A DNA stretch of 64,000 nucleotides from NCBI GenBank assembly GCA_041651035.1, contig JBAZKC010000001.1, forward strand, positions 515,244 through 579,243, in the 5' to 3' direction. The notes beneath the pieces were generated by a model. The model was not told where the DNA came from. It searched no databases and saw only the letters and a program-made list of their open reading frames with translations. The translations under genes were made by a program, and so were the position numbers. This document shows, piece by piece, positions 1 through 64,000 of this stretch. The first letter of the stretch is position 1; every line of letters begins with the position of its first letter. Source of the DNA: Candidatus Omnitrophota bacterium. Lineage in GTDB: Bacteria > Omnitrophota > Gorgyraeia > Gygaellales > Profunditerraquicolaceae.

Positions 1-629
1 CGCTCATGACAATGTTTATGGCTACGCAGTCAGGAATGACCACCGATCAATTTGAAAAATCTGTTAAGGACTGGATCTCTACTGCAAGACATCCTAAAAC
101 CAAGCGGTTATATACAGAGATGGTATACCAGCCTATGCTTGAACTGCTTGTTTACTTACGCGCGAACGGATTCAAAACTTATATTGTCTCCGGTGGTAGT
201 GTTGAGTTCATGCGTCCATGGTCGGAAAGGGTCTATGGTATACCACCTGAACAAGTCATTGGAACCAGCAACAAGATGAAGTTTGAACTTCGAAATGGTA
301 TGCCGGTGCTCGTGGAGACTTCGGAGCTTAACTTCGTCGATGATAGAGGAGGTAAACCCGTAGGCATCGAGTCTTGTATCGGCCGTCGACCGATTGCCTC
401 GTTCGGCAATTCCGATGGGGACCTGCAAATGATGCAATGGACTGCCGCCGGTAGCGGAGCCCGTTTTTGTCTTTATATACACCATACCGATGCCCAGCGT
501 GAGTGGGCTTATGACCGTCAGTCGGTTATCGGCCGTTTCGACAAAGCTCTCGACGAAGCCTTGGCCAAAGGCTGGACGATTGTAGACATGAAGAACGACT
601 GGAAGATCATTTATCCGGGTGATAAATAA
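1..629 (+). CDS. HAD-superfamily hydrolase, 5'-partial (N-terminal DxDxT motif lies upstream of the window)
   Basis: ORF 6..629. Contains YIVSGGS and GNSDGD (HAD motif IV-like) but no motif I, so the true start is probably before position 1. Confidence 0.5.
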   Translation, partial: LMTMFMATQSGMTTDQFEKSVKDWISTARHPKTKRLYTEMVYQPMLELLVYLRANGFKTYIVSGGSVEFMRPWSERVYGIPPEQVIGTSNKMKFELRNGMPVLVETSELNFVDDRGGKPVGIESCIGRRPIASFGNSDGDLQMMQWTAAGSGARFCLYIHHTDAQREWAYDRQSVIGRFDKALDEALAKGWTIVDMKNDWKIIYPGDK

Positions 630-640
630 ATGCGGAAGCG

Positions 641-1690
641 ATGCGTAGAAGTATAATATCTTTTTTGTGCTCGGTTTTATCGATTCTAAATTTCGTATTC
701 ATAAGCTCTGCCTTTGCCGGGGAGCAAGGACATTATGCCCCTGCGCCTATGGCACTGAGAGATTATGTTATGCCGCCTAAGGGTTTTTATGTGATCGGCT
801 ATGATACTTATTATCATGCAGACAAAATGAAAGACTCAAGCGGTAGCACCCTAGACTCAGTGAGTGTTTCAGGTTTATGGAGAGGGACTGTTAAATCAGT
901 ACCGATCACAATCACGGGTACTCTTAACGCGAACTTGGATTTTAATATACATAGCGCGATGCAGACCCTTGCGCTTGCCTGGGCTACCGATAAAAAGATC
1001 TTGGGAGCTGATTATGGGTTTATGATAATACCATCATGGGGCTATACGAGCGTTAATGTCGCGGTCCAAGGGACAGCATCAGGTACGATTAAGGTAGGAT
1101 CGCATTCCCGGGATTTTTCCAAGGGAGAAGAAGTTAAAATTAAGGGCGAGCAGTGGGGGCTCGGAGATTTAATTGTTCAGCCTCTGTGGCTAGACTGGAG
1201 AGGCAAGAGACATGATGTGGCTTTTAGCTATGCTGCAACGTTTCCGACCGGAGCCTACGATAAAGACAAAGTCGCTAACGTTGGTATGGGATTTTTTTCG
1301 CAGCGCCTGCAGGCAGCTACATATTTTTATCCGTTTGAAAATAAAACCACGGCCTTTATGTTTACTCCTACCTATGAATGGAATAGTAAGAAAATCGATA
1401 CGGATATTCAGCCGGGCCAGACCATGACAATTGAATATGGCGTAAGCCAGTATGTGCATCCGCGTGTTGAAATTGGGCTTAGCGGGTATAATCAGTGGCA
1501 GATTACTGATGATTCTGGAAGCGCGGCTACGGATAAGACCAGGGATGCTATTGGCGGTGTTGGGGCGCAGATTGTTTACTGGGCGATTAAAGATAAATGT
1601 TCTTTTACTGTAAAGGTCAGTAAGGAGTACGCAGGAAAAGATCGGCTTGAAGGAATTTTTGAGTCGTTGAACTTTGTGTGGATTTTTTGA
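641..1690 (+). CDS. Putative outer-membrane beta-barrel protein (MetA-pathway/transporter-like)
   Basis: N-terminal signal peptide (…SSAFAGE). Alternating beta-strand-like pattern. C-terminal ...FVWIF ends in an aromatic residue, typical of an OMP barrel. Confidence 0.45.
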   Translation: MRRSIISFLCSVLSILNFVFISSAFAGEQGHYAPAPMALRDYVMPPKGFYVIGYDTYYHADKMKDSSGSTLDSVSVSGLWRGTVKSVPITITGTLNANLDFNIHSAMQTLALAWATDKKILGADYGFMIIPSWGYTSVNVAVQGTASGTIKVGSHSRDFSKGEEVKIKGEQWGLGDLIVQPLWLDWRGKRHDVAFSYAATFPTGAYDKDKVANVGMGFFSQRLQAATYFYPFENKTTAFMFTPTYEWNSKKIDTDIQPGQTMTIEYGVSQYVHPRVEIGLSGYNQWQITDDSGSAATDKTRDAIGGVGAQIVYWAIKDKCSFTVKVSKEYAGKDRLEGIFESLNFVWIF

Positions 1691-1804
1691 CCCGCCTTAC
1701 TTAGTTGTATCCTGCCTGCGCAAAAAATAGCTTCTTTTGGCATATGTCACCCTCCAGAGAGGTGATAAGTGACATTAAATCTATATCTTATAGCCTATAA
1801 CTTC

Positions 1805-1832
1805 TTGATATTTGCTTAACTTCCTATATAAT
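1805..1832 (+). promoter_or_regulatory. Candidate sigma70-type promoter (TTGATA-N16-TATAAT) upstream of the sugar-modification cluster
   Basis: TTGATA at 1805-1810 and TATAAT at 1827-1832 with a 16-nt spacer, about 270 nt upstream of the 2100 start. Confidence 0.3.
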
Positions 1833-2099
1833 TATACTACTGTCCGGTAAAAATTGGTTTCCCTTGGTGTCATTCCCGCGAAAGCGGGAATCCACTGACG
1901 AGAGCCGCTTCATTGATGCTTGCTTACGCAGGCATGACATAAAGAATAGTATTTTTTCGCCATCCATAACATGCATATTCGCAAAGAGATGCAATTTGGC
2001 GGACAGGAGTGATATAATTATTGGAATTAGTTTAATATCACGCAGAACGAGAAGTAAATATTGTAATATCAAAAAACATCCAATAACAATACAGAAATC

Positions 2100-3542
2100 A
2101 TGCCGAACGGTAATAACATGTTAAAGCAGCATTTGGGATTAAGCGCCATTCATTTAGAAATTGGTAAGTCACAATACTTTATATCTTCATCTAGTACTGA
2201 TGTCGATCGTGCCATTAGTTTGCTTTCCGAATTCAACAATGCTGTTTTTATAGTTGAGGATCAGAAACAGGCTGGGAATAGACTAATTGCCGAAACGGTT
2301 AATAAATTTTCTCGTGATGCATCAGGGCAGATTGTGAGAAAGGGTTTTCAATTAGATGCTAAAGAATTCATAAATGCTTCCAGTGGTCAAATAGAGATTC
2401 GTCTCGAAGAAATACTTGGTGTTTTAGAAAATGAGAGAGAAAAGTCATTGTTAGTTATTACATCTTTAGAAGAGTTTGCTAGAAATGAACGGCTGGCAAA
2501 GTTACTTCAAAAAGTTGTAAAAGCATCTTCTTTTTCTATATTGGGCATAACTACGATTGATGGGTTTCGCCAATTAGAAAAAAATCCGGAACTCGCCGGT
2601 TGCTTACAATTTATCCTTTCCGAAAAATCCCCCCGGATACATAAGCGTAGTGAATCAGTGTTGATTATAGGCGCGACTTCGTTATTTGGAAATGCGGTAT
2701 ATCAGCTTTTTAGCCGGGAATATAAGTTTGTTAGGGGGACTGGTTTTAGTAAAGCAGGTCTTTTAGGTTTTGATAAATTAGACGTTATGTCCGAGGAGGA
2801 AATTAAGGAGTATTTTGCGGTGCATCCGGCTTTTGATATTATTATCTATATTACCGGTGAAGCTGATGCGGATGTAGCTGAAAAGGAAAGAGATAGAGCT
2901 AAGGCATTAAATGTTGATGCGGTTACTATTATCGCGCGATATGCGAAAAATAACAAGTTTGTTTATATCTCTTCTGAATATGTGTTTGATGGTAGCACAT
3001 GGCCTTATGGTTCGTATTCAGAGGCTAGGCCGATCAATTATTACGGACGCACGAAATTGGAGGGGGAGGGAGTTTCTTTAAAGAATTTTCCTGATGCTTT
3101 GGTATTGCGTTTGGGTGCTCTTTACGGGTATAACAGCCCACGCGACAAGAAGACATCAGTCAGTAAGATTATTGCCAGTTTTGATAAGAACGAAGTTCTT
3201 AAGGTAGATAATATTCAAATTAAACATCCGATTTTACTCGAAGATGCTGCCAAGACACTATTAAAACTTCTTGATTATGGTGCTACCGGGATATATCAGG
3301 CCAATGGCCCAGAAGGATTAAATAAACAAGAAATGGCAAAGCAAATCGTGGAGGTGTATAGCGATGTAGCCAGCCGTACTTTTTCTTCTCCTATTGTTGG
3401 TATTGAGCAACCGGCCGCTGCAGCCAAACCTCTTAATACTCATATGGTAAATGTGGACACTCCAAGGTCTTTTAGGGAAGGGATTCGTTTTATGCTTCTA
3501 AAGCAGAAAACATCCAGCCAGAAAGACAATAATGGACATTAA
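2100..3542 (+). CDS. Two-domain protein: unknown N-terminal domain (about 190 aa) plus RmlD-like NAD(P)-dependent sugar reductase (dTDP-4-dehydrorhamnose reductase family)
   Basis: Rossmann motif IIGATSLFGNAV. YGRTK matches the RmlD Y-x3-K catalytic motif. SDR-extended fold pattern. Confidence 0.55.
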   Translation: MPNGNNMLKQHLGLSAIHLEIGKSQYFISSSSTDVDRAISLLSEFNNAVFIVEDQKQAGNRLIAETVNKFSRDASGQIVRKGFQLDAKEFINASSGQIEIRLEEILGVLENEREKSLLVITSLEEFARNERLAKLLQKVVKASSFSILGITTIDGFRQLEKNPELAGCLQFILSEKSPRIHKRSESVLIIGATSLFGNAVYQLFSREYKFVRGTGFSKAGLLGFDKLDVMSEEEIKEYFAVHPAFDIIIYITGEADADVAEKERDRAKALNVDAVTIIARYAKNNKFVYISSEYVFDGSTWPYGSYSEARPINYYGRTKLEGEGVSLKNFPDALVLRLGALYGYNSPRDKKTSVSKIIASFDKNEVLKVDNIQIKHPILLEDAAKTLLKLLDYGATGIYQANGPEGLNKQEMAKQIVEVYSDVASRTFSSPIVGIEQPAAAAKPLNTHMVNVDTPRSFREGIRFMLLKQKTSSQKDNNGH

Positions 3543-4659
3543 GAGTACTAAGTTTCTTGATCTTGATCAAGGACTAACACCGCAGAGTTTAACCTTAAGC
3601 AATAAAGATATGGATTTTTTGACCAAATTTCCCATTAAATTCATAGAGGGAAATTTTGCTAATTATATATGGGGAGGGCGTTATCTTTATGCTCTGAAGG
3701 GTATGCCCTATGATGGGAATACCCCGATAGCAGCCGAATCTTGGGAAGTCTCCGGCCATAAGAAATATTCTTCGCGTATTCTAATGCCGGATAAAAGAAT
3801 TTTTACTCTCAATGATATACTAAAAGATGAGCAATTAGCGCGGCTGATCTTGGGAGATATTGTTGTGGAGCATTTTGGGCAGGGTTTCCCCATACTTGTT
3901 AAGTTTATTGATGTGCATCAGCATATGTCAGTACATTTGCATCCTTCTCATAAAAATGCGAAGGCATTCGGAGAAGAGGACCCGGGCAAAGAAGAGATAT
4001 TTATAGTTATTGATTTACATGAAGATGCGGAGAACGTGTTATACCTAGGTTTAAAAGATAGTGTAAGCCCTAAGGATTTCGAAGCCGTTGTTAACAGGGG
4101 CGAGAATATTCTTGGTTTACTGCATAAGATCTGCGTTTCTCCGGGGGATATATTCCGCATACCTTCTGGTATTTTACATTGTTGGGCAGGGGGGGTTATT
4201 GCGGTTGAAATTGCCGAATCCAGCGATTTGACTTACCGCGTATATGATTTTCTTCGGCAAAGGCCTATGCATATTAAAAAAGGGTTGGCTTCTATTGATT
4301 ATAGATTTAACTTGAGCCCCACACTAAAAAAAGAATGTAAGGGCAAGTGGGAAACGATGTTAACTAAAGGAGTTGATTCTGTTGTAACTCGTAATGCCAT
4401 AAAGGTTGAGCGTATAAGGCTTGGTTTCGACAGCGATTCGATTAAGATTAATAACCGCGAAATATTTGAGGTATTAATGGGAATTGAGGGCGTGGTTGAG
4501 ATCACGTCTTTAAAAGATGATTGGTCTATTCACCTACATAAGGGGGTCTCGGTTCTCATTCCGGCTAGTGCCGGAGATTATCTACTCAAAGGCATTGATG
4601 AATTAAACAAAAACCGTGCACTTCGTATTAGTATGAGGATACTTGAAAGGAGCAGTTAA
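3532..4659 (+). CDS. manA: Mannose-6-phosphate isomerase, class I (cupin)
   Basis: ESWEVSGH, SVHLHP (zinc-site 'QVHP'-type) and IPSGILHCWAGGVIAVEIAESSDLTYRVYDF align with the ManA signatures ELWMGAHP / LSIQVHP / HAY..G..LEVMANSDN.LR. Confidence 0.7.
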   Translation: MDIKSTKFLDLDQGLTPQSLTLSNKDMDFLTKFPIKFIEGNFANYIWGGRYLYALKGMPYDGNTPIAAESWEVSGHKKYSSRILMPDKRIFTLNDILKDEQLARLILGDIVVEHFGQGFPILVKFIDVHQHMSVHLHPSHKNAKAFGEEDPGKEEIFIVIDLHEDAENVLYLGLKDSVSPKDFEAVVNRGENILGLLHKICVSPGDIFRIPSGILHCWAGGVIAVEIAESSDLTYRVYDFLRQRPMHIKKGLASIDYRFNLSPTLKKECKGKWETMLTKGVDSVVTRNAIKVERIRLGFDSDSIKINNREIFEVLMGIEGVVEITSLKDDWSIHLHKGVSVLIPASAGDYLLKGIDELNKNRALRISMRILERSS

Positions 4660-4663
4660 TAAT

Positions 4664-6070
4664 ATGGTAACAATGCAAGGATTGGAAAAAAGGCTTTTGA
4701 AGGAAGAATCCCGGCACTGTTCTTATGGAGATACCGCTCATTATTTAAAAGAGCCAAAAATTTTCTCTGAATGCGAGGGTTCATTTTTATACGATTGTAA
4801 CGGCATGCCATATCTAGATCTTCAAATGTGGTATTCCGCAGTAAATTTGGGCTACAAGAATAAACGAGTGAATGATACAGTCAGGTGTCAACTTGATCAT
4901 CTGCCTCAATTAGCCAGCCAGTATTTACATAGGGAGAAAATTGAACTCGCTAGTATTATGGCTAAACAAATGCAAAAATCTTTTCAAAGCAAAGGCAGGT
5001 TACATTTTAATGTAGGCGGATCCCAGGCCATCGAAGATAGCATCAAGCTTATTCGTAAGACAACAGGCAAAACGCAATTCTTTGCATTTCAGGGGGGATA
5101 TCATGGGAGGACAATTGGTGCCTCGGAGATCACATCAAGCTATCGTTATAGGAAACCCTACGGTCATTTTTCTAATAGGGCGCAATTTATTCCATATCCC
5201 TATTGTTTTCGTTGTCATTATGGTAAACAGCCTGACTCTTGTAAATATTATTGCGTAAGCCAATTCGAGAAGTTGTTTGAAACGGAGTATAATTCTATCG
5301 TCGATACCAAAACCAATGAATGCGAATTCGCGGCTTTTTATATCGAACCTATTCAGGGTACAGGCGGTTATATTATACCGCCTCCCGAGTACTTCAAGAA
5401 GATTAAGAAAATTTTAGACTATTATAAGATTTATCTTGTTGATGATGAAATGCAAATGGGTTTCTATCGAACAGGGCGATTCTGGGCACTTGAGCATTTT
5501 GGTATTAAGCCCGATGTATTAGTTTTTGGCAAGGCACTCACCAATGGCATGAATCCTTTGTCTGGCTTCTGGGCTAAAGAGGAACTTATTAAGCCAGAGG
5601 TTTTCCCTCCCGGATCAACGCACTCCACATTTTCATCTAATCCCATGGGTACTACCGCGGGGTTAGAGGTGATGAAGATACTTCAAGATAAGACATTAGC
5701 CAATCGGATAAATAGCAGCGGCAAGAAGTTCGTAAGTATGCTTAAGAAACTTCAAAAAAAATATAAAGAGATTGGTGATGTTACAGGCATAGGGTTAGCT
5801 ATCCGTCTTGAGATCTGCGAGAAAGACGGTATTACGCCGAATAGGCGATTGACAGATCAGATATTTCAAGCAGGGCTTAAGGGCGGCCTGGAATACAACG
5901 GAAAGAAATACGGTTTAGTACTGGACGTCGGGGGTTATTTTAAGAACGCCTTTACGTTGGCCCCTTCTTTTTACATCACCGAAGAAGAAATCGGAATGGC
6001 ATATAAGTTTTTAGATGAGTTATTCGGTCGTTTTACTGCTTCGAAACGCCGCCCGAAACAAAAAATATAA
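4664..6070 (+). CDS. Class III PLP-dependent aminotransferase
   Basis: GGYHGRT, LVDDEMQMGFYRTGRFWALEHFGIKPDVLVFGKAL (PLP lysine). Start moved to the ATG at 4664 (AAAGGAG 8 nt upstream); the track's 4643 start is TTG. Confidence 0.65.
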   Translation: MVTMQGLEKRLLKEESRHCSYGDTAHYLKEPKIFSECEGSFLYDCNGMPYLDLQMWYSAVNLGYKNKRVNDTVRCQLDHLPQLASQYLHREKIELASIMAKQMQKSFQSKGRLHFNVGGSQAIEDSIKLIRKTTGKTQFFAFQGGYHGRTIGASEITSSYRYRKPYGHFSNRAQFIPYPYCFRCHYGKQPDSCKYYCVSQFEKLFETEYNSIVDTKTNECEFAAFYIEPIQGTGGYIIPPPEYFKKIKKILDYYKIYLVDDEMQMGFYRTGRFWALEHFGIKPDVLVFGKALTNGMNPLSGFWAKEELIKPEVFPPGSTHSTFSSNPMGTTAGLEVMKILQDKTLANRINSSGKKFVSMLKKLQKKYKEIGDVTGIGLAIRLEICEKDGITPNRRLTDQIFQAGLKGGLEYNGKKYGLVLDVGGYFKNAFTLAPSFYITEEEIGMAYKFLDELFGRFTASKRRPKQKI

Positions 6071-6284
6071 CCAAAGAATTTACGAGCGTTTAGGCGAGGG
6101 GCCAAGCTTATATCGTAGAGGGTTCTTATCCGGAGTAAAATAATAAAAGGTGAGGTCTTAAATTCAGGCAATAGCAGTCAACGCTATTTCAGATTAAATT
6201 CTCCCTCCGTGTTTTATTTCTTGCCAGGTTGATTTTAAATATTTAGCTTTTAAATAATATAACATTAACAGGGGATTTTGACAA

Positions 6285-7733
6285 ATGGCCAAGGTTATTT
6301 TTTGCCAAAGATTTGTTTATTCCTATTTCGGCATCATGTCCATATCAGCTTTGCTAAAAAGAGAGGGGCATCAGGCAGGGCTGGTTATGGAGGCGGATAT
6401 CAAGAAAGCAGTCTTGAAAATAATTCATGCTGATCCGGAGGTAGTTATGTTTTCAACCCTTACGGCAACAGGGGATTTTGAGTGGTCGCTGGAGGTCGCC
6501 AAAGGGTTAAAACAAAAAAATAAAAACATTTTGGTGGTTTTCGGGAATTTACATCCCACCTTATTCCCGGAAGAAACGATGAGACAGGAAGCCGTGGATG
6601 TTATTTGCCGGGGGGAGGGAGAATTCCCCATGTTGGAGTTATGTAACCGGTTAGAGCGCGGGGTGAGCTATTTTGATATTCCCGGATTATGGGTTAAGTC
6701 ACCCGAAGGCATTGTCAGGAATCCTCTGGGGGCGCTCATAGAGGATTTAGACGTTTTGCCTTTTCCTGACCGCGATCTTTATCAGCAATATGGATATTTT
6801 GACAACTTAGATTCCATTGATGTGATCGCCGGTAGAGGCTGTATTTTTAGCTGTAGTTATTGTATGAATCCGGCATTAAAGGAAATATTCCGGGATAAAG
6901 GAAGATTTGTCCGTAAATTCAGCCCGTCCTATATTATCAGCGAACTGGAAGAAGTTAATAATAAGTTTAAACCCAGGTCATTTACTTTTGTTGATGAATT
7001 ATTTACGGTAAACAAGGGATGGCTTAGAGAATTTTCTGAAATGTATAAGGCGCGTATCAATTTGCCTTTCGTCTGCAATATTACCGCCGATACCATTGAC
7101 GAAGAAAGTATTTCTTGGTTAGCTAAGGCAGGAGTTTCCAGGGTATGTATGGGCGTGGAAACAGGCAATGAAGGGGTCCGTAATAAACTCCTTAATAAAC
7201 ATCTAAGCAACGCCCAGATCGAAGAGGCGGCGGCCAGGCTGCATGAGCATAACATTAAGTTTTTAACCTCAAATATTATCGGCCTGCCCGGAGAAACGGT
7301 AAAGGGCGCTTTTGAGACGATAGAATTCAATCAAAAGATAAAAACAGATTTTGTCTATTTTTCGGTATTTCAGCCCTACCCTAAACTTCCCTTAACGAAG
7401 AAAATGCAGGAGGAGGGGGTCCTTGAGCCAATACAGCCGGCGGATTTTAACACCACGTTCTTTAAGGACTCGGTTCTAAAGCAGCGCAATATTAATCAAT
7501 TGGTCAACTTGCATAAGTTCTTTTTCCTGGTTTTCAGATTCCCGTGGATAAAGCCAATTGTTAAGCTTTTAATCCATTTACCGCCCAATCGTTTCTTTGA
7601 GCAAATCTTTATTTTGAGTTATGGCTGGCTGGCCTTAAGTTGTTTTCGCAGGCATCCTCTACAACTTCTGGCCATGGGCCGCGGCAACACGAAGATCTTT
7701 TATGGCGACAAAGGAGTTGCCGGCAGCGCATAA
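6285..7733 (+). CDS. B12-binding radical SAM protein (class B radical-SAM, methyltransferase-like)
   Basis: N-terminal cobalamin-binding-like domain. CIFSCSYC matches the CX3CX2C radical SAM cluster motif. Confidence 0.65.
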   Translation: MAKVIFCQRFVYSYFGIMSISALLKREGHQAGLVMEADIKKAVLKIIHADPEVVMFSTLTATGDFEWSLEVAKGLKQKNKNILVVFGNLHPTLFPEETMRQEAVDVICRGEGEFPMLELCNRLERGVSYFDIPGLWVKSPEGIVRNPLGALIEDLDVLPFPDRDLYQQYGYFDNLDSIDVIAGRGCIFSCSYCMNPALKEIFRDKGRFVRKFSPSYIISELEEVNNKFKPRSFTFVDELFTVNKGWLREFSEMYKARINLPFVCNITADTIDEESISWLAKAGVSRVCMGVETGNEGVRNKLLNKHLSNAQIEEAAARLHEHNIKFLTSNIIGLPGETVKGAFETIEFNQKIKTDFVYFSVFQPYPKLPLTKKMQEEGVLEPIQPADFNTTFFKDSVLKQRNINQLVNLHKFFFLVFRFPWIKPIVKLLIHLPPNRFFEQIFILSYGWLALSCFRRHPLQLLAMGRGNTKIFYGDKGVAGSA

Positions 7734-7771
7734 TTTCTGGAAATCTTCCAGAATTGCTATATAATAAACCT

Positions 7772-8257
7772 ATGGCTAGTCGGTCGTCTCGAAGATCTAA
7801 AGGCGTTACGATATTTGGCATCCTGCTGATCTTGAGCTCTCTTATGCACATGCACAAGTTGCTCACAGAAGGAGCGCAGTACGCTAATATCTACAGTTAT
7901 TTGCCCGCGTGGCTGATCACAGTACGGTATTCTTTTTCCTGGTTACAAAGAATTATTGGGATCTTTACGGGATTCGGGATCTTAGCTAAGAAAGAAATCG
8001 CCCGTAAAATAGCGATCGCCATAGGGTGTTTTACTATTTTGACCGTTTACTGGAAACATCCCTATCCGGCGGTTAAGCTTCATACCCAATATTTAGAGGA
8101 ACAGTTTGGATACATCCTAGCTCAAACAGGTACAGGGGTGACATTTCCATCGATGGCCCTGTTTGCCGTTATCGCCCTGTGTATTTGCGATATTATTTTC
8201 TGGGGTATCTCTATTTATTTTCTTACCCGTCCGGCAGTCAAGAACCAATTTAAGTAG
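7772..8257 (+). CDS. Small polytopic membrane protein, unknown function
   Basis: Four hydrophobic helices. The track ORF starts at 7640 and overlaps the previous gene out of frame; the internal ATG at 7772 (MASRSS…) is the more plausible start. Confidence 0.35.
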   Translation: MASRSSRRSKGVTIFGILLILSSLMHMHKLLTEGAQYANIYSYLPAWLITVRYSFSWLQRIIGIFTGFGILAKKEIARKIAIAIGCFTILTVYWKHPYPAVKLHTQYLEEQFGYILAQTGTGVTFPSMALFAVIALCICDIIFWGISIYFLTRPAVKNQFK

Positions 8258-8262
8258 GATTC

Positions 8263-8901
8263 ATGAGCGCACCCTATTCTCTAAAGGGGTCTCATTACCG
8301 CAGCGAATTTCTTTATACTGCCCTAACCCTGTTAAAACTCGGCCCAGGCTATCATCTTCGTTACCGGATCGCCGCGCGATATATCCATCCCAAAGAATCT
8401 GTTATTGATGTTTGTTCCGGATCCGGAGGCCTTAAATATTTTATTCCCAAAGACTGCCCGTATACTGCCGTTGAAGCGAGCCCGGAATTCAGCGCTATTC
8501 TTCAGAAGAAAGGCCTCAACCATATTACCTGTGATCTCCACGCAGGGCTGCCGCATCCTGCCTTATCATCCGACGTTATAGTAATGCTTATTTCCCTTTG
8601 TCAATTCCGTAACGCCTCGGCAGGCTTTTTGCTGGAGAGTTTTAAGAAAATGGCAAAGCGTGTTGTCATTATAGAAGATGTTTTATCCTGTCCGAGGAGC
8701 GAAAGATCTTTGGTTTATCGTGCCATTAATTATCTTTGCGCAACTGATTATTGCCTGCCTTTTTCTTTGTATACGCGTTTGGAATTCACGGAGTTAATGC
8801 GAAACCATGGCTATGCATGCGAGGACGCCGGCGGCCGGTATATGGTTGGATCATACGGTTATGACCCAGAACAGGGGGAAATTAGCTATCAGAAAGAATA
8901 A
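8263..8901 (+). CDS. Class I SAM-dependent methyltransferase
   Basis: Motif I VIDVCSGSGG; acidic motif II region. Confidence 0.5.
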   Translation: MSAPYSLKGSHYRSEFLYTALTLLKLGPGYHLRYRIAARYIHPKESVIDVCSGSGGLKYFIPKDCPYTAVEASPEFSAILQKKGLNHITCDLHAGLPHPALSSDVIVMLISLCQFRNASAGFLLESFKKMAKRVVIIEDVLSCPRSERSLVYRAINYLCATDYCLPFSLYTRLEFTELMRNHGYACEDAGGRYMVGSYGYDPEQGEISYQKE

Positions 8902-8905
8902 TACT

Positions 8906-10006
8906 ATGAATATACCCTGGGCGCGGCCGTATTTCTGGGGTAGGGAACAAGAGTTTGTGGCTGACGCGTTAAATTCATCCTGGATTTCCAGCGGCCCGTA
9001 TGTCGGAAGATTTGAAAAGGAATTTGCCGATTATCACGGCGCGCGGTTTTGCATTACCACGTCGAGCGGGACCAGCGCGCTGCATTTGGCTCTTTTGGCT
9101 ATAGGTGTAGGCCCGGGAGATGAAGTTGTTGTGCCGGGCTTTACATTTATCGCTCCGGTCAATATGATCATTGCTGTAGGTGCTAAGCCGGCCTACGCTG
9201 ATATCGATCCGGATACCTGGTGTGTTGATACGGCATGCGTCGAGCGGAATATCTCAGCCAAGACAAAAGCGATTATGGCGGTCCATCCCTACGGGAACGT
9301 CTGTGATATGGCAGCTCTGCGGCGTTTAGCTGATCGGCGCGAACTTTATTTGGTTGAGGACTCCGCTGAGGCGTTATTTTCAAGATACCGCGGTAAATTA
9401 GCCGGGACATTCGGAGATATCGGCTGTTTTAGTTTTCAGGCAACCAAGGCCATCACTACCGGAGAAGGCGGTTGCGTTATTACATCAAATAAGGAATTAT
9501 CTTCCAGGATGCGTCTTATCCGCGACCACGGCATGTCTGGGCCGCGGAAGTATTGGCACGATATCTTAGGATACAATTTCCGGTTGACTAATATACAGGC
9601 GGCGTTGGGGTGCGCGCAGTTTAAAAACGCGTCGAAGATCATATCAGCCAAACGTAAAATATACTCTCTCTACCTGCGGCATCTTAAGAATGAGGAAGGG
9701 ATCAGATTACAATTCATTAAGCCTAAGGTCGAGCCTGTATTCTGGTGCGTAGCCGTTGAAATAGACCCCGCGGTTTTTGGCGTAAGCAGAGATTCGCTTA
9801 TGAGGCGTCTGTTATTATCCGGGATCGAGACCCGCCCGGGATTCTATCCCGCAAGCCTTATGCCTTTTTACCGCGCGCCAGCTTTACCTGTGTCTGAACA
9901 TATCAGCGCCAGGGCTATAAGCCTTCCCTCGTTTCTGGCGTTAACGGAGCCCCAGATCAGATACGTATGCAGCCGCTTAAAGAAATTAAGGAAAAAGGGC
10001 GTATGA
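8906..10006 (+). CDS. DegT/DnrJ/EryC1/StrS-family sugar aminotransferase (PLP-dependent)
   Basis: MNIPWARPYFWGREQEFVADAL…, FSFQATKAIT (PLP lysine), DHG…NFRL. Start at ATG 8906, directly after the upstream stop. Confidence 0.75.
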   Translation: MNIPWARPYFWGREQEFVADALNSSWISSGPYVGRFEKEFADYHGARFCITTSSGTSALHLALLAIGVGPGDEVVVPGFTFIAPVNMIIAVGAKPAYADIDPDTWCVDTACVERNISAKTKAIMAVHPYGNVCDMAALRRLADRRELYLVEDSAEALFSRYRGKLAGTFGDIGCFSFQATKAITTGEGGCVITSNKELSSRMRLIRDHGMSGPRKYWHDILGYNFRLTNIQAALGCAQFKNASKIISAKRKIYSLYLRHLKNEEGIRLQFIKPKVEPVFWCVAVEIDPAVFGVSRDSLMRRLLLSGIETRPGFYPASLMPFYRAPALPVSEHISARAISLPSFLALTEPQIRYVCSRLKKLRKKGV

Positions 10007-10701
10007 ATAAGATCTCGGTGATCCTGCCCGCGTTTAATGAACGGGGAAATATAGTATTTCTCATACGCGCTATCCATAATGAGCTGGGAGATTCTCCCCA
10101 TGAAATATTGGTAGTTGACGATCAGAGCCCCGACGGGACGGCGCAGGCTGTTATAGATATGCGGGATTCCGCCTCCCGCCTGATTACTCGGGATAGAGAT
10201 CACGGTTATGCCAAATCTATACGGTGCGGTATTGAACAGGCCGCGGGCGACATCTTGATTATCATGGATTCCGATTTTAATCATAGCCCGCGGTATATCC
10301 CCCAGATGGTAGAGATGTTGTCGCGCTATAGTTGTGTCTCTGCCTCCAGGTTTCTTAACGGAGGGCAGATGGTTCCTGCCTGGCGGGGTATATCCAGCAG
10401 GATTTTTAACATATTTGTTCGTAGGATTACCGGCGGGAGGATGACTGACAACCTCTATGGTTTCTTTGGTCTTAAGCGCGAAGCACTTAAGGGCTGCCCT
10501 TTTGATGATATTTTCTGGGGGTTTGGTGATTACGCCATACGCCTGTTATTTTATCTGCAAAAGAACAAAGTAAATATTTCTGAATTTCCAGCGGTCTGCG
10601 GCCAGCGATTGTCCGGCCTAAGCAGGATGCGTTATTTCCACGCGCTTTGCCTGTATACTAAAGAAACGCTGGCGCTCGCCGGGAAGGGCAGGATACAATG
10701 A
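10003..10701 (+). CDS. GT2 polyprenol-phosphate glycosyltransferase (Dpm1/GtrB/ArnC-like)
   Basis: VILPAFNERGNI and VVDDQSPDGT match the Dpm1 signatures (VLLPTYNEREN / VVDDNSPDGT). ATGA overlap with the upstream gene. Confidence 0.7.
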   Translation: MNKISVILPAFNERGNIVFLIRAIHNELGDSPHEILVVDDQSPDGTAQAVIDMRDSASRLITRDRDHGYAKSIRCGIEQAAGDILIIMDSDFNHSPRYIPQMVEMLSRYSCVSASRFLNGGQMVPAWRGISSRIFNIFVRRITGGRMTDNLYGFFGLKREALKGCPFDDIFWGFGDYAIRLLFYLQKNKVNISEFPAVCGQRLSGLSRMRYFHALCLYTKETLALAGKGRIQ

Positions 10702-11969
10702 CTGGTTCTCAAATAGAAAAATGCCGCGTGTGCGGCAATCAGAATTTAATCCCTGTCTGCGACCTGGGAACCATGGCGTTTACAGGCGTATTTCCCAAAA
10801 AAGACGAACAAGGTGTTCCCGAAGGGCCGTTAGAACTCGTGAAGTGCCATAGTGACAGAAATGGGGCCTGCGGGCTTGTCCAGCTTAGGCATTCATTCGA
10901 CCCGCGTATTCTTTTTGGCGAAAGTTATGGTTACCGCTCAGGGTTAAACGGATCTATGCGGCAGCATTTGCAAGCACTCGCATGGAAGATCCGCAGTTTC
11001 GCGTCTCTTGAGGCGGAAGATATCATACTGGATATAGGCAGCAATGATGGAACATTACTTAGTTTCTTTTCCGGAGAAGATCTTATCCTGTTTGGAGTTG
11101 ATCCGACTGCCAGCCAGTTCAGGAGGTATTATCCTGAAGACGCCCGCGTAATCCCCGCTTTGTTTTCCAGCAGCCTTATTAAGAAAGATCTAGGGGCAAA
11201 AAAGGCAAAAGTCATCACGGCAATCGCTGTTTTCTATGATTTCCCCGCGCCGGTGGAATTTCTTAAGGAGGCCAAAGAGATCTTAAGTGATGACGGTATC
11301 TGTGTTTTAGAGCAGAGTTATTTACCTTCGGTGCTTGACAACTGCGCTTATGATATGGTCTGCCACGAGCACGCGGCTTACTATAGATTAAAACAAATTA
11401 AATGGCTGGCGGATCAGGCAGGCCTTAAGATAATCAGTTGCGAGTTAAACCAGGTTAACGGGGGGAGTTTATGCGTGGTCCTGGCACAAAAATGCTCCGC
11501 GTTTAGCGAAGATTCAGATACTGTTAAGCGGCTTATTAACCAGGAAGAGGGGATGTTATTGGATGCTTTATCTCCCTACGCAACTTTTCGCGAAAATATT
11601 CTTAAGCACCGCCAGGCTCTATGCCGCGCGATTGATTCTTTACGCGCTGAAGGCAGGCGTATCTTTGGCTATGGCGCTTCTACTAAAGGGAATGTTCTAC
11701 TACAGTTCTGCGGATTGAGCCCTCAGGAGGTTCCATTTGTGGCGGATATTAACGAAGACAAGTGGGGACGGGTCTGCCCGGGAACAAGGATCCCTATTAT
11801 TTCCGAAGAGGAAGCAATATCCAAGAAGCCGGATGTTTTTTTCGTCCTTCCTTGGCATTTTAAAGAAAGTTTCCTGGCAAAAGAGGAGAGATACTTGCGG
11901 CAGGGCGGCATGTTTCTTTTCCCATTGCCCAGGGTGGATATTATAAAAAAACAAGGATGTAAAACGTGA
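10698..11969 (+). CDS. NDP-hexose C-methyltransferase-like protein (TylC3 family: Zn-ribbon + MTase + C-MTase C-domain)
   Basis: N-terminal CRVCGN…CDLG…C…CGLVQL zinc-binding motif. DIGSNDGTLL MTase motif I. ATGA overlap with the GT2 gene. Confidence 0.6.
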   Translation: MTGSQIEKCRVCGNQNLIPVCDLGTMAFTGVFPKKDEQGVPEGPLELVKCHSDRNGACGLVQLRHSFDPRILFGESYGYRSGLNGSMRQHLQALAWKIRSFASLEAEDIILDIGSNDGTLLSFFSGEDLILFGVDPTASQFRRYYPEDARVIPALFSSSLIKKDLGAKKAKVITAIAVFYDFPAPVEFLKEAKEILSDDGICVLEQSYLPSVLDNCAYDMVCHEHAAYYRLKQIKWLADQAGLKIISCELNQVNGGSLCVVLAQKCSAFSEDSDTVKRLINQEEGMLLDALSPYATFRENILKHRQALCRAIDSLRAEGRRIFGYGASTKGNVLLQFCGLSPQEVPFVADINEDKWGRVCPGTRIPIISEEEAISKKPDVFFVLPWHFKESFLAKEERYLRQGGMFLFPLPRVDIIKKQGCKT

Positions 11970-11985
11970 TCCGGAGAGTGGTTTA

Positions 11986-12513
11986 TTATTTCTGTTCTTC
12001 CAGCCTGCCTTGTATATTTTGAAGTTCTTGGTTCTTCATGAGGCTCATAAACTTCTCATTTTTCATCAAAGACTTGATGTCCTGAGATTTCACAGCGTCG
12101 GCAATCTCCGGGTCTTTTAATATTTCCTGAAACTGGGGATCAAGAAGCAGTTTAGAAACGGATTTTATAGTTTCCGGGTCGTTTGCTATTTTTGACTGCA
12201 TCCGTTCCATTTCTGAATTTATGGCTTCTTTTGTCTGCGGAGAAGGCGTTTCCTGAGTTACCGGAGTCAGGTCCTTAGTTACAAGGATGGGCGCAATAGT
12301 TGTATTTTCTGTCGTAATACGGCGTATTTTTGCCAGGTTGATTTCAATTTTACCCAGGCTTGCCGTGTTTACGGTATAGGTGCCTTTATTAAGAGACGCG
12401 ATTTCTCCTTCAATTATACTGCCATCGGTTAGCTCTATTCTGCTTATCTGTCCGCAATAGGCGGGCATGCTTATGCCGAGAATGAGTGCCAGGCAGAGAG
12501 TGTATTTTTTCAT
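11986..12513 (-). CDS. Secreted/lipoprotein of unknown function
   Basis: MKKYTLCLALILGISMPAYCGQ signal peptide (start trimmed to M13 of the track ORF). Lys/Glu-rich C-terminal half. Confidence 0.4.
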   Translation of the reverse strand: MKKYTLCLALILGISMPAYCGQISRIELTDGSIIEGEIASLNKGTYTVNTASLGKIEINLAKIRRITTENTTIAPILVTKDLTPVTQETPSPQTKEAINSEMERMQSKIANDPETIKSVSKLLLDPQFQEILKDPEIADAVKSQDIKSLMKNEKFMSLMKNQELQNIQGRLEEQK

Positions 12514-12520
12514 GCCAAGG

Positions 12521-12961
12521 CTATTTAGCGGTAGATAACATATAATCAATAAGCTTGTCGCTTGCTTTATTCTGTTTTAGGTAAGTGATGATCTCCGAGT
12601 TAAGTTTGTATACCGAATGCGTCCTGTCAATTTCGCTGATTATAACAGCGTCGGGAGTGCCTTGGGATGTCATTTCAGCTATTTTAGTTAAAGATATGTG
12701 GTTAGGGTTTACTGCTGTCGCTTCTTTATCCTTCTTGTCCATGGCGTTGCCGATCAGGCCGCCGCCCAATACTCCCGCTACTGCGCCAATCCCCGCTCCT
12801 TCCAGTCCATGGCCGCTCTGATGCCCGATTATTCCTCCAGCGGTAGCGCCGATCAACCCTCCGGCGACCGCCCCGGTTTTCGTTTTCGGCCCCAGAGATT
12901 CACACCCCGCGGCTATTAAAGCCAATACCGCGAATAAAACTAATAATTTTCCTTTTTTCAT
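12521..12961 (-). CDS. Lipoprotein with glycine-zipper domain (SlyB/17-kDa-antigen-like)
   Basis: Lipobox LIAAGC. GGLIGATAGGIIG…GAGIGAVAGVLGGGLIG glycine zipper. Confidence 0.5.
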   Translation of the reverse strand: MKKGKLLVLFAVLALIAAGCESLGPKTKTGAVAGGLIGATAGGIIGHQSGHGLEGAGIGAVAGVLGGGLIGNAMDKKDKEATAVNPNHISLTKIAEMTSQGTPDAVIISEIDRTHSVYKLNSEIITYLKQNKASDKLIDYMLSTAK

Positions 12962-13118
12962 GCCTAGCCTCCTTCTTGTCCGCGCCGGTTTTTATAAACA
13001 GATATATTTTTACATAAAAATTAATATAAAACAAGAGTTTATTATTGCTTTATTTTCTGATATAGTAATAGATATAGTTCTTAGTGTCTTTTAGAAGGGT
13101 AGCGAAGGGAGGGGTAAG

Positions 13119-13514
13119 ATGGCAGAGTTAAAAGAGTTGCTGCAGGGCGCGGACTGGAAGCAGGAAAAACACGTTCCGGTAATTGAGGCGGCTGATAAAG
13201 CAAAAAAGGGGGAATTCCTTACTGTTAAAGTCAGCGTAGGCAAAGAAATCCCTCACCCTAATACTACGGCACATCATATCCGCTGGATAGAAGTTTATTT
13301 TCTAGCCAAAGGGGAGAAATTTCCTTATCAGATCGGAAGGTTTGAATTCAATTCTCATGGAGAATCAACGCAGGGGCCGGATACAAGCAGCATATATACC
13401 CATCCCGAAGCAGATTTGAAGTTTAAGACAGATAAGCCAGGCGTAATTCTTGCCTCTTCTTATTGCAACATCCACGGGCTCTGGCAAAATTCCAAAGATT
13501 TGGAAATAGTATAG
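13119..13514 (+). CDS. Superoxide reductase (desulfoferrodoxin/neelaredoxin family)
   Basis: EKHVPVI, HPNTTAHHIRWIE and CNIHGLW match the SOR Fe-centre ligand pattern (H, H, H, C, H). GAAGGGAGG RBS upstream. Confidence 0.7.
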   Translation: MAELKELLQGADWKQEKHVPVIEAADKAKKGEFLTVKVSVGKEIPHPNTTAHHIRWIEVYFLAKGEKFPYQIGRFEFNSHGESTQGPDTSSIYTHPEADLKFKTDKPGVILASSYCNIHGLWQNSKDLEIV

Positions 13515-13578
13515 ATTTATTCTTTCCCGCTTGACTTAATTCCTGTCATAAAGTAGAATTAATTTGATGTGATGGTAC

Positions 13579-13662
13579 GCGCGGGTGGTGGAATGGCAGA
13601 CACGCTACTTTGAGGGGGTAGTGGGGCAACCCGTGAGAGTTCAAGTCTCTCCCCGCGCACCA
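13579..13662 (+). tRNA. tRNA-Leu (anticodon GAG), class II with long variable arm, CCA encoded
   Basis: Acceptor GCGCGGG/CCCGCGC. D-stem GTG/CAC. Anticodon stem CTACT/GGTAG, loop TTGAGGG with G37. 13-nt variable arm. T-arm GAGAG-TTCAAGT-CTCTC. ACCA 3' end. Confidence 0.8.
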
Positions 13663-13670
13663 AATCCCCC

Positions 13671-14612
13671 CTAGTTTTCTTTATCAACTTTACGCTTATC
13701 TTTTACGTAATTACTTTTCTCAAGGCTCTTGGCGAGAGATTTTAATTCCGCCCCGATCTCCCCGATCTGGGCAACATGGGTAATCTTACGGAACTCATTT
13801 GTTACTACTCCGATAGACACAGACAGAAGCGGTATTTTTCGTTCTTTGCCTTGCCTGTCGAAGGCAAAGATATAGCCTTTTTCCCGGTCAGTCTCATTAT
13901 AAAAGGTAGGGGAGGTCTTCTCGAAATCGGCGATTATCGTCTCGCAGATATTGTCTACGAATTTGGGGGTGGTGATGACCACAAAATCATCTCCGCCGAT
14001 ATGGCCGATGAAATCTTCCGGGCTGCCGGCTTGCTGCGTCGAGCGTATTAATATGCGGGCAGTCTCGCGGATAACTTCATCCCCGTGCTCAAAGCCGTAT
14101 TTATCATTATACGCCTTGAATTTATCCAGATCTACGTAGCAGACGGCAAGGTCGGACTTATTCTCTATTCTGCGCGAAAGCTCGGTTAGGATAGAAACAT
14201 TGCCGGGCAGGCGCGTTAACGGGTTAGCCTCAAGGTCTCTTTCCGTGCGCCGCAAGCTCATACGGATGCGGGCCAGTAATTCTTTGGGTTCAAAAGGTTT
14301 TACCACATAGTCATCGGCTCCCGCGTCAATGCCGTCTACTTTATCGCTAATATCCCCTTTTCCGGTAACCATGATTATAGGCAGGTGCCTAAGCAGCAGG
14401 TCTTTTTTAACTGTCCTGCAGACCTGCCTGCCGTCGATCTTGGGTATCTTATAATCCAGCAATACCAGATTAAGAGGTTTTGAGTTAATGATCTTTAAGG
14501 CTTCTTCTCCGTCGCCGGCCTCGAAGATCTCGTAGTTTTCTTCCGAAAGCGTGAGTTTCAATATGTCCCGTATGTCGGGGTCATCATCAACAATAAGTAT
14601 TCGTATGGCCAT
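13671..14612 (-). CDS. Response regulator with GGDEF-family output domain (variant GGDDF motif)
   Basis: REC domain (DDDPDIRD…D…K) plus a GGDEF-type domain with HIGGDDFVVI. The E-to-D change at motif position 4 makes cyclase activity uncertain. Confidence 0.7.
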   Translation of the reverse strand: MAIRILIVDDDPDIRDILKLTLSEENYEIFEAGDGEEALKIINSKPLNLVLLDYKIPKIDGRQVCRTVKKDLLLRHLPIIMVTGKGDISDKVDGIDAGADDYVVKPFEPKELLARIRMSLRRTERDLEANPLTRLPGNVSILTELSRRIENKSDLAVCYVDLDKFKAYNDKYGFEHGDEVIRETARILIRSTQQAGSPEDFIGHIGGDDFVVITTPKFVDNICETIIADFEKTSPTFYNETDREKGYIFAFDRQGKERKIPLLSVSIGVVTNEFRKITHVAQIGEIGAELKSLAKSLEKSNYVKDKRKVDKEN

Positions 14613-14617
14613 AGTAT

Positions 14618-16099
14618 TTATATAGGTTGCGGTATAGTAAAGCTAAAGGTTGATCCGGAGTTGAATTTGCTTTTTACCCAGATTTTTCCGTCGTGCGCTT
14701 CGATGATATGTTTTACCACGGCTAATCCCAGGCCCGTACCCTTTGCTTTTTGGTTGATAAGGTTATCCACACGGTAGAATTCTTCAAATATCTTTTCTTG
14801 GGCTTCTTCCGGTATGCCGCATCCGGTATCAGTGATATCTATCTGCACCCCTTTCTCCGCCTTATGCGCCGATACGGTGATCTTTCCTGCCGGAGGAGTA
14901 AATTTCATAGCGTTACCGATGAGGTTTATAAAGACGCGTTCGATCTGGCTGCGGTCCGCGGATATGGTATTAGCGTCGGCGCTAATATTATAACCAAATT
15001 CTATCTGCCGTTCTTTTAATTGCATCGATAATAGATCAGAAACATTTTCAATGATGTTTTTTAGTTCCAGGGATTCTTTTTTCATGACCACCCTGCCGCT
15101 TTCGATGCGCGCTATATCCAGAAGGTCGTTTACCAGGTGCACCAGCTCGTCGCTATGCCTGTTGATCTTATCCAGGCGTTCCCTGATCTCGGAAGGGATA
15201 TCGCCTAACTTTCCGGTAAGCAGGATCGAGGCATACCCTTTTATGGACGTAAGAGGGGTCCTTAGTTCATGCGATACACTGGAAACAAAATCGGTCTTCC
15301 GGTTATTTATTATTTTTACTTCATTTAACGCGTTTGTTAAATCGCGGGTCCTTTCTTCAACCCTTTTCTCCAGAGCCTGCTGTGTGCGCCAGGTTTTTTC
15401 AAACAGCCGCGCGTTTTCCAACGCCTGGCCCAGCTGGTTAGCCAAAATAGTGATTAGCTCTTCGTCGCCCTCGTTTATTAAGGTGTCTATGTTTTGCGTG
15501 CCTACAAAAAGGAAACCTTTCTCTCCTTCTTTAGGCAGGACAGGGGAGATGATAAAAGAAACAACCTTAAATACCCGGTCCTTGGCTTCTTTAAACACAG
15601 CATCAATTGGCAAGGATATCGAGGACACGGCTTTCTCGGCCGTTATTAGATCCAGGTATTTGTTTTTGTTCAGTCCTACGTAAGACTGGATTGTTTCAGT
15701 TTCATCTTGTGAATAACCTATATACATCTGGGGCAGGAATTTCTTTTCTACCTCGTTCCATAAGAAAACGCAGGCTTTCTCAAATCCCAGTTCATCTAAG
15801 TCCGCACCCTGCATCATTTTGAAGATCTGGTTTTCTTCCAGGGTTGTGCTTATCGTCCGTGATAATCTCTGCAGAGTGTAGAGCCCGGTTAATTTTTTAT
15901 CCAGGTCCTCTTGAGTCTTACTTAATTCCATGTCCGTGCGCACGATAAGCTTGGCTTGCTCGTCCATTTCATCTACTGATTTCTTCAGGCTATTAAACGC
16001 TGCCCGCAGCTGCCGTATTGTTTCTATCTTATAGGTAAGCATTATAGCCAGCGCGGCTATTGCCAGAAGGCCGATCAATCCGAGTATCCCTGTCAGCAT
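14618..16099 (-). CDS. Sensor histidine kinase (TM + GAF-like + HisKA + HATPase_c)
   Basis: H-box HELRTPLTSIKGY. G-boxes DTGCGIP and GTGLGLAVV. N-terminal TM helix. Confidence 0.75.
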   Translation of the reverse strand: MLTGILGLIGLLAIAALAIMLTYKIETIRQLRAAFNSLKKSVDEMDEQAKLIVRTDMELSKTQEDLDKKLTGLYTLQRLSRTISTTLEENQIFKMMQGADLDELGFEKACVFLWNEVEKKFLPQMYIGYSQDETETIQSYVGLNKNKYLDLITAEKAVSSISLPIDAVFKEAKDRVFKVVSFIISPVLPKEGEKGFLFVGTQNIDTLINEGDEELITILANQLGQALENARLFEKTWRTQQALEKRVEERTRDLTNALNEVKIINNRKTDFVSSVSHELRTPLTSIKGYASILLTGKLGDIPSEIRERLDKINRHSDELVHLVNDLLDIARIESGRVVMKKESLELKNIIENVSDLLSMQLKERQIEFGYNISADANTISADRSQIERVFINLIGNAMKFTPPAGKITVSAHKAEKGVQIDITDTGCGIPEEAQEKIFEEFYRVDNLINQKAKGTGLGLAVVKHIIEAHDGKIWVKSKFNSGSTFSFTIPQPI

Positions 16100-16100
16100 A

Positions 16101-17306
16101 TTAATAAGCCCCCATTCCTAAAATAGCGATTGTCTGGTTATGGAAATATGCCCTGCCCTGGTAATTAACGGCTTTTAAAGGGGCTTCTTCCCCATAGGTA
16201 TATATCCCGATTATAGGGGTATCTTTGCCCAGCCTGTCTTTGATTATTTCCAGTTCTTTATTTGCCTGCCTGCCCAGCAGTATATACCTTGAGACAGAAT
16301 CAAATACGAATACAAAATTACTCGCGTGTCCCCGCAGTCCGTTTTTTACTTCTTCTGCCGCCTGCGCGGTCGCAGCCAGGCAGGATTCTTTTGTGCCGAT
16401 CATTAATCTTATCAGGCTTCCTTCAGGCACGTCGCTTTGGAACACCAAAGCGCCGCTGTCCTCCATAGAGATGATATTCCTTAAAAGGTATTCTTCTTCT
16501 CCTTGAAGATATATGCCTATCGGGTATAATATGGATATGCGCTTTAGTTCTTTTCTTAATTGAACCAGGTCGGAGGCGAAATAATCTTTATAGATTTCCG
16601 CGGCGGGGGCTTTATCTATTTCATATACGATGTTCCCGCTCGACTTGGTTACGTAGCGAGGTTTGCCCAAAGGCTTCCATCCGTGTTTAACCCCTAAGCC
16701 AAAATTTAGCTTGCCTCCCCAGAGCACCCCGCAAGCCGCGTCGCTGAATACTTCGTCGTTAAAGTAGACGGATGTCTTTTTAAAAGCAAGGTTATCCGAG
16801 GCTGCCGCGCCTGCCAAAGGGAAGCTTATTCCCAATTTTTCCTGCAGGCCGTAGAGGAAGCTGGATTCATCGCGGAGGAGGCCGTCGGAGAATATCACGC
16901 TGAGATCCCTGCGGATATTCTTGAAGCCATACAATAGTCTTTCGCCTAATTCTCCTCCCGCGGAAACGGCTGGCCTGGCGCTTATTCCTTTGACATAGGC
17001 AGTATTGAAATATATCCCTTCCGGGAAACTTAAAAGCATGACTGCCAGGCCATGTTTGAATACGCCTGTATTAGATATGATCCCTAAACCGGTGCAGCCG
17101 ACTATTCTTGCCGATCCCAATAAGCTGGAGGCTATTTTTAAAAAAGCCGGATGGGCGGCGAATTCTATTGAACTAAAGACTATCGCTAAGTCTATTTTTT
17201 CCGTATGTATGTTTGATTTTGCCTGCATAACCGCGGCCTGGGTTGCCCGAAAGACATCTTTTTCCGTGCTTAAACCTATGCCTATCTGTATGCCCATTTT
17301 TGCCAA
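16101..17306 (-). CDS. FIST-domain sensory protein
   Basis: FIST_N/FIST_C-like pattern (…VFSSIEF…GCTGLG…; …AAASD…VLWGG…). Translationally adjacent to the HK and RR genes, as in an operon. Confidence 0.55.
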   Translation of the reverse strand: MAKMGIQIGIGLSTEKDVFRATQAAVMQAKSNIHTEKIDLAIVFSSIEFAAHPAFLKIASSLLGSARIVGCTGLGIISNTGVFKHGLAVMLLSFPEGIYFNTAYVKGISARPAVSAGGELGERLLYGFKNIRRDLSVIFSDGLLRDESSFLYGLQEKLGISFPLAGAAASDNLAFKKTSVYFNDEVFSDAACGVLWGGKLNFGLGVKHGWKPLGKPRYVTKSSGNIVYEIDKAPAAEIYKDYFASDLVQLRKELKRISILYPIGIYLQGEEEYLLRNIISMEDSGALVFQSDVPEGSLIRLMIGTKESCLAATAQAAEEVKNGLRGHASNFVFVFDSVSRYILLGRQANKELEIIKDRLGKDTPIIGIYTYGEEAPLKAVNYQGRAYFHNQTIAILGMGAY

Positions 17307-17457
17307 GTCCCCGGTTTATGCCACAAAGGGTTGTGGCTCGGATCTAATTTGCGCCAACAATAATATACATCATTTATTTAAAAATTCAATCGTAATAATT
17401 GGTTAAAATTTATTGACCCGGAGGCGTCTTTATATTACAATAGTTAAACTAAATTTT

Positions 17458-17535
17458 GGCCCCATCGTCTAGCCTGGTCTAGGACGTCAGGTTCTCAGCC
17501 TGTAAACACCGGTTCAAATCCGGTTGGGGCTACCA
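17458..17535 (+). tRNA. tRNA-Glu (anticodon CTC), CCA encoded
   Basis: Architecture close to E. coli tRNA-Glu (…TCGTCTAG…GGAC…). Anticodon loop TTCTCAG. T-arm ACCGG-TTCAAAT-CCGGT. Acceptor GGCCCCA/TGGGGCT with a G1-U72 wobble and a U27-U43 mismatch. Confidence 0.65.
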
Positions 17536-17612
17536 AATCAGATTTTTGGGTGGAGTTTGGTTGCAACTGTTTGAAGAGTAAAAAGGTTAAGCGGCAATCT
17601 TAACAGTATTCG

Positions 17613-18953
17613 TCATTCCTCTAGGACGGCTAGGATAGTTTCGCCCCCTCTTATTTTTTCCCCGATCTTTGCCTTTATTTTAAAATTCCGGGGTATATAC
17701 ACCTGGACACACGAGCCGAATTCAATAATCCCTATCCTGTCGCCCTGTCTAACAAGGTCATTCTTTTTACAATAACAGGAAATCCGTCTGATCAATTTTC
17801 CGGAAATCTGCCTTACCATTATCTTAAACCGGCTGTTGGTTATCGCAATCAGGTTGTTTTCATTATCTGCCGCTTTGTTTTTGTTAAAAGCGAAATGAAA
17901 TTTTCCGGGAGAATATATTATTGATTCCACTATCCCGCTGACAGGGGAACGGGTGGTATGGACATCAAAGAGCGACAGGTAGATAGATATCCTTGTATAA
18001 GGCCCGCTTGGGACACTATCACAAAGGGCAATATCTGTCAGGCGGCCGTCCGCGGGAGATAAGATGGCCTTCTCGGAAAGCGGGATGGCCCTCTCGGGGT
18101 CGCGAAAGAAAAATGCGATAAAAGTAGCGAAGGCTAGTAAAAATATTCCTAGGAAAAGATTGGCGGCCAACACGACCAACCCAATAGCCAATAGCCAGAC
18201 TACATAAGGCTGTTTTCTCTTGACGATGCCGAATTCTTTAAAATAAAGATAGAATCCGGAGATAGAGAAGGTTATTATTGAGAAAAATTGCGCGTGGGTC
18301 AGGCCGTACAGGAAAATAGGATTAGTTCTGTAGAATTCTATTAAAAACCTGTAAATTGAATACAGGAATATCCCTGTCCAAAACGTCTGGCCGTCATATC
18401 GTCGTTGTTTCTGCAGGCGCATTAAAAATCCCATAATGGCCAGTTCGCTGAAAAACATATATATTTGGGCCGGATGCACAGCTACGCCAGGGTTAAACGG
18501 GAATCTTATAGCCCACGGCACGTTGGCGGGTTTTCCTATGCAGCATCCCTGCGCCAGGCACCCTATCCTTCCAATGGTGCTCATGATCATCGCCGAGACC
18601 ATAAAGTTATCCATGATCTTCTTGACGGGCCATTTAAGGGCCCTCGATATTAAAATGAAATATACCAATACTGATAAGAAACAGCTGTGGAAAAATCTTC
18701 CCGGACAGCCCCTCAAGAGATTGAACATCGGATTCTGATGAAGGATGAACTTTCGATAGAGGAAGGGGATCACCATTCCTCCGTACAGCTGTACCATGAA
18801 GCCGGATAAGATGGCAAAAAACAGCCAGGATCTGCTTAGATGCAGGCCGGCGCCCGCCCTGTACCAATAATAAGAGGCCATGGCGTAACCCAACACGGCC
18901 ATTAAATTGTAAACAAGAATATGGTGGCCAAATATAATTATATAGGGATGCAT
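17613..18953 (-). CDS. lgt: Fusion protein: prolipoprotein diacylglyceryl transferase (Lgt) plus phosphatidylserine-decarboxylase-like (Psd) domain
   Basis: N-terminal half carries GRIGCLAQGCCIGKP…PWAIRFP…HPAQIYMFF…IEFYR, matching the Lgt signature (GRLGNFINGE…PFAMLFP…HPSQLYE…VEFFR). C-terminal half has the PSD-proenzyme pattern with an FGS(C) cleavage-site-like motif. Confidence 0.6.
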   Translation of the reverse strand: MHPYIIIFGHHILVYNLMAVLGYAMASYYWYRAGAGLHLSRSWLFFAILSGFMVQLYGGMVIPFLYRKFILHQNPMFNLLRGCPGRFFHSCFLSVLVYFILISRALKWPVKKIMDNFMVSAMIMSTIGRIGCLAQGCCIGKPANVPWAIRFPFNPGVAVHPAQIYMFFSELAIMGFLMRLQKQRRYDGQTFWTGIFLYSIYRFLIEFYRTNPIFLYGLTHAQFFSIITFSISGFYLYFKEFGIVKRKQPYVVWLLAIGLVVLAANLFLGIFLLAFATFIAFFFRDPERAIPLSEKAILSPADGRLTDIALCDSVPSGPYTRISIYLSLFDVHTTRSPVSGIVESIIYSPGKFHFAFNKNKAADNENNLIAITNSRFKIMVRQISGKLIRRISCYCKKNDLVRQGDRIGIIEFGSCVQVYIPRNFKIKAKIGEKIRGGETILAVLEE

Positions 18954-19034
18954 TTTTTCCTTTTAAATTTCCTTGTTTAGACTATAATTTAAACAAGGAC
19001 TATATATAGAATGTAATCTTATCATATTATTATA

Positions 19035-19679
19035 ATGCCAGTCAAGAAGGTATTGGGTAATATCGGGATAAAAATAAGGGTTTTTATCTTCTATTCTCTC
19101 GCTGGGATCGCCAAAATAATTTACTTGCTCTATGTGGCCACAATAGAGCCCAGGACAGTGACGATTAACCCAAAATATCATCCGCGCGGGATACCCACGG
19201 AGTTTAACGCTATCTATGTGTACTGGCATTCGAAGTTATTTATGATAATGCCTATGTGTAGAAATTCCCGTTTGGTGGGATTAACGCTCCTTGACTGGAA
19301 GAATTTTTTTTATGACAAATTATGCAGAGTTTTTGGATATTATACTATTCCTTTGACCAGTGATGCTAGCGCCGCAAGAAAGCTTAAACAGATGGCTGAC
19401 GATGGTTTCAATATTGCCTTGGCCGTAGACGGCCCGCGGGGCCCTTTAGGCGTGGTAAGGCCCGGTGCCGCATATCTGGCTCAAAAGACAAAAAGGCCGA
19501 TAATCAGCGCAAATATCAAATTTGACAAGAGCATAAGGCTGTGGAGAAGGTGGGATAAGCTTGAAATCCCGTTTCCTTTTAGCAGGGCAACCCTTACCTT
19601 TGGAGAACCTATCTATCCTGATGGAAAAAGTATCAAAGAAATATCTGACGAACTCAAAATGAAGTTAGGCGATTGCTGA
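19035..19679 (+). CDS. DUF374 (lysophospholipid acyltransferase-like) protein
   Basis: AVDGPRGP motif, characteristic of the DUF374 family. Confidence 0.45.
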   Translation: MPVKKVLGNIGIKIRVFIFYSLAGIAKIIYLLYVATIEPRTVTINPKYHPRGIPTEFNAIYVYWHSKLFMIMPMCRNSRLVGLTLLDWKNFFYDKLCRVFGYYTIPLTSDASAARKLKQMADDGFNIALAVDGPRGPLGVVRPGAAYLAQKTKRPIISANIKFDKSIRLWRRWDKLEIPFPFSRATLTFGEPIYPDGKSIKEISDELKMKLGDC

Positions 19680-19725
19680 CAAAAATCGTGTCCGGCTCTT
19701 GAGAGGCAGATGATATTAATTAAAA

Positions 19726-21990
19726 ATGGCTAACGCATTATTTTCTAATAATCTTTGGGTAAAGTTGGAAAAATACTTAGGGATCTTTTCCGTCGTAGCG
19801 GCATTCTGCCTGATTCTTGTTATGGCCCATCGCTCGATCTTTGATTTGGATATATGGCTGCATCTTAAGGCAGGCGAATTTATTGTTCAGAATAAGCTTG
19901 TTCCTTCCGCCGATATTTTTTCTTTTACTATGCAGGGAAAACCCTGGGTTGATCATTCCTGGTTTTTCCAGGTAATTTCTTATTTAGTCCATTCTAAATG
20001 GCAGGCGGACGGCCTGATCGTTTTAGGGTGCGTACCTATAATATTATCGTTCCTGGTTTTATTCCTGATGGGCAATGCCATGATAAGGTCATACCTGGAA
20101 GTAGCGGTATTAATTACGGCTGCCGCTTTAGCCTCGGTGACCAGGTTTAATATCCGCCCTGATATTTTCAGTTTATTTTTCTTCGCGATATATTTATACA
20201 TATTAAGATTACATATTAACAAGAGGTTGATCTGGTTTCTTGTGCCGGTACAGGCCCTTTGGGTCAACTTCCATGGTTATTTCTTTCTTGGGCCGCTGCT
20301 GGTCGCGTTATTTATAACTGCTGAATTCTTAAGGCGCAGGCTTAAGTTCCTGCCGATAGCCTGGAGGGAAGAATTCGCTTTAAGCCAGGAGGCATACCGG
20401 CGCTTAAAAGTATTATTTATCTTCGTAGTATTGGCTTGTTTTCTAAACCCCCGTGGTTACCAGGGGGCGCTCTATCCTTTTTTTGTATTTAAAGAATTGC
20501 TATCAGGCAGGGTCCAGATATTCTTGAAGTATATACAGGAATTACAGCCCACCCTTGGGCTGGGGCGCGTCCTCGGCAGTTATTATATAATGATCGTTCT
20601 TTGTTTTCTATTAATGGCGGCTAACTACAAGCGGCTAAAGATAGTAGAGATTATTCTTGCGCTATTTTTCTTTTTCTTTTCATTATCGCTGCGCAACGCG
20701 GCATTTTTTCTATTTGTAACTTATATGATCATCGCTTCTTATTTTGGAGATTACTTAAGCAAGATAACTGCGTATCTTAGATCACAGTCCCTTTCCAGGC
20801 AGAGATTGTTTATTTTATTCAAATGCGCGGCCTCAGCCATATTCATAATCTGTTTGGTGCAGGCGATAGATAGAAAACTAGGTTCGAATTATTATGATTT
20901 TGACAGCCAGGAATTTAAGAGCGGCCTTATGGGCATAGACAAAAGGGTTTATCCTAAAGGAGGCGTAGATTTTATTTCCGAAAATAATATTCCTGCTGGC
21001 ATGTTTAACGATTTTAATTCTGGCGCGTATCTTATTGGCAATACTTATCCTGAGAGAAAAGTATTCATTGACGGCCGCACTGAACTTTACGGCCCCGAGT
21101 TCTTCGCGGAGTATATGAAGATGCTAAAAGGAGATATTTCCAGTTTTGAAAGGATAACCGGTAAATACCGCCTTAATGCCATGTTATTCAGCACGGCACT
21201 TGCTTCTTTGCCGGATATCATAGGGTATATTTATAAAAACCCTCACTGGAAACTGGTTTTTCTCGACGAATCAGCCGTGGTTTTCTTAAAAGATGTCCCC
21301 CAGAGCCAGGAACTTATAAAACGGTATAGGGTCGATTTTAAAAAATACACGGTTCCTAAAATAGATGTAAAGAGTTTACGCGTGAGGATGGTGTATCCCG
21401 CGCCTTTTATTAAGCGCGCCGCGTTGTTTAATATCTTTAAAGAAGATGAGTTAGCGGCTTTAGAATGCAAAGAGGCCTTGCGTATAATGCCTAACTGCGC
21501 TGAAGCGTATCATCTTTTGGGTAAGATGTATTTGCGTAAAGGCTTATATCAAGACGCTCTGGATAACCTGCATTCGTCGCTGGTACTCCTGCCCGGCAAT
21601 GTAGAGGCGCTCCTGGACCTGGGTGTTTGTTTTATGGAGCTGAAAGAAGATAAGTTGGCAATAAGCAGTTTTAAAAAGGCAATAAGGATCCGGAATAATT
21701 ACGCGCCTGCTTATTACCGCCTGGGCTGTATATATTTGACTCTAAACAATGATAGCGAGGCTATACATTTATTTAAGAAGGCAATAAGATACGAATCAGA
21801 AGAGCCGCGCTATCATTATAAATTGGGCCAGGCTTTATATGAAAAGGCTAAAAGGCTAAAAGGCGGCTCATATCTGGCGCAGGCAAGGCTGGAATTGGCT
21901 AAAGCCCGGGAATTAAATATGGGGTATCAAGACAAAGAGTTGGACAAGGAAATAGAAAGCAAGTTAGAAGAGATATCAGAAGGCAAATAA
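19726..21990 (+). CDS. Polytopic membrane protein (about 11-13 TM) with C-terminal TPR repeats; possible GT-C-fold (PMT/TMTC-like) glycosyltransferase
   Basis: N-terminal 520 aa is highly hydrophobic, with an FDLDIW…PWVDHSW first loop. C-terminal 170 aa has at least 4 TPR units (AEAYHLLGKMYLRKGLYQDALDNL…). Confidence 0.45.
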   Translation: MANALFSNNLWVKLEKYLGIFSVVAAFCLILVMAHRSIFDLDIWLHLKAGEFIVQNKLVPSADIFSFTMQGKPWVDHSWFFQVISYLVHSKWQADGLIVLGCVPIILSFLVLFLMGNAMIRSYLEVAVLITAAALASVTRFNIRPDIFSLFFFAIYLYILRLHINKRLIWFLVPVQALWVNFHGYFFLGPLLVALFITAEFLRRRLKFLPIAWREEFALSQEAYRRLKVLFIFVVLACFLNPRGYQGALYPFFVFKELLSGRVQIFLKYIQELQPTLGLGRVLGSYYIMIVLCFLLMAANYKRLKIVEIILALFFFFFSLSLRNAAFFLFVTYMIIASYFGDYLSKITAYLRSQSLSRQRLFILFKCAASAIFIICLVQAIDRKLGSNYYDFDSQEFKSGLMGIDKRVYPKGGVDFISENNIPAGMFNDFNSGAYLIGNTYPERKVFIDGRTELYGPEFFAEYMKMLKGDISSFERITGKYRLNAMLFSTALASLPDIIGYIYKNPHWKLVFLDESAVVFLKDVPQSQELIKRYRVDFKKYTVPKIDVKSLRVRMVYPAPFIKRAALFNIFKEDELAALECKEALRIMPNCAEAYHLLGKMYLRKGLYQDALDNLHSSLVLLPGNVEALLDLGVCFMELKEDKLAISSFKKAIRIRNNYAPAYYRLGCIYLTLNNDSEAIHLFKKAIRYESEEPRYHYKLGQALYEKAKRLKGGSYLAQARLELAKARELNMGYQDKELDKEIESKLEEISEGK

Positions 21991-22055
21991 AAATAAAAAT
22001 TTATCTTGCAATTCTTGGCACTTCGTGCTAAAACTTAAACAAACAAGGAGGTCAG

Positions 22056-22298
22056 ATGCGTGAACATTTAGGTTTTCTTAAGACATCCAGCGCGGTAGTA
22101 AAGACAGCGGCCTGGATTTTTTTATTGCTTGGTTTTATCGGCGGGGTGTCCATTATTTTAGGGCTTGTGCCGGGTAATCCCCGTTGGATGGGGCTGTTGA
22201 TTTTGGTGATATACGCGTTCTTTTTCTTCTTTCTTTACCTTATCGCCAAGATCGCGGATCTATTGATAAAAATAATTAACGAAGTAAAAAAGCAATAA
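22056..22298 (+). CDS. Small membrane protein (2 TM), unknown function
   Basis: AAGGAGG RBS. Two hydrophobic helices. Confidence 0.35.
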   Translation: MREHLGFLKTSSAVVKTAAWIFLLLGFIGGVSIILGLVPGNPRWMGLLILVIYAFFFFFLYLIAKIADLLIKIINEVKKQ

Positions 22299-22318
22299 TT
22301 CAAAAAGGAGCTGGTAAA

Positions 22319-23287
22319 ATGAGCAATTCTGCGAAAAAAAGCGGATTCGGCGTTTTTTTATTTTCTGCCCTTATCATCGCGTTCTCTACCTTGTCCATAG
22401 GCTGCGATAAAATTAATTTTTTAAGCCCCAAGAAAACCTCCACGGATAAGGCCTCCTCCGGCACAGCCGCGGTAAAGGGCACGGTTATCGCTAAAGTGGA
22501 TAATACGCCCATTACTTTAGAGGAATTAAGCCGTTATATAGACATTTATAACGCCAGCCTGGATCTCAGGCAGGATTTGACCCCTGACCAAAAGAAGGCG
22601 GAGAAGATCGATACCCGCGATAAGAAGATAAATTATTTAAAAGAGCTGCTCGTGCGCCAGACAGTATTTTACCAGGCGGCGATAGACAAAGGCTTAGACA
22701 GAAAGCCGGAAGTAAGCGACATGATGGATAGGTATAAAATGGCGTTGCTAGCACAGGAGATGCAAAGCGACATTGTCAAAAATATAGAGGTCAGCTCCGC
22801 GGAGGTAGAAGAGGCTTACAAGAACAACCAGAATTTATTTAAAGAGCCGGAATCCCGTAAAGTGCGCGAGATCGCCAGCACAACAGAAAACGACGCCAAA
22901 CAAATACTCGTAGAGTTATTGCAGGGAGCGGATTTCGCTAATATTGCCAGGAGCCGCTCTATAGCGGATTCGGCTAAGACCGGCGGCGATATGGGTTATA
23001 TAAAGAGGGGGCAGAAGGGAGAAAAATTTGCCAATTACGACGATGTAGCTTTCTCTTCCGCCTTACAAGAAGGCTCGATAAGCAGCGTATTTAAGGGTAC
23101 GGACGGATACTATTATATTGTGAAGGTTGAGGATATCAAGGAAGGCAAGCAGGTTTCTTTGTCTGAGGCATGGGATACGATAAAAGCGCTTTTACTGGCC
23201 AGAAAACAAAAGGAAGAGCTGGATAAATCCTATTCACAGTTAAACCGTGAGCATAAGATAGAAATATATGAAGGGGAGATAAAATAA
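22319..23287 (+). CDS. Parvulin-type peptidyl-prolyl isomerase lipoprotein (PrsA/SurA-like)
   Basis: Lipobox LSIGC. PpiC domain (…GGDMGYIKRGQ…YYYIVKVEDI). Confidence 0.6.
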   Translation: MSNSAKKSGFGVFLFSALIIAFSTLSIGCDKINFLSPKKTSTDKASSGTAAVKGTVIAKVDNTPITLEELSRYIDIYNASLDLRQDLTPDQKKAEKIDTRDKKINYLKELLVRQTVFYQAAIDKGLDRKPEVSDMMDRYKMALLAQEMQSDIVKNIEVSSAEVEEAYKNNQNLFKEPESRKVREIASTTENDAKQILVELLQGADFANIARSRSIADSAKTGGDMGYIKRGQKGEKFANYDDVAFSSALQEGSISSVFKGTDGYYYIVKVEDIKEGKQVSLSEAWDTIKALLLARKQKEELDKSYSQLNREHKIEIYEGEIK

Positions 23288-24190
23288 ATGCAAAAGCAGC
23301 GCATAATTCTATTAGCCGGCGTGGGTTTGGCTTTGATAGTGGTAGTCCTTATCAAAGTTTACCTTGACCAGCAAAAGCAGGTCGCAAGTGAAGAGGCGCG
23401 CAGAGAAGCGGCGAGATTGCGGGCATCGTCGGTAGCGGTGCTTATAGCCAAAGATAATATACCCAAGGGGACGCTGGTCAAACAGGAATTATTAGAGACA
23501 AAGGTAGTGCCTTCCCAGGAGCTTATGCCGCAGGCAGCCACTTCTTTAGACAGGATCTCCGGCATGGTTACTATGGTAGTAATACCTAAGGGCCAGCAGA
23601 TTACTTTAAATACGCTGAGTTTCCCCCGGCAGGCAGGCGGTTTAGCGGAGGTGACTCCGGTTGGCAAGCGCGCGGTTACTATTAACGCGGACAATATCGC
23701 CAGCCTCGCGGGAATGATCAAGCCGGGAGATTATGTGGATATGATCGCCATGATCCCTGTATCCGTGCAAATCTCTGAAGGGAAACAGGCGACCCAGTTA
23801 GCCTCAGTGCCATTATTTCAGAACGTACTTGTTTTAGCCGTGGGCCAGGATATAGGTACAATGGCTCAGGCGGGAGCGGGAGGCAGGTACAATAAAGGAG
23901 AAGGGGTCCAGCAGCAACGGCAAGAAATTTCTTCTCTTATTACCATCGCCCTTAATCCCCAGGAAGCAAGCCTTATTTCATTTGTTCAGGAACAAGGTAA
24001 ATTACGCTTAGCTTTGCGTTCGCCTGCGGATTCTCAAACCCAGCAACTAAAGCCGATAGGATGGGAAGCCCTCTTCCAGTATTTGATGCCCGCGGATACA
24101 GCCAAGCAGCCGAAAGAAGAGATTAAGCCGGTCGGATATGTAGAGATATACCGCGGCCTTAAGAAAGACAAGGTTTCTTATCCAAAATAA
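23288..24190 (+). CDS. cpaB: Flp pilus assembly protein CpaB/RcpC
   Basis: N-terminal TM anchor followed by a SAF/CpaB-like domain. Gene order sits upstream of the secretin. Confidence 0.7.
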   Translation: MQKQRIILLAGVGLALIVVVLIKVYLDQQKQVASEEARREAARLRASSVAVLIAKDNIPKGTLVKQELLETKVVPSQELMPQAATSLDRISGMVTMVVIPKGQQITLNTLSFPRQAGGLAEVTPVGKRAVTINADNIASLAGMIKPGDYVDMIAMIPVSVQISEGKQATQLASVPLFQNVLVLAVGQDIGTMAQAGAGGRYNKGEGVQQQRQEISSLITIALNPQEASLISFVQEQGKLRLALRSPADSQTQQLKPIGWEALFQYLMPADTAKQPKEEIKPVGYVEIYRGLKKDKVSYPK

Positions 24191-24200
24191 AGGAGCAGTA

Positions 24201-25802
24201 ATGAAAAAAGCCTTATCAATTGGTCTCTTACTTATATTTAATTTTATGAGCCTTCCTTTGGCAGGCTATGCTTTGGATGAGAGCGGAGGAGAAATCAAGT
24301 TAGTCGTCGGAGAAGTTACGATAATGCCGGTCAATAATCCTACGCGTATTGTCATAGGCAATCCTGATATAGCAGATGTTTCCGATGTTGCCAAGAATGA
24401 AATGACCATTGTACCCAAAGCCCCGGGCACGACTAATATGGTATTATGGGATAACTTTGGTGAACAGTCTTATGAGGTCAGGGTTATCGCTGAGAATATG
24501 GACGCGGTTAAGCGCCGCATTGATATATTAATAGGAAGGCTTAATCTACCGCAGGTCTATACCCAGATAGCGGAAGACGAAGGCAAGGTCCTTCTTTTAG
24601 GAAGAGTTAAGGCTCCGGCGGACAGAGAAAGGATCGCTACTGCCCTGGGTCCGTTAAAAGATAAAACAACAGACCTCATTGTAGTAAAAGAAGAAGAGGC
24701 AGTGGTAAATATTGACGTGCAGGTTTTAGAGTTAAGTAAAGATGCTACTAGCACTCTGGGATTTACCTGGCCGGGAGCCATAACATTAACTGATGTCTCC
24801 GCGGCCACGACTACAGCGACAACCGGGCTAGAGAAAGTTTTCCGTGTTTCCCAATTTACGCGTACAGCCTTTAATGTTACCTTAGATGCCTTGGTGCAGG
24901 AAGGCAAGGTCAATATTCTTTCCCGTCCGCGGCTTTCCTGTCAAAGCGGCAAAGAGGCGGAATTATTGGTGGGCGGAGAGAAGCCGATTTTTACCACGAC
25001 AGTCGCTGCTACTACCGGCGCATCGGGCACATCCATAGAATATAAGGAATACGGTATTAAGCTTAAGATAAAACCCACCGTAACCGACGATAAGAAAGTA
25101 AAGCTGGCATTAAACGTAGAAGTAAGCGAAGTAGGCACTGTGGATACTATCGGGACTACTTCTACCGGTGAAGTCACGGCTAAGGCCTATCCTTTGACTA
25201 AACGCAACGCTTCCACTGAGCTTCTCCTTAATGACGGGCAGACTATGGCCATAGGCGGGCTGATGAAGCAGAAGACCGAAGAAGCCGTCCGTAAGACTGC
25301 CTGGGCGGGAGATCTGCCTATAGTGGGGGCGCTCTTCAGGCAAAAGACTACCAAGGTGGGCGGAGGCATAGGCGAAAGAGGCAATACAGAATTATTTATC
25401 ACTCTTACCCCTACCGTATCCAGTGAAGAGAAGAAGGCGCCGGAAGTTAAAAAAGAGATCACGCCAAAAATAAGTTCTTCCGGAGCCAGCGATATTAGTG
25501 GAAATACTTTAGGCCCTAAGGCCTTATACGCCACAATTATACAGAAACGCATATTAGAGAATATGATTTATCCTTCTTTAGCCAAAGAAGCTGGTTTCCA
25601 GGGGGAATTAAAGTTGAGCCTGCTCTTGTCTTATCGGGGCGAACTTTTAGAGGCAAGGCTTAAAGAATCCTCGGGGTATAAGATATTGGATGACCAGGCT
25701 GTCAATGTGGCTAAGGGGATTGCTACGTATCCTCCTTTCCCTTCCTCTATAGAGCAAAAGGAACTCTGGATAGATGTTCCCATAGCCTATCAGTTGGATT
25801 AA
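24201..25802 (+). CDS. cpaC: Tad secretin CpaC/RcpA with a C-terminal TonB_C-like domain
   Basis: Secretin domain (…LSRPRLSCQSGKEAELLVGGEKP…GGLMKQKTEE…IPIVGALFR…). Last 100 aa (YPSLAKEAGFQGELKLSLLL…SSGYKILDDQAVNVAKGIATYPPFP) match the TonB C-terminal domain pattern. Confidence 0.7.
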   Translation: MKKALSIGLLLIFNFMSLPLAGYALDESGGEIKLVVGEVTIMPVNNPTRIVIGNPDIADVSDVAKNEMTIVPKAPGTTNMVLWDNFGEQSYEVRVIAENMDAVKRRIDILIGRLNLPQVYTQIAEDEGKVLLLGRVKAPADRERIATALGPLKDKTTDLIVVKEEEAVVNIDVQVLELSKDATSTLGFTWPGAITLTDVSAATTTATTGLEKVFRVSQFTRTAFNVTLDALVQEGKVNILSRPRLSCQSGKEAELLVGGEKPIFTTTVAATTGASGTSIEYKEYGIKLKIKPTVTDDKKVKLALNVEVSEVGTVDTIGTTSTGEVTAKAYPLTKRNASTELLLNDGQTMAIGGLMKQKTEEAVRKTAWAGDLPIVGALFRQKTTKVGGGIGERGNTELFITLTPTVSSEEKKAPEVKKEITPKISSSGASDISGNTLGPKALYATIIQKRILENMIYPSLAKEAGFQGELKLSLLLSYRGELLEARLKESSGYKILDDQAVNVAKGIATYPPFPSSIEQKELWIDVPIAYQLD

Positions 25803-25808
25803 AAAACA

Positions 25809-27980
25809 ATGGCCAAGAGAATAGTTATATTCAGTACAAAGGGCGGAGTAGGTAAAACCTTAATCGCGGCTAATTTAGGCGTAAGCCTCGCCAAAGAACA
25901 AGGCCGGAGAGTTTGTTTGGTAGATCTAGACCTGCAAGGCTTAGGCGATATGTCCAGGATGCTGTATCTTGACCCGCAAAAGGCAATGGTAGATCTAATC
26001 CCCGTTATCAGGAAGCAGCCTCAAGTTGCAGCCTCGGGTTTTAATAAAAAAGACTTTTTGACTTCAAGCACGCTGGGCCTGGATTTCTTGCCCGGAGTTT
26101 TAAGGCCGCAGCAATCATCCCATCTTGATCCGTCAGCGGTTAAAGAAGTATTCAGCCTACTAGATAAAGATTATGATTATATAATTATAGACGCGGGCAA
26201 TAATTTCAGTGAAGTCTTTATTGCCACATTGAATCAAGCGAATCTGCTTCTTTTGGTAGCTACCCCCGACATACTCTCCATACATCAAACCAAATGGGCC
26301 TTAGAGACCCTGCAGCTCTTGCATTTACCTTTATCTATGGTGAAGATTGTTCTTAACAGGGCAGAATCCACCTCGAGCATTAGCTGGCAAGAGGTAATGG
26401 TTAGCGTACCCTGTGATATTATCGCTCAGATACCCTCTGAAGGAAAAGCAGCGGGCATGGCGGTAAATCAGGGTATCCCCGTGGTTGTGGACAGCCCCAA
26501 GGCAAAGATCTCTCAAGCCATAAGCAAGCTTGCCAAGCAATTGGCCAGTGAACAGAATTTATTTACCGAGTTAAAAGAGATAGACCAGTTACACGTTAGA
26601 GAAGTTACAGTAGAAAAGGCGGGGGAATTATGGGAAAAGGAAGGTTTGGTTGAGCCTTTGGTTGAAGATGCTCTTAGCGAAGAAGCAGACGAGATACTGG
26701 TATTGAAGCGCCGCATAAATAAACGGCTTATAGATGAACTGAATATTAAGAGGCTGGATTTAAAGTTGTTCAGCGATACTAAGAAGACCAAGGAGTTAAG
26801 GACAAAGGCTGAAACAAAAGTGGCTAATCTTATGACTGAAGAAGCAGGCAGCCTTATCCCTTCTCCTGATGTGCGCAAGAAATTAATAAAGGAGATCCTG
26901 GATGAGGCTTTAGCCTTAGGCCCTTTAGAAGACCTGCTGGCGGATACCAGCATAACCGATATTATGGTTAATAATAAAGATGAGATATATATTGAGCGCA
27001 ACGGTAAGATCGAGCTCACGGATAAGAAATTTATTTCCAATGAACAGGTCAGGACTATCATTGAGCGTATAATTGCCCCTATCGGCAGGCGTATTGATGA
27101 ATCTGTGCCTATGGTAGATGCCAGGCTTCTCGATGGTTCCCGCGTAAATGCCTTAATTCCGCCTCTTTCATTGACTGGCCCGACACTGACCATAAGGAAA
27201 TTCCGGAAAGAAAGGTTCAAGATCGAGGAACTGGTTAGGCTTAGGGCCGTGAATTCGAACATGGCGGAATTTTTAAGGGCCTGCGTATTATCCAGGAAGA
27301 ATATGATCATATCCGGAGGTACGGGCTCAGGCAAGACCACCGTGCTTAATATCCTTTCGGAGTTCATACCGGATAACGAGCGTATTATTACTATTGAAGA
27401 TGCGGCGGAATTAAAACTTCATCAGGAACACTGGATAAGATTAGAGTCCAGGGCGCCCAACATTGAAGGCAAGGGCGCGGTTACCGTAAGGGATTTATTC
27501 AGGAATACGTTGAGAATGAGGCCGGATAGGATTATTATCGGCGAGTGCCGTGGCATTGAAAGCCTGGATATGCTTCAGGCAATGAATACAGGCCACGATG
27601 GTTCAATGACCACAGTGCATGCCAATTCTACCCACGACGTCTTAATGAGGCTTGATTCTATGATCCTAATGTCGGGGGTTGAGCTTCCCATAAGGGCGAT
27701 CCGCGAGATGATCGCCTCAGCCATAGATTTGGTCGTCCATACCGCCCGTCTTTCAGATGGGAGCCGGAAAGTCATCCAGGTAACAGAATTAGTCGGGATG
27801 AAGAATGATATAGACGTTAACCTTCAAGATATCTTTGTTTTTAAGCAGACAGGTATAGATAACAATGGTGCTGTTATGGGTGATTTCCAGGCTACCGGCT
27901 ACGTTCCTTCCTTTATTAAAGAGATAAAGATGAAAGGTATATCTTTATCTGATAATGTCTTTACTCCCCCCGTTTCCTAG
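25809..27980 (+). CDS. cpaF: Fused CpaE-like ParA/MinD ATPase plus CpaF/TadA secretion ATPase
   Basis: N-terminus has FSTKGGVGKT (deviant Walker A). C-terminal half has ISGGTGSGKTT plus VirB11/TadA-type motifs (…RPDRIIIGECRG…). Confidence 0.75.
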   Translation: MAKRIVIFSTKGGVGKTLIAANLGVSLAKEQGRRVCLVDLDLQGLGDMSRMLYLDPQKAMVDLIPVIRKQPQVAASGFNKKDFLTSSTLGLDFLPGVLRPQQSSHLDPSAVKEVFSLLDKDYDYIIIDAGNNFSEVFIATLNQANLLLLVATPDILSIHQTKWALETLQLLHLPLSMVKIVLNRAESTSSISWQEVMVSVPCDIIAQIPSEGKAAGMAVNQGIPVVVDSPKAKISQAISKLAKQLASEQNLFTELKEIDQLHVREVTVEKAGELWEKEGLVEPLVEDALSEEADEILVLKRRINKRLIDELNIKRLDLKLFSDTKKTKELRTKAETKVANLMTEEAGSLIPSPDVRKKLIKEILDEALALGPLEDLLADTSITDIMVNNKDEIYIERNGKIELTDKKFISNEQVRTIIERIIAPIGRRIDESVPMVDARLLDGSRVNALIPPLSLTGPTLTIRKFRKERFKIEELVRLRAVNSNMAEFLRACVLSRKNMIISGGTGSGKTTVLNILSEFIPDNERIITIEDAAELKLHQEHWIRLESRAPNIEGKGAVTVRDLFRNTLRMRPDRIIIGECRGIESLDMLQAMNTGHDGSMTTVHANSTHDVLMRLDSMILMSGVELPIRAIREMIASAIDLVVHTARLSDGSRKVIQVTELVGMKNDIDVNLQDIFVFKQTGIDNNGAVMGDFQATGYVPSFIKEIKMKGISLSDNVFTPPVS

Positions 27981-28036
27981 GGACACCCTTTTTGCCAATC
28001 GAGGGACACCCAGTTTGCCAAAGCTAAGGGTGTCCC
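27980..28036. repeat. REP cluster A: GGGACACCC x2 (direct) plus GGGTGTCCC (inverted)
   Basis: Copies at 27980-88, 28003-11 and 28028-36. Same unit architecture as clusters B and C. Confidence 0.7.
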
Positions 28037-28054
28037 TTTACTTATAAATAATTT

Positions 28055-28396
28055 ATGAAGATAATTAATAAAACCAAAAATACAATATTAGCGCAGAATG
28101 CCATTGTCGCGGATACGGTTTTTAAGAGAGCCAAAGGGCTTCTCGGCAGGAAGGATCTTAAGCAAGGCGAGGCTTTAATATTAAAGCCCTGTAATTCCAT
28201 CCATACCTTTTTTATGCAATTCCCTATCGATGTCTTATTTGTGAACAGGCATAATCAGATAATAAAGGCGATTCTTTCTTTAAAGCTTTGGAGCCTCACC
28301 CCGGTATATTTTAATGCTGCTTTTGTTATTGAGCTCCCCGCCGGTACGTTAGAATTAACTTCTACTCAAGAAAATGATATTCTCGCCTTAGAATAA
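28055..28396 (+). CDS. DUF192-family protein
   Basis: …RAKGLLGRKDL…ALILKPCNSIHTFFMQFPIDVLF…FVIELPAG fits the DUF192 (COG1430) pattern. Bracketed by REP clusters A and B. Confidence 0.5.
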   Translation: MKIINKTKNTILAQNAIVADTVFKRAKGLLGRKDLKQGEALILKPCNSIHTFFMQFPIDVLFVNRHNQIIKAILSLKLWSLTPVYFNAAFVIELPAGTLELTSTQENDILALE

Positions 28397-28400
28397 ATTA

Positions 28401-28457
28401 GGGACACCCTTTTTGCCAATCGAGGGACACCCTCTGAGCCAATCGGGAGGGTGTCCC
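28401..28457. repeat. REP cluster B: GGGACACCC x2 plus GGGTGTCCC
   Basis: Copies at 28401-09, 28424-32 and 28449-57. Near-identical to cluster A, including the tttttgccaatcga spacer. Confidence 0.7.
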
Positions 28458-28476
28458 CGTTATTTGCACAAATTTA

Positions 28477-28959
28477 CTAAGTAGAATCAGGAAAATCTAT
28501 TAGTCCTGTTTTGTTACCAAAAACCCTGTCTTTATAACTGCTCCAGGGATAATCTGTAAGTATAGAGACTAAACCCGCCCTTAGCGGATTCATTTCAATA
28601 TAATAAACACAATCAATAAAATAATTGTCTTTTTGGATAACCATACTTTTGAATCTTCCTTGCCAGAGACGGCCTGGTTTTTTGTATTTGTTGTTGAACC
28701 AAACAGTGTACGTCTGGGTTAAGCCTTGCATAAATAATGCCAGATCATTAGGGTTTTTCGGCTCTAAAATGAGATGAATATGGTTTGGCATAAGGCAATA
28801 ACCAAATATTCTAAAGGCATATTTCTTCTTAAAGTGCTTTAATAGTTGCAGGTATTTCTCGAAATCCGCATTTTCTAGGAATATTCTTTGTTTTTGATTA
28901 CCCCTATTGACAACATGATAGCATGCATTATTTAAGATAATTCTTGCTCCTCTAGGCAT
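28477..28959 (-). CDS. REP-associated tyrosine transposase (RAYT; IS200/IS605 TnpA-like, Y1/HUH)
   Basis: HUH motif MPNHIHLIL. YHVVNRG near the N-terminus. C-terminal catalytic Tyr region (YIEMNPLRAGL). Flanked by REP clusters B and C in inverted arrangement. Confidence 0.7.
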   Translation of the reverse strand: MPRGARIILNNACYHVVNRGNQKQRIFLENADFEKYLQLLKHFKKKYAFRIFGYCLMPNHIHLILEPKNPNDLALFMQGLTQTYTVWFNNKYKKPGRLWQGRFKSMVIQKDNYFIDCVYYIEMNPLRAGLVSILTDYPWSSYKDRVFGNKTGLIDFPDST

Positions 28960-29024
28960 ACTTTTACCTCCCTATCATAATAGACGTAGCAGCTGCTAGA
29001 TTCTAACAGCATTTTACAATAAAC

Positions 29025-29072
29025 TAAGCTTCAGGGGACACCCTTAGCTTTGGCAACTTGGGTGTCCCTAAT
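29025..29072. repeat. REP cluster C (GGGACACCC / GGGTGTCCC) followed by an ATGTCCAATCT motif
   Basis: 29026-34 and 29051-59. ATGTCCAATCT at 29062-72 recurs three times upstream of the giant gene. Confidence 0.65.
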
Positions 29073-29081
29073 GTCCAATCT

Positions 29082-29110
29082 GGATATAACTTGACAATGT
29101 CAGGACGCTA
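29082..29110 (+). promoter_or_regulatory. Consensus sigma70-type promoter TTGACA-N17-TATACT
   Basis: TTGACA at 29082-87, TATACT at 29105-10. Spacer contains GGACGCTAT, shared with the promoter at 39475. AGGAGG RBS and a TTG start at 29173 lie downstream. Confidence 0.55.
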
Positions 29111-29172
29111 TGTTATACTCTAATTGAGCTCAAGAATGTCCAAACTAGGGCTTATAAACGAGGAGGCACAAG

Positions 29173-31128
29173 TTGGGAGTTGTCTATAAATTAAAAGATG
29201 AAATAAGAGATTTTATCGTAGAGAAAAAGAGATCAAACCAGGTCTTAAGTTGCCGGCGTATGTCTCTTTTAATTGAGGAGAAATTTAAGTCAAGGATATC
29301 TAAATCCAGCATTAACGCCATTATGAAAGAGGCCGGCTTGAGTATGCCGGTAGGAAGAAGGTTAAAAAAGAGAAGGCGCGGGCAGCAGGTGCCGCCTAAT
29401 TTGATAGAATTCAAGCCTATAGATGTGCCTTCTGAGATCAAAGAAGCGATCTCGCCTCTTAAGCCTATTACAGTTCAATCAAATATAACCCCTCCATCTG
29501 AACCAGTTATACCTCTGCCTGTTGTACCCTCGGCACCAGAACCTATTGTGGAGCAGCCTGTTGCGACTCCGGAGCCAGAACATATTGCGGAGCAACCAGT
29601 TACACCATCTCAGCCCGAGCCTGCTATAGAACAACCAGCAGTTATTCCTCCGCCTGAGCCGATTATAACCCCGCCAGCTGAGGTCCCGCCACCGCAACCT
29701 ATTGTGGAACAACCAGTTGTGGAGCAGCCTGTTATAGAACAACCGGTTCCTGCGGCACCTACGCCGGTTGCCGCGCCAACACCAATAGAAGAGCCAGTTG
29801 TCGCGCATATTGAGCCTCCGTCGGAGACGGAATGCACAGGGGCGATATTACTTAAGGCCACAGATTATTTAATAAAAGGTAGTTTCAATATCGCAGAGGC
29901 AGTCAAAGGCCGGTTAAGTAAACAAGAAGGAGATCTTTTGACTAAAACAGAAAGCCTGATTTATCTATCTTTATTTGAAAAGGATCTTCCCGGACTTTGG
30001 GCGTTTATAGACAGGCAGTTATCCGCAGAAGGCATAACAACTTATCTCAATGAACTGCAATCAGTTAGCGCATTAAACTCAAATATTCTTCGTGCTATTT
30101 CCAGCGCCTTACAAGAAGTCCGTTGTATCAAAGCTAATTGTTTGGGCGGGGATATTTTTTATTTAGATGGCCAGATGCACACTGTTTGGTCAACCCAGTA
30201 TATACCGTATGATTTCTCCGCAACTATTTACGACACAAAGAGTTGCATAAATAGATATTTCTTCGGAAGCGATCCTTTTGTTTTGTTTGTGGCGCCTGGC
30301 TATGATATCCCTACCAGGGAATTCTTTAATTTTATCTTAAGCCTAGCCTCCAAAGAGAAAACAATCGCCAACTTAACTCTTTATAATAATAAACTTGAGG
30401 AATTAGAGGTTGTCCATTTGGGCCAGCCAAAGAAGCGTTATTTTATTTGCGGGTTCTACCCCTGGCAATATGTGGAGTACCGCAAGGTCTATAAAATAGG
30501 GGAATTCAGGCCGTTCTACGCGGAGGCATTGCATAAAGATATTTATGGCGCGGACATAGAGATTGAGCTATCACAAACAGTTGGTATACAACATGTTATG
30601 TTAAGGGGGTGTGCTTTAAAAATGACTCCGGATGAGAAGACGCGCCTGGTAGTATTAAGCAATTTCGCCTATGGAGAGATCAAACCGGAAGATCTGGCAA
30701 ATACTTACCTGAACCACTGGCCAAACCTGGAAGAATGTTTTCAGGATTTCAGCCGAAAAATAGAGCTCTTTACTTACACCGCTGCCTCACGGCGTTTTTT
30801 CTCTCCGGATTTCCTTAATTTTGACAGCGGATCCAGCCAGGATATCAAGACGCTCTTTAATAATTACCTGAAAGCGCTTGATCTGTATATCAGATGGCAC
30901 TTCCTGCCGCTGGGTTATGAAGACAGCGATTTCTCGACGGTAAATGAGCGTTTTTACAGCCTAAAAGTCAGGCTTAAAAGAGAAAAAGGATATTGCCTGG
31001 CAATTTTTCAGCCTCCCTCAGGTTATGCTTATCTAAAGGAACTTGAATACGCCTGCCGCCGCGTAAACGAAAAAGAGATAATTGATCTCCACGGCAAAAA
31101 ATTACAGTTCAGCGTTGCTTCCCAGTAA
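29173..31128 (+). CDS. Hypothetical protein: N-terminal HTH-like region, proline-rich tandem-repeat linker (PEPIVEQPV-type), and a 430-aa C-terminal domain with faint DDE-transposase (IS4/IS1634-like Y..[RH]W..E…K) resemblance
   Basis: TTG start with AGGAGG 6 nt upstream. Residues 90-215 are a Pro/Glu/Gln-rich imperfect repeat. YLNHWPNLEECFQDFSRK resembles the Y-x2-R-W-x-I-E-x2-F-x3-K signature of IS4-superfamily transposases. Confidence 0.45.
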   Translation: MGVVYKLKDEIRDFIVEKKRSNQVLSCRRMSLLIEEKFKSRISKSSINAIMKEAGLSMPVGRRLKKRRRGQQVPPNLIEFKPIDVPSEIKEAISPLKPITVQSNITPPSEPVIPLPVVPSAPEPIVEQPVATPEPEHIAEQPVTPSQPEPAIEQPAVIPPPEPIITPPAEVPPPQPIVEQPVVEQPVIEQPVPAAPTPVAAPTPIEEPVVAHIEPPSETECTGAILLKATDYLIKGSFNIAEAVKGRLSKQEGDLLTKTESLIYLSLFEKDLPGLWAFIDRQLSAEGITTYLNELQSVSALNSNILRAISSALQEVRCIKANCLGGDIFYLDGQMHTVWSTQYIPYDFSATIYDTKSCINRYFFGSDPFVLFVAPGYDIPTREFFNFILSLASKEKTIANLTLYNNKLEELEVVHLGQPKKRYFICGFYPWQYVEYRKVYKIGEFRPFYAEALHKDIYGADIEIELSQTVGIQHVMLRGCALKMTPDEKTRLVVLSNFAYGEIKPEDLANTYLNHWPNLEECFQDFSRKIELFTYTAASRRFFSPDFLNFDSGSSQDIKTLFNNYLKALDLYIRWHFLPLGYEDSDFSTVNERFYSLKVRLKREKGYCLAIFQPPSGYAYLKELEYACRRVNEKEIIDLHGKKLQFSVASQ

Positions 31129-31168
31129 AATATCCAGGAAACCGCTTTCCCAACAGCCAAAAATATCC

Positions 31169-31197
31169 TTGACACTTTTTTTAACAGATGGTATATT
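31169..31197 (+). promoter_or_regulatory. sigma70-type promoter TTGACA-N17-TATATT driving the flp gene array
   Basis: TTGACA at 31169-74, TATATT at 31192-97. About 200-nt leader before the first flp ATG. Confidence 0.5.
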
Positions 31198-31220
31198 TTA
31201 AGTGGCAAATTATAATTATG

Positions 31221-31384
31221 GCAGCGAAAAAGGGGAGGGCAATTCCACTAGGAGGAAGTGGATGCGCAAAGCCACGGGACCATGCTCGCTGAAAGAGCCT
31301 TTTTATATTTATTTATTTTTGGGTAGAAACGGTGATAATATCCGGGTTACCGAAAGCCGGGAAATTTTGGTAACCCGGTTTTGT
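31221..31384 (+). ncRNA. Candidate c-di-GMP-I (GEMM-like) riboswitch with intrinsic-terminator expression platform
   Basis: Ordered blocks AGGGCAAttCC, hairpin CCACt-AGGAGGAA-GTGG, GCGCAAAGCCACGGG, … CCGGGTTACCGAAAG resemble remembered GEMM-I conserved blocks (GGCAAACC / ACGCAAAGC…CGGG / GGGUUACCGA). The 3' block is the 5' arm of a perfect 10-bp stem (CCGGGTTACC at 31342-51 with GGTAACCCGG at 31369-78) followed by TTTTGT. Confidence 0.35.
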
Positions 31385-31401
31385 ATTATTAGGGGTTAAT
31401 A

Positions 31402-31590
31402 ATGGGTTTTAGAAAGTTCTTAAAAATTGTTTCCACGACGAAGGCGCAGTCTTCTTTAGAGTATTTTATTTTATTCGCTGTGATCGGCGGCTTGACTCTT
31501 ATAACCCTAAGCTCTTTTTTGCCTCAAGTAAAGCAATCCGGCGAAGACCTGTTCACTAACGCGGCGAACAGGATCATTAATCCTAAATGA
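31402..31590 (+). CDS. flp: Flp-family pilin (short form, 62 aa)
   Basis: …TKAQSSLEYFILFAVIGGLTLITL… Flp motif (x-x-x-E-Y plus a hydrophobic helix). Confidence 0.65.
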   Translation: MGFRKFLKIVSTTKAQSSLEYFILFAVIGGLTLITLSSFLPQVKQSGEDLFTNAANRIINPK

Positions 31591-31591
31591 A

Positions 31592-31741
31592 ATGAAAAAA
31601 GCGCAGAGTATTTTAGAATACGCGATGATCATCTCGGTAGTGGTAGCGGCTTTAATGGCGATGAATATTTATGTTCAGCGTTCAGTACAGTCGAATCTCA
31701 AGACGATAGAAGACAGGGTTAATGCTAAACCCGCGAATTAA
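31592..31741 (+). CDS. flp: Flp-family pilin (49 aa; below the ORF-track size cutoff)
   Basis: Manual translation: MKKAQSILEYAMIISVVVAALMAMNIYVQRSVQSNLKTIEDRVNAKPAN. Confidence 0.55.
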   Translation: MKKAQSILEYAMIISVVVAALMAMNIYVQRSVQSNLKTIEDRVNAKPAN

Positions 31742-31755
31742 AGGAGGATGGTAAA

Positions 31756-31920
31756 ATGAGGAGTAATAATGGTCAAAGTGTATTGGAATATGTCATTATT
31801 CTAACCGCTGTTATCGCTGTAATTATCCTCGCGGCGCAGAATATTATCAGGCCCGCGGTAAACCAGATAATGACCAACGCGGCAAGTTCTATGAATAGAG
31901 CGGCAAACCAATTGCCTTAA
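31756..31920 (+). CDS. flp: Flp-family pilin (54 aa; below the ORF-track size cutoff)
   Basis: Manual translation: MRSNNGQSVLEYVIILTAVIAVIILAAQNIIRPAVNQIMTNAASSMNRAANQLP. AAGGAGG RBS upstream. Confidence 0.6.
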   Translation: MRSNNGQSVLEYVIILTAVIAVIILAAQNIIRPAVNQIMTNAASSMNRAANQLP

Positions 31921-31937
31921 CTTATAAGGAGGGAAAG

Positions 31938-32261
31938 ATGCTGCATATCCTAAGGAACAAGAAGGCCCAGACTACCGCAGAATACGCCATACTTATAGGT
32001 TTAGTAGTAGCGGCTTTAATCGCTATGCAGACTTATGTAAAAAGAGGCCTGCAGGGCAGGATGAAAGACGCTACCGATACCTTTGCCACAGAGACTACTA
32101 ACCTCGGAGCTACGACTCAATATGAGCCGTATTATTTAAATCAGGCCAGCACCGGCACGAGCAGCTCTCAGCAAAGCGAAGGCATAACCGAAGGCGGCGG
32201 AGTGAGTAGGACTCAAAATGCCACATCCACCAGGACGGGCACGCAGTCATACGGTTGGTAA
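31938..32261 (+). CDS. flp: Flp-family pilin, long form with Ser/Thr-rich C-terminal tail (107 aa)
   Basis: KKAQTTAEYAILIGLVVAALIAMQTYVKRGLQG… followed by a T/S/G/Q-rich 60-aa tail. AGGAGGG RBS upstream. Confidence 0.65.
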   Translation: MLHILRNKKAQTTAEYAILIGLVVAALIAMQTYVKRGLQGRMKDATDTFATETTNLGATTQYEPYYLNQASTGTSSSQQSEGITEGGGVSRTQNATSTRTGTQSYGW

Positions 32262-32291
32262 AAAGAGCTTTTATTTAAGCAGGAGGAATAA

Positions 32292-32630
32292 ATGAAATCA
32301 AGGGGTTTTAAGAAAGGGCAGGGCACATTAGAATACGCGGTTATCGTGGTGGTGGTTATAGGCGCGCTTATCGCGATGCAGTGGTATATTAAAGGAGGCT
32401 ATCAGGGAAAGCTCAGGCAGGCTTCCGACGATATGGGTGAACAGTTCTCGCCGACGCGCACGACCACTAATTATGTTACAAGCACATCATCTTCTACGAA
32501 TGAGCAGGTTTCAGGGGGTTCGTTAGGCAGCAACGTCATGCCGGTAAGTTCCACTAATTTTACCCAAACCCAAAGCAGGGCGGGGAGCGAAAGTGTGGAG
32601 AGCTTAAGCACGACAAGCGACCAGAGATAG
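32292..32630 (+). CDS. flp: Flp-family pilin, long form with Ser/Thr-rich tail (112 aa)
   Basis: KKGQGTLEYAVIVVVVIGALIAMQWYIKGGYQG… followed by an S/T-rich tail. Confidence 0.65.
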   Translation: MKSRGFKKGQGTLEYAVIVVVVIGALIAMQWYIKGGYQGKLRQASDDMGEQFSPTRTTTNYVTSTSSSTNEQVSGGSLGSNVMPVSSTNFTQTQSRAGSESVESLSTTSDQR

Positions 32631-32657
32631 GCCGTTTTAATGTAGGATGTTTTAAAT

Positions 32658-32981
32658 ATGTTTAAACAATTTACTAAGGCGCAGAGCCTTGTAGAATATT
32701 CTATTATCCTGGCGGTGGTACTGGCTGCTTTAATGGGGATGCAGTTATATATGAAACGCGGCCTGCAGGCAGGAGTAAAGGTTGCCGCCGATCAATTAGG
32801 TTCCCAGGAGAGCGCGGATGTATTAATAAACTTTAAAAGGCAGGCAAATACAGTCAGTAATACTACGGCTCTAAAATCCGGCGTAGTTAGGACACAGGTT
32901 TCTGAAGGAGGGAGTCAAACCAAGGCTACAGATATTACTGATACTGTAGTTAGCTCTTCAGTATCTACGATGCAGGAATAA
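32658..32981 (+). CDS. flp: Flp-family pilin, long form with Ser/Thr-rich tail (107 aa)
   Basis: TKAQSLVEYSIILAVVLAALMGMQLYMKRGLQAG… followed by an S/T-rich tail. Confidence 0.65.
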   Translation: MFKQFTKAQSLVEYSIILAVVLAALMGMQLYMKRGLQAGVKVAADQLGSQESADVLINFKRQANTVSNTTALKSGVVRTQVSEGGSQTKATDITDTVVSSSVSTMQE

Positions 32982-32984
32982 AGG

Positions 32985-33326
32985 ATGGAGGAGATGAAAA
33001 ATAAGCTGATAAGGGCGCAATTCAGTTTGGAATACGCGGTAGTTATCGTCTGTATAATTATAGCTCTTATAGCTATGCAGGCTTATATGAAACGCGGCAT
33101 GCAAGGAAAGATGCGCCAGACCGCCGACAGTATCGGCGAACAGTATGACCCGGCAAGCACCACTTCGGACAGCACAATGGCCTTTAATTCAGTTACTAAT
33201 ACTTTAACGACTACTATAGATAACAGCGGCTCAACTACTACCAATACCGTTTCTAATTTTGAAGAGACACAGACCCGCACAGGTACTGAAACGGTCGGGC
33301 CGCTGGAGAACGCTACTTTAGAATAA
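32985..33326 (+). CDS. flp: Flp-family pilin, long form with Ser/Thr-rich tail (113 aa)
   Basis: IRAQFSLEYAVVIVCIIIALIAMQAYMKRGMQG… followed by a T/S/N-rich tail. Confidence 0.65.
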   Translation: MEEMKNKLIRAQFSLEYAVVIVCIIIALIAMQAYMKRGMQGKMRQTADSIGEQYDPASTTSDSTMAFNSVTNTLTTTIDNSGSTTTNTVSNFEETQTRTGTETVGPLENATLE

Positions 33327-33337
33327 AAGGATGAACT

Positions 33338-34300
33338 ATGAACGCGCGCAAATATACCAGGCTATCAGGGCAGGCAATATTGGAATTGGCTATCTTTGGC
33401 GCTATTATCATCATGCTTTTAGGTATACTACTTAATTACGGTTTAAGGTATAGCTTGGAACAGAAGGTGATGATGAACACTTTTAGAGAGGCATTACAAG
33501 ACACTGCTAACTCTGTTACCGGTGGGCAAGGCAGTATCACCGTGATTCAGGATAAACATGTCCCCAATCCGGCTGACCCTTTTGGCGTGGGCACGGTAAC
33601 TCCTTTTGCTTCTAGCTCCAGCGTAACCCGTAGTTACAAATTACATGAGACCCCGGATACCTACGCGGAATTGCCTCGCGCCACCTTTCAAATACAGGAT
33701 AAAAAGTTCTCTTATAAGACCGCAGGGTTCAGGGATGTAGATAGTGCGTCAGGATTGAGTAAATATGAGGAGGTATACGGCGGCAGTAATGTCTGGGCAG
33801 TTGGAAGCGGGTTAAGGATACTTGATTCCTGCGAGGGTGAGATAATGAGCTATGATAACTGCAAGAGGCAATGCCGGATGATCACAGATACGGATTTCTG
33901 CGTCAAGGAATGCAACAGGGGCAAACTGGTGGGTAGCAGCACGGATTGCACTGCAGTCTGCGCCCAGGAAATAGAAACACCTTGGTATTGTAACTCGCTC
34001 GACAGTGTCTTTAATTTTGCCATTGCGACGAATAAGCCTAAGGCAATGGGGGTGCAGTCTGAGTATAGCAAACAGACTGTAGTAAGCAATATCCTAAGAA
34101 AACAGGAATCCGCAGGTAAAATAGCTACTACTGATACTATAGACTGGTCTGATACCACCAAGAGAATGATACTTTATAACGAGCGAGTAGTAAGTCCAAG
34201 CGGGGCGATGCAGCCTGGTATTAATATTCAGTCAACTCCGGTTGAGACTACAGTCGGTGAAACAACCACGCAGGAATGTCAGGACGGAGTTTGCCAATAA
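33338..34300 (+). CDS. TadE/TadG-like pseudopilin with cysteine-rich C-terminal domain
   Basis: N-terminal …LSGQAILELAIFGAIIIMLLGILLNYGL (TadE-like motif). C-terminal region has at least 10 Cys (CEGEIMSYDNCKRQCRMITDTDFCVKECNRG…C…C…C). Confidence 0.55.
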   Translation: MNARKYTRLSGQAILELAIFGAIIIMLLGILLNYGLRYSLEQKVMMNTFREALQDTANSVTGGQGSITVIQDKHVPNPADPFGVGTVTPFASSSSVTRSYKLHETPDTYAELPRATFQIQDKKFSYKTAGFRDVDSASGLSKYEEVYGGSNVWAVGSGLRILDSCEGEIMSYDNCKRQCRMITDTDFCVKECNRGKLVGSSTDCTAVCAQEIETPWYCNSLDSVFNFAIATNKPKAMGVQSEYSKQTVVSNILRKQESAGKIATTDTIDWSDTTKRMILYNERVVSPSGAMQPGINIQSTPVETTVGETTTQECQDGVCQ

Positions 34301-34311
34301 AGGAGAATGTG

Positions 34312-34746
34312 ATGGAAAGAAAGAAAATAAGCCTTATAGCGTTACTAGCGGCTGTATTATTTATATCGGGTTGCACGGGTGCAGAGACCGATGCCCAGTT
34401 TACCAAACGCGTTTTTAACGGTTTGGTCAAGGGGAACCAGAAAATACAGGATTCCATAGATTGGGAGAAATTCAAGGCCTTTGGAATAGACACAGGTCAG
34501 GCTTATTCAAATATAGTGTCTGAAAAAGAAAGGGCGGACTACCGGAAGATATTTTTATATAATTGCGCCTTTACTTTTAGAGCCGCCAAAGGTAAGCCGG
34601 CCGTCATTTCTAACTGGCGGGTAAAGAGCAGGGAAGGCGATAATACAATTGTAGCGGCGGATACCCCTGTAGGGAAGGCTTTATTGTTTACTTTAACTTT
34701 TAGCAAAGGTAAACGCAAGCTTGCCGCCATAAATTGGCAACAGTAA
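34312..34746 (+). CDS. Lipoprotein of unknown function
   Basis: MERKKISLIALLAAVLFISGC lipobox (start trimmed to the internal ATG at 34312). Confidence 0.45.
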   Translation: MERKKISLIALLAAVLFISGCTGAETDAQFTKRVFNGLVKGNQKIQDSIDWEKFKAFGIDTGQAYSNIVSEKERADYRKIFLYNCAFTFRAAKGKPAVISNWRVKSREGDNTIVAADTPVGKALLFTLTFSKGKRKLAAINWQQ

Positions 34747-34766
34747 GGATTACGAAGGTAGTAAAT

Positions 34767-35009
34767 ATGATAAGAGAAGGCAGCCAAGCTAAAAAAGCAC
34801 AAGTAACTTTAGAGTTGGCTACCGCCCTTATCTGTATTTTCCTGTTACTTCTGGCGAGTGTAAAGCTCGGTACTTGGCTAATAGGCAGGATGGTAGTCAG
34901 GCAGGAAGATTATGAAACCAGCAGGGTAGCAGCAGGCAGCACAAATATAGGAGAAGCAGTTGATGAATCGGACACTACAAGATATAAAAACCTGCACTTC
35001 TTTAAATAA
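34767..35009 (+). CDS. Small TadE-like protein
   Basis: …KKAQVTLELATALICIFLLLLASVKLG… TadE-like N-terminal segment. Track ORF 34734 uses TTG; ATG 34767 preferred. The 3' end overlaps the tadG start by about 47 nt in another frame. Confidence 0.4.
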   Translation: MIREGSQAKKAQVTLELATALICIFLLLLASVKLGTWLIGRMVVRQEDYETSRVAAGSTNIGEAVDESDTTRYKNLHFFK

Positions 35010-37251
35010 TCTCAAGAAAGATAGGCTATCGGCGCAAGTAGCCACTCTGCTTATCTTGGTTATCGCGGGTATACTTATTTTTATCCTGGCAGTGGCAAAT
35101 ATCGGGCATATTTCTAATTATGCCACAAACCTTTCCAATGCTGCGGATGCCGCCAGTCTTTCTTTAGCCTCCCAGTTAGGCACAAAATCATTTCAGTTTT
35201 CCGCTTCCTTAATGAAATCTTGTCACAAGGCGGATAAATGTTGTCAGAAAACCGGACTGCTAAGTGTTCTTTTAGCTATAGTTATAGCGATTATAGTGAT
35301 AATAATTGTTATTGTTTCATGGGGTTCGGCAGCGCCGTTAGGAGCAACTTTTTTGGGGGCTGCTTTTACGATGTTACAAACAACGGCCGGAGCAGCATTT
35401 ATGACCGCCGCCGCCGCTGTTGGCGGAGCTGTTGGCGGAGCTGTTGGCGGAGCAATTGCGGGAACAGGAGCTTTGCAAGGGGCAATCCAGGGTTTTATGA
35501 TTGGAGCGGCCCTTGGTTCTATAGTATCACTTGGAGCGGGTCTAGCAGGCGGAGGGGCTGTAGCTGGGTCGGGCGGAACATCTGTTGCTTGGGATTTTTC
35601 TATTCCTAGTATTGGTCTGGAGCTTGCGCCAATCTCGATTACTATACCCGCCGGAGCAGCTATACCCTCTTTTGTAACATCAGGAGTAGCAGCAGGGGTA
35701 GCAACAATAGGGGCAAGCAGCCTTGCTATTGCCAGTGTGTCAGGTGCTATTACTGGTGCCGTTGCTGGCGTAACTCTTTCCGCTGCTTCCAGTATCTACA
35801 GCGCCTATGCCAAGGACGCTATGCAGGATGCCGCAATGGCTGACGCGGTCAGGAAATTAAATGGCCTGCCCGAAGGTACCCGCTACCGGGAAAGCATATT
35901 TTTACAGGCATTATCTCAAACTGTAGATGATCCAAATAAGGCGGTGGATACCTATGATTCCGACGGTGACGGCGATACCGCAGAAGAAGTTCCATATTTT
36001 CAAATCTGGTGGGACAATCGTATTGCTTTTTTAAAAGGAGAATATGCCGTTAGTTTAGAGGAGGCAAAAGAGGTAGTTAACGCGTTCATACAACTGTATC
36101 CGTCTTCCAGCGCAAAATATTCTTTCCAAGGCGCGGTAAGGACGTTTGAAACAGCCAGCAGCACTTTTAAGGCTGCCCTATCCAGACTAGAACTGGAATC
36201 TTCCGACGGCAGCGTGGTTGAGCTTTTACGCGCCTTAGAAAATGCCGGCTATGATGTTTCTTTCTGGGAATCGGGTCCAACCTACTCCGCGTATAAGGCT
36301 TGGATGGAATCTACTGATGAAGACTCTGAGGCCCCCACAGGTTATGATGAATTGGATTATGTTATCGGGGAACTGGATGATTTTAACGATGAAATTGATA
36401 CGTTAAGGTCAATGATATCATCAAATTTTGACGATTTGATATACAACTGGGAAAGTTGGCTTACTGCTTTTTATGACCCCGAATCTTATAACGTCAGTTG
36501 CACGGATGGCGTATGCTCCGGAGGCGATTATTATACTATCTTTCAACGGATGATAAACGGATATTCCGCTGATTCTCCCCCGCAGGTAGGCTTAAACGGC
36601 TGGGTTAGTGGAATAGAAAACATCAGGGAGCGGCTTCCTGTCTGCACTTATGGTACTAATAGATATGATAGAGACGGCAACTTTTTGGGGTGTCTTACTT
36701 ATACCAATTCTACTGATTGTATCTTAAGCGATCCACCCTGTAGGTGGCATCCTGCCGATCCCACATTTGGAACTATAGATAAGGATTTTGATGATGAATT
36801 CCAGGCTGTCCAGGATGCCATAAATAATTTTGCCGCGGCAACCGAGGCATTTCGTCAGCACTCGGTGGATTTTTATAATGCCCTTGTTGCCGCCTTAGAT
36901 CCCGATATGCAAAGATTGGCTGGCTACGGAGGCTCTAACCCTATAACTTACAAATGGGCTGATTCCCGCGGTGACCATAATGTTGCTGTAACGCTTGGCA
37001 GTTTTAATATCCCTCGCTTGATACGCAAGAAATACGGCAACTGGTTGAAAGGTAAAAAGTGCATAATCCTGGTAGACCATACCCAAAATGTAACCGTAAC
37101 CATAAAAAGGCAAGACCCTGCCAATAAAGAAATGGGCATATTGGGCTCTTGGAATCCTTCTTTCAACGGGATAATCCAGCGTAAATCCACGGCCCAGTAC
37201 CGGGGGTTAGCAGGAAATAATAACGGTTACGTAAAATTAGTAGGAAAATAA
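34963..37251 (+). CDS. tadG: TadG-like Flp pilus assembly protein (763 aa) with Gly/Ala-rich low-complexity core
   Basis: N-terminal …DRLSAQVATLLILVIAGILIFILAVANIG… (Tad-like N-domain). Long G/A/S-rich region, including (VGGA)x3 from a 12-nt tandem repeat at 35418-53. Confidence 0.6.
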   Translation: MNRTLQDIKTCTSLNNLKKDRLSAQVATLLILVIAGILIFILAVANIGHISNYATNLSNAADAASLSLASQLGTKSFQFSASLMKSCHKADKCCQKTGLLSVLLAIVIAIIVIIIVIVSWGSAAPLGATFLGAAFTMLQTTAGAAFMTAAAAVGGAVGGAVGGAIAGTGALQGAIQGFMIGAALGSIVSLGAGLAGGGAVAGSGGTSVAWDFSIPSIGLELAPISITIPAGAAIPSFVTSGVAAGVATIGASSLAIASVSGAITGAVAGVTLSAASSIYSAYAKDAMQDAAMADAVRKLNGLPEGTRYRESIFLQALSQTVDDPNKAVDTYDSDGDGDTAEEVPYFQIWWDNRIAFLKGEYAVSLEEAKEVVNAFIQLYPSSSAKYSFQGAVRTFETASSTFKAALSRLELESSDGSVVELLRALENAGYDVSFWESGPTYSAYKAWMESTDEDSEAPTGYDELDYVIGELDDFNDEIDTLRSMISSNFDDLIYNWESWLTAFYDPESYNVSCTDGVCSGGDYYTIFQRMINGYSADSPPQVGLNGWVSGIENIRERLPVCTYGTNRYDRDGNFLGCLTYTNSTDCILSDPPCRWHPADPTFGTIDKDFDDEFQAVQDAINNFAAATEAFRQHSVDFYNALVAALDPDMQRLAGYGGSNPITYKWADSRGDHNVAVTLGSFNIPRLIRKKYGNWLKGKKCIILVDHTQNVTVTIKRQDPANKEMGILGSWNPSFNGIIQRKSTAQYRGLAGNNNGYVKLVGK

Positions 37252-37410
37252 ATGGGAAAAAGAGGGGCATTCTCTATAGAATACGCGGTGTTCATCGTTG
37301 TCCTAATTGCTTCTTTGGTAGCCATGTCCGTTTATATTACGCGGGCAGTCTGCGGTAAATTCAGGGAATCCGCCGATACATTTGGCCACGGCAGGCAATA
37401 TGCGCCTTAA
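37252..37410 (+). CDS. flp: Flp-family pilin (52 aa; below the ORF-track size cutoff)
   Basis: Manual translation: MGKRGAFSIEYAVFIVVLIASLVAMSVYITRAVCGKFRESADTFGHGRQYAP. Starts immediately after the tadG stop. Confidence 0.55.
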   Translation: MGKRGAFSIEYAVFIVVLIASLVAMSVYITRAVCGKFRESADTFGHGRQYAP

Positions 37411-37449
37411 GACAATCCAACCCAATTTAAACCTTTTTAGGAGGCAGGC

Positions 37450-38307
37450 ATGTTGGTAATATTGCAGTTGCTCATCCTTATTTTATTATTTGCTTCCGTA
37501 TATCTTATCGCCCAGCCGATAATCCCTTTTGTAACCGATAAACTCCAGCGCGCGCAGGCAAAAAAAGTATCGCAGGCAGAGAAGCAGCTTGACGAGATGT
37601 TCCTGCTGGTTAAGCGCGAGAAATTATTCTTGTATTATACCTTAAGCCCGGTTGTGCTGGCCGGTTTAGCCATGCTATTGTTCCATCAGGTAGTTATTGC
37701 CGTAATCGCGGGAGCCGTTGGTTTTCTCCTGCCGGCATTCGTGATCAAACAGATGGAAATACAGCGTAAAGAAAAATTTCTCAATCAGCTCGTTGATGGG
37801 CTAATGATCGTTTCGTCTTCGCTAAAAGGAGGGCTTTCTTTTATCCAGGCAATAGAAGTCCTGGTGGAAGAGATGCCGCCTCCGATATCCCAGGAGTTTG
37901 GGTTGATCTTAAGAGAGAACAAAATAGGGTTAACTTTAGAGGATAGCCTTAAGCGTTTAAATGACAGGTTGAAGATGAATGAATTAGGCCTGGTTATCAA
38001 TTCTATCCTTGTAGCAAGAGAGACAGGAGGGGATTTAACCAAGGTTTTTAGTAAGCTTTGTTCTACTTTCCGGGATAACCATAAACTAAAGGAGAATATA
38101 CGCACCTTGACCTTGCAGGGCAGATTACAGGGCATAATTATGTCTGTGCTGCCTATTGTATTTGTCTGGTGGGTCCTGACCTTTAACCGCCAGCATTTCG
38201 ATATCATGTTAAACACAGAGCAAGGAAGGATGCTTTTATTGGTAGCTGTGGTGTTACAGATAGTAGGTGTTTTGCTTATCCGCAAGTTCAGTATGGTCAG
38301 GATATAG
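37450..38307 (+). CDS. tadB: Flp pilus assembly protein TadB (T2SS-F domain inner-membrane platform)
   Basis: T2SSF-like core (…QEFGLILRENKIGLTLEDSLKRLNDRL…GGDLTKVFSKL…) plus TM helices. Confidence 0.7.
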   Translation: MLVILQLLILILLFASVYLIAQPIIPFVTDKLQRAQAKKVSQAEKQLDEMFLLVKREKLFLYYTLSPVVLAGLAMLLFHQVVIAVIAGAVGFLLPAFVIKQMEIQRKEKFLNQLVDGLMIVSSSLKGGLSFIQAIEVLVEEMPPPISQEFGLILRENKIGLTLEDSLKRLNDRLKMNELGLVINSILVARETGGDLTKVFSKLCSTFRDNHKLKENIRTLTLQGRLQGIIMSVLPIVFVWWVLTFNRQHFDIMLNTEQGRMLLLVAVVLQIVGVLLIRKFSMVRI

Positions 38308-38337
38308 ATCATAATATAAATACGAAAGAGAGGGGAT

Positions 38338-39192
38338 ATGCTTCTGGTAATTTATATATTCTTAGCTGCGGCAGCCGCGCTTGTCATAATTGGTATATCA
38401 GGCTCTATCCAGCCTGGAGCGAGGCGCGCCCCGCTTCCCCATCCGCAGGCGAACAGGCCGCGAGTAAGCTTCTCTTTCAGCCAGAAATTATTAGAGAAAC
38501 TCAAATTGGATGTAAAAATAAAGAATAAATTAGCCGCTGCCCATGTGATGAACATTACAGCCGGCCAGTTCTTTGATATCAGGCTTGCCCTGCTGGTTAT
38601 CGCGGGCAGTATGAGTTTTCTCCTTCTAAAGAAGATCGACCCTCCGGTAATGCTTATATTCCTTGCCTTGGCATATCTTATTCCCGATCTGTGGCTGAAA
38701 AGGAAGATAAGCCAGCGTAAATACGAGATCGCCCGGGTCCTGCCCGAGACAGTAGATCTGCTGGGTTTATGCGTAGAGGCAGGCCTGGATTTTACTACGG
38801 CAGTAAAATGGGTCATTGAAAAGAAGGTCTCTGCTAACCCTATGGTTGAAGAATTAGCCCTGGTATTGGATGAGATAAAATGGGGCAAGCCGCGCAGCCA
38901 GGCACTAAAGGATATGGCTAAGAGATTGAATGTCCCGGAAGTAAGTTCCTTTGTCCAGGCCCTGGTGCAGGCAGAGCGCATGGGTACGCCTGTAGGAGAG
39001 GCATTTGGCATCATATCTGAAGATACCCGTTTACAGCGTTTTCGCAGGGGAGAGCGTTATGCCCTGCAAGCTCCCATAAAGATCCTTCTGCCTTTGATTT
39101 TCTGTATATTGCCGGTAATCGGTATTATCATTGGCGGCCCTATACTCTTACAGTTTACTCAAGGCGGTTTATTCACCGGATTTGCTAAATAG
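38338..39192 (+). CDS. tadC: Flp pilus assembly protein TadC (T2SS-F domain)
   Basis: T2SSF-like core (…ALKDMAKRLNVPEVSSFVQALVQAERMGTPVGEAF…) plus TM helices. Confidence 0.7.
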   Translation: MLLVIYIFLAAAAALVIIGISGSIQPGARRAPLPHPQANRPRVSFSFSQKLLEKLKLDVKIKNKLAAAHVMNITAGQFFDIRLALLVIAGSMSFLLLKKIDPPVMLIFLALAYLIPDLWLKRKISQRKYEIARVLPETVDLLGLCVEAGLDFTTAVKWVIEKKVSANPMVEELALVLDEIKWGKPRSQALKDMAKRLNVPEVSSFVQALVQAERMGTPVGEAFGIISEDTRLQRFRRGERYALQAPIKILLPLIFCILPVIGIIIGGPILLQFTQGGLFTGFAK

Positions 39193-39193
39193 C

Positions 39194-39361
39194 AATGTCC
39201 AATCTAGTCTTAAATCAAGCTAGTAATGTCCAATCTATAGGGACTGTCCCCAGCCTTAGTTATGATGCACCATTCTTAATCCATTAAATGTCCAATCTAA
39301 TAGATACAGGGACTGTCCCCGAAATGTAGCTTCTGGTGGGCTGTTCTTAGGGGACTGTCCC
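39194..39361. repeat. Array of short repeats: 3x AATGTCCAATCTA interleaved with 3x GGGACTGTCCC(C) quasi-palindromes
   Basis: AATGTCCAATCTA at 39194-206, 39225-37 and 39287-99. GGGACTGTCCCC at 39240-51 and 39309-20, and GGGGACTGTCCC at 39350-61. Confidence 0.7.
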
Positions 39362-39474
39362 TAGATTTTGAGCTATTTTTGCCCCAAATCAACAAGATTA
39401 TTGGCCTTGTTAACCCATTACTAATGCAAAGGATTGCGGAAAAGAAAGCGCTCTCTTTAGAAGCAAAAACACAC

Positions 39475-39504
39475 TTGACATGGACGCTATCTATATGTTA
39501 TACT
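39475..39504 (+). promoter_or_regulatory. sigma70-type promoter TTGACA-N17/18-(T)TATACT for the giant gene
   Basis: TTGACA at 39475-80. Spacer contains GGACGCTAT, as at 29088-104. TATACT at 39499-504. About 190-nt leader before ATG 39697. Confidence 0.5.
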
Positions 39505-39642
39505 TGCGATGTAAACAGAAAGATTTGAAAGGCAATTTTTATTTCAGCTCTTTATAAGAAGTTTCACAAAGGACTTAATATTTACGTATGAAAAGCGTTA
39601 ATCTGAGCGCTATGATGAATAGAAAAAGTCTTCGGGGTAAGG

Positions 39643-39666
39643 GGAAAACTGTGCTTTTTCCTTTTT
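39643..39666 (+). terminator. Weak terminator/attenuator-like hairpin in the giant-gene leader
   Basis: GGAAAA-ctgtgct-TTTTCC followed by TTTTTAT; only 2 GC pairs, so it is weak. Confidence 0.2.
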
Positions 39667-39696
39667 ATATAGGTATTACCGTAACAGGTGAATAAA

Positions 39697-42600
39697 ATGG
39701 ATAAAGGCGGATACAAGAAAACCGAACCAGAGAATAAGCCACTAGGAAAAAAGGGACTGTCCCCGCAGGGGACTGTCCCTGGAACGTTCAAGTCTAGTTT
39801 CAAGGCTTGGATCCGCGTAGTGGCTTTTTTAGTGGTCGCGGTTTTCTTGCCTGAACAAGTAGCCCAGGCAGTGGAATATGACTGGCGCGTTATCTGGCAA
39901 AAGCCGGCTGTCTATACTTCCTCTTATGCCAATACCAAAGATATACACAATGCCGACATACCGCTTGCCATCAGGGACATCCTAAAAGATATATCAGGCA
40001 AGCCCGTAAATGCTATAAAGATCTCGCCCACCGTAACCGTAGAATTAAGCAAGCCGTTAAATATCTCCAAACAGAGAATTGAAGAAATATACAACTGGTT
40101 AAGAGGCAAGACCTGCGGCTCAAAGGCATTATATGACCTATTAAGCTACAAGGGTTTTAAGGTTGCTGAGCAGGATATCGCGGTCATGGCCTTGACCATA
40201 GATATATTAAACGATGTAGTAAAGGCTGAAGGCAACCCCAAGGTTATTAAGACGTCTTTATACGCCTTGTCTAAGGCATCAGAATCCTTCGGTTTAAAGC
40301 TTTACCCCGTAAAAATGGATTTATCACAGGGACTATCCCCAAAGGGGACTGTCCCTTTCATTGCTCACCTGAATTCCGACCACTATATCCTGGTAACCCG
40401 CGTAACCGATGAAAAAGTTTATTTTGTAGAGGAGCACAAAGAGGAGTTCCTGCCTAAAGAAAAGTTCCTGAAAGATTTCTCCGGGTATTGTCTGATAAGC
40501 CGCCAGCCTTCAGCTATTGGTCTGGAATCAGTTAACGATGCCGAAGCTAAGAAGATACTCGGCGCGCGTTCTTACAAAGGGGAATATGCCGATTTATCTT
40601 CCTTATTTGAAAAGCCGTCAACCAGTGATTTATTGATGAGCTTAGGCATGACTGTAGCTACGGTCGCCATAGGCGGGATTGGTGGAGGATTCTCCAACGC
40701 GATTGTTAGTTTCGGGACAGCCTGTTTTACCAGCCAGGTAAGCGGAGCGCTTACTACTATGGCGCAAAAAGAACTTGGCTGGAGTCCACAAGCTTCAGCG
40801 CTTTTAGGCATGGCTGTAGGCAGCGGGTTGAATATGGGCCTTAGCGCAAGTATGTCCTCTACTATATTGGGCTCTGGGAAAACCGGCACGTTTACCTCGT
40901 TTAAATATGCCCCGGCTGGTGTCCAGGCTTTTGCGGCAAATCATCCTTTTGTGGCCGGTTTTGCCGCAGGCACGCTTATGGGTGCCGCTCAAGGCGGTTT
41001 ACAGATTGTTTTAAATGATGCTTTTAGCGGCATGGATTCTTCACTTAGATATGGTTTATCCGGATTATTGAGTTCTACCGCGGTAACCTTTGGCTCTAAT
41101 GCTTTAATGGGTGCGCTTCCTGGGGGGAGTGGCGGCTGGGATGCCATAAAAGACACTTGGAATGCTAACAATAAACAGCTCCCCAAATATATGCTTACTC
41201 AAGGCATTGCTTTAGGAGTTGAGTATTTAGCTACAGAGACAGGTTTTATGAAACCCGAATATAGCCGTATCTTAGGCCAGGGTTTGGGTTCTTTAATTAC
41301 AGGATTTGCTTTCAAATCACCCGGAGGAATCGAACAACCCGGTAGATGGTTTACCATAGAGGATTCTCCTTTAGTGACTACGCTGGGCAATGCGGTTATA
41401 GATGGTTTAATTAGTGGGGGTATATCTGTTGGGTTAACTAAACTATCCAATGCCACCGAAGGGAATGAGTTTTTAGATGCGGCAACACCTTATATGGCTA
41501 TGTTGGTTTCAAACGTGCTTTATGCCGGGTATCATAGCTGGATAGCGAAAGATTTGTATTCTGCTCCTAGCCTTAGCGGAAATGGCACTATTTATGGAAC
41601 TGAAAAGCAATTGAGGGAACTTGGTATAACCAACCTGGATTTAACGCAGCATGCTACTTTTCTGGATCTAGCGTATGGGCAATCACAAAATATAGCGCGC
41701 GAGCACCTGACTTTTGGATACAGTTCTCCTTTTACACCCGCTGCATGGTTACAAGGCCAGCAGGAATATACCACTTTTAACTTCGCTTTATTCAATAACA
41801 AGATGTGGGATTTTACCGGCTTGACCTATTATGTTGACGCAGCCAAGCAGGCACAGGATACCTTAAGGAAGAACGGCGGGAATCCTGATGATTGGAGGAA
41901 ACAACAGATCCTGCCCGATTTTATGCAGTCCCTGGTTTATTATAACCGTTCATTTGCCAATGCCCAGGCAACCAATACCTTCGCCGATTTATTCAGAGAT
42001 GTCTATGCCAATGATCTAGGTGGCAATAAATTAGGAGCGTATCAAGCGGGGTGGGTACTAAAAGACGGGGAATTGACGAAAGTTAGTTTTAATAACGCGT
42101 TAAAGACATCGTACGGCAATAATGTGTTCGGCACTTATAATTCTCTTGCAGATGTATATGGGAAACAATTATCTTGGAATCAATCTTTTTATTCTAACAT
42201 CGGACTTACAAATGAATGGTGGCTGGGAATGTCATCAAGCTATATATACCCGGTTTTCGGGGGCAGGCTCGGTAATGATATCTTCCCTATGGTAGATGGG
42301 TCACCAATAAAGGAAAATACCACAGGTAGCTTAACCACTACTCTAGACATTTATAAAAATAAAGGCGGTATCTCTACAGTAAACATAGATACTGACACTC
42401 GGAAAACAATATTAGAAGTGGCGGGAAAATATAAGCAGGATATGGGATTAGAGGAGATGCCTTTAATCCAACGCTACAAGAAAGATAATGGTGGCGAAAT
42501 CATTTTATCTGAAGTCTTAATAGGGCCTTTAGATGGGAAGATGCCCCTTTCTACGAGAGATTGGGATTTAGTGCAAACGCTTGGTGGCCAGCCTACGCTT

Positions 42601-45600
42601 GCAATGCACTTCTGGGGGAAGCAAGAAATCCGCCGCACCGATGGAAGTAAAGATTATGGAATCGAAGGAAAGCTTTCTATTACGGATGGCATATTATCTG
42701 GCAGCGTTATAAACAAAGATGGAAAAGGTATAGTTGGCGGCGCAACTAAAGGCGGTATTGAGATAAAGGATTACGATAACGGCGCGACCACAATTTTATT
42801 ACCATCATTTGGGAATATTTCTTACACCGGAGAGGGCAAGAATAATAATTTCTCTCTCAAATCCTCTAATACCACTGTGGATGCGTCAGTTATCAGATTC
42901 AACCCCGGAAAGGATTCCGCTGTCCCCGAAATATCCATAGGGATAACCGGGGAAGTTGGTAAGTCAGTGCCAATGCTTTATAAGAATATTCCACTCTTAT
43001 CGGGAGGTTCAGGATCTTCCTCAAAAATTAAGGCTCCGACAAAATCAATTGGCATTGACCAAATTGTTTCTGGTAGCACCTTAAAAGATGGTGTAGTAGC
43101 TACTCCAGAGCAACTCCTTAATAGCTTGCTCGTCTTTACTTTTACCGAACAGGGAGTTTATTTATTTGTAGATAAGGACACTCTTTCTGTTGAAATGCCT
43201 TCCGATGTTTATATGGCTGTTGGAGCGGGTAACAAAGTAGCTCTTCCGACGGATAATTATAAGCTGGTTAAAGAGTTTATAGGCTTGGAAAATAAATCTC
43301 TGATGGTTACCAATAATGGTGCGGTCCGTGTGGATCGCTCATTAATTCAATGGACCCCCGGCTTTGGAGCAGTTGGATACGATGTGCGCACAGATGGCTA
43401 TTATAAAACTACTGTCGGCGAAGACGGGAAATTATCTAAACTGGACGCTTATGTGCTTGGTGATACAGGCACGAGAGATATAACACTCAACGAGCAGGAA
43501 TGGACAGAAACTTACACAAACAATGGTTCTACATATTGGATTGGAAAGCCGGGAGGGTTGCCGGCTATCGCCGCTGAAAAAGACAAGACGATTACCAGTG
43601 AATTTGCCAACGCCGATAGAACATTAACTTTTAAAGGAGTGGCTACTACGCGTTCCTATGATAATGGTAAAAATCATGCCGCTCCCGCCACAGTCTTTAT
43701 TTATAATGATCCCAGCGGAAAATTCCCGCGGTTTGCCGTTGAAAAGGGAATAACCAAGGGTAAGTCTTCTATAGATCCAACCAATCCTTATGCTGTTCCG
43801 ACTTCAGCGAACTTCAAGACCACTCACGAAAACCTCTTATTGGCCCAGAGTGGAATCTTTTCTATGGTTAATAATGTGAAATACAGCCCTGTGGTTAAAA
43901 AAGTTGAAAAGTCGGCTTTCGAAAAAGAAGTAGATAGACATAAAGAGGTAATAGCAAAGGCGATAACAAAGGATAAGATCTCAAGCAACATAATTAAATC
44001 ACAGCCCGATACTAAAGAAGCCAAAAAGTTTATTGCTCAATCTGGAGTTGCCCAAACCAATAATTCAAAACCCATACCTCTCGGCTTAATTATATCCTTG
44101 GGAGCCAAAACACTGACGACAGGATTTGAAGAAATGCACGCGGAGACATCTATGGCAGTGCCGGCTAAGAAGATTGGTGGGGAAATTAAGGAGATTGCTG
44201 ATGGTATTCTTAGTAAATTAGGCACGGGCCAAGGCCATAAAAGCCGAAGAGAGTTTGTAACAAAAGTCATAAGTGATGGTATGTCCGGCAATTTTAATGA
44301 TACAGCTTTCGTGGCTTCTCTCCCTGGGAAGATTCGTCAATATATGGAGACGACAGGAGATCATTTTAAAGAACTTAAGGATTCTAATGGTAAATCACGT
44401 TATAGTGGGAGAGGAAAAGAATATGACTTTGCTGCCTATCTTCTTGCAACAGTAAAAGATTCCGCTTCTTGGGTTGATTACAAAAAGATAATTGAAGCTG
44501 GCGGGGATGCGGTGCTAAATTCTAACAAGACGGTTAAAGATACTGCAGAAGCTGACAAAAAGCAACGCGATGCGGAAATGGCTGTTACGGAGAAGTATGG
44601 TTATTCCCGCGAAGGATATCAGGGGCGGGATGGCTATACAGAAGAAGGACTTAATTCATTACAAGATAATTATAACAGGCCTATTTTCCGGGAAAGTGTG
44701 CTAGCTAAACTTGATGCCAATTCTGCAAGAACAGAATTTGGAACCTTAAAAAGCGATCGGACTACACCTTATAAGGTGGATAAAGCTATAGAAGAGACTA
44801 TAAAAGAATCAGGTGGTTATAGCCCTAGAGACTTGCTTGATGAGACTACCCGTCATACGGTATTCAGTAATGATTATATTAAGAATTATAATAATGAATC
44901 TCTTTTTTGGAATCTTGTGTTGAATATGGCTAGTTCTGCAGGGTTAGTAGACCCTAAGACAGGAGCTTTGAAAGAGGGGTTGCAAGACTCCTATGAGTTA
45001 GGGAAAATATTTGAAGCCGCTTCAGAAAAATTGCATTATTACCCTGAAGGATTCTCTGGGAGGACTGGATATGCATATAAAAATGTTAATTCACTGCGTG
45101 ATACCTATAATAATGATAATTTTAGCGCTACTGTTAATAACGCTATTAAGGTAGCGAGCGATATTAATAAATATGCCAAGGGTGATACTATTTCAACGCT
45201 TTCTAGGATGACAGGTTCAGGCTATTATATACCTGTTTTAACCAAAGAAGATTTAGTAGTTGAGATGTCTGCTATAGGTACAATGGCGAAATATATAGCC
45301 AAGGATATAGTGGTAAACCCGGCCGTAAGTCTTATTTCTAGCGGTATTGCTAAATTAGTCGCGCCATCTCCAGTAGCGTTATTTTTGAACAATAGCAAAA
45401 TAATATCCACACCAAGTCCAATAGGACGTTTATTGTCATCGTCTATTTCTAAGTCTTTAAGTGTTCAGGCTATTTTGGAGAGCGTATCTGCAATGTTTAT
45501 GGCAAATAGCGTAGTAGCAGATCTTTATTTGTCGAAAGACGACAAAAAGGCAACATTTGAAGAGGCTTATAGAAGCTCTGGTCTAAAAGGGCTAGGATAC

Positions 45601-48600
45601 GATATGAAAGTTGAAAATTTTGGAATAAAATCTCTTTACTCTGCGGCAATGGATACAGGAATAAATGAGTTTGCTCATGGGGATTATGTGCGTGGCACAC
45701 TTAGTTACGGTTTGGGTTTTGGAGGACAGTTGTCAGCTACGACCGCAGCAATAATAGCTGTAGCCGCAACTGGCGGCCTCGGCAGTGTTACAGTTCCAGA
45801 AGTTATCGGGGCTATGGGATTGCCAGGTTTTCTCCTCGCAGGAGATACTGTAGCTGCTAATATAGAAATGCAACACCCTCTACATGAAGGAATAGGTGCT
45901 TTGAGTTCTTTAACAGGGGCCGGGTTTACTGCTGGTAGGGGTATATTGTGGTCTTTTGGCCGGGTAGGAGATTATGTAGGATTAGAAAATGATTTAGTCT
46001 CGCGAGTAGACAGTATAAATAAAACGGAGATGGAACAACTAAATACAGCTTTGCGAAGCCTACGGGGTGGAGAATATTGGGGACCTGCGGCCATGGCTGT
46101 AATTTCTGGCGCAAGAGCATATACTCAAGCATATACAGGGAGCTATATAGTGCAATTTATAGCTGCTCCGCATGAAGCAATAGCAGGTATGGTTAATTTG
46201 ATTCTTAAGCCTGGAGAAACACTTGGGGCAGGCAAGTGGGACCGGTTTGATGTTGCAGCGGTTACCGGTAGCTTTGTGGGCGGTTCATTAGGTTTCAGAG
46301 GATCATTGGTATTTGGAGATAAAGTATTTAAGAATTTAAATATTCCAAGCTTAGCCAGAAATATTAGTAAGTTTAAAGGAAGCACTATTGGAGATATCGG
46401 GATTTCAATTGCTAAAGGCGCGCCCACCGCTTATTTGGTTACAGTAGGATCTAGCTTAGTTTACCCTGTTCTTACTAACCGCAGTATAAGTAGTTTTAGC
46501 ATGAGTCCTTTTGGCCAATTGGGGGCAGATACGGATTCTTTATGGCGGGCTTCTGTAGGGTTTAGCGTTATAGGCAGTAGTACCCTCGCGCCTGTCTTTA
46601 AATACTTAAAAACAGGAGAGTTATCTGCCAAGCTGATTAAGAGTAGCATGGCTGGAGGGATGGCGTTAGGGACAGATTATCTTGTTTCTCGTGTCCAGGG
46701 ACAGGAATACAGTCTTGGAAGAGGCGCTATTGTATTTTCAACCGCAGCCCTGTCTGCCTTTGGGCTTTCTTACTTGGGTGGTAAGTTACCCGCATTATTA
46801 ACAAAAGAATATGTGAGTTATACTTTAGGCGCAGGCGTATCTTCACTTATGGGCGGTATAGCAAGTAATATTGCAATTAACGGAAAATATAATTTTATAT
46901 CTACAGACCCGTTAATGCATTTTGGTATTCCGGCCATTATTACTTTGGCAGCTAGACTTTCTGCGAAAGATATAGGCAAGCTTGATAGTAACATTTCTAT
47001 ACAGGCTACTAATTTCGGGAGAAACTTAGTCAGCCGAATATCCCCGATTCATAAGTTTAATCCTGCCACTGGGGTACTTGCAAAAGGATTTAATATATGG
47101 GGAACTATACCGTTGGCTTTGACTGCTTCGGGAGTTGTCATAAACAACATAGATAGCATACCCGCAGACACAAAAGAGCTCATTAATTTAGCTTTGCTTA
47201 CCGCAGGCGCAATGTATATAACATGGGGATTACGAGGAGAGGCAGGTGGCGGTAGTGGTATAAAAGCTATTGCTGAGAGAATGTTCAAGAAAGAAATCAC
47301 AAAAACTGGTGCCAAGGTTAATTGGAAGAGTCCGGATGTGTGGGGTATTGTTTCTAACGCGAGTATCCCTGCTTCGGTTTCCGCGCTTGCTATTTTAAAT
47401 TCCAAAGGCGATAATGGCCAATACGAACATTTTAAGAATATGTCTGAAAACTTAAGGTTTACCCTTACCTTAATAAGCGGTGCCACGTTATTTGCAGGTA
47501 TAGGAGGGTATAAAGAACTTTGGACTAATTTAACAAGAGGAGAAAACGTCTTTACAGGCAAAGTTCTGGTAAAAGAAAAGGGGGCATGGAAGTGGGAACT
47601 TTTCAAAAAGAGCGCGGATGGTAAACTGACAGAGCCAATCAATATATATACTCCGCGCGCTATGCTAAATTTATTAGGTAACAGAGGGGTATATTGGGGG
47701 GCTACTGCCGTTTGGGTTTTTGGAGGAGGGAAGTTATCAGACAATGAAACCTTTAAGACGATACATACTGTTACCAGTATTGGGTTGTTAGCGGCAGGAG
47801 TGATTATCCCCGGGGTAAAGCCTTTTGTTAAGAATCTCGGCAGAAGCTACAATCTTTTAACAGGCGAACTTGGCGGAAAGAGTGGGCCGTCCTTATTTGC
47901 CTATGAAATCGCCAAGACAGCCCTTCCTATTGTGCCTGCTTTAACAATCGGCATGGCAGGTTATACAGATGTGCAAAGCTATATCTATTCAATGAAAGAT
48001 AGCCAGGTAACGAACATCTTAAAGTATGCTTTTGGATTAAACGAGTTTAAGGATTCAGTAATTATAACGGGCCGGTCTTATTATAAAGATAATACGCTTA
48101 CCTATGAACAGATTAAAGATAGATTTGAATCAGAATATAAGAAACCGTTTGATTATCTTCATGCGAGCTGGTTTATGACGCTGGCCTCTATTAAAGAGGA
48201 GCTGAAGAAGGAAGGCCTTAGCGATGCGCAAAGAAAAGGCCTGGAAGAAAAACTGAAATATTACCAGGGTCTTTCCGAAAAGGATTTTGCAGTTGGCACC
48301 GGGAAATTCCGCTGGCTCATGAGGGCTCAATCTGGATACGAGGGCTTTAAGATGGCTTTATGGTTTGGTCCTGTTTTATACTTTGTCCGGCCTTTATTAG
48401 AAGCGGGCCTCAGGCGCATGCCTATTTCAGGTGAAGTGCAGGCATTTTTAGGAGAAAAGGGCATGGGAGATTCACTTATTCCTAAGGCCAAGTTGCCAGG
48501 AACCAACATATTTTCTAAATTGGCAAATAAATATGCCCTTAGGCCTTTCTATATGGCACAAGGCTTAATAATGGAAGAACAGGTTAGAGAAAATATCTTT

Positions 48601-51600
48601 AGTTTTATGTTCAATCCTTTTGTTACTTCCGCCGGCGTAAGGCTTAATACTGATCCTTCTTCGGATGGATACAGGACACAGCAGCAGCTTCTCGAAGGCC
48701 TGCAGGAAAGCAATGATTTTATGGGCGGTAGATTCGGGATTAGTAATATTAACTCCAGAGTTATAAAAGGCCTAGCAGAAGGAGGATTTACCGTTACCGG
48801 AATCAGTACTCCAAAAGTAGAAGATGCTACCAATGTTCCGGATGCCGCGGAGATAAACAATAAACTCGCAACCAATTACACAGAAGGATTAAATATGATT
48901 AAAGATCTACCGGCAGGCGCTGTTATAACTATCAATATTCCCGCTGAAAAGCATTCATCGGAAATGGCGGCTGGTAATTATCGCTATGAAATTACAAGCA
49001 AGTCCGCATGGAGTAAGTCAATTGAGCTGTATATTACAGAAAAGGGAATAAATCAAGGTCTTAAAACCGGAAGCCGAGATCCAGTTGTAACACTAACGCA
49101 AGCAAAGGATTATGCTGTTGATCCTGTAACCAAAGAAGCATCAGAGCGCGTGTTAGTAAGCAGATTTAACACAGAACAAATAAACGCAGTTATCAGTGGA
49201 TCAGACGATATCAAGATCACCTTTAAGAATAAAGAAGGGTCTAGTTGGGTTTTTACGGCGCGTGAACTTATGCCCGCGGTATATGAGCGTTTAGAAAATG
49301 AGCCGGCTTTGCGCGAGCAAGTAAATGCGCTGCCAGCATTTCAGGGACTTGAAGTCATCCAACAGGTCAGCTTTCTTGAATCAGGTATGCCTCGTTCTCC
49401 GCCATCAGAACAACAGATTAAAGCCCGAATTGAAGAAATAGAAGGTGAATACAGCACACTGCTGCAGCGGTATAATTCCTCCCAAGACAAAAATCTTATT
49501 CCTGGAATTCAAGCTTTGGATAATAGAAGGATTGAATTAGAGCAAGGATTAGTTACTAATCAAACAGTGGTTGATAAGGAATTATCAGGCATAACCATTA
49601 TTGTCCAAAATATCGCCCCTTATTCCAAAAGAAGCCGTCGCTTTGTTGAAAAGGACCGGGAGCTCCATCTTGCGTATACACAGTTCCAGCGTAGCCAGGA
49701 TCCTCTTTCTGTATCAGCTATCTTGGAGCTTGAACAGGAAGTTAAGGATTTGCATAAGGAAGTCGTTTATGAGCATGCTTTATTGAAGCACGGCGGTGAT
49801 AAGATTGCTTTAAGGAAAGAAATTATTGATTCCCGGATTCAGGAATCAACATCAGCAATCAGTTTCCTAGAAGATCTTAAGGCGCAGATTACAGACAAAG
49901 AGAACGGTATGGATGATGAACGATATGAGGAGCATCTTATTGCTGTTGAAGAACAGAAGATGATGCTTGCGAAGAAAGACGCTGAAGCAATTTCAAAACG
50001 CATTGTAGAAGTAAAGAAGCAAATCGCCGAAGAGGGCACAGAATCTTTTAGAACCGAGGAAGCTAAAGATATTGAAGGGCAACTCAAGGATTTGAATAAG
50101 ATAAAATTGCAGATACAAAAAGGAAGGGCTATAAATGTTAAAGAAATAACTTACCAAGATTTCTTAAGCGCTAAAAAGTGGGAATCCATATTCAGGGAGG
50201 AACTTACTAGCCCTCAATATAAATTCCCCGCAGGGTTGTTTAGAGGAGTTGATGAGAGCGCTCCCCAGTATGCGCGTGATTTCGTGGAATATTTAATAAA
50301 GGTAAGGGCGAACAATCAACCGGGATTGAATGAGGCAACGCTAAAAAAGAGAGAAGGGTTATTTAGGGGATACTTTACATATAGTTATACGGGAAAAAAT
50401 GTCGCGGCATTAAGGATTGAGTTTGGAGATAACCTATTTAAGTTATTCAGCCTTCTTGATTCTACAGCCACAAGAGAAAGCACCTTTGATCTTGCCAAGG
50501 CATTATTTGACCAGCGTAAACAGATAGCGGGGTTATATTCTGAACAGCTTATAAATTTAAGCGAAATTATTTATCAGGCGCTAAAAGATGACGGGAAGAC
50601 TAGAGAATTAATTGATAACCTGCCAGCTATCTTAAATGAAATACAGAATTCAGAGGTTAAAGGGCTTCCTCCCACATATCGTCTTTTAGGCGAAGAAAGA
50701 GAACAGGCCAAAAATGAGCGTCGGTTGAATAAAGAGCAGGGAACCGTGAATATAGATATTCAACCGACGCCTATTGAAAATGTAACTTACGCTCTATATG
50801 GGGAGGATGGTATTGAATTAGATATACAGAAGATGGGTAGTTTGTTAGATATACTAAAGAATTATAGCCATGAATTAAATCACGCCATATTTAAATCTTT
50901 GTCTGTTAAAGAGAAAAAAGCAATTTATGATATTTTCGAATCCGATGAGGTTGTAAATAGATTGAGATACGCGATGCTTTATTTCAGGCTTATGGAGCAG
51001 GGCGGTGAGTGGCGAGAAGAATTACTGAGTAAGTTCGGCATAGATTTAGAACATATGGATCCTAGCGAAGTATTTAACGTAGTAGATAAGATAAAGGATA
51101 CTTTAAGCGCACATGAATATATGTTTGGTATAATAAGCCGGTCGGCCAATAAGGAAGAAGGGGAATCTAGGAAGAAGGATTTGATAGAAGAATCTTTAGC
51201 TGTATACCAGGGTTACCTAATTCTCAAAGGTGCCCAGGAGGAATTAGAAAATGACCCGAATAATGCTTATTTGCAAACGGTATTTACTCCGCAATTACAG
51301 CGGGAACTAAAAGCGTTAAGCAAAATCGCAGAGATTATAGGACCGGCGATAAAAGATCACCCCGATGTATTTGAAAAAGTTAAAGATTCTCTTGAGACAA
51401 TTGAGGCAAATGGAGGAACATTAAGGAAGCAGCAGGAAGAAAATGCTGAGGCTGCAGACGACGCGTCTAAGCCTTCTTCACCGTTAGTTACAAAAATGAG
51501 CCAAGATGAGATTATGGCCAAGACCTTGGAGGCAGTTGCTAAGGCCGAAGGAGACAAAAATGCCAAAGTCAAAACTTCTTCGCCGATTGAGCAAATAGAA

Positions 51601-54600
51601 CAAACAGCCTTAATGAATATAAAGAGTGACGAGAGGACGTATATTGAAAAAGTTTTAAGCAACAGGGAATTCTTCATTAACTCATTCCAGAACTTGGGTA
51701 TGGATGCTGAGCGCATTATTAATGTAGGTCAGAGATTTTACGGAAAGCAAAAAGCAGTGTATCAGGCAACAGTGCTTTTAAAAGATGGGACAAGTAGAGA
51801 ATTTGCTTTGGTGGTAATTAAGGGCGGTGATAGCGTATTGAGAGATTTAGAATTCCAGAAGACGGTTAATAATAGAGACACTGCTATTACCCAAAAGCTT
51901 GGTGGATGGTCCGGGGAAGTAGAGAGAGGTGTTAGAGTAAAAATAGAGGAGTATGTTAGTGGGCTATCGCTGGAGAGTATACTGGATAGCCTAAGGGCGC
52001 AACTTAAGGATTCTCAGATCAGTGATAAAACAGCCAATAAAATAAAGCTATTAATGGAGGTACTGGTAAGAAAAGCTAATATGATAACTGTTCGGCTTTG
52101 GAATGTGACTGGTGAGTTAAATGATATAGATTATAGTAATTATAAGTTTGATAAGAAGAAAGGAGAGAAATTCCTCGCGCCGCGCATAGTGGATTTAGAT
52201 GCTCCGGATGATTTTGATCCCCGAACGCCAGATAACTTTGAAAAATCTACAGCGGGAGATTTGGTTACTTTATTAAGCGTCGATACTACTAATACCCTTG
52301 GCTTTGCTTCTATATTAGATGAATCTATCGCAAGAGCTATAAGCCAGGGTAGAGCTTTTGAAGAAGGTAAATTAGAAGGTATTAAGATTCTTAAGGATGC
52401 TTTGGCAGAACTCGCCATAAAGGCAAAAGAAGAAGCTCTCTATCCTTACGATAAACTGGTTCAGAGTCTAAAGAACTATCTCAGTGAAGAAGGAGGCGTT
52501 AAGGATTATGAATATGTTGATTACACTATAGATCGTTTCAAGCTTCCTGTCGCAGAAGAAGCCATTAACAGAATACCGCTATATAGCTCTTCGCCGGTTG
52601 TCGTCATAGCCGAGATTATGGATAAGCTTCAGACAAAAGACCTCACTATTATACAACGCAGGGAATTAATAGATGAGGTCAATAAGGTGCTTGTAGAGAA
52701 TCCTAAAGAGAGCAAAGAAGCCTTGATTGTTTGGCTTGTGAAGAATGCCCAAGATAAGCCATGGCCAGATGTATTAAAGGGTATTAGTGCTCTAGGATTA
52801 GGGGAAATCATGGCCGTAAAGGTGCCTTTTGGAGTGGATATCAATACCCTATTTGAAGGCTTATCATCCAAGGGGATAGTAAAAGAAATGGCTGTATCTC
52901 TTTATACAATGAAGCCGGGCATTACTCCTTACGATTACATATTGGCCAAAGATACAGCAAGAGGCCAGGCTTATTTGGTTGCATATGACAATAATGGTAT
53001 TACCGGAGTCTTTGAAGGCGCCGATATGGTCAAACAGCTTGAGACGATAGGCCTGATTAACCCGGATCCCACAGCCGCCACCACAGGCGTGGTATTGATA
53101 CAGACATCACTGGCAGGCACTGGGTTTGATAAGGCTATTTATGCAGAAGCCAAGGCCATTTTACATACCCATCCTCTTGCATATAAAACAGATAAAGGAC
53201 CTTCTAAGCCTTCGGAATCCGATAGGGAGTTATATAATTTAAGAAGAGGGAGAAAGCAGATTACTTCTTCTCCTCTCACATTACCTTCGGACGAAGGCCG
53301 CCAAGCAGACAAATTGCCTATACAGCCTATGTTACCTGCAACCATACCCTTATCTTCTCAACAGCAGCCTGTTGTAGGGTCCTTGGTGGGTATTTCAAGC
53401 AGCTCAATCATTGTCAATCCAGTTAATTCTGCGATTCTGCCCGGATTATTCGGGAGATTGACAGCCAATATACGGTTACCTATTAAGTCGTCAGTTCTGC
53501 ACCTTGCAAGTGGTCTTGCCCCGCCTGACAAGTCCGACTCGACTAAATCTAAGGCTGGTGTCGCGCAGATTAGAGTCGAGGTATCCATAGGCGCGGCTGA
53601 ATTAGTACAATTTGGTGCAATAGAAGTTGAAGAAAGCTCGGCTGATGCAGCTAATGTCAGTGGAACTACGAGTGCAGCCTCTAGAAACGCAGAGAAACAA
53701 GGAGTGAGGGCTGTCTCTGAGGAAACCGAGAAGTCCACCACTATACTTAGGGAGTATATAGGTATAGAAGGGGCATTACCTGATCAGGATGTAACAGTAA
53801 GTACTGCGGTTTACGCTAGAGTAATTGCGGAAATCGTCAACGCCCTAGGTGCAACCTTTGAAGTTGTAAAGGCCGGCATCGAAGAATTGCTAACCGGTAT
53901 CTTTGCAGTTAACAAGAAGCCGGTTGTTAGCGTGGCTGGTAACGCAGGCGTAATAAGCAGAGATCCTAATCTGATAGTTCCATCCTTTGGAACTGGTGAA
54001 ATCGGAGCTTCAAGGATTGTAGCCTCAACTCCGCTTGGAAAAATAGAAAGCGGCCGTTTTGTTCCCGAAATTTCTGCTAGCGCAGCTTCCCCCGTAACTA
54101 TTAATTTCAATACCACAAAAGAAATAGTAAGAAATATCACTGAAGCTAAGTCTCGCTTGAATTCTATAATAAGGGATGTCAAGAATGGAAAGGATCACAA
54201 TGGTTCTGTTAGAATAAAAGTCATGGAACTAGTGGATTGGTCTGAAGCTGAGAAAGAAATATACGCGCAAGATTTAAAAGATAGAATATACGCAAGTGAA
54301 GCTATAGAAAGCGAGGTTTTAGGAGTAGAAAAAGTATTAAAGGGCATTGCCGCAATGGATATTAAAAACGAACTAATTAGTTTGAGCGATGATCCTACTC
54401 AGATTTTGGCTCTTGTAGACAATGGATTAAGAGCGTTAGCCGAATTGTTAAGAAGTAATCCCGAGCTGCGTAAGAAGTTTATTGAAGAAATAGTTCCTGT
54501 TAGCTATCGTGGTTTATATAGGAAATTAGAAAAAGAAGATGTGGATAAAAAACAGTCAGCCAATAAGCTAGATAGCATAGAAGAGAAAACAAAAGGCATA

Positions 54601-57600
54601 GAAGAGAAAATCCAGGCATTAGAAAAAGATTTTGGGGAATTTAAGGAAGAAGTGAGAAAGGCTATAACAGCTTTAAAAGAAGCTGGGGAGCTCACAGAGC
54701 AGAAAATAGAAGAATTATACAAGAAATTCGCGGTATTAGAGCTTAATATGAAAAAAGGCGATATTAGCAAAGAAAGGATTGAAGAAAGAGCACGCGAATT
54801 AATTGAGAAAGCAAGGAAAAGAGGCGAAAAAGTCCTGCCGTCAGAAGAGCATCATTATTGGATGAGAGCGGCTGAAGAGCTATACAAAGAAGTCAGCGAA
54901 ATGGGTAACTGTTTGATAGGTACAGCAGTAGTTGACCCAACTTATAGAGAAGAGGTTATTCTTGAAGCTAGAAGGGCTGTTAAAAAGATGACTGGTTCGT
55001 TCTTTATAAAAATAAATACTTTCTTAGAAGTTATGAAGCGGGTTACCAAGCAGGAATGGAAAGGATACTGGGTAGATGCTGATAAGCTAAAGAACTCTAG
55101 TGATGCCGTCGCGAATAAGGTTATGATTGTGTATAAAGAAGGAAACCAATATCATAGCTTTAGGTTCAGTGAATACAAGGATGGTTATTTCTACGGATAT
55201 GCTGGTAATGATTTTGGGGAAACTATGCCGGTTAAGATACACGAATCAAAGGTTATTACCAATAATGGAAAGTTAACCAAGAAGTTAGAGATAATGATAG
55301 TATCTGCGAAAGAAATTAAGGATAAGTATTTCGTAAGCGAAAGAGAGCTATCCGAGGAAGAAAAAGAGATAGAAGTTGGGCAGAGGGGCGGCAGTGGTTC
55401 AGCCGGCGGCTCTACAGCCGGCCCTGGGACAGGAAGTACGGGTGCAGCAAATGCCGGTGGTGAAGGAAATGGTGCAGTTGGCCCTGGTTCTGACCCGGAT
55501 AAAGATGCCGCTGCTGACGAAGACGGTACGTACGAGTTTGGCCAAATCAATAATATAGATACGAATTACAGCGCCAGCACCCCAGTAATAAATTCTACAG
55601 CTAATTTTAATGCTAACAGCAGCCTTGCTCCTCCTGGCGTGGTTCATAAAGCGTCTTCTTCTCTTGCAAGATCCTTCCAGAAAATAATCCTCGTAGCGGC
55701 AATAGCGATAGCTATATTCTCAGCAGCCAAACCAGTTAACGCAGCAACTTATTATAGAGATAATTCAGGCGCAGCATGTGTCCGAGTAGATAAGGGAGAC
55801 ACATTCGGCGGGATTTTACAGGATATCCGCGTTAAGTTTAACGCTGTTGATTCTCAAGCATATAAAAGTTCAGGAGTATTCGGAGAATATTGGGGCCCCG
55901 GCGGTGCAGTTGAGCGCGCATGGGGTGAGATTTTCGCAGGCCAGCGTTCCAAGCCAGATCTTATTTATGCCGGAGAAGAATTCTCACTTGAGAATCTTCA
56001 TTTGCCTCCGATTGTTGAAGAGGCATTGACAGGTATGCCTGGCCCGAATCCTCCAAGCGAAGAAAATAAACCTACAGATTCTGCAGAGCCTTTAGGGGGA
56101 TCTCCTCAAACAACTAAGCAGGTAACCTCTATTAAGAAATACATAATTATTGCAGCGGTAGCTATAGCAGCGCTTGCATGTCTAATCTTATGGTTGCGTT
56201 CATTTAAGAATAAGAATACCAAGAAAAATGATCCTAAAGAAGTTCCTCCGTCCGGTACTTCCTATTATTACTATGACGGCGGGGAGCAGATTGAAATTAG
56301 AGAAGAAACAAGAAAGAAAGTTAATAATCTTAAAGACTCGGTTGGGGATGGAGATACGGCTGCTATTGACGAGTTAAGTAATTTGGCGAAGTCAGGCAAG
56401 CAAGATGAAAAGATATTGGCTCTGAAAGCGTTAATCAATCTGGCTGAAAATGGAAATGAAGCTACAAAGAAGGCAATTGAGAAATTGTTAGGTATAGATA
56501 TTTCCGGAATTAGAAAAGCGCTTTTTGTAAATGCCTTGTACGCAGGCATGGGTGATGAAATTATTCGTTTCCAACTTATACAAGCATTGCTGGCATATAA
56601 CCCGGATATAGAAGTAGACATAGTTACTAACCGTCCTTATATATATAACAGTTTAAAGGGTGAGTTTAAGGTACGTATAATTGATATTAGCAAGACACCG
56701 CATATGGATGCCCGGTTTGATGAAAAGGCCTCCGGCTCGTATTATGACGGACACGTGATTGATTTAACCAGGGCCCCGGTTGACTTATTAGCTGAAGAGT
56801 ATGATTTTGTTTTCTATGTTGGCCATAGAGAAGGTATGTTACCTTTCCGCGCGCCAGTAAAGATAGCTCTTAGTAACGTATGCCCGCATACAGCACCTCT
56901 TGAATTAACCGTAAGTAACGGAGATGTTTTCTTATTAGGCGGAGAAAAGAATGTTTATGCCACTAATCTTCTACTTGCCAGGGCTCTTGGTTTGCCGACA
57001 AGATTCGTGTTGCCTGAACTTTTTGTTTCAGAGGATGCTAGAGAATTTAAAGAAACAAGGGCGTGGTTAGAAGCTAACGGATTAAGAATTAATGAAGAAG
57101 GACGAAAGCCCGTAGTAGTCTTAGAGGCATTTGGCGGAGGACAGCAGGATAAAGGATTTTATCGCAATACTAAAGCGATAGCTGCCTTAGCCGAAAGTTT
57201 AAGAGACGCAGGGTATACAGTGGTTATTTCTCGTAATGATAGGGCAAATGCCGATAAGATTGCCGCCATAAAGAAAGAAATGGCAAATACTGCCGGTATC
57301 ATATTTATGCCTTCTCCTACTGAGCAGCCAGCCGCTTGGTTTAAATACTTCTTAAATATAGCTGACGCTGTTCTTGCTGTTGAGGGCGGTAGTCCTCATT
57401 TTGCATATGCTTTAGGCAAACCATTTATTATTATAGTTTCTCAGCCGGTTATGGCTCGTATGAATGGTTATGGTGAGCCGATTGAAATGTGGTTCTCGGA
57501 ATATGCGGATCGCGCCAAGCAAGATTATGTGGCATTTAATAAAGAATTTGATGAATTCTCCGCAGCAGATATAGCGAAAATAGTCAATAGGTTTACACAA

Positions 57601-60600
57601 ATATTACCTGTTTCTACATCGGTTTCAGCAGCCAGCCCGGTTTCTTCAAGAAGTCTGCCAGTAATCCCGGCCATCCCTGTAAGCTTAGCCGAGCAAAACT
57701 TAGTTAAAACAACAGCTAAGATTAGTTCCGGTGTTAATAGAATAGCTAGGATCTTAGATGCTACAAGAGAAATCCGCGAAAACTATAGAGAAAAATATGA
57801 CACGCTAGTAAATAGGTTTAAGGCAAATGGTGAAGGGACCACACGTATGTATAGGGCACCTCCTTATGGCCTTGCCAAGGCTGTTTTAGCAGCGATTTGG
57901 AACGCAATCAAGGAGGTGCTAAATGGACAAGAGAGAGGAACGAGAAGAGTTGATGAAGGAAGAGCTAATGGAAGAGGTAAGGAAGCGGCGCGCGCAATTC
58001 TTGCTTTTCTGGGTGGCACAACAGGCAGCAGAGAGAAAGGCAAGGAATCAGTAAGTTATGCTCTTGATGTTGCCTTCAGAAGCATTAAAACCGCGATAAC
58101 CAACGCAGCAAACCGTATTTATCTTACCTATATTAGTAAAGCCGGCTTAACAAGAAGCCCACCGTTAGTCAATTCCGTAACAACCAATATTAAGAATTTA
58201 TTAACCAGGCCGCAAGTCCTAATAACTACCGTGGCAGATTTATTAGGGTTAGCGGTTATTGTTGTGTATGGGGGCTTCCCAGGAGCCCTCCTCCGGGGAC
58301 TGACCTCTCCTCGGGAGGCCCTCATTACAACCTACGCTACAATAAAAGGAGGTGTACCATGTGCCCCATCAAAGTTGATGAATTACGCTTTGACCATCTT
58401 GTTGAATTCCTCAGAGATTCAACAGTATTTGCTGCAGCTAGGGAAAATGGTTATGGGTATCTCAGGTTATTCCTTATCAATGGTGAGAACGTCTACGCTC
58501 GTAATGGACGGGCTCAAGCCTGGGAGATCCTTACCGGCAGTATGCGCGAGAGCGTTATCGCTGGTATCACCGCAGCAAGGAATAACCACATCCCGGTCTA
58601 CAGAATCAACGGAGAAGGGCCTCATCAAGCCAACTAGAATACTTGGGGCCTTCTCTACCCCCACCGTCTCCAGTCCGATTGGTTATACGGCTCGCCATGA
58701 TGCAGGGATAGAGTTGTTTAGATTAATCATTGGATTTATGGTTGCAAAGACAAATAAGGATAGGTCAGATAAGGAAGTGGAAGCCGAACTTCTATCTGGT
58801 CTTCGGAATAAGAAGATAATAGATGTAGGTTGTGGCCGAATTCATAAATTGGTTGACTATCTGAGAAACGTAATAAAAGCAAAAGAAGTTTATGGCGTGG
58901 ATTACGCTCTGGGACAGGAAGTAGAATATGATATAAACACCGGGCTAATCAAAGGCGACGCACACGAGTTATCGGATTTATTAAAACGCAATGGAATAGA
59001 AGAGGTTGAGGTTGTGATAGCTACGGCATTCTTTAATTCGGAATGCGTAGAGATTTACACATTAGACAGATTACGAGTGTTACAGCAAATATACCAGGTT
59101 TTAGTCTCCGGCGGGAAGGTTTATTTAACCTCTTGTGCGAGAGACAAGGATTTAGAGGCTGAATTTGAAAAAGCAGGTTTTGACTTTGAGAATGTAAACA
59201 CTAGTGGATACTTAGGGATATATGTTTTGACCAAGCCTGGTAATGTTGTGGTTGTATCTAGTCCAATTGAATTTAGAAAGTTATTTTCTGGATCTCAGCC
59301 CAAAGATATCTTATTTCATAACACAACCTTAGCTGCTGTAGTAAGCGCTATAGCTAGAGAAGGTCAATTTGGTCCAGCTCCGCGTGAAGGCGTAGTGTAT
59401 ATGGCTGAGCAGCCGGTAGGCCCCAGCGACAGCTTTAATAATAGGGTTAGGAACGGAGACCTTAAATTCTTAAAACAAGGTATTGAGAAGACAGCTGCCA
59501 AATTAAATATTCCCCAAGGCAAGTTATGGAAATCTATTGAATTAAGCTTTAATAAGGACGCTTTAGCTTACGAAAATTATGGCTATATTATCGCCACCGG
59601 AGTTCATCTCAATATGTTATCTCTGGAAAGTAAGAAGATAATTCTAAAAGCTATCCCAACCTTGAGTCCTGATGACCATACTTGGATGGATGAGGGGTGG
59701 GCTATAGTAAAAGATTCCTCCAGTCCTATTTCTCTTAAAGATACAAATGCGGAAGAGTTGAGAATGGCGCTAAGTAAGTGGTCGATAGAGAGCCATTTTG
59801 AATGTTTCTTGTTCCGGGAAGAGAATTGGCCATCTTCTAATTCAGGCGCCGTGCTTCGTAAGATTGAGAAAGACGGAAAATTGGCAGGGTTCATTTCATA
59901 TTTAGTCGGAGATAGGGTATCCATAAAAGCGTTTATTGTTGATCCGAGCAAAAGAGGAGACGGAATAGGGAGTGAAGTTATTGAGTTAATTGCCGCAGAG
60001 AATATCGGTAAGGATATTGTTGTTGATCCTTTAAGCGATCGCGCGGTAGAGTTTTACAAGAGGCTCGGATTTAGAGTAGGCTTCGGTGGGAATTATGTAA
60101 GGTCAGCAGCTGAAATAATTAAATTTCTCCGCGCAGGCCCGCAACTTGACAAGGTTTTGAATAAATTCAATATTTTTTCTATAGACATAGGCCGGATAAA
60201 TGATATTGATACTCTCGCTCAAGAAGGTAAGCTCAACCTGGCTGCCGGCGGTGTGGTTATCGAAAACGGGAAGGACACATGCTTAAAGTGGACTGTGCGT
60301 GATGTATGTCAACTTGCCGCTAAACTTAGCGGTAGGCTTCTTTGTCATCCCGCCCTCGTTTCATTATACACAAGGGACAGTGTTTTGGAATTTGTCTTAC
60401 GGGAAGCCATTAAGAATTCATTGGCTCATGCCGTCCGTAATGGAGGAAAAGTTTGGATTACCTGGGAAATCAAAAATGATAAACTTATATTACAGGTAAT
60501 AGACGAAGGAAAACAGTCGTTTAAATTATCGACAAAAAGCTCTAAGGTTCAAATATCAGATTCATTTTCTCAACCTCTTGCGGGAGCCGGCCAAGGCTTA

Positions 60601-63600
60601 GAAATGATAAGAGAATACGCAGATCGCATTAAGATTACTCCCGTATACGATAAAAAGGGCAAAATAGCAGGTAATAGGATAATCCTTACAATATTCATAG
60701 CCCACCACCAGGCCAGAGAGGCTGAGCCTGCTTCCCCAGTCCAGCCCGGAGTTGTAAAAGAAGAAGGGCAGAAGAGCGAAGATGGCAGCGACTTTACCTC
60801 CAGCCCGCTTAAAGACACATTCGGCGCAGTGGTAAGGATTACCGGTGAGCAGAATAATACTACTGCCAGAGGCTCTTTTGTGGCAGGTTTAGTGGCATTG
60901 GCAGTTACAGGCGCAAGCATCTTAACATTATTACAATGGCCGTTTATTACTGTAGCTATTGCCGTTGGTTTAATAACAATTCCTTCGGTTATCAGCGCGG
61001 TTCTATTCTTTTCTCAAGGACTAAGAATTATCCACGCGTTTAATAAGGCCGGAGGGGTTAGAGGGTCGCCTTTAACCGCCCCAATCGCCTATGTTGTTAA
61101 TAACACAAAAACCACGGAATATGATCCTGCTTACAAGGAATTACATCCTAATCTGCAGAGGTCCATAGGATATCATGAGCAGGCCCATATAAACGGCAAG
61201 GGTGAAATAGCTGCTTATTTGGCGCAGGCAGGTTATTCTTTAAGGAAGAGTATTTACTTTATTATTCCTTCCGCGATATTTCTTTCCTCGGCTTATCTTC
61301 TAACTTTGCCTTTTATTGGTATCTTAGCATCATGGCAGGCAGCAGTATTATTTATAACGGCCGGCAGCTTGGTAATGTATGGTTTATTCAGCTTTGTAGA
61401 GAATGCAAAGATACTTAAAAGAGGCGAAGAGTTAGTATCAAGCTTTGGCATAAAGCTAAGCGAAGTAAAAAGCTTACCTCTAGATAAAATATTAGCCATT
61501 AATAATTACTTTAATAAGCATATTTATCCTGAATTACATAAACAAAGCCAGATTACCTTGGGTGGTAGTATAAAACGCATCCGCACCAATCCTTTAAGAA
61601 TGATTGTTTACGGCGGTTTAGGGGTTTTGGTTGCGGTTACTTTCCCACATCATTCCTTGCTTGCGATAATAGCTCTTATCGGCCTGTCAATTGTCCTTCC
61701 TTTTGTAGCTTTTGTAACTTATGATTTCTTCCACGCCGGCATGATTAAGGCAAAAGCTAGGGTTGAATTTTTCAGAGACTACTTAAGTGGTAAGTTGGAC
61801 GCAAATACTAAAGGAAAAGTTAAAGAAGAGATTACAAAATACGCAGAATCTCTGGAGAAAAATAATATTTCGTTTATCGCCAAATACCGGGCAGAGGTAA
61901 AAGGCCTCTGGGTAACATTCACATTATGCTGCCCGGCGATTTCAGGTATCGTTGTTTTCGCTTTAGGAAGAGGCCAGATGATTTTCTGGGGTTCTGTTGT
62001 CGCTTCAACTCTTATGCCGCTTATATTCACAACCCCCGCAGCTGCGGCAGGTTCAGTTTTGGTGTTCCTTCTGCCTGCCTTAAGCACTTTTGGGCTTGGG
62101 GCGTGTATAGGTCAATGTGCTGCTTTCCTTGGCGCATGGGGGCTTTCTTATACTTGGGGTGGTTTGTTAAGAATAGCTTTTATAGTGTGGGGTTTAAGGC
62201 TGGCTTCAATACCGATATTGCGCAATAAAATCCAGGATACCTATATGGTACGCAGATATGGATTCCCGGTTTTGAGCGGAGACTGGATTTATGATAATTG
62301 GGAGAAACTCGGCGAAGCGCATAAAATGATTATCAAGTATTATATTACAAAAGGATTAGTGCGTTCCGATGGTGTGCCTGGATTAACCGATTTAATCCGG
62401 AAAAAGGTTGGAGTCGGCAGGGAAAAGGAATATAAGAAAGGAGCGGCTTATCAATTATTCTATTATGTTTTATTTGATATTGCTGCATTAGGGTTTATTT
62501 TGATTTCTCCTTTGTTCGGCTTAAGATATGGCGTTGCCTATTTAGCGGGAAAGATAAATACAAAATTATTAGGACGTGAGAAAGAATCATTAGAAGAATT
62601 CTTAAAAGAAATAGAGAAAGAGTCTCCTTTATATCATATTTTATTAACTACCGGCGCCCAGTGGTGGATAAGCTATGGGCATATGTGGATTATCAGCGCA
62701 GAAATCGGCGCGGTCATAAAGAGCGGGGAATATTTAGCCGAACATCCTTACCTTAACTTTATCGGCCGACCCATTGATGCTGTAGCTAAGGCGTTGGAAG
62801 GTCAATACGGTTGTATTGCCTGGGGCTCCCATTTATTAAATATCGCTGATGATTCTCTGGGATTTAGCATGGCCCAGGTATTACATTCTGCCTTCCGTGG
62901 CACGGAAGATGTAAACAAATGGAACAATGAATTTAATTTAATATCATCCTTATATCAGGCGCAGTCTGGAACCGATAAGTTAACGCGTCTGGAATTGCGG
63001 ATAGAAGAATTAAGATCCAGAATTGATAAGGAAAGTGATGAGAATAAGAAGGGAAAACTCAATAAAAAATTAGAGAAATTAGAGAGAGAAAAAGAAGTAT
63101 TTGTTCTTAAGACGCAAAAGGAGGAAATAGCAGAATTTTTAGCAAAGAATAAGAAGACTTTCAAAGTGGGAGATCAAGCTTGGCAGATAGCTTATGTGCG
63201 AGAGATATTAAAGCTCTGGTTTAAGGGTAATGTTGGCATTAGTATAGGAGGGGTTAGTGATTGGGCATTTACTCCAGCAGTTACTGATCTATTTGAAGCT
63301 ATGGCATTAGAACCCCAGGAGTTTTATACAGATACAGTTGGTGCATATGTCCGTTTAGCACAGATGATGTCTGGCCTTGAGGCAACAGGTGTATGGGATA
63401 AAAAGACCCAGGAGAAAATAGGTACTATTGTCCTCGCTAACCTGGATGAAGCAATAGAAGGTAAGGAGACATCTGTAGAGGTGGATACTGAAGTTAAAGT
63501 AGTAGGATCGAATGAAACTATTCTCAACGTTACCAAGGCTCCATTGATTACGAGAGCCGAGAAAACCATAGAGTCGTTTGGGGCATTGTTAAGGCAAGGG

Positions 63601-64000
63601 CCTTCAGGCGTTTTTACAAGCTTGCTTAATAAAGAGCTCACTACGCCGATAGCTGGCATTTTACGCGATGCCTCCAGAGCGAATGATAGGACAGGAATTG
63701 ATGGTATAACAGAAGAAAAAGGACTTGAGCCTATCAGCATGCCTTTGAACAATGAGCCGGGTAATGAATGGATATTCCCTGTTAAAGGCGATTATTATAT
63801 CAGCTCGGGTTATGGCCTGAGAGATCCTATTAAGTTCGATAAAGCAAAGGAAGACGGCCTTGCTCCTGTGGGAGGGGATAACGTTGTTCCTGTAACGGAT
63901 AAAGATGTTGCTGAATCTATAGTTGAAATAGAAATCCCAGGAGCCGTAGTGGGAGTAGAGAATCCTGAATCTACGATAAAAGGAGAAAGCTCTGAGCCCT
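39697..64000 (+). CDS. Giant gene (3'-partial; at least 24,304 nt / at least 8,101 codons in window). Membrane-anchored mosaic protein: C39-like peptidase N-domain, TM-rich and coiled-coil regions, and LysM-, HEAT-, GT9-, SAM-MTase-, GNAT- and GHKL-ATPase-like modules
   Basis: ATG 39697 has AGGTG 6 nt upstream and an in-frame TAA at 39682-84. I read frame ≡1 (mod 3) codon by codon to position 64000 without meeting a stop. The ORF track lists no plus-strand ORF in this frame across the region, only short ORFs in the other frames and antisense. Recognisable motifs are listed in the findings. Confidence 0.75.
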   Translation, partial: MDKGGYKKTEPENKPLGKKGLSPQGTVPGTFKSSFKAWIRVVAFLVVAVFLPEQVAQAVEYDWRVIWQKPAVYTSSYANTKDIHNADIPLAIRDILKDISGKPVNAIKISPTVTVELSKPLNISKQRIEEIYNWLRGKTCGSKALYDLLSYKGFKVAEQDIAVMALTIDILNDVVKAEGNPKVIKTSLYALSKASESFGLKLYPVKMDLSQGLSPKGTVPFIAHLNSDHYILVTRVTDEKVYFVEEHKEEFLPKEKFLKDFSGYCLISRQPSAIGLESVNDAEAKKILGARSYKGEYADLSSLFEKPSTSDLLMSLGMTVATVAIGGIGGGFSNAIVSFGTACFTSQVSGALTTMAQKELGWSPQASALLGMAVGSGLNMGLSASMSSTILGSGKTGTFTSFKYAPAGVQAFAANHPFVAGFAAGTLMGAAQGGLQIVLNDAFSGMDSSLRYGLSGLLSSTAVTFGSNALMGALPGGSGGWDAIKDTWNANNKQLPKYMLTQGIALGVEYLATETGFMKPEYSRILGQGLGSLITGFAFKSPGGIEQPGRWFTIEDSPLVTTLGNAVIDGLISGGISVGLTKLSNATEGNEFLDAATPYMAMLVSNVLYAGYHSWIAKDLYSAPSLSGNGTIYGTEKQLRELGITNLDLTQHATFLDLAYGQSQNIAREHLTFGYSSPFTPAAWLQGQQEYTTFNFALFNNKMWDFTGLTYYVDAAKQAQDTLRKNGGNPDDWRKQQILPDFMQSLVYYNRSFANAQATNTFADLFRDVYANDLGGNKLGAYQAGWVLKDGELTKVSFNNALKTSYGNNVFGTYNSLADVYGKQLSWNQSFYSNIGLTNEWWLGMSSSYIYPVFGGRLGNDIFPMVDGSPIKENTTGSLTTTLDIYKNKGGISTVNIDTDTRKTILEVAGKYKQDMGLEEMPLIQRYKKDNGGEIILSEVLIGPLDGKMPLSTRDWDLVQTLGGQPTLAMHFWGKQEIRRTDGSKDYGIEGKLSITDGILSGSVINKDGKGIVGGATKGGIEIKDYDNGATTILLPSFGNISYTGEGKNNNFSLKSSNTTVDASVIRFNPGKDSAVPEISIGITGEVGKSVPMLYKNIPLLSGGSGSSSKIKAPTKSIGIDQIVSGSTLKDGVVATPEQLLNSLLVFTFTEQGVYLFVDKDTLSVEMPSDVYMAVGAGNKVALPTDNYKLVKEFIGLENKSLMVTNNGAVRVDRSLIQWTPGFGAVGYDVRTDGYYKTTVGEDGKLSKLDAYVLGDTGTRDITLNEQEWTETYTNNGSTYWIGKPGGLPAIAAEKDKTITSEFANADRTLTFKGVATTRSYDNGKNHAAPATVFIYNDPSGKFPRFAVEKGITKGKSSIDPTNPYAVPTSANFKTTHENLLLAQSGIFSMVNNVKYSPVVKKVEKSAFEKEVDRHKEVIAKAITKDKISSNIIKSQPDTKEAKKFIAQSGVAQTNNSKPIPLGLIISLGAKTLTTGFEEMHAETSMAVPAKKIGGEIKEIADGILSKLGTGQGHKSRREFVTKVISDGMSGNFNDTAFVASLPGKIRQYMETTGDHFKELKDSNGKSRYSGRGKEYDFAAYLLATVKDSASWVDYKKIIEAGGDAVLNSNKTVKDTAEADKKQRDAEMAVTEKYGYSREGYQGRDGYTEEGLNSLQDNYNRPIFRESVLAKLDANSARTEFGTLKSDRTTPYKVDKAIEETIKESGGYSPRDLLDETTRHTVFSNDYIKNYNNESLFWNLVLNMASSAGLVDPKTGALKEGLQDSYELGKIFEAASEKLHYYPEGFSGRTGYAYKNVNSLRDTYNNDNFSATVNNAIKVASDINKYAKGDTISTLSRMTGSGYYIPVLTKEDLVVEMSAIGTMAKYIAKDIVVNPAVSLISSGIAKLVAPSPVALFLNNSKIISTPSPIGRLLSSSISKSLSVQAILESVSAMFMANSVVADLYLSKDDKKATFEEAYRSSGLKGLGYDMKVENFGIKSLYSAAMDTGINEFAHGDYVRGTLSYGLGFGGQLSATTAAIIAVAATGGLGSVTVPEVIGAMGLPGFLLAGDTVAANIEMQHPLHEGIGALSSLTGAGFTAGRGILWSFGRVGDYVGLENDLVSRVDSINKTEMEQLNTALRSLRGGEYWGPAAMAVISGARAYTQAYTGSYIVQFIAAPHEAIAGMVNLILKPGETLGAGKWDRFDVAAVTGSFVGGSLGFRGSLVFGDKVFKNLNIPSLARNISKFKGSTIGDIGISIAKGAPTAYLVTVGSSLVYPVLTNRSISSFSMSPFGQLGADTDSLWRASVGFSVIGSSTLAPVFKYLKTGELSAKLIKSSMAGGMALGTDYLVSRVQGQEYSLGRGAIVFSTAALSAFGLSYLGGKLPALLTKEYVSYTLGAGVSSLMGGIASNIAINGKYNFISTDPLMHFGIPAIITLAARLSAKDIGKLDSNISIQATNFGRNLVSRISPIHKFNPATGVLAKGFNIWGTIPLALTASGVVINNIDSIPADTKELINLALLTAGAMYITWGLRGEAGGGSGIKAIAERMFKKEITKTGAKVNWKSPDVWGIVSNASIPASVSALAILNSKGDNGQYEHFKNMSENLRFTLTLISGATLFAGIGGYKELWTNLTRGENVFTGKVLVKEKGAWKWELFKKSADGKLTEPINIYTPRAMLNLLGNRGVYWGATAVWVFGGGKLSDNETFKTIHTVTSIGLLAAGVIIPGVKPFVKNLGRSYNLLTGELGGKSGPSLFAYEIAKTALPIVPALTIGMAGYTDVQSYIYSMKDSQVTNILKYAFGLNEFKDSVIITGRSYYKDNTLTYEQIKDRFESEYKKPFDYLHASWFMTLASIKEELKKEGLSDAQRKGLEEKLKYYQGLSEKDFAVGTGKFRWLMRAQSGYEGFKMALWFGPVLYFVRPLLEAGLRRMPISGEVQAFLGEKGMGDSLIPKAKLPGTNIFSKLANKYALRPFYMAQGLIMEEQVRENIFSFMFNPFVTSAGVRLNTDPSSDGYRTQQQLLEGLQESNDFMGGRFGISNINSRVIKGLAEGGFTVTGISTPKVEDATNVPDAAEINNKLATNYTEGLNMIKDLPAGAVITINIPAEKHSSEMAAGNYRYEITSKSAWSKSIELYITEKGINQGLKTGSRDPVVTLTQAKDYAVDPVTKEASERVLVSRFNTEQINAVISGSDDIKITFKNKEGSSWVFTARELMPAVYERLENEPALREQVNALPAFQGLEVIQQVSFLESGMPRSPPSEQQIKARIEEIEGEYSTLLQRYNSSQDKNLIPGIQALDNRRIELEQGLVTNQTVVDKELSGITIIVQNIAPYSKRSRRFVEKDRELHLAYTQFQRSQDPLSVSAILELEQEVKDLHKEVVYEHALLKHGGDKIALRKEIIDSRIQESTSAISFLEDLKAQITDKENGMDDERYEEHLIAVEEQKMMLAKKDAEAISKRIVEVKKQIAEEGTESFRTEEAKDIEGQLKDLNKIKLQIQKGRAINVKEITYQDFLSAKKWESIFREELTSPQYKFPAGLFRGVDESAPQYARDFVEYLIKVRANNQPGLNEATLKKREGLFRGYFTYSYTGKNVAALRIEFGDNLFKLFSLLDSTATRESTFDLAKALFDQRKQIAGLYSEQLINLSEIIYQALKDDGKTRELIDNLPAILNEIQNSEVKGLPPTYRLLGEEREQAKNERRLNKEQGTVNIDIQPTPIENVTYALYGEDGIELDIQKMGSLLDILKNYSHELNHAIFKSLSVKEKKAIYDIFESDEVVNRLRYAMLYFRLMEQGGEWREELLSKFGIDLEHMDPSEVFNVVDKIKDTLSAHEYMFGIISRSANKEEGESRKKDLIEESLAVYQGYLILKGAQEELENDPNNAYLQTVFTPQLQRELKALSKIAEIIGPAIKDHPDVFEKVKDSLETIEANGGTLRKQQEENAEAADDASKPSSPLVTKMSQDEIMAKTLEAVAKAEGDKNAKVKTSSPIEQIEQTALMNIKSDERTYIEKVLSNREFFINSFQNLGMDAERIINVGQRFYGKQKAVYQATVLLKDGTSREFALVVIKGGDSVLRDLEFQKTVNNRDTAITQKLGGWSGEVERGVRVKIEEYVSGLSLESILDSLRAQLKDSQISDKTANKIKLLMEVLVRKANMITVRLWNVTGELNDIDYSNYKFDKKKGEKFLAPRIVDLDAPDDFDPRTPDNFEKSTAGDLVTLLSVDTTNTLGFASILDESIARAISQGRAFEEGKLEGIKILKDALAELAIKAKEEALYPYDKLVQSLKNYLSEEGGVKDYEYVDYTIDRFKLPVAEEAINRIPLYSSSPVVVIAEIMDKLQTKDLTIIQRRELIDEVNKVLVENPKESKEALIVWLVKNAQDKPWPDVLKGISALGLGEIMAVKVPFGVDINTLFEGLSSKGIVKEMAVSLYTMKPGITPYDYILAKDTARGQAYLVAYDNNGITGVFEGADMVKQLETIGLINPDPTAATTGVVLIQTSLAGTGFDKAIYAEAKAILHTHPLAYKTDKGPSKPSESDRELYNLRRGRKQITSSPLTLPSDEGRQADKLPIQPMLPATIPLSSQQQPVVGSLVGISSSSIIVNPVNSAILPGLFGRLTANIRLPIKSSVLHLASGLAPPDKSDSTKSKAGVAQIRVEVSIGAAELVQFGAIEVEESSADAANVSGTTSAASRNAEKQGVRAVSEETEKSTTILREYIGIEGALPDQDVTVSTAVYARVIAEIVNALGATFEVVKAGIEELLTGIFAVNKKPVVSVAGNAGVISRDPNLIVPSFGTGEIGASRIVASTPLGKIESGRFVPEISASAASPVTINFNTTKEIVRNITEAKSRLNSIIRDVKNGKDHNGSVRIKVMELVDWSEAEKEIYAQDLKDRIYASEAIESEVLGVEKVLKGIAAMDIKNELISLSDDPTQILALVDNGLRALAELLRSNPELRKKFIEEIVPVSYRGLYRKLEKEDVDKKQSANKLDSIEEKTKGIEEKIQALEKDFGEFKEEVRKAITALKEAGELTEQKIEELYKKFAVLELNMKKGDISKERIEERARELIEKARKRGEKVLPSEEHHYWMRAAEELYKEVSEMGNCLIGTAVVDPTYREEVILEARRAVKKMTGSFFIKINTFLEVMKRVTKQEWKGYWVDADKLKNSSDAVANKVMIVYKEGNQYHSFRFSEYKDGYFYGYAGNDFGETMPVKIHESKVITNNGKLTKKLEIMIVSAKEIKDKYFVSERELSEEEKEIEVGQRGGSGSAGGSTAGPGTGSTGAANAGGEGNGAVGPGSDPDKDAAADEDGTYEFGQINNIDTNYSASTPVINSTANFNANSSLAPPGVVHKASSSLARSFQKIILVAAIAIAIFSAAKPVNAATYYRDNSGAACVRVDKGDTFGGILQDIRVKFNAVDSQAYKSSGVFGEYWGPGGAVERAWGEIFAGQRSKPDLIYAGEEFSLENLHLPPIVEEALTGMPGPNPPSEENKPTDSAEPLGGSPQTTKQVTSIKKYIIIAAVAIAALACLILWLRSFKNKNTKKNDPKEVPPSGTSYYYYDGGEQIEIREETRKKVNNLKDSVGDGDTAAIDELSNLAKSGKQDEKILALKALINLAENGNEATKKAIEKLLGIDISGIRKALFVNALYAGMGDEIIRFQLIQALLAYNPDIEVDIVTNRPYIYNSLKGEFKVRIIDISKTPHMDARFDEKASGSYYDGHVIDLTRAPVDLLAEEYDFVFYVGHREGMLPFRAPVKIALSNVCPHTAPLELTVSNGDVFLLGGEKNVYATNLLLARALGLPTRFVLPELFVSEDAREFKETRAWLEANGLRINEEGRKPVVVLEAFGGGQQDKGFYRNTKAIAALAESLRDAGYTVVISRNDRANADKIAAIKKEMANTAGIIFMPSPTEQPAAWFKYFLNIADAVLAVEGGSPHFAYALGKPFIIIVSQPVMARMNGYGEPIEMWFSEYADRAKQDYVAFNKEFDEFSAADIAKIVNRFTQILPVSTSVSAASPVSSRSLPVIPAIPVSLAEQNLVKTTAKISSGVNRIARILDATREIRENYREKYDTLVNRFKANGEGTTRMYRAPPYGLAKAVLAAIWNAIKEVLNGQERGTRRVDEGRANGRGKEAARAILAFLGGTTGSREKGKESVSYALDVAFRSIKTAITNAANRIYLTYISKAGLTRSPPLVNSVTTNIKNLLTRPQVLITTVADLLGLAVIVVYGGFPGALLRGLTSPREALITTYATIKGGVPCAPSKLMNYALTILLNSSEIQQYLLQLGKMVMGISGYSLSMVRTSTLVMDGLKPGRSLPAVCARALSLVSPQQGITTSRSTESTEKGLIKPTRILGAFSTPTVSSPIGYTARHDAGIELFRLIIGFMVAKTNKDRSDKEVEAELLSGLRNKKIIDVGCGRIHKLVDYLRNVIKAKEVYGVDYALGQEVEYDINTGLIKGDAHELSDLLKRNGIEEVEVVIATAFFNSECVEIYTLDRLRVLQQIYQVLVSGGKVYLTSCARDKDLEAEFEKAGFDFENVNTSGYLGIYVLTKPGNVVVVSSPIEFRKLFSGSQPKDILFHNTTLAAVVSAIAREGQFGPAPREGVVYMAEQPVGPSDSFNNRVRNGDLKFLKQGIEKTAAKLNIPQGKLWKSIELSFNKDALAYENYGYIIATGVHLNMLSLESKKIILKAIPTLSPDDHTWMDEGWAIVKDSSSPISLKDTNAEELRMALSKWSIESHFECFLFREENWPSSNSGAVLRKIEKDGKLAGFISYLVGDRVSIKAFIVDPSKRGDGIGSEVIELIAAENIGKDIVVDPLSDRAVEFYKRLGFRVGFGGNYVRSAAEIIKFLRAGPQLDKVLNKFNIFSIDIGRINDIDTLAQEGKLNLAAGGVVIENGKDTCLKWTVRDVCQLAAKLSGRLLCHPALVSLYTRDSVLEFVLREAIKNSLAHAVRNGGKVWITWEIKNDKLILQVIDEGKQSFKLSTKSSKVQISDSFSQPLAGAGQGLEMIREYADRIKITPVYDKKGKIAGNRIILTIFIAHHQAREAEPASPVQPGVVKEEGQKSEDGSDFTSSPLKDTFGAVVRITGEQNNTTARGSFVAGLVALAVTGASILTLLQWPFITVAIAVGLITIPSVISAVLFFSQGLRIIHAFNKAGGVRGSPLTAPIAYVVNNTKTTEYDPAYKELHPNLQRSIGYHEQAHINGKGEIAAYLAQAGYSLRKSIYFIIPSAIFLSSAYLLTLPFIGILASWQAAVLFITAGSLVMYGLFSFVENAKILKRGEELVSSFGIKLSEVKSLPLDKILAINNYFNKHIYPELHKQSQITLGGSIKRIRTNPLRMIVYGGLGVLVAVTFPHHSLLAIIALIGLSIVLPFVAFVTYDFFHAGMIKAKARVEFFRDYLSGKLDANTKGKVKEEITKYAESLEKNNISFIAKYRAEVKGLWVTFTLCCPAISGIVVFALGRGQMIFWGSVVASTLMPLIFTTPAAAAGSVLVFLLPALSTFGLGACIGQCAAFLGAWGLSYTWGGLLRIAFIVWGLRLASIPILRNKIQDTYMVRRYGFPVLSGDWIYDNWEKLGEAHKMIIKYYITKGLVRSDGVPGLTDLIRKKVGVGREKEYKKGAAYQLFYYVLFDIAALGFILISPLFGLRYGVAYLAGKINTKLLGREKESLEEFLKEIEKESPLYHILLTTGAQWWISYGHMWIISAEIGAVIKSGEYLAEHPYLNFIGRPIDAVAKALEGQYGCIAWGSHLLNIADDSLGFSMAQVLHSAFRGTEDVNKWNNEFNLISSLYQAQSGTDKLTRLELRIEELRSRIDKESDENKKGKLNKKLEKLEREKEVFVLKTQKEEIAEFLAKNKKTFKVGDQAWQIAYVREILKLWFKGNVGISIGGVSDWAFTPAVTDLFEAMALEPQEFYTDTVGAYVRLAQMMSGLEATGVWDKKTQEKIGTIVLANLDEAIEGKETSVEVDTEVKVVGSNETILNVTKAPLITRAEKTIESFGALLRQGPSGVFTSLLNKELTTPIAGILRDASRANDRTGIDGITEEKGLEPISMPLNNEPGNEWIFPVKGDYYISSGYGLRDPIKFDKAKEDGLAPVGGDNVVPVTDKDVAESIVEIEIPGAVVGVENPESTIKGESSEP

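Follow-up and report, generated by a model that had tools for sequence, protein, structure and literature searches.

A probable C39-headed giant membrane-protein gene of the Omnitrophota type, just 3′ of a Tad/Flp-type locus

Giant genes of Omnitrophota

Giant membrane-protein genes that lie beside a pilus or secretion locus have been described in many Omnitrophota since 2022–2023. The type giant, found in Ca. Velamenicoccus archaeovorus LiM, is 39,678 aa long (Kizina 2022, as cited in Seymour 2023, PMC10066038). Open reading frames of more than 20 kb are carried by 77 of 116 Velamenicoccia genomes (PMC10066038), and in one study 24–28% of Omnitrophota contigs have a protein of at least 10,000 aa (bioRxiv 10.64898/2026.06.07.730766). 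Genes this large show how far transcription, translation, membrane insertion and folding can be pushed.

The class is named ‘Archaeovorin’-like by West-Roberts 2023 (bioRxiv 10.1101/2023.11.21.568195). According to that work, these proteins have many transmembrane regions and an N-terminal signal peptide with an adjoining C39 (or S8) peptidase, most full-length giants have divergent SecA DEAD-like and preprotein-binding domains, and the domain set includes glycosyltransferases, methyltransferases, glycoside hydrolases, peptidases and NUDIX. A conserved locus ahead of the giants encodes a Rotamase_2 peptidyl-prolyl isomerase (PPIase), RcpC, a GspD-like secretin, a GspE-like ATPase and two GspF-like proteins, and also contains small class III signal peptide genes; pilZ genes and a carbohydrate import system are found downstream (bioRxiv 10.1101/2023.11.21.568195). 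[quoted passage not shown]

The locus described here lies in a 64,000-nt stretch of DNA, termed the window. The best overall explanation, which is considered highly probable, is a real C39-headed Omnitrophota giant membrane-protein gene just 3′ of a Tad/Flp-type locus.

The giant open reading frame

39697–64000, plus strand: giant open reading frame, first 8,101 codons visible, still open at the window end

An earlier note on this DNA proposed that the frame stays open from the ATG at 39697 to the last base of the window. Translation bears this out, with zero stops in 8,101 codons (39697–63999, plus strand). The closest in-frame stop on the 5′ side is a TAA at 39682–39684, and the runner-up open stretch across all six frames is 766 aa. 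With 24,304 nt open inside the window, the frame exceeds the 20 kb used for single ORFs by Seymour 2023. At a stop-codon frequency of 0.062, derived from base composition, the chance of 8,101 codons without a stop is approximately 1e-224. The remaining five frames have 6–65 stops each in every 1.5-kb block of the ORF. Codon frequencies correlate with those of 27 neighbour genes at r=0.90 (0.47 and 0.26 when the frame is shifted), and the correlation per 3-kb block is 0.77–0.85 and uniform along the ORF. The neighbour genes end in TAA (18), TGA (5) and TAG (4), and thus the genetic code is standard and stop-codon reassignment is ruled out as a cause of the open frame.

The coding signal is present throughout. 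The open frame does not stem from a repeat or from collapse: no tandem repeats were found in the ORF and self-BLAST revealed no internal repeats or duplications in the visible 8,101 aa. A repeat-scaffold protein was dropped from consideration on these grounds. Self-splicing or other RNA elements were likewise dropped, as neither Rfam families nor tRNAs were found within the ORF.

39475–39504, plus strand: candidate sigma-70-like promoter, TTGACA, 18-nt spacer, TATACT, with TG before the -10 hexamer
39686–39691, plus strand: Shine-Dalgarno-like AGGTGA, 5 nt 5′ of the start codon, read from the sequence

The promoter candidate has 11 of 12 consensus matches and is identified by consensus match alone. 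The giant gene thus appears to have its own promoter-like site plus a ribosome-binding site.

A second assembly

The ENA contig ERZ27247363:k141_1136661, from an independent assembly, aligns to the window with 0 mismatches over 20.8 kb and one 12-nt indel outside the ORF, and this base-for-base agreement spans the first 9.5 kb of the giant ORF. On the ENA contig the frame continues for 91,651 nt or more and is still open where the contig stops. The expectation that the gene is longer than its visible part is therefore borne out: at least 22,449 residues lie beyond the window, and the visible part represents the 5′ quarter or less of a gene of 30,550 codons (91.6 kb) or more, whose 3′ end is past the ends of both the window and the ENA contig. 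A far-upstream gene of the window is found on a separate 6-kb contig from the same ENA sample.

The earlier note also suspected that standard annotation had missed or fragmented the gene. This did not hold, as gene calling on the ENA assembly recovered the gene as a partial product of 30,550 aa; the frame was absent from the ORF list that accompanied the note because ORFs that run off the window go unlisted.

Could the long frame be an assembly artefact, i.e. a chimera or collapsed repeat that stays open by accident? The window comes from a metagenome-type source, short-read assemblies often fragment or mis-join giant ORFs, and 5 of 80 related loci have stops, frameshifts or N gaps. Yet the second assembly is identical over the first 9.5 kb and open for 91.6 kb, there are no tandem or internal repeats available to collapse, codon usage is uniform, and a random join would need to escape stops that occur at 6% per codon. 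In addition, the same run-off behaviour is seen in 75 of the 80 relatives. The artefact is largely refuted and is considered very improbable. There is little doubt that the giant ORF is a genuine single gene and a member of the known Omnitrophota giant-gene class.

Relatives and taxonomic spread

A search with aa 1–1200 yielded 49 protein relatives, almost all partial and most annotated ‘C39 domain-containing protein, partial’; 48 are labelled Omnitrophota and one is a Dehalococcoidales-labelled MAG fragment. At the DNA level 88 related loci were found and 80 kept, nearly all from Omnitrophota MAGs or SAGs, with some automated ‘Planctomycetales’ labels and one Ignavibacteriae label. The proposal of an Omnitrophota-type giant gene agrees with these data; the assignment is made from the labels of relatives (Omnitrophota/Omnitrophica). 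Such genes had been called very rare in bacteria, which is correct across bacteria but not within Omnitrophota, where they are common, as the Velamenicoccia figures above show. Among GTDB species representatives the best locus match is 71% identical and none is identical. In 75 of the 80 loci the ORF runs off the fetched DNA, and four of the remaining five go on in a shifted frame.

Sequence similarity to relatives fades past approximately aa 800. No homologues of aa 2033–3232 or aa 5326–6525 were found in a 5.8-billion-protein database. An exhaustive phmmer search of 1.84 billion representative proteins with aa 2033–3232 gave only 17 relatives, the longest of 4,764 aa, three of which have no Pfam domain; it should be pointed out that the phmmer libraries missed the giant protein itself, and proteins of such length are apparently absent from them. 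For over 90% of the visible chain, relatives are undetectable even in collections of billions of proteins, and the body therefore appears to evolve very fast.

The near absence of detectable homologues of the interior might suggest a decaying or non-expressed relic, open by chance or of recent origin, but nothing positive was found in favour of this. The minute chance of so long an open frame and the uniform coding signal argue against it, as do purifying selection on the head in at least 88 species and the detection by proteomics of a related giant protein in V. archaeovorus (PMC10066038). A relic is scarcely conceivable.

The upstream Tad locus

22319–23287, plus strand: PPIC-type peptidyl-prolyl isomerase (Rotamase_2), Pfam E=2.4e-14, first gene of the locus
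23288–24190, plus strand: RcpC/CpaB-like Flp pilus assembly protein, Pfam RcpC E=4.2e-23, plus SAF domain
24201–25802, plus strand: secretin (RcpA/CpaC-like) with C-terminal TonB_C, by Pfam
25809–27980, plus strand: fusion of ParA/MinD-like (TadZ/CpaE-like) ATPase and TadA/CpaF-type secretion ATPase, by Pfam
31756–33326, plus strand: five small Flp-type prepilin genes, each with a hydrophobic helix after a G/A-XXXX-EY motif
33338–37251, plus strand: three conserved genes of 320 aa, 156 aa and 763 aa, no Pfam match, same order in many related loci
37450–39192, plus strand: TadB-like (37450–38307) and TadC-like (38338–39192) platform-protein genes, Pfam T2SSF E=5.2e-16 and 1.6e-15

The claim of a Tad locus directly upstream is upheld by matches to RcpC, secretin, TadZ-TadA, pilins, TadB and TadC. 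The secretin gene matches Secretin (E=1.6e-37), T2SS-T3SS_pil_N (E=3.1e-13) and TonB_C (E=2.5e-13). The TadZ-TadA fusion has AAA_31, CbiA and ParA matches at aa 3–188 and T2SSE at aa 370–648 (E=1.9e-62). The prepilin genes (31756–31920, 31938–32261, 32292–32630, 32658–32981 and 32985–33326) are below cut-off for both Flp_Fap and Class_IIIsignal in Pfam, and are conserved in related loci. A search for the window's own version of the 763-aa gene found none among recorded sequences.

All six components of the published conserved locus are present at 22319–39192, and the Tad/Flp core is complete upstream of the giant gene (Flp pilin, RcpA secretin, RcpC, TadZ, TadA, TadB and TadC). No Peptidase_A24 (TadV/CpaA prepilin peptidase) was found among the 20 ORFs scanned at 16.1–39.2 kb; another part of the genome may encode it. 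Of the 56 related loci with more than 4 kb of upstream DNA, 43 have TadC upstream on the same strand, together with TadB. BLAST detects no domains shared by the Tad-locus proteins and the giant protein. Gene order is the one link, physical or functional, between the C39 head and the Tad machine.

The C39 head

39787–40596, plus strand: conserved ‘head’, aa 31–300, with signal anchor at aa 33–59 followed by a C39 papain-fold peptidase at approximately aa 120–270
40114–40116, plus strand: candidate catalytic Cys140, invariant in 20 sequences
40381–40383, plus strand: candidate catalytic His229, invariant in 20 sequences

The head is conserved at approximately 60% identity in at least 88 species and is probably the one part of the protein under strong purifying selection. 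This breadth and identity, together with the invariant Cys140 and His229, are the new detail offered here. Both a signal anchor and a C39-like peptidase had been anticipated, and both are found. The anchor is a hydrophobic stretch at aa 33–59, modelled by AF2 as a helix at 35–59, and the N-terminus before it is Lys-rich. Pfam Peptidase_C39 matches with E=2.6e-10 (40.7 bits compared with a cut-off of 22), in an alignment that covers profile positions 45–129 only, with the Cys-bearing part outside it. A profile of the head gave no match to PDB sequences, and it was the fold search alone that worked: with AF2 pLDDT of 80–93 across the domain, the top 14 Foldseek matches are LahT150, PCAT1, a Vibrio C39-like domain and ComA (best E=4.5e-6, target TM 0.65–0.71). 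The model thus points to a C39 papain-like fold.

The catalytic Cys and His of C39, plus an acidic residue, appear to be present; they are assigned by motif and spacing. The candidate third catalytic residue is Glu245, replaced by Asp in most relatives. No ABC_membrane or ABC_tran domain is found by Pfam in aa 1–8101, and a C39 that lacks ABC transmembrane or nucleotide-binding domains rules out the identification of the giant protein as a PCAT. As the sole strongly conserved part, with an intact-looking active site, the N-terminal protease is an obvious target for biochemistry.

A 27-nt hairpin element, in frame in loops of the head, may be a small mobile palindrome tolerated within coding sequence; it is not described in the literature searched. 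The GGGACTGTCCC palindromes were rejected as giant-gene-specific operators, as the paired element is found on at least 120 unrelated metagenome contigs. These contigs range from 40 to 69% GC, and none of the copies on them is in a C39 head.

The body of the protein

40609–41496, plus strand: Gly/Ala/Ser-rich, moderately hydrophobic block, aa 305–600, conserved in closest relatives only
45793–49638, plus strand: second conserved block, aa 2033–3314, mostly helical, 32–40% identity in 8 of 80 related loci
54550–54819, plus strand: coiled-coil-like stretch, aa 4952–5041, by crude heptad scan, with weak Spectrin, Laminin_II and syntaxin matches
55378–55500, plus strand: Gly-rich linker, aa 5228–5268, read from the sequence
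55684–56196, plus strand: two strong hydrophobic helices, aa 5330–5348 and 5482–5500, by hydropathy
56962–57516, plus strand: GT9 (heptosyltransferase)-like segment, aa 5756–5940, below Pfam threshold
58807–59172, plus strand: SAM-methyltransferase-like domain, aa 6371–6492, just under Pfam cut-off
59779–60075, plus strand: GNAT acetyltransferase domain, aa 6695–6793, Acetyltransf_1 E=1.7e-9, 38.4 bits, cut-off 20.7
60304–60657, plus strand: RsbW/SpoIIAB-type histidine-kinase-like ATPase domain, aa 6870–6987, by Pfam and NCBIfam
60877–62523, plus strand: multi-pass membrane block, aa 7061–7609, nine strong hydrophobic segments
63799–63876, plus strand: M23-peptidase-like motif WIFPVKGDYYISSGYGLRDP, by eye, no Pfam match

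After the head there are some 5,000 residues without recognisable domains, followed by hydrophobic helices, an enzyme-like block and the nine-helix membrane block. Pfam matches above cut-off (C39, GNAT and HATPase_c_2) cover 4.5% of visible residues. The AF2 model of aa 2033–3232, from a six-sequence alignment, is unusable (pLDDT 37.7).

Several enzyme-like modules had been foreseen. GNAT and HATPase_c_2 (E=1.1e-7, 32.4 bits compared with a cut-off of 27.4; a weak NCBIfam RsbW match) are above Pfam cut-offs, whereas the methyltransferase (Methyltransf_31, E=4.1e-5, 23.7 bits, cut-off 27) and GT9 (Glyco_transf_9, E=0.0079, 16 bits, cut-off 22; NCBIfam heptsyl_trn_I, E=0.0066) are below. Relative to the Archaeovorin domain set, the visible part thus has C39 and GNAT above cut-off, and methyltransferase and GT9 below. 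No SecA Pfam match is found in aa 1–8101, with at least 22,449 more residues beyond the window, and glycoside hydrolase, NUDIX, HEAT and TPR Pfam matches are absent from the visible 8,101 aa.

Three hydrophobic multi-helix blocks had been described. That at 60.85–62.25 kb stands, with nine strong segments (Kyte–Doolittle 19-residue window ≥1.8); those at 40.6–41.2 and 45.6–47.9 kb are only moderately hydrophobic and Gly/Ala/Ser-rich. The visible chain has numerous predicted transmembrane regions: a crude hydropathy count gives 13 hydrophobic segments with a strict threshold and 21 with a more relaxed setting. Of a coiled coil placed at 54.4–54.9 kb, the part at 54.55–54.82 kb is backed by the heptad scan, and the Gly-rich linker at 55.38–55.50 kb is readily seen in the sequence. 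A LysM-like motif was noticed by eye, without Pfam support, in the 133-aa loop between the two helices at aa 5330–5348 and 5482–5500. The M23-like motif is approximately 40 codons before the window end, and the domain, if real, is incomplete within the window.

Topology and possible function

The signal anchor would target the nascent chain to the inner membrane, and the C39 head would end up on the periplasmic side, as the positive-inside rule applied to the anchor predicts. Later helices would thread the chain back and forth, and modules would therefore be exposed on both membrane faces. By a count of strong segments, the GT9-like part would be outside and the methyltransferase/GNAT/ATPase part inside, which conflicts with the charge bias at helix 5482–5500.

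The megaprotein and the neighbouring Tad-like machine might then take part in attachment to, and surface processing of, a host or prey cell. This is based on analogy with Ca. Velamenicoccus archaeovorus, for which such a role has been proposed; cells of that organism attached to larger cells had a 3-fold higher abundance of peptides from the giant protein than unattached cells did (cited in PMC10066038). The functional picture, a membrane-threaded megaprotein that works with a Tad-like machine on a host or prey surface, is tentative and falls somewhat short of an even chance.

One may ask instead whether the protein is mainly an inner-membrane-anchored scaffold of cytoplasmic enzymes or regulators, with adjacency to Tad reflecting co-regulation only and no surface or prey effector involved. 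The enzymes need cytoplasmic cofactors (SAM, acetyl-CoA, ATP, and a nucleotide sugar for GT9), and the six Lys/Arg after helix 5482–5500 suggest that the downstream chain is cytoplasmic. Moreover, TM helices without a signal peptide occur in 46% of long Omnitrophota proteins, which are read as cytoplasm-facing (Nielsen & Lui 2026). However, the N-terminus is signal-anchor-like with positive charges N-terminal to it, and the anchor is followed by approximately 5,270 residues without a strong hydrophobic segment, which would leave the bulk of the visible part extracytoplasmic. The LysM-like and M23-like motifs, found by eye and lacking HMM support, also point to the periplasm. The cytoplasmic scaffold is doubtful.

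Within the membrane-threaded reading, the head is most likely a generic maturation protease, predicted to cleave at Gly-Gly-type sites either in the megaprotein or in a partner. A related proposal is a polyprotein, i.e. one chain cut by its own C39 head or other proteases into separate proteins, with no giant in the cell, a possibility also raised by West-Roberts 2023 (bioRxiv 10.1101/2023.11.21.568195). In its favour, the head resembles active double-glycine proteases in its fold and in its invariant Cys and His, and no other part is strongly conserved. The body strings together unrelated modules, with linkers such as the Gly-rich aa 5228–5268 between them, and has 67 Gly-Gly dipeptides in its visible part. 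On the other hand, no cleavage sites were identifiable, and cytoplasmic segments would be out of reach of a single periplasmic protease. Separate mature proteins are rather unlikely, although less so than the cytoplasmic scaffold.

A bolder version is that the conserved periplasmic head couples megaproteins to the Tad-like machine and that the ‘giant gene’ encodes a membrane-threaded polyprotein precursor. This too is unlikely. If true, the head could act at Gly-Gly sites, either on the nascent chain or on partners exported by Tad, and the variable body would evolve fast under host or prey pressure.

Comparison with known systems

The C39 head shares the papain-like fold of PCAT1, ComA and LahT150 (Foldseek TM approximately 0.70), with the Cys in a C-G-x-x-A motif, the His in an H-Y-hydrophobic strand and, 16 residues beyond the His, an acidic residue. 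Unlike PCAT peptidase domains, which are cytoplasmic, it is predicted to lie in the periplasm; it is preceded by a signal anchor and has no ABC transporter fused to it. The Cys–His spacing is 89 rather than approximately 79 because of a loop inserted at aa 212–220, and the Gln expected six residues ahead of the Cys is not evident, with Trp134/Asn133 instead.

The upstream genes share with Tad/Flp (type IVc) loci such as Aggregatibacter tad and Caulobacter cpa the RcpC/CpaB, secretin, TadZ/CpaE-like, TadA/CpaF, TadB and TadC components and several Flp-type prepilins that have the G/A-XXXX-EY motif. Unlike those loci, TadZ and TadA are fused here, the secretin has TonB_C, no TadV/CpaA prepilin peptidase is recognised in the window, and three conserved extra genes and the giant gene are attached.

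Compared by architecture, the protein shares with the C39 cluster of Nielsen & Lui 2026 the defining C39 Pfam match, the joint presence of methyltransferase-like, GNAT and HATPase-type domains, the signal-peptide-plus-TM type and secretion or pilus genes in the flank. The HATPase that reaches threshold here is PF13581 (RsbW-like) and not PF02518.

The closest resemblance is to the Archaeovorin-type giants. Shared properties are one ORF that exceeds 20 kb, relatives found only (or nearly so) in Omnitrophota, an anchor followed by C39, many TM segments, and methyltransferase-like, GNAT, glycosyltransferase-like and peptidase modules scattered in a largely unannotatable chain; the upstream locus matches gene for gene. 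The differences are that the visible 8,101 aa have no SecA-DEAD-like, glycoside hydrolase, NUDIX, HEAT or TPR Pfam matches, and that outside the head almost no sequence relatives are detectable. The locus thus fits the current picture of Omnitrophota giant genes closely and leaves it unchanged, and it represents one further well-supported example, with at least 30,550 codons and two concordant assemblies.

The giant open reading frame

The very long gene that begins at ATG 39697 is real, and it has its own promoter-like site and a signal-anchor N-terminus. Translated on the plus strand, 39697–63999 yields 8,101 codons and no stops, and the frame is thus open to the end of the window, as the earlier note had it. 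The closest in-frame stop on the 5′ side is the TAA at 39682–39684. With a stop frequency of 0.062 per codon, which is the expectation from base composition, the chance of an open frame of this length is about 1e-224. The longest open stretch in the other frames of the window is 766 aa, and the remaining five frames across the giant ORF carry 6–65 stops per 1.5-kb block. Codon frequencies correlate with those of 27 neighbouring genes at r = 0.90; in the two shifted frames the values drop to 0.47 and 0.26. In every 3-kb block the correlation is 0.77–0.85. Neighbouring genes terminate with TAA, TGA and TAG, and therefore the standard genetic code applies. Scans of the giant ORF found no tandem repeats, no internal protein duplications, and none of the Rfam families or tRNAs searched. 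The uniform coding signal, together with the standard code and the repeat and RNA scans, rules out low-complexity sequence, in agreement with the earlier note, and likewise a collapsed repeat or a codon-reassignment effect. It is also very unlikely that this frame, with its neighbour-like codon usage, is a non-expressed relic.

An assembly artefact is largely excluded, as it is contradicted both by the stop-free coding frame without repeats and by the agreement of a second assembly. The ENA contig ERZ27247363:k141_1136661 (127,809 bp) also encodes the TadC-like protein directly 5′ of the giant gene, and from the same ATG a gene is called with a 30,550-aa product that still runs off the contig end. 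The gene is therefore at least 91.6 kb in length. The earlier note correctly took it to be longer than what is visible in the window, but its suspicion that standard annotation may have missed the gene does not hold, given this call. No protein-library match to the giant protein is above ~4,800 aa long. The window and the ENA contig are identical across 20.8 kb, except that a gene upstream differs by one copy of a 12-nt tandem repeat, and this difference shows that they are different assemblies, which agree over the first 9.5 kb of the giant ORF.

The 12-nt repeat, GCTGTTGGCGGA, is at 35427–35442, in frame inside the 763-aa gene at 34960–37251, where it encodes a Gly/Ala-rich stretch. There are three copies in the window and two in the ENA contig, the sole difference between them over the shared sequence, and this is strain-level copy-number variation.

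The N-terminal head

The head of the giant protein (aa 31–300) comprises a signal anchor and a papain-fold peptidase of the C39 type, both of which had been read from the sequence and are borne out. Residues 1–32 are Lys-rich and residues 33–59 hydrophobic, AF2 places a helix at aa 35–59, and the anchor stretch FKSSFKAWIRVVAF...FLPEQVAQAVEYDW is highly conserved. The C39 peptidase spans about aa 120–270 (Pfam E=2.6e-10, above cut-off) with AF2 pLDDT of 80–93 across the domain, and the best PDB matches of the model are the double-glycine proteases LahT150 (6mpz), PCAT1 and ComA (target TM ~0.70). Cys140 (KTCGSKAL) and His229 (DHYILV) are invariant in 20 sequences; at position 245, 16 residues past His229, the window protein has Glu, but most relatives have Asp. 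We take these positions to match the Cys-His-Asp arrangement of the ComA and PCAT1 peptidase domains. Because the Pfam model left the Cys-bearing part unaligned, the catalytic assignment rests on motif, spacing and fold, by which the domain looks catalytically intact.

Relatives of the giant gene

A search with the first 1,200 aa yields 49 proteins, nearly all annotated 'C39 domain-containing protein, partial', and all with Omnitrophota/Omnitrophica labels save one fragment from a Dehalococcoidales-labelled MAG. Identity is ~60% over aa 31–300, and the alignment reaches aa 785 in the closest relatives only. When one genome per GTDB species was scanned, 88 loci proved to encode the head. The 80 that were fetched are nearly all from Omnitrophota MAGs or SAGs, a few having automated labels of other phyla. 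In 75 of these the ORF is still open at the edge of the fetched sequence, after as many as ~3,650 aa; in four of the remaining five, reading goes on to the end in a shifted frame, suggesting frameshifts or N gaps. TadB and TadC are encoded upstream on the same strand in 43 of the 56 loci with enough upstream sequence.

Matches to the window protein fall from 70 loci at aa 1–200 to 8 at aa 401–600 and none at aa 801–2000. They resume at aa 2033–3314 in five to eight loci, and a search of 1.84 billion representative proteins found just 17 relatives of this block. On sequence comparison, the pattern is one of a conserved head and a fast-diverging body.

The body of the visible protein

Features of the visible giant protein beyond the head, by residue
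305–600: Gly/Ala/Ser-rich block, moderately hydrophobic
2033–3314: second block, weakly conserved, mostly helical
4952–5041: coiled-coil-like stretch
5228–5268: Gly-rich linker
5330–5348, 5482–5500 and 6174–6192: strong hydrophobic helices
Listed after these helices: GT9-like segment (E=0.008, below cut-off)
Methyltransferase-like domain (23.7 bits vs cut-off 27)
GNAT domain (38.4 bits)
RsbW-type HATPase_c_2 domain (32.4 bits)
7061–7609: nine strong hydrophobic helices

Soluble and hydrophobic blocks alternate along the visible protein. Pfam domains above cut-off account for 4.5% of visible residues, PDB sequence searches added nothing, and aa 800–2000 has no recognisable features. Where a coiled coil was proposed, at 54.4–54.9 kb, the sequence is coiled-coil-like, and the Gly-rich linker is present. 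The hydrophobic blocks are upheld in part: aa 7061–7609 is strongly so, but aa 305–600 only moderately. Likewise, among the proposed enzyme-like modules GNAT and HATPase_c_2 stand, and the GT9-like and methyltransferase-like segments stay below cut-off.

Two further motifs are visible by eye and have no HMM support. One is LysM-like (VRVDKGDTFGGILQDI ... LIYAGEEFSL), at 55750–56000 (aa ~5360–5440) between two hydrophobic helices; the other, M23-peptidase-like (PVKGDYYISSGYGLRDP), is at 63799–63876 (aa 8035–8060), ~40 codons short of the window end. If real, they would suggest peptidoglycan binding and cleavage.

The upstream Tad/Flp-type locus and spacer

A complete Tad/Flp-type gene set, on the same strand as the giant gene, lies directly upstream at 22319–39192, where a Tad locus had been noted.

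Genes of the Tad/Flp-type locus
22319–23287, plus: Rotamase_2 PPIase
23288–24190, plus: RcpC/CpaB
24201–25802, plus: secretin with extra C-terminal TonB_C domain (E=2.5e-13)
25809–27980, plus: TadZ/CpaE-like ParA-type ATPase fused to TadA/CpaF secretion ATPase, single 723-aa protein
28055–28396, plus: DUF192
28477–28959, minus: IS200/IS605-type Y1 transposase
29173–31128, plus: conserved 651-aa gene; weak winged-helix match at the N-terminus, long region of Pro-rich repeats (PEPI.EQPV...)
31756–33326, plus: five Flp-type prepilins with G/A-XXXX-EY motifs
33338–37251, plus: three conserved unknown genes
37450–39192, plus: TadB-like and TadC-like proteins

The secretin-TonB_C fusion is unusual and could link the outer-membrane channel to the periplasm or peptidoglycan. 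About a dozen related loci keep the 651-aa gene at the same site, 5′ of the pilins, and it is therefore a member of the locus and not a passenger. The transposase gene, which sits inside the locus between DUF192 and the 651-aa gene, is found in both assemblies. Despite the five prepilins, neither the locus nor its surroundings show a recognisable TadV/CpaA-type (A24) prepilin peptidase. The sole peptidase domain near it is the C39 head of the giant protein.

The spacer between the Tad locus and the giant gene is 504 nt. It contains a candidate sigma-70-type promoter at 39475–39504, near-consensus in sequence, and an AGGTGA ribosome-binding site ahead of the giant gene. In addition, three copies of a direct repeat, (T)AATGTCCAATCTA, are found at 39190–39299, 5′ of the promoter-like site. 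Copies 2 and 3 are each a few bases ahead of a GGGACTGTCCCC palindrome, and the combination could be either a composite repeat or a group of binding sites for a regulator.

A palindromic element at the 5′ end of the gene

The 11-nt palindrome GGGACTGTCCC has six exact copies in the window (0.02 expected), all within 39240–40355. Three, at 39240, 39309 and 39351, are in the spacer, and three, at 39753, 39769 and 40345, are within the head-coding region. With a one-mismatch copy at 40329, the latter form two pairs, the copies of each 16 nt apart, which encode GLSPQGTVP (aa 20–28) and GLSPKGTVP (aa 212–220). To encode GLSP.GTVP, this one DNA word is used in two distinct reading frames, which argues that selection or insertion acts on the nucleic acid. 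Each pair folds as a strong hairpin (−23.2 and −19.4 kcal/mol, z-scores −3.7 and −4.3).

Of the 80 related loci, 13 have near-identical 27–30-nt elements in the region of the head, at differing positions. The paired element is likewise carried by unrelated metagenome contigs, at least 120 in number (GC 40–69%), and none of those copies is in a C39 head. A giant-gene-specific signal is thereby ruled out, and the pair is a widespread small palindromic element. It apparently tolerates, or prefers, in-frame positions in loops. It resembles the in-frame palindromic elements of Rickettsia, but is much shorter. No mention of GGGACTGTCCC in a giant-gene context was found in the papers searched.

Topology and possible function

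Gene order ties the giant gene to a Tad-type machine. The signal anchor would direct co-translational insertion of the chain, with the C39 head on the periplasmic face by the positive-inside rule. Later helices would thread the chain, so that modules could lie on both sides of the membrane, and the whole protein would work with the pilus to contact and process the surface of a host or prey. The head stays conserved whatever the body that follows it and should therefore have a generic task; the most economical guess is self-processing or processing of a partner at Gly-Gly-type sites. The gene product may also be a polyprotein.

By a count of strong helices, aa 60–5329 would be outside the cytoplasm and the methyltransferase/GNAT/ATPase block inside. 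This clashes with the charge bias at helix 5482–5500 and with the cofactor needs of the GT9-like domain, and the same difficulty has been noted in published papers on giant proteins. Alternatively, the protein may be mainly a cytoplasm-facing scaffold.

Farther upstream in the window

Genes 5′ of the Tad locus
2100–11969, plus: sugar-modification cluster with RmlD-like reductase, phosphomannose isomerase, two aminotransferases, B12-binding radical SAM enzyme and C-methyltransferases
13671–17306, minus: FIST-domain protein, histidine kinase and response regulator with GGDEF domain, a signalling cluster ~5 kb 5′ of the Tad locus
17613–18953, minus: Lgt (aa 7–235) and phosphatidylserine decarboxylase (aa 275–441) in a single 446-aa ORF, an unusual fusion of two envelope-lipid enzymes

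The first cluster may thus make a methylated amino sugar of unusual type, destined for the cell surface. The signalling cluster may be relevant to the giant-gene locus, since giant-gene loci in the literature have ties to c-di-GMP (pilZ, GGDEF).

Comparison with described Omnitrophota giants

Seymour et al. 2023 (PMC10066038) found ORFs of >20 kb in 77 of the 116 genomes of Velamenicoccia, and other classes of Omnitrophota have them too. They also cite the 39,678-aa protein of V. archaeovorus, whose peptides had a 3-fold higher abundance in cells that were attached to larger cells than in cells that were not. Omnitrophota giants reach 85,804 aa (West-Roberts et al. 2023, bioRxiv 10.1101/2023.11.21.568195), and these authors place C39 domains close to the signal peptide at the N-terminus and describe, upstream of the giants, a conserved locus of GspD, GspE, GspF, RcpC, Rotamase_2 PPIase and small class III signal-peptide genes, the same gene set as in the window. 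A further catalogue has 916 long proteins, the largest of 147,155 aa, with a 24-protein PF03412 architecture cluster, a methyltransferase/HATPase/GNAT module, and secretion or pilus genes flanking 13 of the 14 largest giants (Nielsen & Lui 2026, bioRxiv 10.64898/2026.06.07.730766). Described giants also have a SecA-like domain and glycoside hydrolases, and pilZ and sugar-import genes downstream of them; here these would fall beyond the window. The proposal of an Omnitrophota-type giant gene agrees with its nearly all-Omnitrophota relatives. The match in C39 position and upstream locus shows that the gene belongs to the kind of Omnitrophota giants already described, and a specialist would recognise the locus at once.

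Follow-up and report, generated by a model that had tools for sequence, protein, structure and literature searches.

The repeats that flank TIRYT genes share the motif GGGGWSAS and are organized in clusters or as dimers, and REP dimers inside genes are on record (Di Nocera, De Gregorio & Rocco 2013, PMC3733652). The units that we describe here, which were found around the beginning of a giant Omnitrophota gene, resemble these TIRtron/TIRYT TIR repeats (PMC3733652) in that their core matches GGGGWSAS, in being partly or wholly self-complementary, and in their arrangement in dimers and clusters, but differ from them in that many copies are intragenic and that the transposase gene of the window (the whole 64-kb stretch of DNA analysed) is flanked by related hairpins rather than by the unit itself. 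With the REP/REPIN-RAYT systems of E. coli, Pseudomonas and Stenotrophomonas (GTAG-REPs) they have in common that short, G+C-rich imperfect palindromes are joined as inverted pairs into one long hairpin, that repeats are found between operon genes (locus L116) and that the associated RAYT passes the NCBIfam REP_Tyr_transpos cutoff. In contrast to REP/REPIN sequences, the copies in the window have no GTAG head, and their arms measure just 13 nt and are nearly self-complementary; in contrast to classical species-specific REPs, the core is identical across phyla. Classical REPs are dispersed through the genome in high copy number and are mostly extragenic; the 64 kb covered here hold seven copies, four of them within a gene. 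Like intragenic REPs (PMC3733652) and the Rickettsia palindromic elements (RPE; Ogata et al. 2000), the units represent in-frame palindromic selfish DNA that leaves the gene intact, often as dimers, sometimes twice per gene and in surface-exposed parts, although each pair adds 9-18 residues compared with ~30-50 for RPE-1, the host is a giant Omnitrophota gene, and the element family spans many phyla. An earlier note on this DNA had called intragenic REPs unusual, which is overstated, given that they were catalogued in 2013 (PMC3733652): the in-frame insertion in surface loops at the start of the giant gene is real, yet the phenomenon was already known. Neither the text nor the supplements of PMC3733652 contain the exact unit GGGGACWGTCCCC, and a full-text literature search with the literal motif returned solely unrelated eukaryotic primers.

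In the window, GGGACWGTCCC (GGGACTGTCCC) occurs six times without mismatch (39240, 39309, 39351, 39753, 39769 and 40345), compared with a chance expectation of 0.02 copies; six were reached in none of 100 shuffles. A seventh copy, at 40329, carries one mismatch (GGGACTATCCC), and beyond these no copy with zero or one mismatch is present anywhere in the 64 kb. All seven lie between 39240 and 40355, that is within ~1.1 kb around one promoter, four of them are intragenic, and all have the T centre on the plus strand, for which the odds by chance are 1 in 64. Their layout is that of three pairs able to form a hairpin, AGGGACTGTCCCC-loop-GGGGACTGTCCCT, and a single orphan; the pairs measure 29-55 nt, and each folds as one hairpin with a single T.T mismatch (Table 1). 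The count of three upstream copies (39240-39361) given in the earlier note is correct, but what it termed an array is one orphan plus one pair with a 29-nt spacer that folds as a single hairpin; likewise, both tandem pairs that it placed inside the giant ORF are present, but pair 2 combines one exact with one degenerate copy, the first of the two bearing a stem-weakening G>A change. The tetramers preceding the seven copies are ATAG, ACAG, TTAG, AAAG, GCAG, ACAG and AAAG, none of them a GTAG (GTRG) head, and the minus strand of the copies at 39350, 39768 and 40344 reads GGGGACAG, which contains GGGGWSAS. As to the hallmarks of MITEs, which are terminal inverted repeats with target-site duplications and derive from a DDE-type IS, inspection by eye revealed no target-site duplication at the insertion sites, and no related IS was seen. 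Rfam returned nothing on the motif, either at gathering thresholds in the window and 16 loci or in a permissive E-value search of 39150-40450. The idea that GGGACTGTCCC is a TIRtron "empty-site joint" with abutted termini was set aside, the copies being looped REPIN-like pairs and not singletons.

Table 1. Coordinates of the repeats, genes and promoter-like site in the window
Feature	Position	Strand	Remarks
Giant ORF, >8,101 aa	39697..64000	+	Extends past window end; N-terminal membrane anchor, Peptidase_C39-like domain
Promoter-like site of giant gene, TTGACA-18-TATACT	39475..39504	+	Conserved in orthologues; repeats on both sides
Orphan repeat unit, AGGGACTGTCCCC	39239..39251	+	Intergenic, ~225 nt upstream of promoter-like site
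Intergenic pair, AGGGACTGTCCCC-(29 nt)-GGGGACTGTCCCT	39308..39362	+	One hairpin with T.T mismatch; DNA fold -13.5 kcal/mol, z -4.4
Intragenic pair 1, AGGGACTGTCCCC-GCA-GGGGACTGTCCCT	39752..39780	+	Encodes G20-L-S-P-Q-G-T-V-P28; fold -13.1 kcal/mol, z -4.3
Intragenic pair 2, AGGGACTATCCCC-AAA-GGGGACTGTCCCT	40328..40356	+	Encodes G212-L-S-P-K-G-T-V-P220; fold -9.5 kcal/mol
REP-associated tyrosine transposase (RAYT/TIRYT, HUH Y1), 160 aa	28477..28959	-	NHIHL motif, Tyr120
Related hairpin repeat, GGGACACCC...GGGACACCC-loop-GGGTGTCCC	27980..28036	+	Near RAYT gene
Related hairpin repeat	28401..28457	+	Adjoins RAYT gene 3' end; fold -15.7 kcal/mol
Related hairpin repeat, GGGACACCC-loop-GGGTGTCCC	29035..29068	+	Immediately upstream of RAYT gene; fold -10.5 kcal/mol

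The giant ORF starts with ATG 39697, an in-frame stop being located upstream at 39682, and its residues 186-269 match Peptidase_C39. Tad/T2SS-like machinery is encoded beside it. According to the predicted structure, pair 1 falls within a disordered N-terminal tail (residues 1-26 have pLDDT <50), and pair 2 lies in the loop between strands E203-207 and E221-225. As reported before, pair 2 immediately precedes the FIAH motif of the C39-like domain (G212-P220, then F221-I-A-H224); the nearly invariant P220 is encoded by the end of the pair.

In both intragenic pairs of the window the start-to-start spacing is 16 nt, and the two copies of each pair are therefore read in different phases, GGA-CTG-TCC-CC giving GLSP and GGG-ACT-GTC-CC giving GTVP, which bears out the two frames noted earlier. 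The unit is free of stop codons in all six frames and encodes the Gly/Pro-rich tetrapeptides GLSP, GTVP, GQSP and GDSP. One phase, GLSP followed by GTVP, is common to every intragenic pair of the giant-gene family, which requires either peptide-level selection or shared ancestry, and the Cys-encoding frame (D-C-P) is used in just 1 of 29 copies within long ORFs. Both observations would fit a peptide GLSPxGTVP that is selected at the protein level, for example as a protease site or flexible linker, with the identity of the DNA as a by-product. However, the halves of each pair are the same DNA encoding different peptides, three identical copies are intergenic, and in other genes the same DNA in opposite orientation yields GQSP and GDSP. 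Moreover, the repeat codons are identical among orthologues, whereas the codons around the inserts diverge (mean column identity 59%). We consider selection of the peptide very unlikely and rejected it because the DNA is read in two frames, some copies are intergenic, and copies in opposite orientation encode other peptides in other genes.

The orthologous Omnitrophota giant genes contain the identical DNA motif too, and its place in the protein varies among four sites. Copies are present at codons ~199-207 (L003), ~148-159 and 214-225 (L002), 147-156 (L207), 260-277 (L209), ~267 (L208) and 203-212 (L210), and the copy at codons 20-28 occurs in the window only; all four insertion sites are either the disordered tail or loops of the predicted C39-like fold. 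Besides GGGACTATCCC in the window, decayed copies are found in L002 (GGGGGCTGTCCC), L207 (GGGACTCTCCC) and L208 (GGGACTGTTCC), with degenerate peptides in P0033 and P0004, and the motif is absent from the orthologous loci L001, L204, L205 and L206 (75 kb together). Since positions vary, several copies decay and four orthologous loci have none, it is the DNA that is conserved rather than the peptide, as the earlier note had claimed. In agreement, the orthologue comparison, which had been set beforehand as a test, revealed no case in which a GLSPxGTVP peptide keeps fixed positions while its DNA diverges, and no peptide encoded by synonymous, non-palindromic codons was seen among the orthologues. 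The variable positions provide an indirect sign of mobility. In the orthologues, copies were seen only in the first ~280 codons, and this clustering, together with that in 1.1 kb of the window, is tighter than predicted for a freely dispersing element.

In L210 a covarying variant, GGGTCTGTCCCC-GCA-GGGGACTGACCC, replaces A:T by T:A and preserves the hairpin. Such a compensatory, stem-keeping change, the strong folds of the window pairs (-9.5 to -13.5 kcal/mol as DNA, z -3.3 to -4.4) and the fact that REPs are known as RNA elements (PMC3733652) are compatible with a scenario in which the elements came as REPs and now function at the RNA level, where hairpins early in the coding sequence would slow translation initiation or elongation, or would protect or target the long mRNA. 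This is improbable, however: the L210 covariation is equally explained by another repeat subfamily (GGGGACAGACCC, as in L146 and L183), the elements in the MiaB gene of L063 are oriented opposite to transcription, the stem of pair 2 in the window is weakened by mutation, and positions differ among orthologues.

The presence of palindromes on both sides of a promoter, some of them in coding sequence, is reminiscent of auxiliary operators such as lacO2 in lacZ and galOI in galE. Accordingly, the units might be operators bound by a dimeric regulator of the giant gene, the intragenic sites being squeezed into tolerant loops, and the upstream (39240-39361) and downstream sites (+250, +830) might cooperate by looping, as do lacO1/O2/O3 or galOE/OI. 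The sites are indeed near-perfect palindromes of 11-13 bp that cluster on either side of a strong promoter-like site and are found nowhere else in the 64 kb. In addition, the c-di-GMP riboswitch that controls orthologous giant genes is lost in the window, so replacement control would make sense. In contrast to lacO2 and galOI, these sites occupy positions that are not conserved in orthologues, four orthologous loci lack the motif, and copies decay; the same sequence is, moreover, scattered through unrelated genes, including housekeeping genes and operons, of many unrelated phyla. L002 and L003 carry intragenic copies and have kept the riboswitch, the conserved promoter of L001, L002, L003 and L204-L206 has no copy nearby, and the upstream region of all loci already contains the TGTCCAATCT boxes, another repeat, which is truly conserved. 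We thus judge a function as operators to be unlikely, and the alternative raised in the earlier note, a protein-binding site within the gene, is disfavoured.

A transposase of the REP-associated type is encoded in the window. This RAYT scores 84.2 bits with NCBIfam NF047646 (cutoff 80) and 6e-16 with Pfam Y1_Tnp, and its N59-H60-I-H62-L motif and Y120 are invariant in the alignment of RAYT homologues (A2). It is located ~10 kb upstream of the giant-gene repeats, and is no more than a candidate mobilizer of the GGGACTGTCCC copies, since its flanks are related GGGACACCC...GGGTGTCCC hairpins and not GGGACTGTCCC itself; these flanking hairpins contain a GGGGWSAS match, GGGGACAC, at 29034. RAYTs directly adjoin the giant gene in three orthologous loci, and, among the matches listed, RAYT homologues are present in 4 of the 120 loci that match the pair pattern. 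Across usable metagenomic RAYT loci, a set of RAYT homologues that lies apart from the window's own GGGACTGTCCC copies, 26 of 62 have, on either side of the gene, the arms of an exact 10-nt inverted repeat that starts with GGGAC (GGGAC.../...GTCCC). GGGAC ranks top of all 1,024 pentamers at these brackets, with GGGTC second as a class. Bracketing of the gene by repeats at fixed distances, like the conserved HUH motif and catalytic Tyr, is shared with TIRYT (PMC3733652), and in L150 the RAYT homologue is bracketed by GGGACAGTCCC pairs themselves. The search for a cognate-type enzyme, proposed in the earlier note, has hence identified a RAYT flanked by related hairpins in the window and ties the motif to this family in other phyla.

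The pair pattern matches at least 120 loci, and the matches listed include Planctomycetota, Actinomycetota, Omnitrophota, Proteobacteria, Firmicutes, Acidobacteriota, Bacteroidota, Patescibacteria and others; the Omnitrophota MAG E14_maxbin.165 alone has at least five pairs on two contigs. In L116 the pair is intergenic in an arg operon and carries a GTAG head, which is also found at copies in L058 and L072. In-frame pairs reside inside MiaB (three in L063, one in L083) as well as in a restriction-modification methyltransferase, a glycosyltransferase, a CobQ-like protein, a PKS and an RND pump. In loci with a GC content <0.5, to which ORF-based intragenic calls were confined because those from loci with GC >=0.5 are unreliable, 29 of 80 copies sit in ORFs of >=300 aa. 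A short, over-represented motif next to Tad/T2SS-like machinery could also be a genome-wide signal, that is a DNA uptake sequence, a Chi/KOPS-like motif or a HIP1-like iterated palindrome. Its distribution led us to reject this idea, to which we attach hardly any probability: seven copies fall in 1.1 kb and none in the remaining 63 kb, most 8-kb blocks around the matches in other genomes contain just the pair, and the motif is missing from the 75 kb of orthologous Omnitrophota sequence. Insertion into the lagging-strand template is likewise unsupported, because orientation does not track GC skew: across 105 loci the T-centred strand showed no association with local GC skew (45 versus 60, p = 0.17). 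The plus strand of the window is G-rich throughout, which proves nothing alone.

We propose that the GGGACTGTCCC units belong to the REP/TIR class of non-autonomous palindromic repeats, which accompanies RAYT/TIRYT HUH Y1 transposases (probability about 0.75); the orthologue comparison and the cognate-type transposase support the earlier suggestion of a REP/MITE-like element tolerated in frame. The hallmark of the family is the hairpin foot GGGGAC...GTCCCC, with an inner stem and loop that differ by lineage; the 13-nt arms are nearly self-complementary because the inner stem itself is (T)GTCCCC. Two arms and a short loop would give a hairpin of 27-55 nt with its T.T mismatch, which as single-stranded DNA may be recognized, cut and pasted in trans by a RAYT-type transposase. 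Copies may accumulate locally because such a transposase sits 10 kb upstream or, in orthologous loci, adjoins the giant gene. As the unit is stop-free and Gly/Pro-rich, insertions that keep the frame would survive in disordered tails and surface loops, where they are probably neutral for the protein, and inserted copies would afterwards decay through point mutation. An extended version of this model is doubtful, namely that a phylum-spanning superfamily with GGGGAC...GTCCCC feet exists, of which the stop-free GGGGACWGTCCCC is the minimal self-complementary form and routinely colonizes coding DNA, that in Omnitrophota the concentration in the 5' part of the giant gene stems from a RAYT habitually resident beside it, and that in the window the promoter cluster was co-opted for control, as protein-bound DNA or as an mRNA hairpin, after loss of the riboswitch.

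According to these data, the tiny hairpin repeat tied to RAYT/TIRYT extends to Omnitrophota as well as to many other phyla, and its 11-13-nt core is identical among them. The practical value of the locus lies more in its surroundings, where the conserved promoter, the lost c-di-GMP riboswitch and the conserved upstream box array together make the regulation of the giant genes testable. For annotation, recurrent GLSP, GTVP, GQSP and GDSP are to be read as a signature of the repeat and not as a protein motif. Real proteins, among them MiaB, PKS, efflux pumps and the products of giant predation-type genes, acquire short Gly/Pro-rich inserts from the repeat, which in evolutionary terms represents a further case of selfish DNA contributing loop residues to proteins.

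The exact palindrome GGGACWGTCCC occurs six times in the 64-kb window (39240, 39309, 39351, 39753, 39769 and 40345) against a chance expectation of 0.02, which bears out the earlier note's claim of copies both upstream of and inside the giant ORF. When mismatches are allowed, 40329 (GGGACTATCCC) is the sole further copy, and other matches in a two-mismatch search of the 64-kb window did not exceed chance level. Both tandem intragenic pairs described in that note are present and read in different phases, with the correction that the 40329 copy of pair 2 is inexact. Taken as 13-mers, the copies fall into two mirror types, AGGGACTGTCCCC and GGGGACTGTCCCT; the seven point the same way, with the T-centre on the + strand, and lie inside 1.1 kb, a clustering tighter than free dispersal predicts. 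According to DNA folding, every pair forms one hairpin with a single T.T mismatch (pair 1 -13.1, pair 2 -9.5 and intergenic pair -13.5 kcal/mol; z -3.3 to -4.4). Because the 16-nt spacing shifts the phase, the halves of one intragenic pair yield GLSP and GTVP; direct reading of the sequence reveals no stop codon in the unit in any frame.

The giant ORF starts with ATG at 39697 and exceeds 8,101 aa, since its reading frame is unclosed at base 64000. Its product carries an N-terminal membrane anchor and a Peptidase_C39 match (aa 186-269). With its first 350 residues as query, 56 partial N-termini of Omnitrophota giant proteins were found, in which GLSP...GTVP-like peptides occupy four distinct alignment places; in an AlphaFold model (mean pLDDT 71.7), these sites correspond to a disordered tail or inter-element loops. 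The orthologue peptides are coded by the identical nucleotide motif, exact in the orthologous loci L003 and L002 and with 0-1 mismatch in L207, L208, L209 and L210, and the motif was not found in L001, L204, L205 and L206 (75 kb together). This recurrence of the same DNA at four positions, between flanking codons that diverge (mean column identity 59%) and with some orthologues empty, upholds the view that the nucleotide motif is conserved and not the peptide. Pair loops among the giant-gene loci measure 3, 13 or 29 nt, and several copies carry single mutations. Orthologue copies are confined to the first ~280 codons, again tighter than free dispersal predicts, and one reading phase is common to all intragenic pairs of the family. 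At the linker of the window's pair 2, L210 (2375-2403) holds GGGTCTGTCCCC-GCA-GGGGACTGACCC, in which a stem A:T is changed to T:A with pairing kept; its arms match the GGGGACAGACCC repeats flanking RAYT genes in L146 and L183, and therefore this loop of the protein has been used by a different repeat subfamily as well. In pair 2, the 3' end codes for V219-P220 (GTC CCT, window 40351-40356), of which P220 is nearly invariant, and repeat-free orthologues have a native ATT/CTN-GTC-CCC (I/L-V-P) at this site, like the repeat's GTCCC end (alignment A3); this resemblance may hint at target-site mimicry by the element. The pattern is that of insertions at sites where the protein is indifferent, followed by decay, and does not fit a conserved site. 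ORF calling in several orthologues places the C39-like N-terminal part in an ORF of its own (335-480 aa) ahead of the giant ORF (14,858 aa in L001, for example), which could represent a true split, an error of assembly or a frameshift; the window keeps this part in one continuous frame.

Coordinates of repeats, insertion sites and neighbouring features in the window and in orthologous giant-gene loci (L) and protein N-termini (P)
Feature	Position	Remarks
Orphan unit	window 39239-39251	intergenic
Intergenic pair	window 39308-39362	29-nt spacer
Intragenic pair 1	window 39752-39780	3-nt spacer; codes G20-P28
Intragenic pair 2	window 40328-40356	3-nt spacer; codes G212-P220
Peptide site 1, N-terminal tail	model residues 1-26	window only; pLDDT below 50
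Peptide site 2, past residue ~152	model residues 152-157	P0019, P0021, degenerate in P0033; between helices
Peptide site 3, linker ahead of PFIAH	model residues 208-220	window, P0008, P0003, P0019, P0004; between strands
Peptide site 4, past C39-like domain, residues ~260-277	model residues 268-275	P0002, P0009, P0005, P0004; domain end
Separate N-terminal ORF / giant ORF start	L001 10001-11443 / 11570-; L002 684-1691 / 1849-; L003 4209-5549 / 5703-; L205 10001-11224 / 11477-	
RAYT/Y1_Tnp	L001 8574-9278 (-); L205 6637-7362 (+); L208 391-951 (+)	between T2SSF genes and giant gene
c-di-GMP-I riboswitch	L001 9746-9837; L002 402-497; L003 3948-4032	
c-di-GMP-I riboswitch, also visible	L205 ~9715-9830; L208 ~1285-1395	
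(A/G)TGTCCA(A/T)TCT box	window 39190-39299 (x3), 29072, 29137; L003 3497-3590 (x6); L002 73-150 (x3); L001 9390-9450 (x3); L205 9455-9500; L208 985-1060	
GGGGTAAGGGG(A/G)A box	window 39634-39649	equivalent position in L001, L002, L003, L205, L208 (alignment A4)
RcpC/CpaB		Tad/Flp-like component
Secretin	window 24144-25799	C-terminal TonB_C domain
T2SSE ATPase	window 25809-27980	fused to N-terminal ParA/MinD-like domain

In a scan that took a single genome from each species, the pattern GGGACTGTCCC-N(1-30)-GGGACTGTCCC matched at least 120 loci, compared with a rough chance estimate on the order of two. The matches listed include cultured isolates and belong to Planctomycetota, Actinomycetota, Omnitrophota, Proteobacteria, Firmicutes, Acidobacteriota, Nitrospirota, Bacteroidota, Patescibacteria and others. 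Complementary A-runs and T-runs often flank the pairs and lengthen the hairpin. In the Omnitrophota MAG E14_maxbin.165, pairs with a GTAG head lie between arginine-biosynthesis operon genes, which is classic REP behaviour. At this operon locus (L116, 6575-6612), a decayed pair, GGGACTGTTCCCGAAGGGGACTGTCCTC, was seen beside an intact one, both with a GCCAGTAG head; the repeats therefore build up arrays locally and degenerate where they stand. In-frame calls were taken from low-G+C loci, where ORFs are trustworthy: among the matches listed with GC below 0.5, 29 of 80 copies fall within ORFs of at least 300 aa (frames GTVP 11, G[QL]S 11, DSP 6, DCP 1). Hosts of in-frame pairs are MiaB-type methylthiotransferases (Pfam UPF0004 and Radical_SAM; three pairs in L063, one at the same site in L083), a restriction-modification methyltransferase, a glycosyltransferase, a CobQ-like protein, a PKS of 2,364 aa and an RND pump. 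Local GC skew across the loci had no correspondence with repeat orientation.

Using the Pfam Y1_Tnp gene of L001 as query, we found a homologue in the window (28477-28959, minus strand), 10 kb upstream of the giant gene. It scores 84.2 against the curated NCBIfam cutoff of 80 for 'REP-associated tyrosine transposase' (RAYT), possesses the HUH motif and catalytic Tyr, and is flanked by three hairpins GGGACACCC-loop-GGGTGTCCC with the GGGAC/GTCCC foot of the motif and a different inner stem. RAYT homologues are present in 4 of the 120 pair-pattern loci listed, where ~0.2 loci are expected by our estimate for a roughly single-copy gene in a ~4 Mb genome. A metagenome scan with a RAYT alignment gave at least 80 loci, with usable flanks in 62 of those listed; in 26 of these 62, the gene lies between the arms of an exact 10-nt inverted repeat starting GGGAC (for example aaaaagGGGACAGGCTACttttt ... 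aaaaaGTAGCCTGTCCCCttttt), and GGGAC ranks first of 1,024 pentamers around RAYT genes, GGGTC being next as a class. GGGACAGTCCC pairs themselves bracket the RAYT of L150 and lie ~0.9-1.4 kb upstream in L128 and L165. In L205 and L208 the RAYT is directly upstream of the giant gene, each with its own hairpin family, one copy of which sits just upstream of the giant-gene promoter in L205. The form that unifies these repeats is a hairpin 5'-GGGGAC-X-loop-X'-GTCCCC-3' with lineage-specific X, the window motif having X = (T)GTCCCC. The gap that separates the T2SSF genes from the giant gene serves as a landing pad for accessory DNA; in L204 and L206 it contains toxin-antitoxin and abortive-infection genes (HEPN, MazE, AbiEii, PIN, Gp49/HTH).

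Inverted repeats of consensus GGGGWSAS, arranged as dimers and clusters and in some cases self-complementary, have been described on either side of tyrosine transposases ('TIRYTs'), and REPs within coding regions catalogued: mostly dimers, at times two per gene, and most numerous in the PVC bacterium Opitutus terrae (Di Nocera, De Gregorio, Rocco 2013, PMC3733652). GGGGACAG and GGGGACAC fit this consensus. The literal window unit is absent from the text and supplements of PMC3733652, and a full-text literature search found no bacterial paper on it; the unit is therefore newly reported within a known repeat class. The searched literature on Omnitrophota giant genes yielded no mention of palindromes, RAYTs or riboswitches.

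Orthologue leaders contain a c-di-GMP-I riboswitch (Rfam RF01051/RF03167, above gathering score) and then a terminator-like stretch. The window leader gave no Rfam match even at E<=1, and 39515-39545 marks a clean aptamer deletion of ~130-170 nt, which suggests that c-di-GMP gates giant-gene expression and that the window genome escaped such control. This loss would speak for a co-opted role of the copies in this genome, as operator or as mRNA hairpin; because in other loci such copies are found alongside the riboswitch, and also within unrelated genes, we consider the operator improbable and give the mRNA hairpin equally little credence. Upstream of the conserved giant-gene promoter, every orthologous locus examined has direct repeats of an (A/G)TGTCCA(A/T)TCT box, probably a binding-site array for a locus regulator; their distribution is unrelated to the GGGACTGTCCC repeats. 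A second, very similar promoter in the window (aacTTGACAatgtcaggacgctatgtTATACTct, ~29093-29125), flanked by this box, precedes a 651-aa ORF (29173-31128). Some 40-60 nt ahead of the giant-gene start codon, a conserved GGGGTAAGGGG(A/G)A box precedes a T-rich stretch and TATAGGTA, and could be a leader element for transcription or translation of the >24 kb gene. The machinery encoded upstream (window 23288-27980) is Tad/Flp-like, not a classical T2SS.

Shifting positions, decay and RAYT association support the earlier suggestion of a REP/MITE-like insertion tolerated in frame, with the class specified as REP/TIR. In the account we prefer, a RAYT habitually neighbouring the giant gene would drive local hopping of the repeats, and selection would then decide which frames and loops survive. 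The evidence supports selfish DNA of the REP/TIR class that the gene tolerates in frame, an element ordinary in kind and tidy in detail.

Follow-up and report, generated by a model that had tools for sequence, protein, structure and literature searches.

We consider it fairly probable that the segment described here encodes part of a giant membrane-anchored protein of many modules in an Omnitrophota bacterium; its shuffled cassettes would act as an array of enzymes and regulators on the membrane's cytoplasmic side, and its gene lies next to a pilus locus. The analyzed DNA (the window, a stretch of 64,000 nucleotides) covers only the first 27% of this protein, and the segment under study corresponds approximately to residues 5350-7010. 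The giant gene belongs to a known kind, because the gene class and the domain mix (glycosyltransferase, methyltransferase, GNAT, HATPase_c and HEAT, with an N-terminal C39 and T2SS neighbors) are already published.

A giant gene downstream of a pilus locus

23288..39192, + strand: Tad/T2SS-like pilus locus (RcpC/CpaB, a secretin-TonB_C fusion, a ParA-like-CpaF ATPase fusion and two T2SSF proteins)
39697..63999, + strand: open reading frame of the giant protein, running on past the window edge
40252..40503, + strand: Peptidase_C39, N-terminal domain of the giant protein (Pfam PF03412, 40.4 bits)

The pilus locus lies directly upstream of the giant gene. Its CpaF ATPase domain finds its best matches in Omnitrophota MAGs (68% and 61% identity), and both Tad loci and giant ORFs are on record for Omnitrophota (PMC10066038). 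The assignment to Omnitrophota follows from such best matches and from the database names of module homologues. The called product of the giant gene, which exceeds 30,000 codons, has 30,550 aa on the source contig, a minimum length as it is cut by the contig end. According to hydropathy, a hydrophobic anchor at aa 37-63 precedes the C39 domain, in which Cys and His motifs can be read from the sequence, and many TM segments follow along the protein.

Frame 1 is free of stops over 39685-63999, or 8,105 codons (log10 P of no stop by chance approximately -243), compared to a longest stop-free run of 265 codons in the other five frames. Within this single frame, TM segments alternate with several enzyme folds that are unrelated to each other, in agreement with a preliminary description that had placed many modules on one polypeptide. 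Codon-usage scoring favors frame 1 in all 300-nt scoring windows from 55.0 to 61.5 kb, without a frame switch among the modules, and no SD site with ATG was found at the module borders. That separate genes have been joined by assembly or sequencing errors, or that the frame is open without expression of a protein, is highly improbable and already largely refuted. The weak codon signal for frame 1 at 58.15-58.6 kb would fit such an artefact, as would shared-word database searches, which found no relatives. The protein sequence encoded at 58.15-58.6 kb is, however, conserved in an Omnitrophota MAG protein, and at least two further contigs have the same protein neighborhood. The length of the stop-free run, the borders without SD and ATG, and the absence of Rfam elements and tandem repeats also argue against it.

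A predicted membrane hairpin and helical array

55681..55731, + strand: TM helix A (aa 5333-5349; hydropathy 2.0, flanking charges), just upstream of the segment under study
55732..56139, + strand: loop of 136 aa between TM helices A and B, predicted to be extracytoplasmic, previously described as LysM-like
56140..56196, + strand: TM helix B (aa 5486-5504; Kyte-Doolittle 2.79, flanking charges)
56302..56490, + strand: short four-helix alpha-hairpin array, possibly HEAT/ARM-like (aa 5540-5602; single-sequence AF2 model, pLDDT 80-90)

The preliminary description had reported a TM helix at about 56.13-56.19 kb, a GT9-like fold at about 56.53-57.56 kb, a class I methyltransferase at about 58.7-59.25 kb, a GNAT domain at about 59.7-60.1 kb and a GHKL/anti-sigma-type ATPase at about 60.29-60.7 kb. 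Hydropathy, Pfam, NCBIfam and fold searches agree with these, but not with the LysM-like module at about 55.74-56.01 kb: in the 136-aa loop, Pfam gave no LysM match up to E<=10, and neither PDB sequences nor Foldseek provided one. A peptidoglycan-binding LysM element is not supported. For the helical array, where the preliminary description had HEAT/PBS-like repeats (about 56.29-56.6 kb), Pfam gave no HEAT match, and a fold search with the AF2 model gave matches of the ARM/HEAT/alphaRep type, all of them non-significant. HEAT_2 is, however, carried by relatives of the adjacent GT9-like domain.

Enzyme and regulatory modules

56515..57603, + strand: GT9-like GT-B glycosyltransferase module (aa 5611-5973; family profile, AF2 model, Foldseek)
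57631..58668, + strand: conserved module U1 (aa 5983-6328; homology to P0001 and P0103, codon bias weak)
58669..59256, + strand: class I SAM-methyltransferase module (aa 6329-6524, Pfam core aa 6375-6496; Pfam, PDB, homologues)
59257..59718, + strand: conserved module Y (aa 6525-6678; 54% identity to P0001 aa 1795-1960)
59719..60114, + strand: GNAT acetyltransferase module (aa 6679-6810, Pfam core aa 6697-6798; Acetyltransf_1, PDB, homologue P0018)
60298..60657, + strand: GHKL ATPase of the anti-sigma Ser-kinase type (aa 6872-6991; HATPase_c_2, 35.6 bits, above GA 27.4)

The GT9-like module scores below the Pfam and NCBIfam cut-offs for GT9 (Glyco_transf_9, 17.7 bits, GA 22). A profile of its 20-sequence family nevertheless matches WaaF (1PSW, E=4e-6), and 10 of the 20 members match PF01075. 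The AF2 model (pLDDT 81.7, pTM 0.84) has WaaC, 3TOV and WaaF as top Foldseek matches (E ~1e-11). It shares the two-Rossmann GT-B fold with WaaC and WaaF (6DFE, 2H1H, 1PSW), 3TOV and the protein heptosyltransferase TibC (Foldseek E 9e-12 to 1e-10, TM-score up to 0.71; 4RAP for TibC). At the C-terminus, VEGGxxHxAYxLGKP can be aligned with WaaF NDSGLMHVAAALNRP, and all family members keep an N-terminal G-D motif and a mid-domain K. However, identity to these proteins is only 11-15%, the giant protein has E where the C-terminal motif usually has D, and its module is embedded, whereas the GT9 heptosyltransferases are soluble LPS-core enzymes of ~330 aa.

The same divergent family occurs in metagenome proteins of ~770 aa with the order (GT2)-GT9-like-HEAT_2, which are annotated as "ADP-heptose:LPS heptosyltransferase" and in which the GDE, K-G and EG..H positions are invariant. 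They associate the GT9-like domain with HEAT-type repeats, as the giant protein may also do, but they stand alone, and their repeats are C-terminal and detected by Pfam, whereas the helical piece of the giant protein is N-terminal and escapes Pfam.

The methyltransferase (core nt ~58807-59172) matches Methyltransf_31 with 29.5 bits (GA 27) and PDB 6mro with E 0.005; its DxGCG and GVD motifs are kept in 5 homologues. GNAT (core nt ~59773-60078) matches Acetyltransf_1 with 43.1 bits and PDB 1y9w with E 5e-4, and has KRGDGIGS as motif A. The GHKL module has the N-box EAIKN, DEG and the G2-box GAGQGL, with DEGKQ rather than DxGxG as G1 box. RsbW (5e-7) and SpoIIAB (6e-5), the anti-sigma Ser kinases, are its best NCBIfam matches, far below the equivalog cut-offs (29 vs 145 bits). 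In contrast to these kinases, the module is tethered within a giant protein, and a search of the window for a STAS or sigma partner found none, although sigma-70 modules are embedded in related giants (P0028, and P0076 by its name).

U1 and Y are two conserved modules that had been overlooked. The U1 homologue P0103 is a fragment from an Omnitrophota MAG, and Y has no match in Pfam, NCBIfam or PDB.

Probable orientation in the membrane

The cofactors of all four enzyme families, nucleotides or CoA, belong to the cytoplasm (NDP-sugar, SAM, acetyl-CoA, ATP). The K/R counts flanking TM helices A and B, with 6 K/R in the 15 aa after TM helix B, follow a positive-inside pattern that places aa 5505 onward inside. 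Because of these two observations, the enzyme modules probably face the cytoplasm, in disagreement with their earlier placement at the cell surface. The TM hairpin would then expose the 136-aa loop to the outside and return the chain to the cytoplasmic side. Hydropathy also identifies a hydrophobic segment in U1 (aa 6178-6203); should it be a TM helix, methyltransferase, GNAT and GHKL would lie on the opposite side from GT9.

The cell-surface toolbox of the preliminary description, read together with the predation model of the literature, would have the modules outside the cell, acting on the envelope of prey, and a LysM-like piece binding peptidoglycan. Such an arrangement would suit the flanking TM segments and the adjoining Tad pilus locus. 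Attachment and cell-wall degradation have been suggested in the literature, and West-Roberts et al. (2023, bioRxiv 10.1101/2023.11.21.568195) report that TMHMM puts most domains of giant proteins outside the cell. We regard it as quite unlikely, as the LysM lacks Pfam, PDB and fold support, cofactors and flanking charges speak for the inside, and the homologues contain cytoplasmic signaling parts (RsbW/SpoIIAB-type kinases, receiver, GGDEF and sigma-70 modules).

A motif at the module borders

57631..57642, + strand: ASPV following the GT9-like module (AF2 model tail, pLDDT<50; aligns with P0001 SSPI, aa 1060)
58669..58680, + strand: SSPI ahead of the methyltransferase (aligned in the giant protein, P0004, P0007 and P0009)
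59257..59268, + strand: SSPI at the methyltransferase/Y junction (motif scan, homologue alignment)
59719..59730, + strand: SSPI at the Y/GNAT junction (aligned with P0018 SSPV)
60730..60741, + strand: ASPV after the GHKL module (motif scan)
60799..60810, + strand: SSPL ahead of the TM block that follows from aa 7065 (motif scan, hydropathy)

The motif [SA]-S-P-[ILV] is enriched about 39-fold and sits at module borders; 11 sites were counted where 1.2 are expected. It lies in inter-domain linkers, a few residues ahead of the first strand of each module, and is aligned at module starts in homologues, with varying codons. Its order is specific (57 SSP[ILV] vs 2 SPS[ILV] and 2 PSS[ILV]), and the neighboring genes have a single site in 11,156 aa. 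It may serve as a signature of linkers or as a site of processing, and is possibly a new observation; neither 10.1101/2023.11.21.568195 nor 10.64898/2026.06.07.730766 mentions a linker or border motif.

A processing site would make the product a polyprotein, which the C39-like or another protease would cut at or near the motif to release the enzymes and regulators separately, and the chain on one polypeptide would be a precursor only. Cleavage has been proposed by West-Roberts et al., according to whom there are no known cleavage points (10.1101/2023.11.21.568195). A short, order-specific motif under protein-level selection, located in linkers and in the low-confidence tail of the AF2 model, would suit this idea, as would the C39 domain, which has Cys and His motifs, and the sigma-70 modules of related giant fragments (P0028; the name of P0076), which plausibly need release to act. 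However, C39 peptidases cleave after Gly-Gly, not Ser-Ser-Pro, no protease with the latter specificity was identified, and the GNAT/GHKL junction has no [SA]SP[ILV] site. The same data would also be accounted for by a modification site or by a conserved motif for linking or capping, and we find cleavage rather unlikely.

Relation to other giant proteins

The closest relatives, partial long proteins of Candidatus Omnitrophota MAGs, contain the same types of module in different orders; by their database names, the module homologues P0018, P0103, P0003, P0012 and P0076 are partial proteins of Omnitrophota. Three blocks of P0001 are co-linear with the giant protein, with TPR and Response_reg in place of GT9 and methyltransferase. 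P0018 has GNAT and the downstream TM region without GHKL, and P0023 runs from GT9-like through HATPase_c_2 to methyltransferases. Receiver, GGDEF and sigma-70 modules also occur in homologues. Since module relatives stand alone or combine differently (GT9-like proteins of 367 aa and ~770 aa, long proteins of other order), the earlier suggestion of "fused formerly independent genes" is right in the evolutionary sense, though not as a concatenation artefact, given the lack of stops, frame switches and SD sites with ATG.

The chain of domains had been called unusual, yet the same mix is found in published Omnitrophota giants, as "Archaeovorin-type" proteins (10.1101/2023.11.21.568195) and as the "multi-enzyme" class, co-occurrence module 1 (Nielsen & Lui 2026, bioRxiv 10.64898/2026.06.07.730766), with the same architecture class and co-occurrence of methyltransferase, HATPase and GNAT. 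Shared features are a length above 30,000 aa, an N-terminal C39 beside a signal anchor, many TM helices, an adjoining T2SS/Tad-like locus, and embedded modules of the glycosyltransferase, methyltransferase, GNAT, HATPase_c and, possibly, HEAT type. Omnitrophota giants, including this one, are similar in architecture but unique in sequence. The two papers stress GT5, GT1 and GT4, and neither mentions a GT9-like module; conversely, the 8,105 aa within the window showed none of the SecA-like, NUDIX and glycoside hydrolase parts.

Together, our data suggest a tethered array in which the cytoplasmic cassettes would follow in the order helical-repeat piece, GT9-like, U1, methyltransferase, Y, GNAT and RsbW/SpoIIAB-type GHKL. 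The cassettes may fold independently, each set apart by the [SA]-S-P-[I/L/V] linker motif, and were probably taken from independent genes and shuffled between related giant proteins. As a set of enzymes and regulators tethered to the membrane and facing the cytoplasm, they would draw on NDP-sugar, SAM, acetyl-CoA and ATP to act on envelope precursors, on the giant protein itself or on partner proteins near the pilus and export machinery, rather than serve as extracellular cell-wall tools.

The giant reading frame

Frame 1 of the window is free of stop codons from position 39685 to the window end, a run of 8,105 codons with a chance probability of about 10^-243; in none of the other five frames does a run exceed 265 codons. 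The first ATG, at 39697, is preceded by an AGGTGA motif, and a gene call on the ENA contig ERZ27247363:k141_1136661 (127,809 bp), on which the locus was placed through an exact match of the neighbouring T2SSF protein, has the same start. The product called there has 30,550 amino acids and is itself incomplete because, by arithmetic, it runs to the end of the contig. A further contig, of 0.2-1 Mb, has the same TadC. The following features of the protein are referred to below.

Features of the giant protein (forward strand; nucleotide positions are those of the window)
39697-63999 (+): the giant open reading frame, open past the window end
aa 5333-5349: transmembrane helix TM-A
56140-56196 (aa 5486-5504): transmembrane helix TM-B
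aa 5540-5602: helical piece
57631-58668 (aa 5983-6328): module U1, homologous to parts of the related long proteins P0001 and P0103
59257-59718 (aa 6525-6678): module Y, 54% identical to part of P0001

The preliminary description of this region had named concatenation of separate genes among the findings that would undo it. Across 55.0-61.5 kb, a codon-usage model trained on the remainder of the giant frame favours frame 1 in each 300-nt window, with a score of about zero only at 58.15-58.6 kb, within U1. The frame-1 translation of this stretch has a conserved counterpart in an Omnitrophota MAG protein, and the frame-3 alternative at 58.2-58.6 kb was rejected on this ground. Further evidence against an artefact of assembly or concatenation is the lack of an in-frame Shine-Dalgarno sequence with ATG at any module border, of Rfam families and tandem repeats in the giant frame, and of internal repeats in a self-BLAST. 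With the frame free of stops and such internal starts, we consider an artefact essentially excluded.

Enzyme-like modules

The GT9-like module of the giant protein stays below threshold with Pfam PF01075 (17.7 bits, under the gathering score of 22) and with the NCBIfam heptosyltransferase I model (E 9e-5). A single-sequence PDB search with this piece gave only noise (cyclophilin matches), a contig scan with the region as query found no relative, and word-index homologue searches with the whole region, the GT9 piece and the GT9 family alignment found none either. Relatives were recovered by exhaustive HMMER search alone, which returned 116, the majority matching the GT9-like domain. In a 20-sequence alignment of this domain the G-D-E, K-G and E-G..H positions are invariant. 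PF01075 matches half of these members (10/20) at E<=0.01, the best at 8e-9, and two relatives scanned apart reach its gathering score (P0006 with 34.5 bits, P0028 with 29.9 bits).

Although the Pfam match is sub-threshold, the 20-sequence family profile finds heptosyltransferase II (WaaF, 1PSW) at E=4e-6. Its VEGGxxHxAYxLGKP stretch is aligned with NDSGLMHVAAALNRP of WaaF, at the C-terminal sugar-nucleotide motif D-(S/T)-G-x-x-H-x-A, where the giant protein has VEGGSPHFAYALGKP, with E replacing D; E300, G301 and H305 of this motif are invariant in 20 relatives. AlphaFold2, run on the same alignment, gave a model with a pLDDT of 81.7 and a pTM of 0.84, for which the top seven Foldseek matches are all GT9 (E 9e-12 to 6e-10), led by WaaC, 3TOV and WaaF (E 9e-12 to 1e-10, TM up to 0.71), with TibC following at about 1e-6. 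Predicted fold and profile thus confirm the first proposal that the module is GT9-like, in the form of a divergent GT-B domain. The family, with more than 100 representatives, joins the module repertoire of these giant proteins.

The methyltransferase module scores 29.5 bits with Methyltransf_31 (gathering score 27). Five homologues all keep the D-x-G-x-G positions of its motif I (IIDVGCG), with C changed to Y in one of them, and the acidic residue that closes beta-2, the D of GVD, is likewise invariant. Acetyltransf_1 matches the GNAT module with 43.1 bits (gathering score 20.7), and motif A (R/Q-x-x-G-x-G/A) is intact, reading RGDGIG here and RNKGIG in the relative P0018. The GHKL module scores 35.6 bits with HATPase_c_2 (gathering score 27.4) and has RsbW and SpoIIAB as its best NCBIfam matches; a single-sequence PDB search with it found nothing. 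Its N box (EAIKN) and G2 box (GAGQGL) are present, and its G1 box, read as DEGKQ, lacks the second G and is degenerate. Within the window, no STAS-domain or sigma-factor partner for it could be recognized. These findings bear out the class I SAM methyltransferase, GNAT and GHKL assignments of the preliminary description. The four folds are real and their cofactor motifs largely intact.

The transmembrane helix first described holds as TM-B, and a second one, TM-A, lies just upstream. The segment that had been read as LysM is therefore the 136-aa loop between two flanking helices. A LysM domain would be recognized by a PF01476 match or by the solved LysM fold, beta-alpha-alpha-beta over about 44 aa. 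The loop has no PF01476 match even at E<=10, a PDB phmmer search with it gave antibody noise only, and Foldseek on its single-sequence AlphaFold2 model (pLDDT 46-79) placed no LysM among the matches. The two halves of the putative motif are 42 aa apart; such halves are typically about 17 aa apart. The LysM assignment was wrong; the original observation otherwise holds in large part, with the four enzyme folds and the helix standing.

The piece downstream of TM-B, first described as HEAT-like, is an uncertain case, and it has no Pfam match to HEAT, HEAT_2 or HEAT_PBS. Four helices are predicted in it with a pLDDT of 80-90 (single-sequence AlphaFold2 model), and Foldseek returned ARM, alphaRep and TOG matches, all non-significant (E>0.8). 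HEAT_2 repeats are carried by stand-alone relatives of the GT9-like domain. Two conserved modules, U1 and Y, had been missed; no family was detectable for either, and a PDB search with Y found nothing.

Three further motifs were noticed by eye. The sequence FPVKGDYYISSGYGLRDPI (window 63775-63831) resembles the start of an M23 (LytM-type) peptidoglycan endopeptidase domain, a reading that Pfam does not support, the truncated piece having no match; the window ends short of the catalytic motifs. A HExxH-like HEQAH (61174-61188) in the TM-rich block was likewise without a Pfam match in a dedicated scan. The third, a JAMM-like HTHP...SESD (53164-53184), lies in an unannotated module without a Pfam match in a chunk scan at E<=0.1.

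Cassettes shared among giant proteins

Long relatives share blocks with the giant protein in the same order, with differing inserts. P0001 is co-linear with it at aa 4997-5346, 5979-6281 and 6529-6697, with TPR repeats and a receiver domain in place of the loop/GT9 and methyltransferase parts. P0018 has the GNAT module and the downstream TM region without GHKL, P0023 runs from a GT9-like domain through HATPase_c_2 to two methyltransferases, and P0028 combines GT9, HEAT_2 and sigma-70 regions. Outside such long proteins, the GT9-like domain makes up nearly all of a 367-aa protein beginning with Met, and it is part of a family of about 770 aa with the order (GT2)-GT9-like-HEAT. These shuffled and stand-alone occurrences indicate cassettes that arose independently of one another, so the earlier suggestion of fused genes is right in the evolutionary sense only.

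Several of the closest module relatives carry Omnitrophota names, namely P0018, P0103 and P0003 (these three marked partial), P0012 and P0076; P0018 and P0103 lie on short contigs and extend to their ends. When metagenomes were scanned with the alignments of Y and of the methyltransferase, the outcome was either nothing or just generic methyltransferases of 30% identity, none of them on giant reading frames.

P0028 has modules for sigma-70 regions 2 and 4 embedded at aa 3739-3972, and P0076 has sigma-70 by name; receiver and GGDEF domains are embedded in other related long proteins. These modules and the RsbW-type kinase of the present protein suggest that signalling parts are built into giant proteins. 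A sigma factor tethered in this way would plausibly have to be released.

Topology

TM blocks flank the cassettes of the giant protein on both sides, one spanning aa 5333-5504 and the other starting at aa 7065. K/R counts around TM-A and TM-B would place the 136-aa loop outside and the chain from aa 5505 onward inside. The cytoplasmic cofactors that the modules would use (NDP-sugars, SAM, acetyl-CoA and ATP) point the same way, as do sister modules of signalling type (receiver, GGDEF, sigma-70, anti-sigma-type kinase). On this reading of sequence features the most plausible location of the enzyme and regulatory cassettes is the cytoplasm, where they would form an array anchored to the inner side of the membrane, next to the pilus machinery. 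Its targets could be envelope precursors, partner proteins or the giant protein itself. The main uncertainty is a hydrophobic core segment of U1 (aa 6178-6203), a possible TM or re-entrant helix in a module whose codon-usage signal is near zero. The preliminary description had suggested, as one reading of the chain of folds, a toolbox at the cell surface or for cell contact. Charge counts, cofactors and sister modules all disfavour this half of its interpretation, the half concerning gene fusion being the one retained. A cytoplasmic location would bear on the debated “extracellular cell-wall degrading” model of such proteins.

Gene neighbourhood and class

A Tad/T2SS-like locus (23288-39192, +) lies directly upstream of the giant gene, with RcpC/CpaB, a secretin, a CpaF ATPase (T2SSE) and two T2SSF genes. 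Among 185,579 species genomes, the best matches of its CpaF domain are in two Candidatus Omnitrophota MAGs (68% and 61% identity). As judged by these best matches and by the names of the module relatives, the locus belongs to an Omnitrophota genome.

Other features in and upstream of the Tad locus
2100-11969: sugar-nucleotide modification cluster (RmlD-like reductase, phosphomannose isomerase, class III and DegT aminotransferases, B12-radical SAM enzyme, C-methyltransferase), with divergently oriented genes between it and the Tad locus
22319-23287: gene for a SurA-like parvulin, a prolyl isomerase of PpiC type, immediately before the pilus genes
24201-25802: the secretin, with an unusual C-terminal TonB_C fusion
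25809-27980: the CpaF-type ATPase, with an unusual N-terminal ParA/MinD-like (TadZ/CpaE-like) fusion
28477-28959 (-): IS200/IS605-type Y1 transposase, between the ATPase and T2SSF genes
29173-31128 (+): ORF of 651 aa in the same interval, Pro-rich and repetitive in part, without a family match
about 31950-33338 (+): four successive small genes (107-113 aa), as called on the source contig, between the transposase region and a 320-aa ORF; no Pfam match is on record, and they may encode paralogous minor pilins or TadE-like proteins

Omnitrophota giants have been described with an N-terminal C39 domain, many TM helices, glycosyl- and methyltransferases, GNAT, HATPase_c, HEAT and T2SS-like neighbours (10.1101/2023.11.21.568195). 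Methyltransferase, HATPase and GNAT form a co-occurrence module of giants, 13 of 14 of which are flanked by Tad or T2SS (10.64898/2026.06.07.730766), and Tad complexes and ORFs above 20 kb are found throughout the phylum (PMC10066038). Our protein has a hydrophobic anchor at aa 37-63 followed by a C39 peptidase domain (PF03412, 40.4 bits). It resembles the Archaeovorin-type/multi-enzyme proteins of Omnitrophota in size class, C39 domain with anchor, many TM helices and T2SS/Tad neighbours; the divergent SecA DEAD-like domain found in most members is absent from its first 8,105 aa. This gene is a further example of a published class, and the domain chain alone changes little.

A conserved motif at module borders

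The one lead that could matter is a short motif between modules, [SAT]-S-P-[ILV], also written [SA]-S-P-[ILV]. The 8,105 aa contain 11 sites where 1.2 would be expected and where 1,000 shuffles gave 6 at most, and all 11 lie within aa 3931-7039 (window 51475-60810), the module-rich part of the protein. With a single site in the 11,156 aa of the window's other 29 ORFs, the enrichment over neighbouring genes is about 39-fold. Close homologues are enriched to an equal degree (observed/expected: P0076 17/0.9, P0103 11/0.6, P0001 9/0.3, P0004 6/0.2, P0018 6/0.3). Residue order matters, since the pooled sequences hold 57 SSP[ILV] and only 2 each of SPS[ILV] and PSS[ILV]; the rarity of the permuted motifs led us to reject a purely compositional origin. 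Because codons vary from site to site, the constraint acts at the protein level, and an origin in DNA or RNA was rejected for the same reason.

The sites fall between modules: after GT9 (in a tail of the AlphaFold2 model with pLDDT<50), before and after the methyltransferase, before GNAT, and twice after GHKL. Between homologues the motif is aligned where the methyltransferase, GNAT, Y and U1 modules begin, and it stands on both sides of the receiver domain in P0001 and in P0018 and of the GT1 domain in P0103. A link between the Ser-Pro of the motif and the SurA-like parvulin would be pure speculation.

Linkers or motifs of this kind go unmentioned in two preprints on giant genes, one of which calls the cleavage points of giants unknown (10.1101/2023.11.21.568195; 10.64898/2026.06.07.730766).

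In a plausible rival reading, the giant protein would be a polyprotein cleaved at its SSP sites. The broader proposal, that the motif is a dedicated punctuation signal of Omnitrophota giants, a site of processing or of phospho- or glyco-modification that makes or regulates separate enzymes and regulators, we put forward as a rather unlikely one. If it were true, the motif would supply the cleavage points that the literature calls unknown, and giant genes would be bacterial polyprotein operons in one ORF. In practical terms, the motif offers a simple rule for cutting giants into foldable units for structure prediction, and it gives a testable handle on whether bacterial giant proteins work whole or cut.
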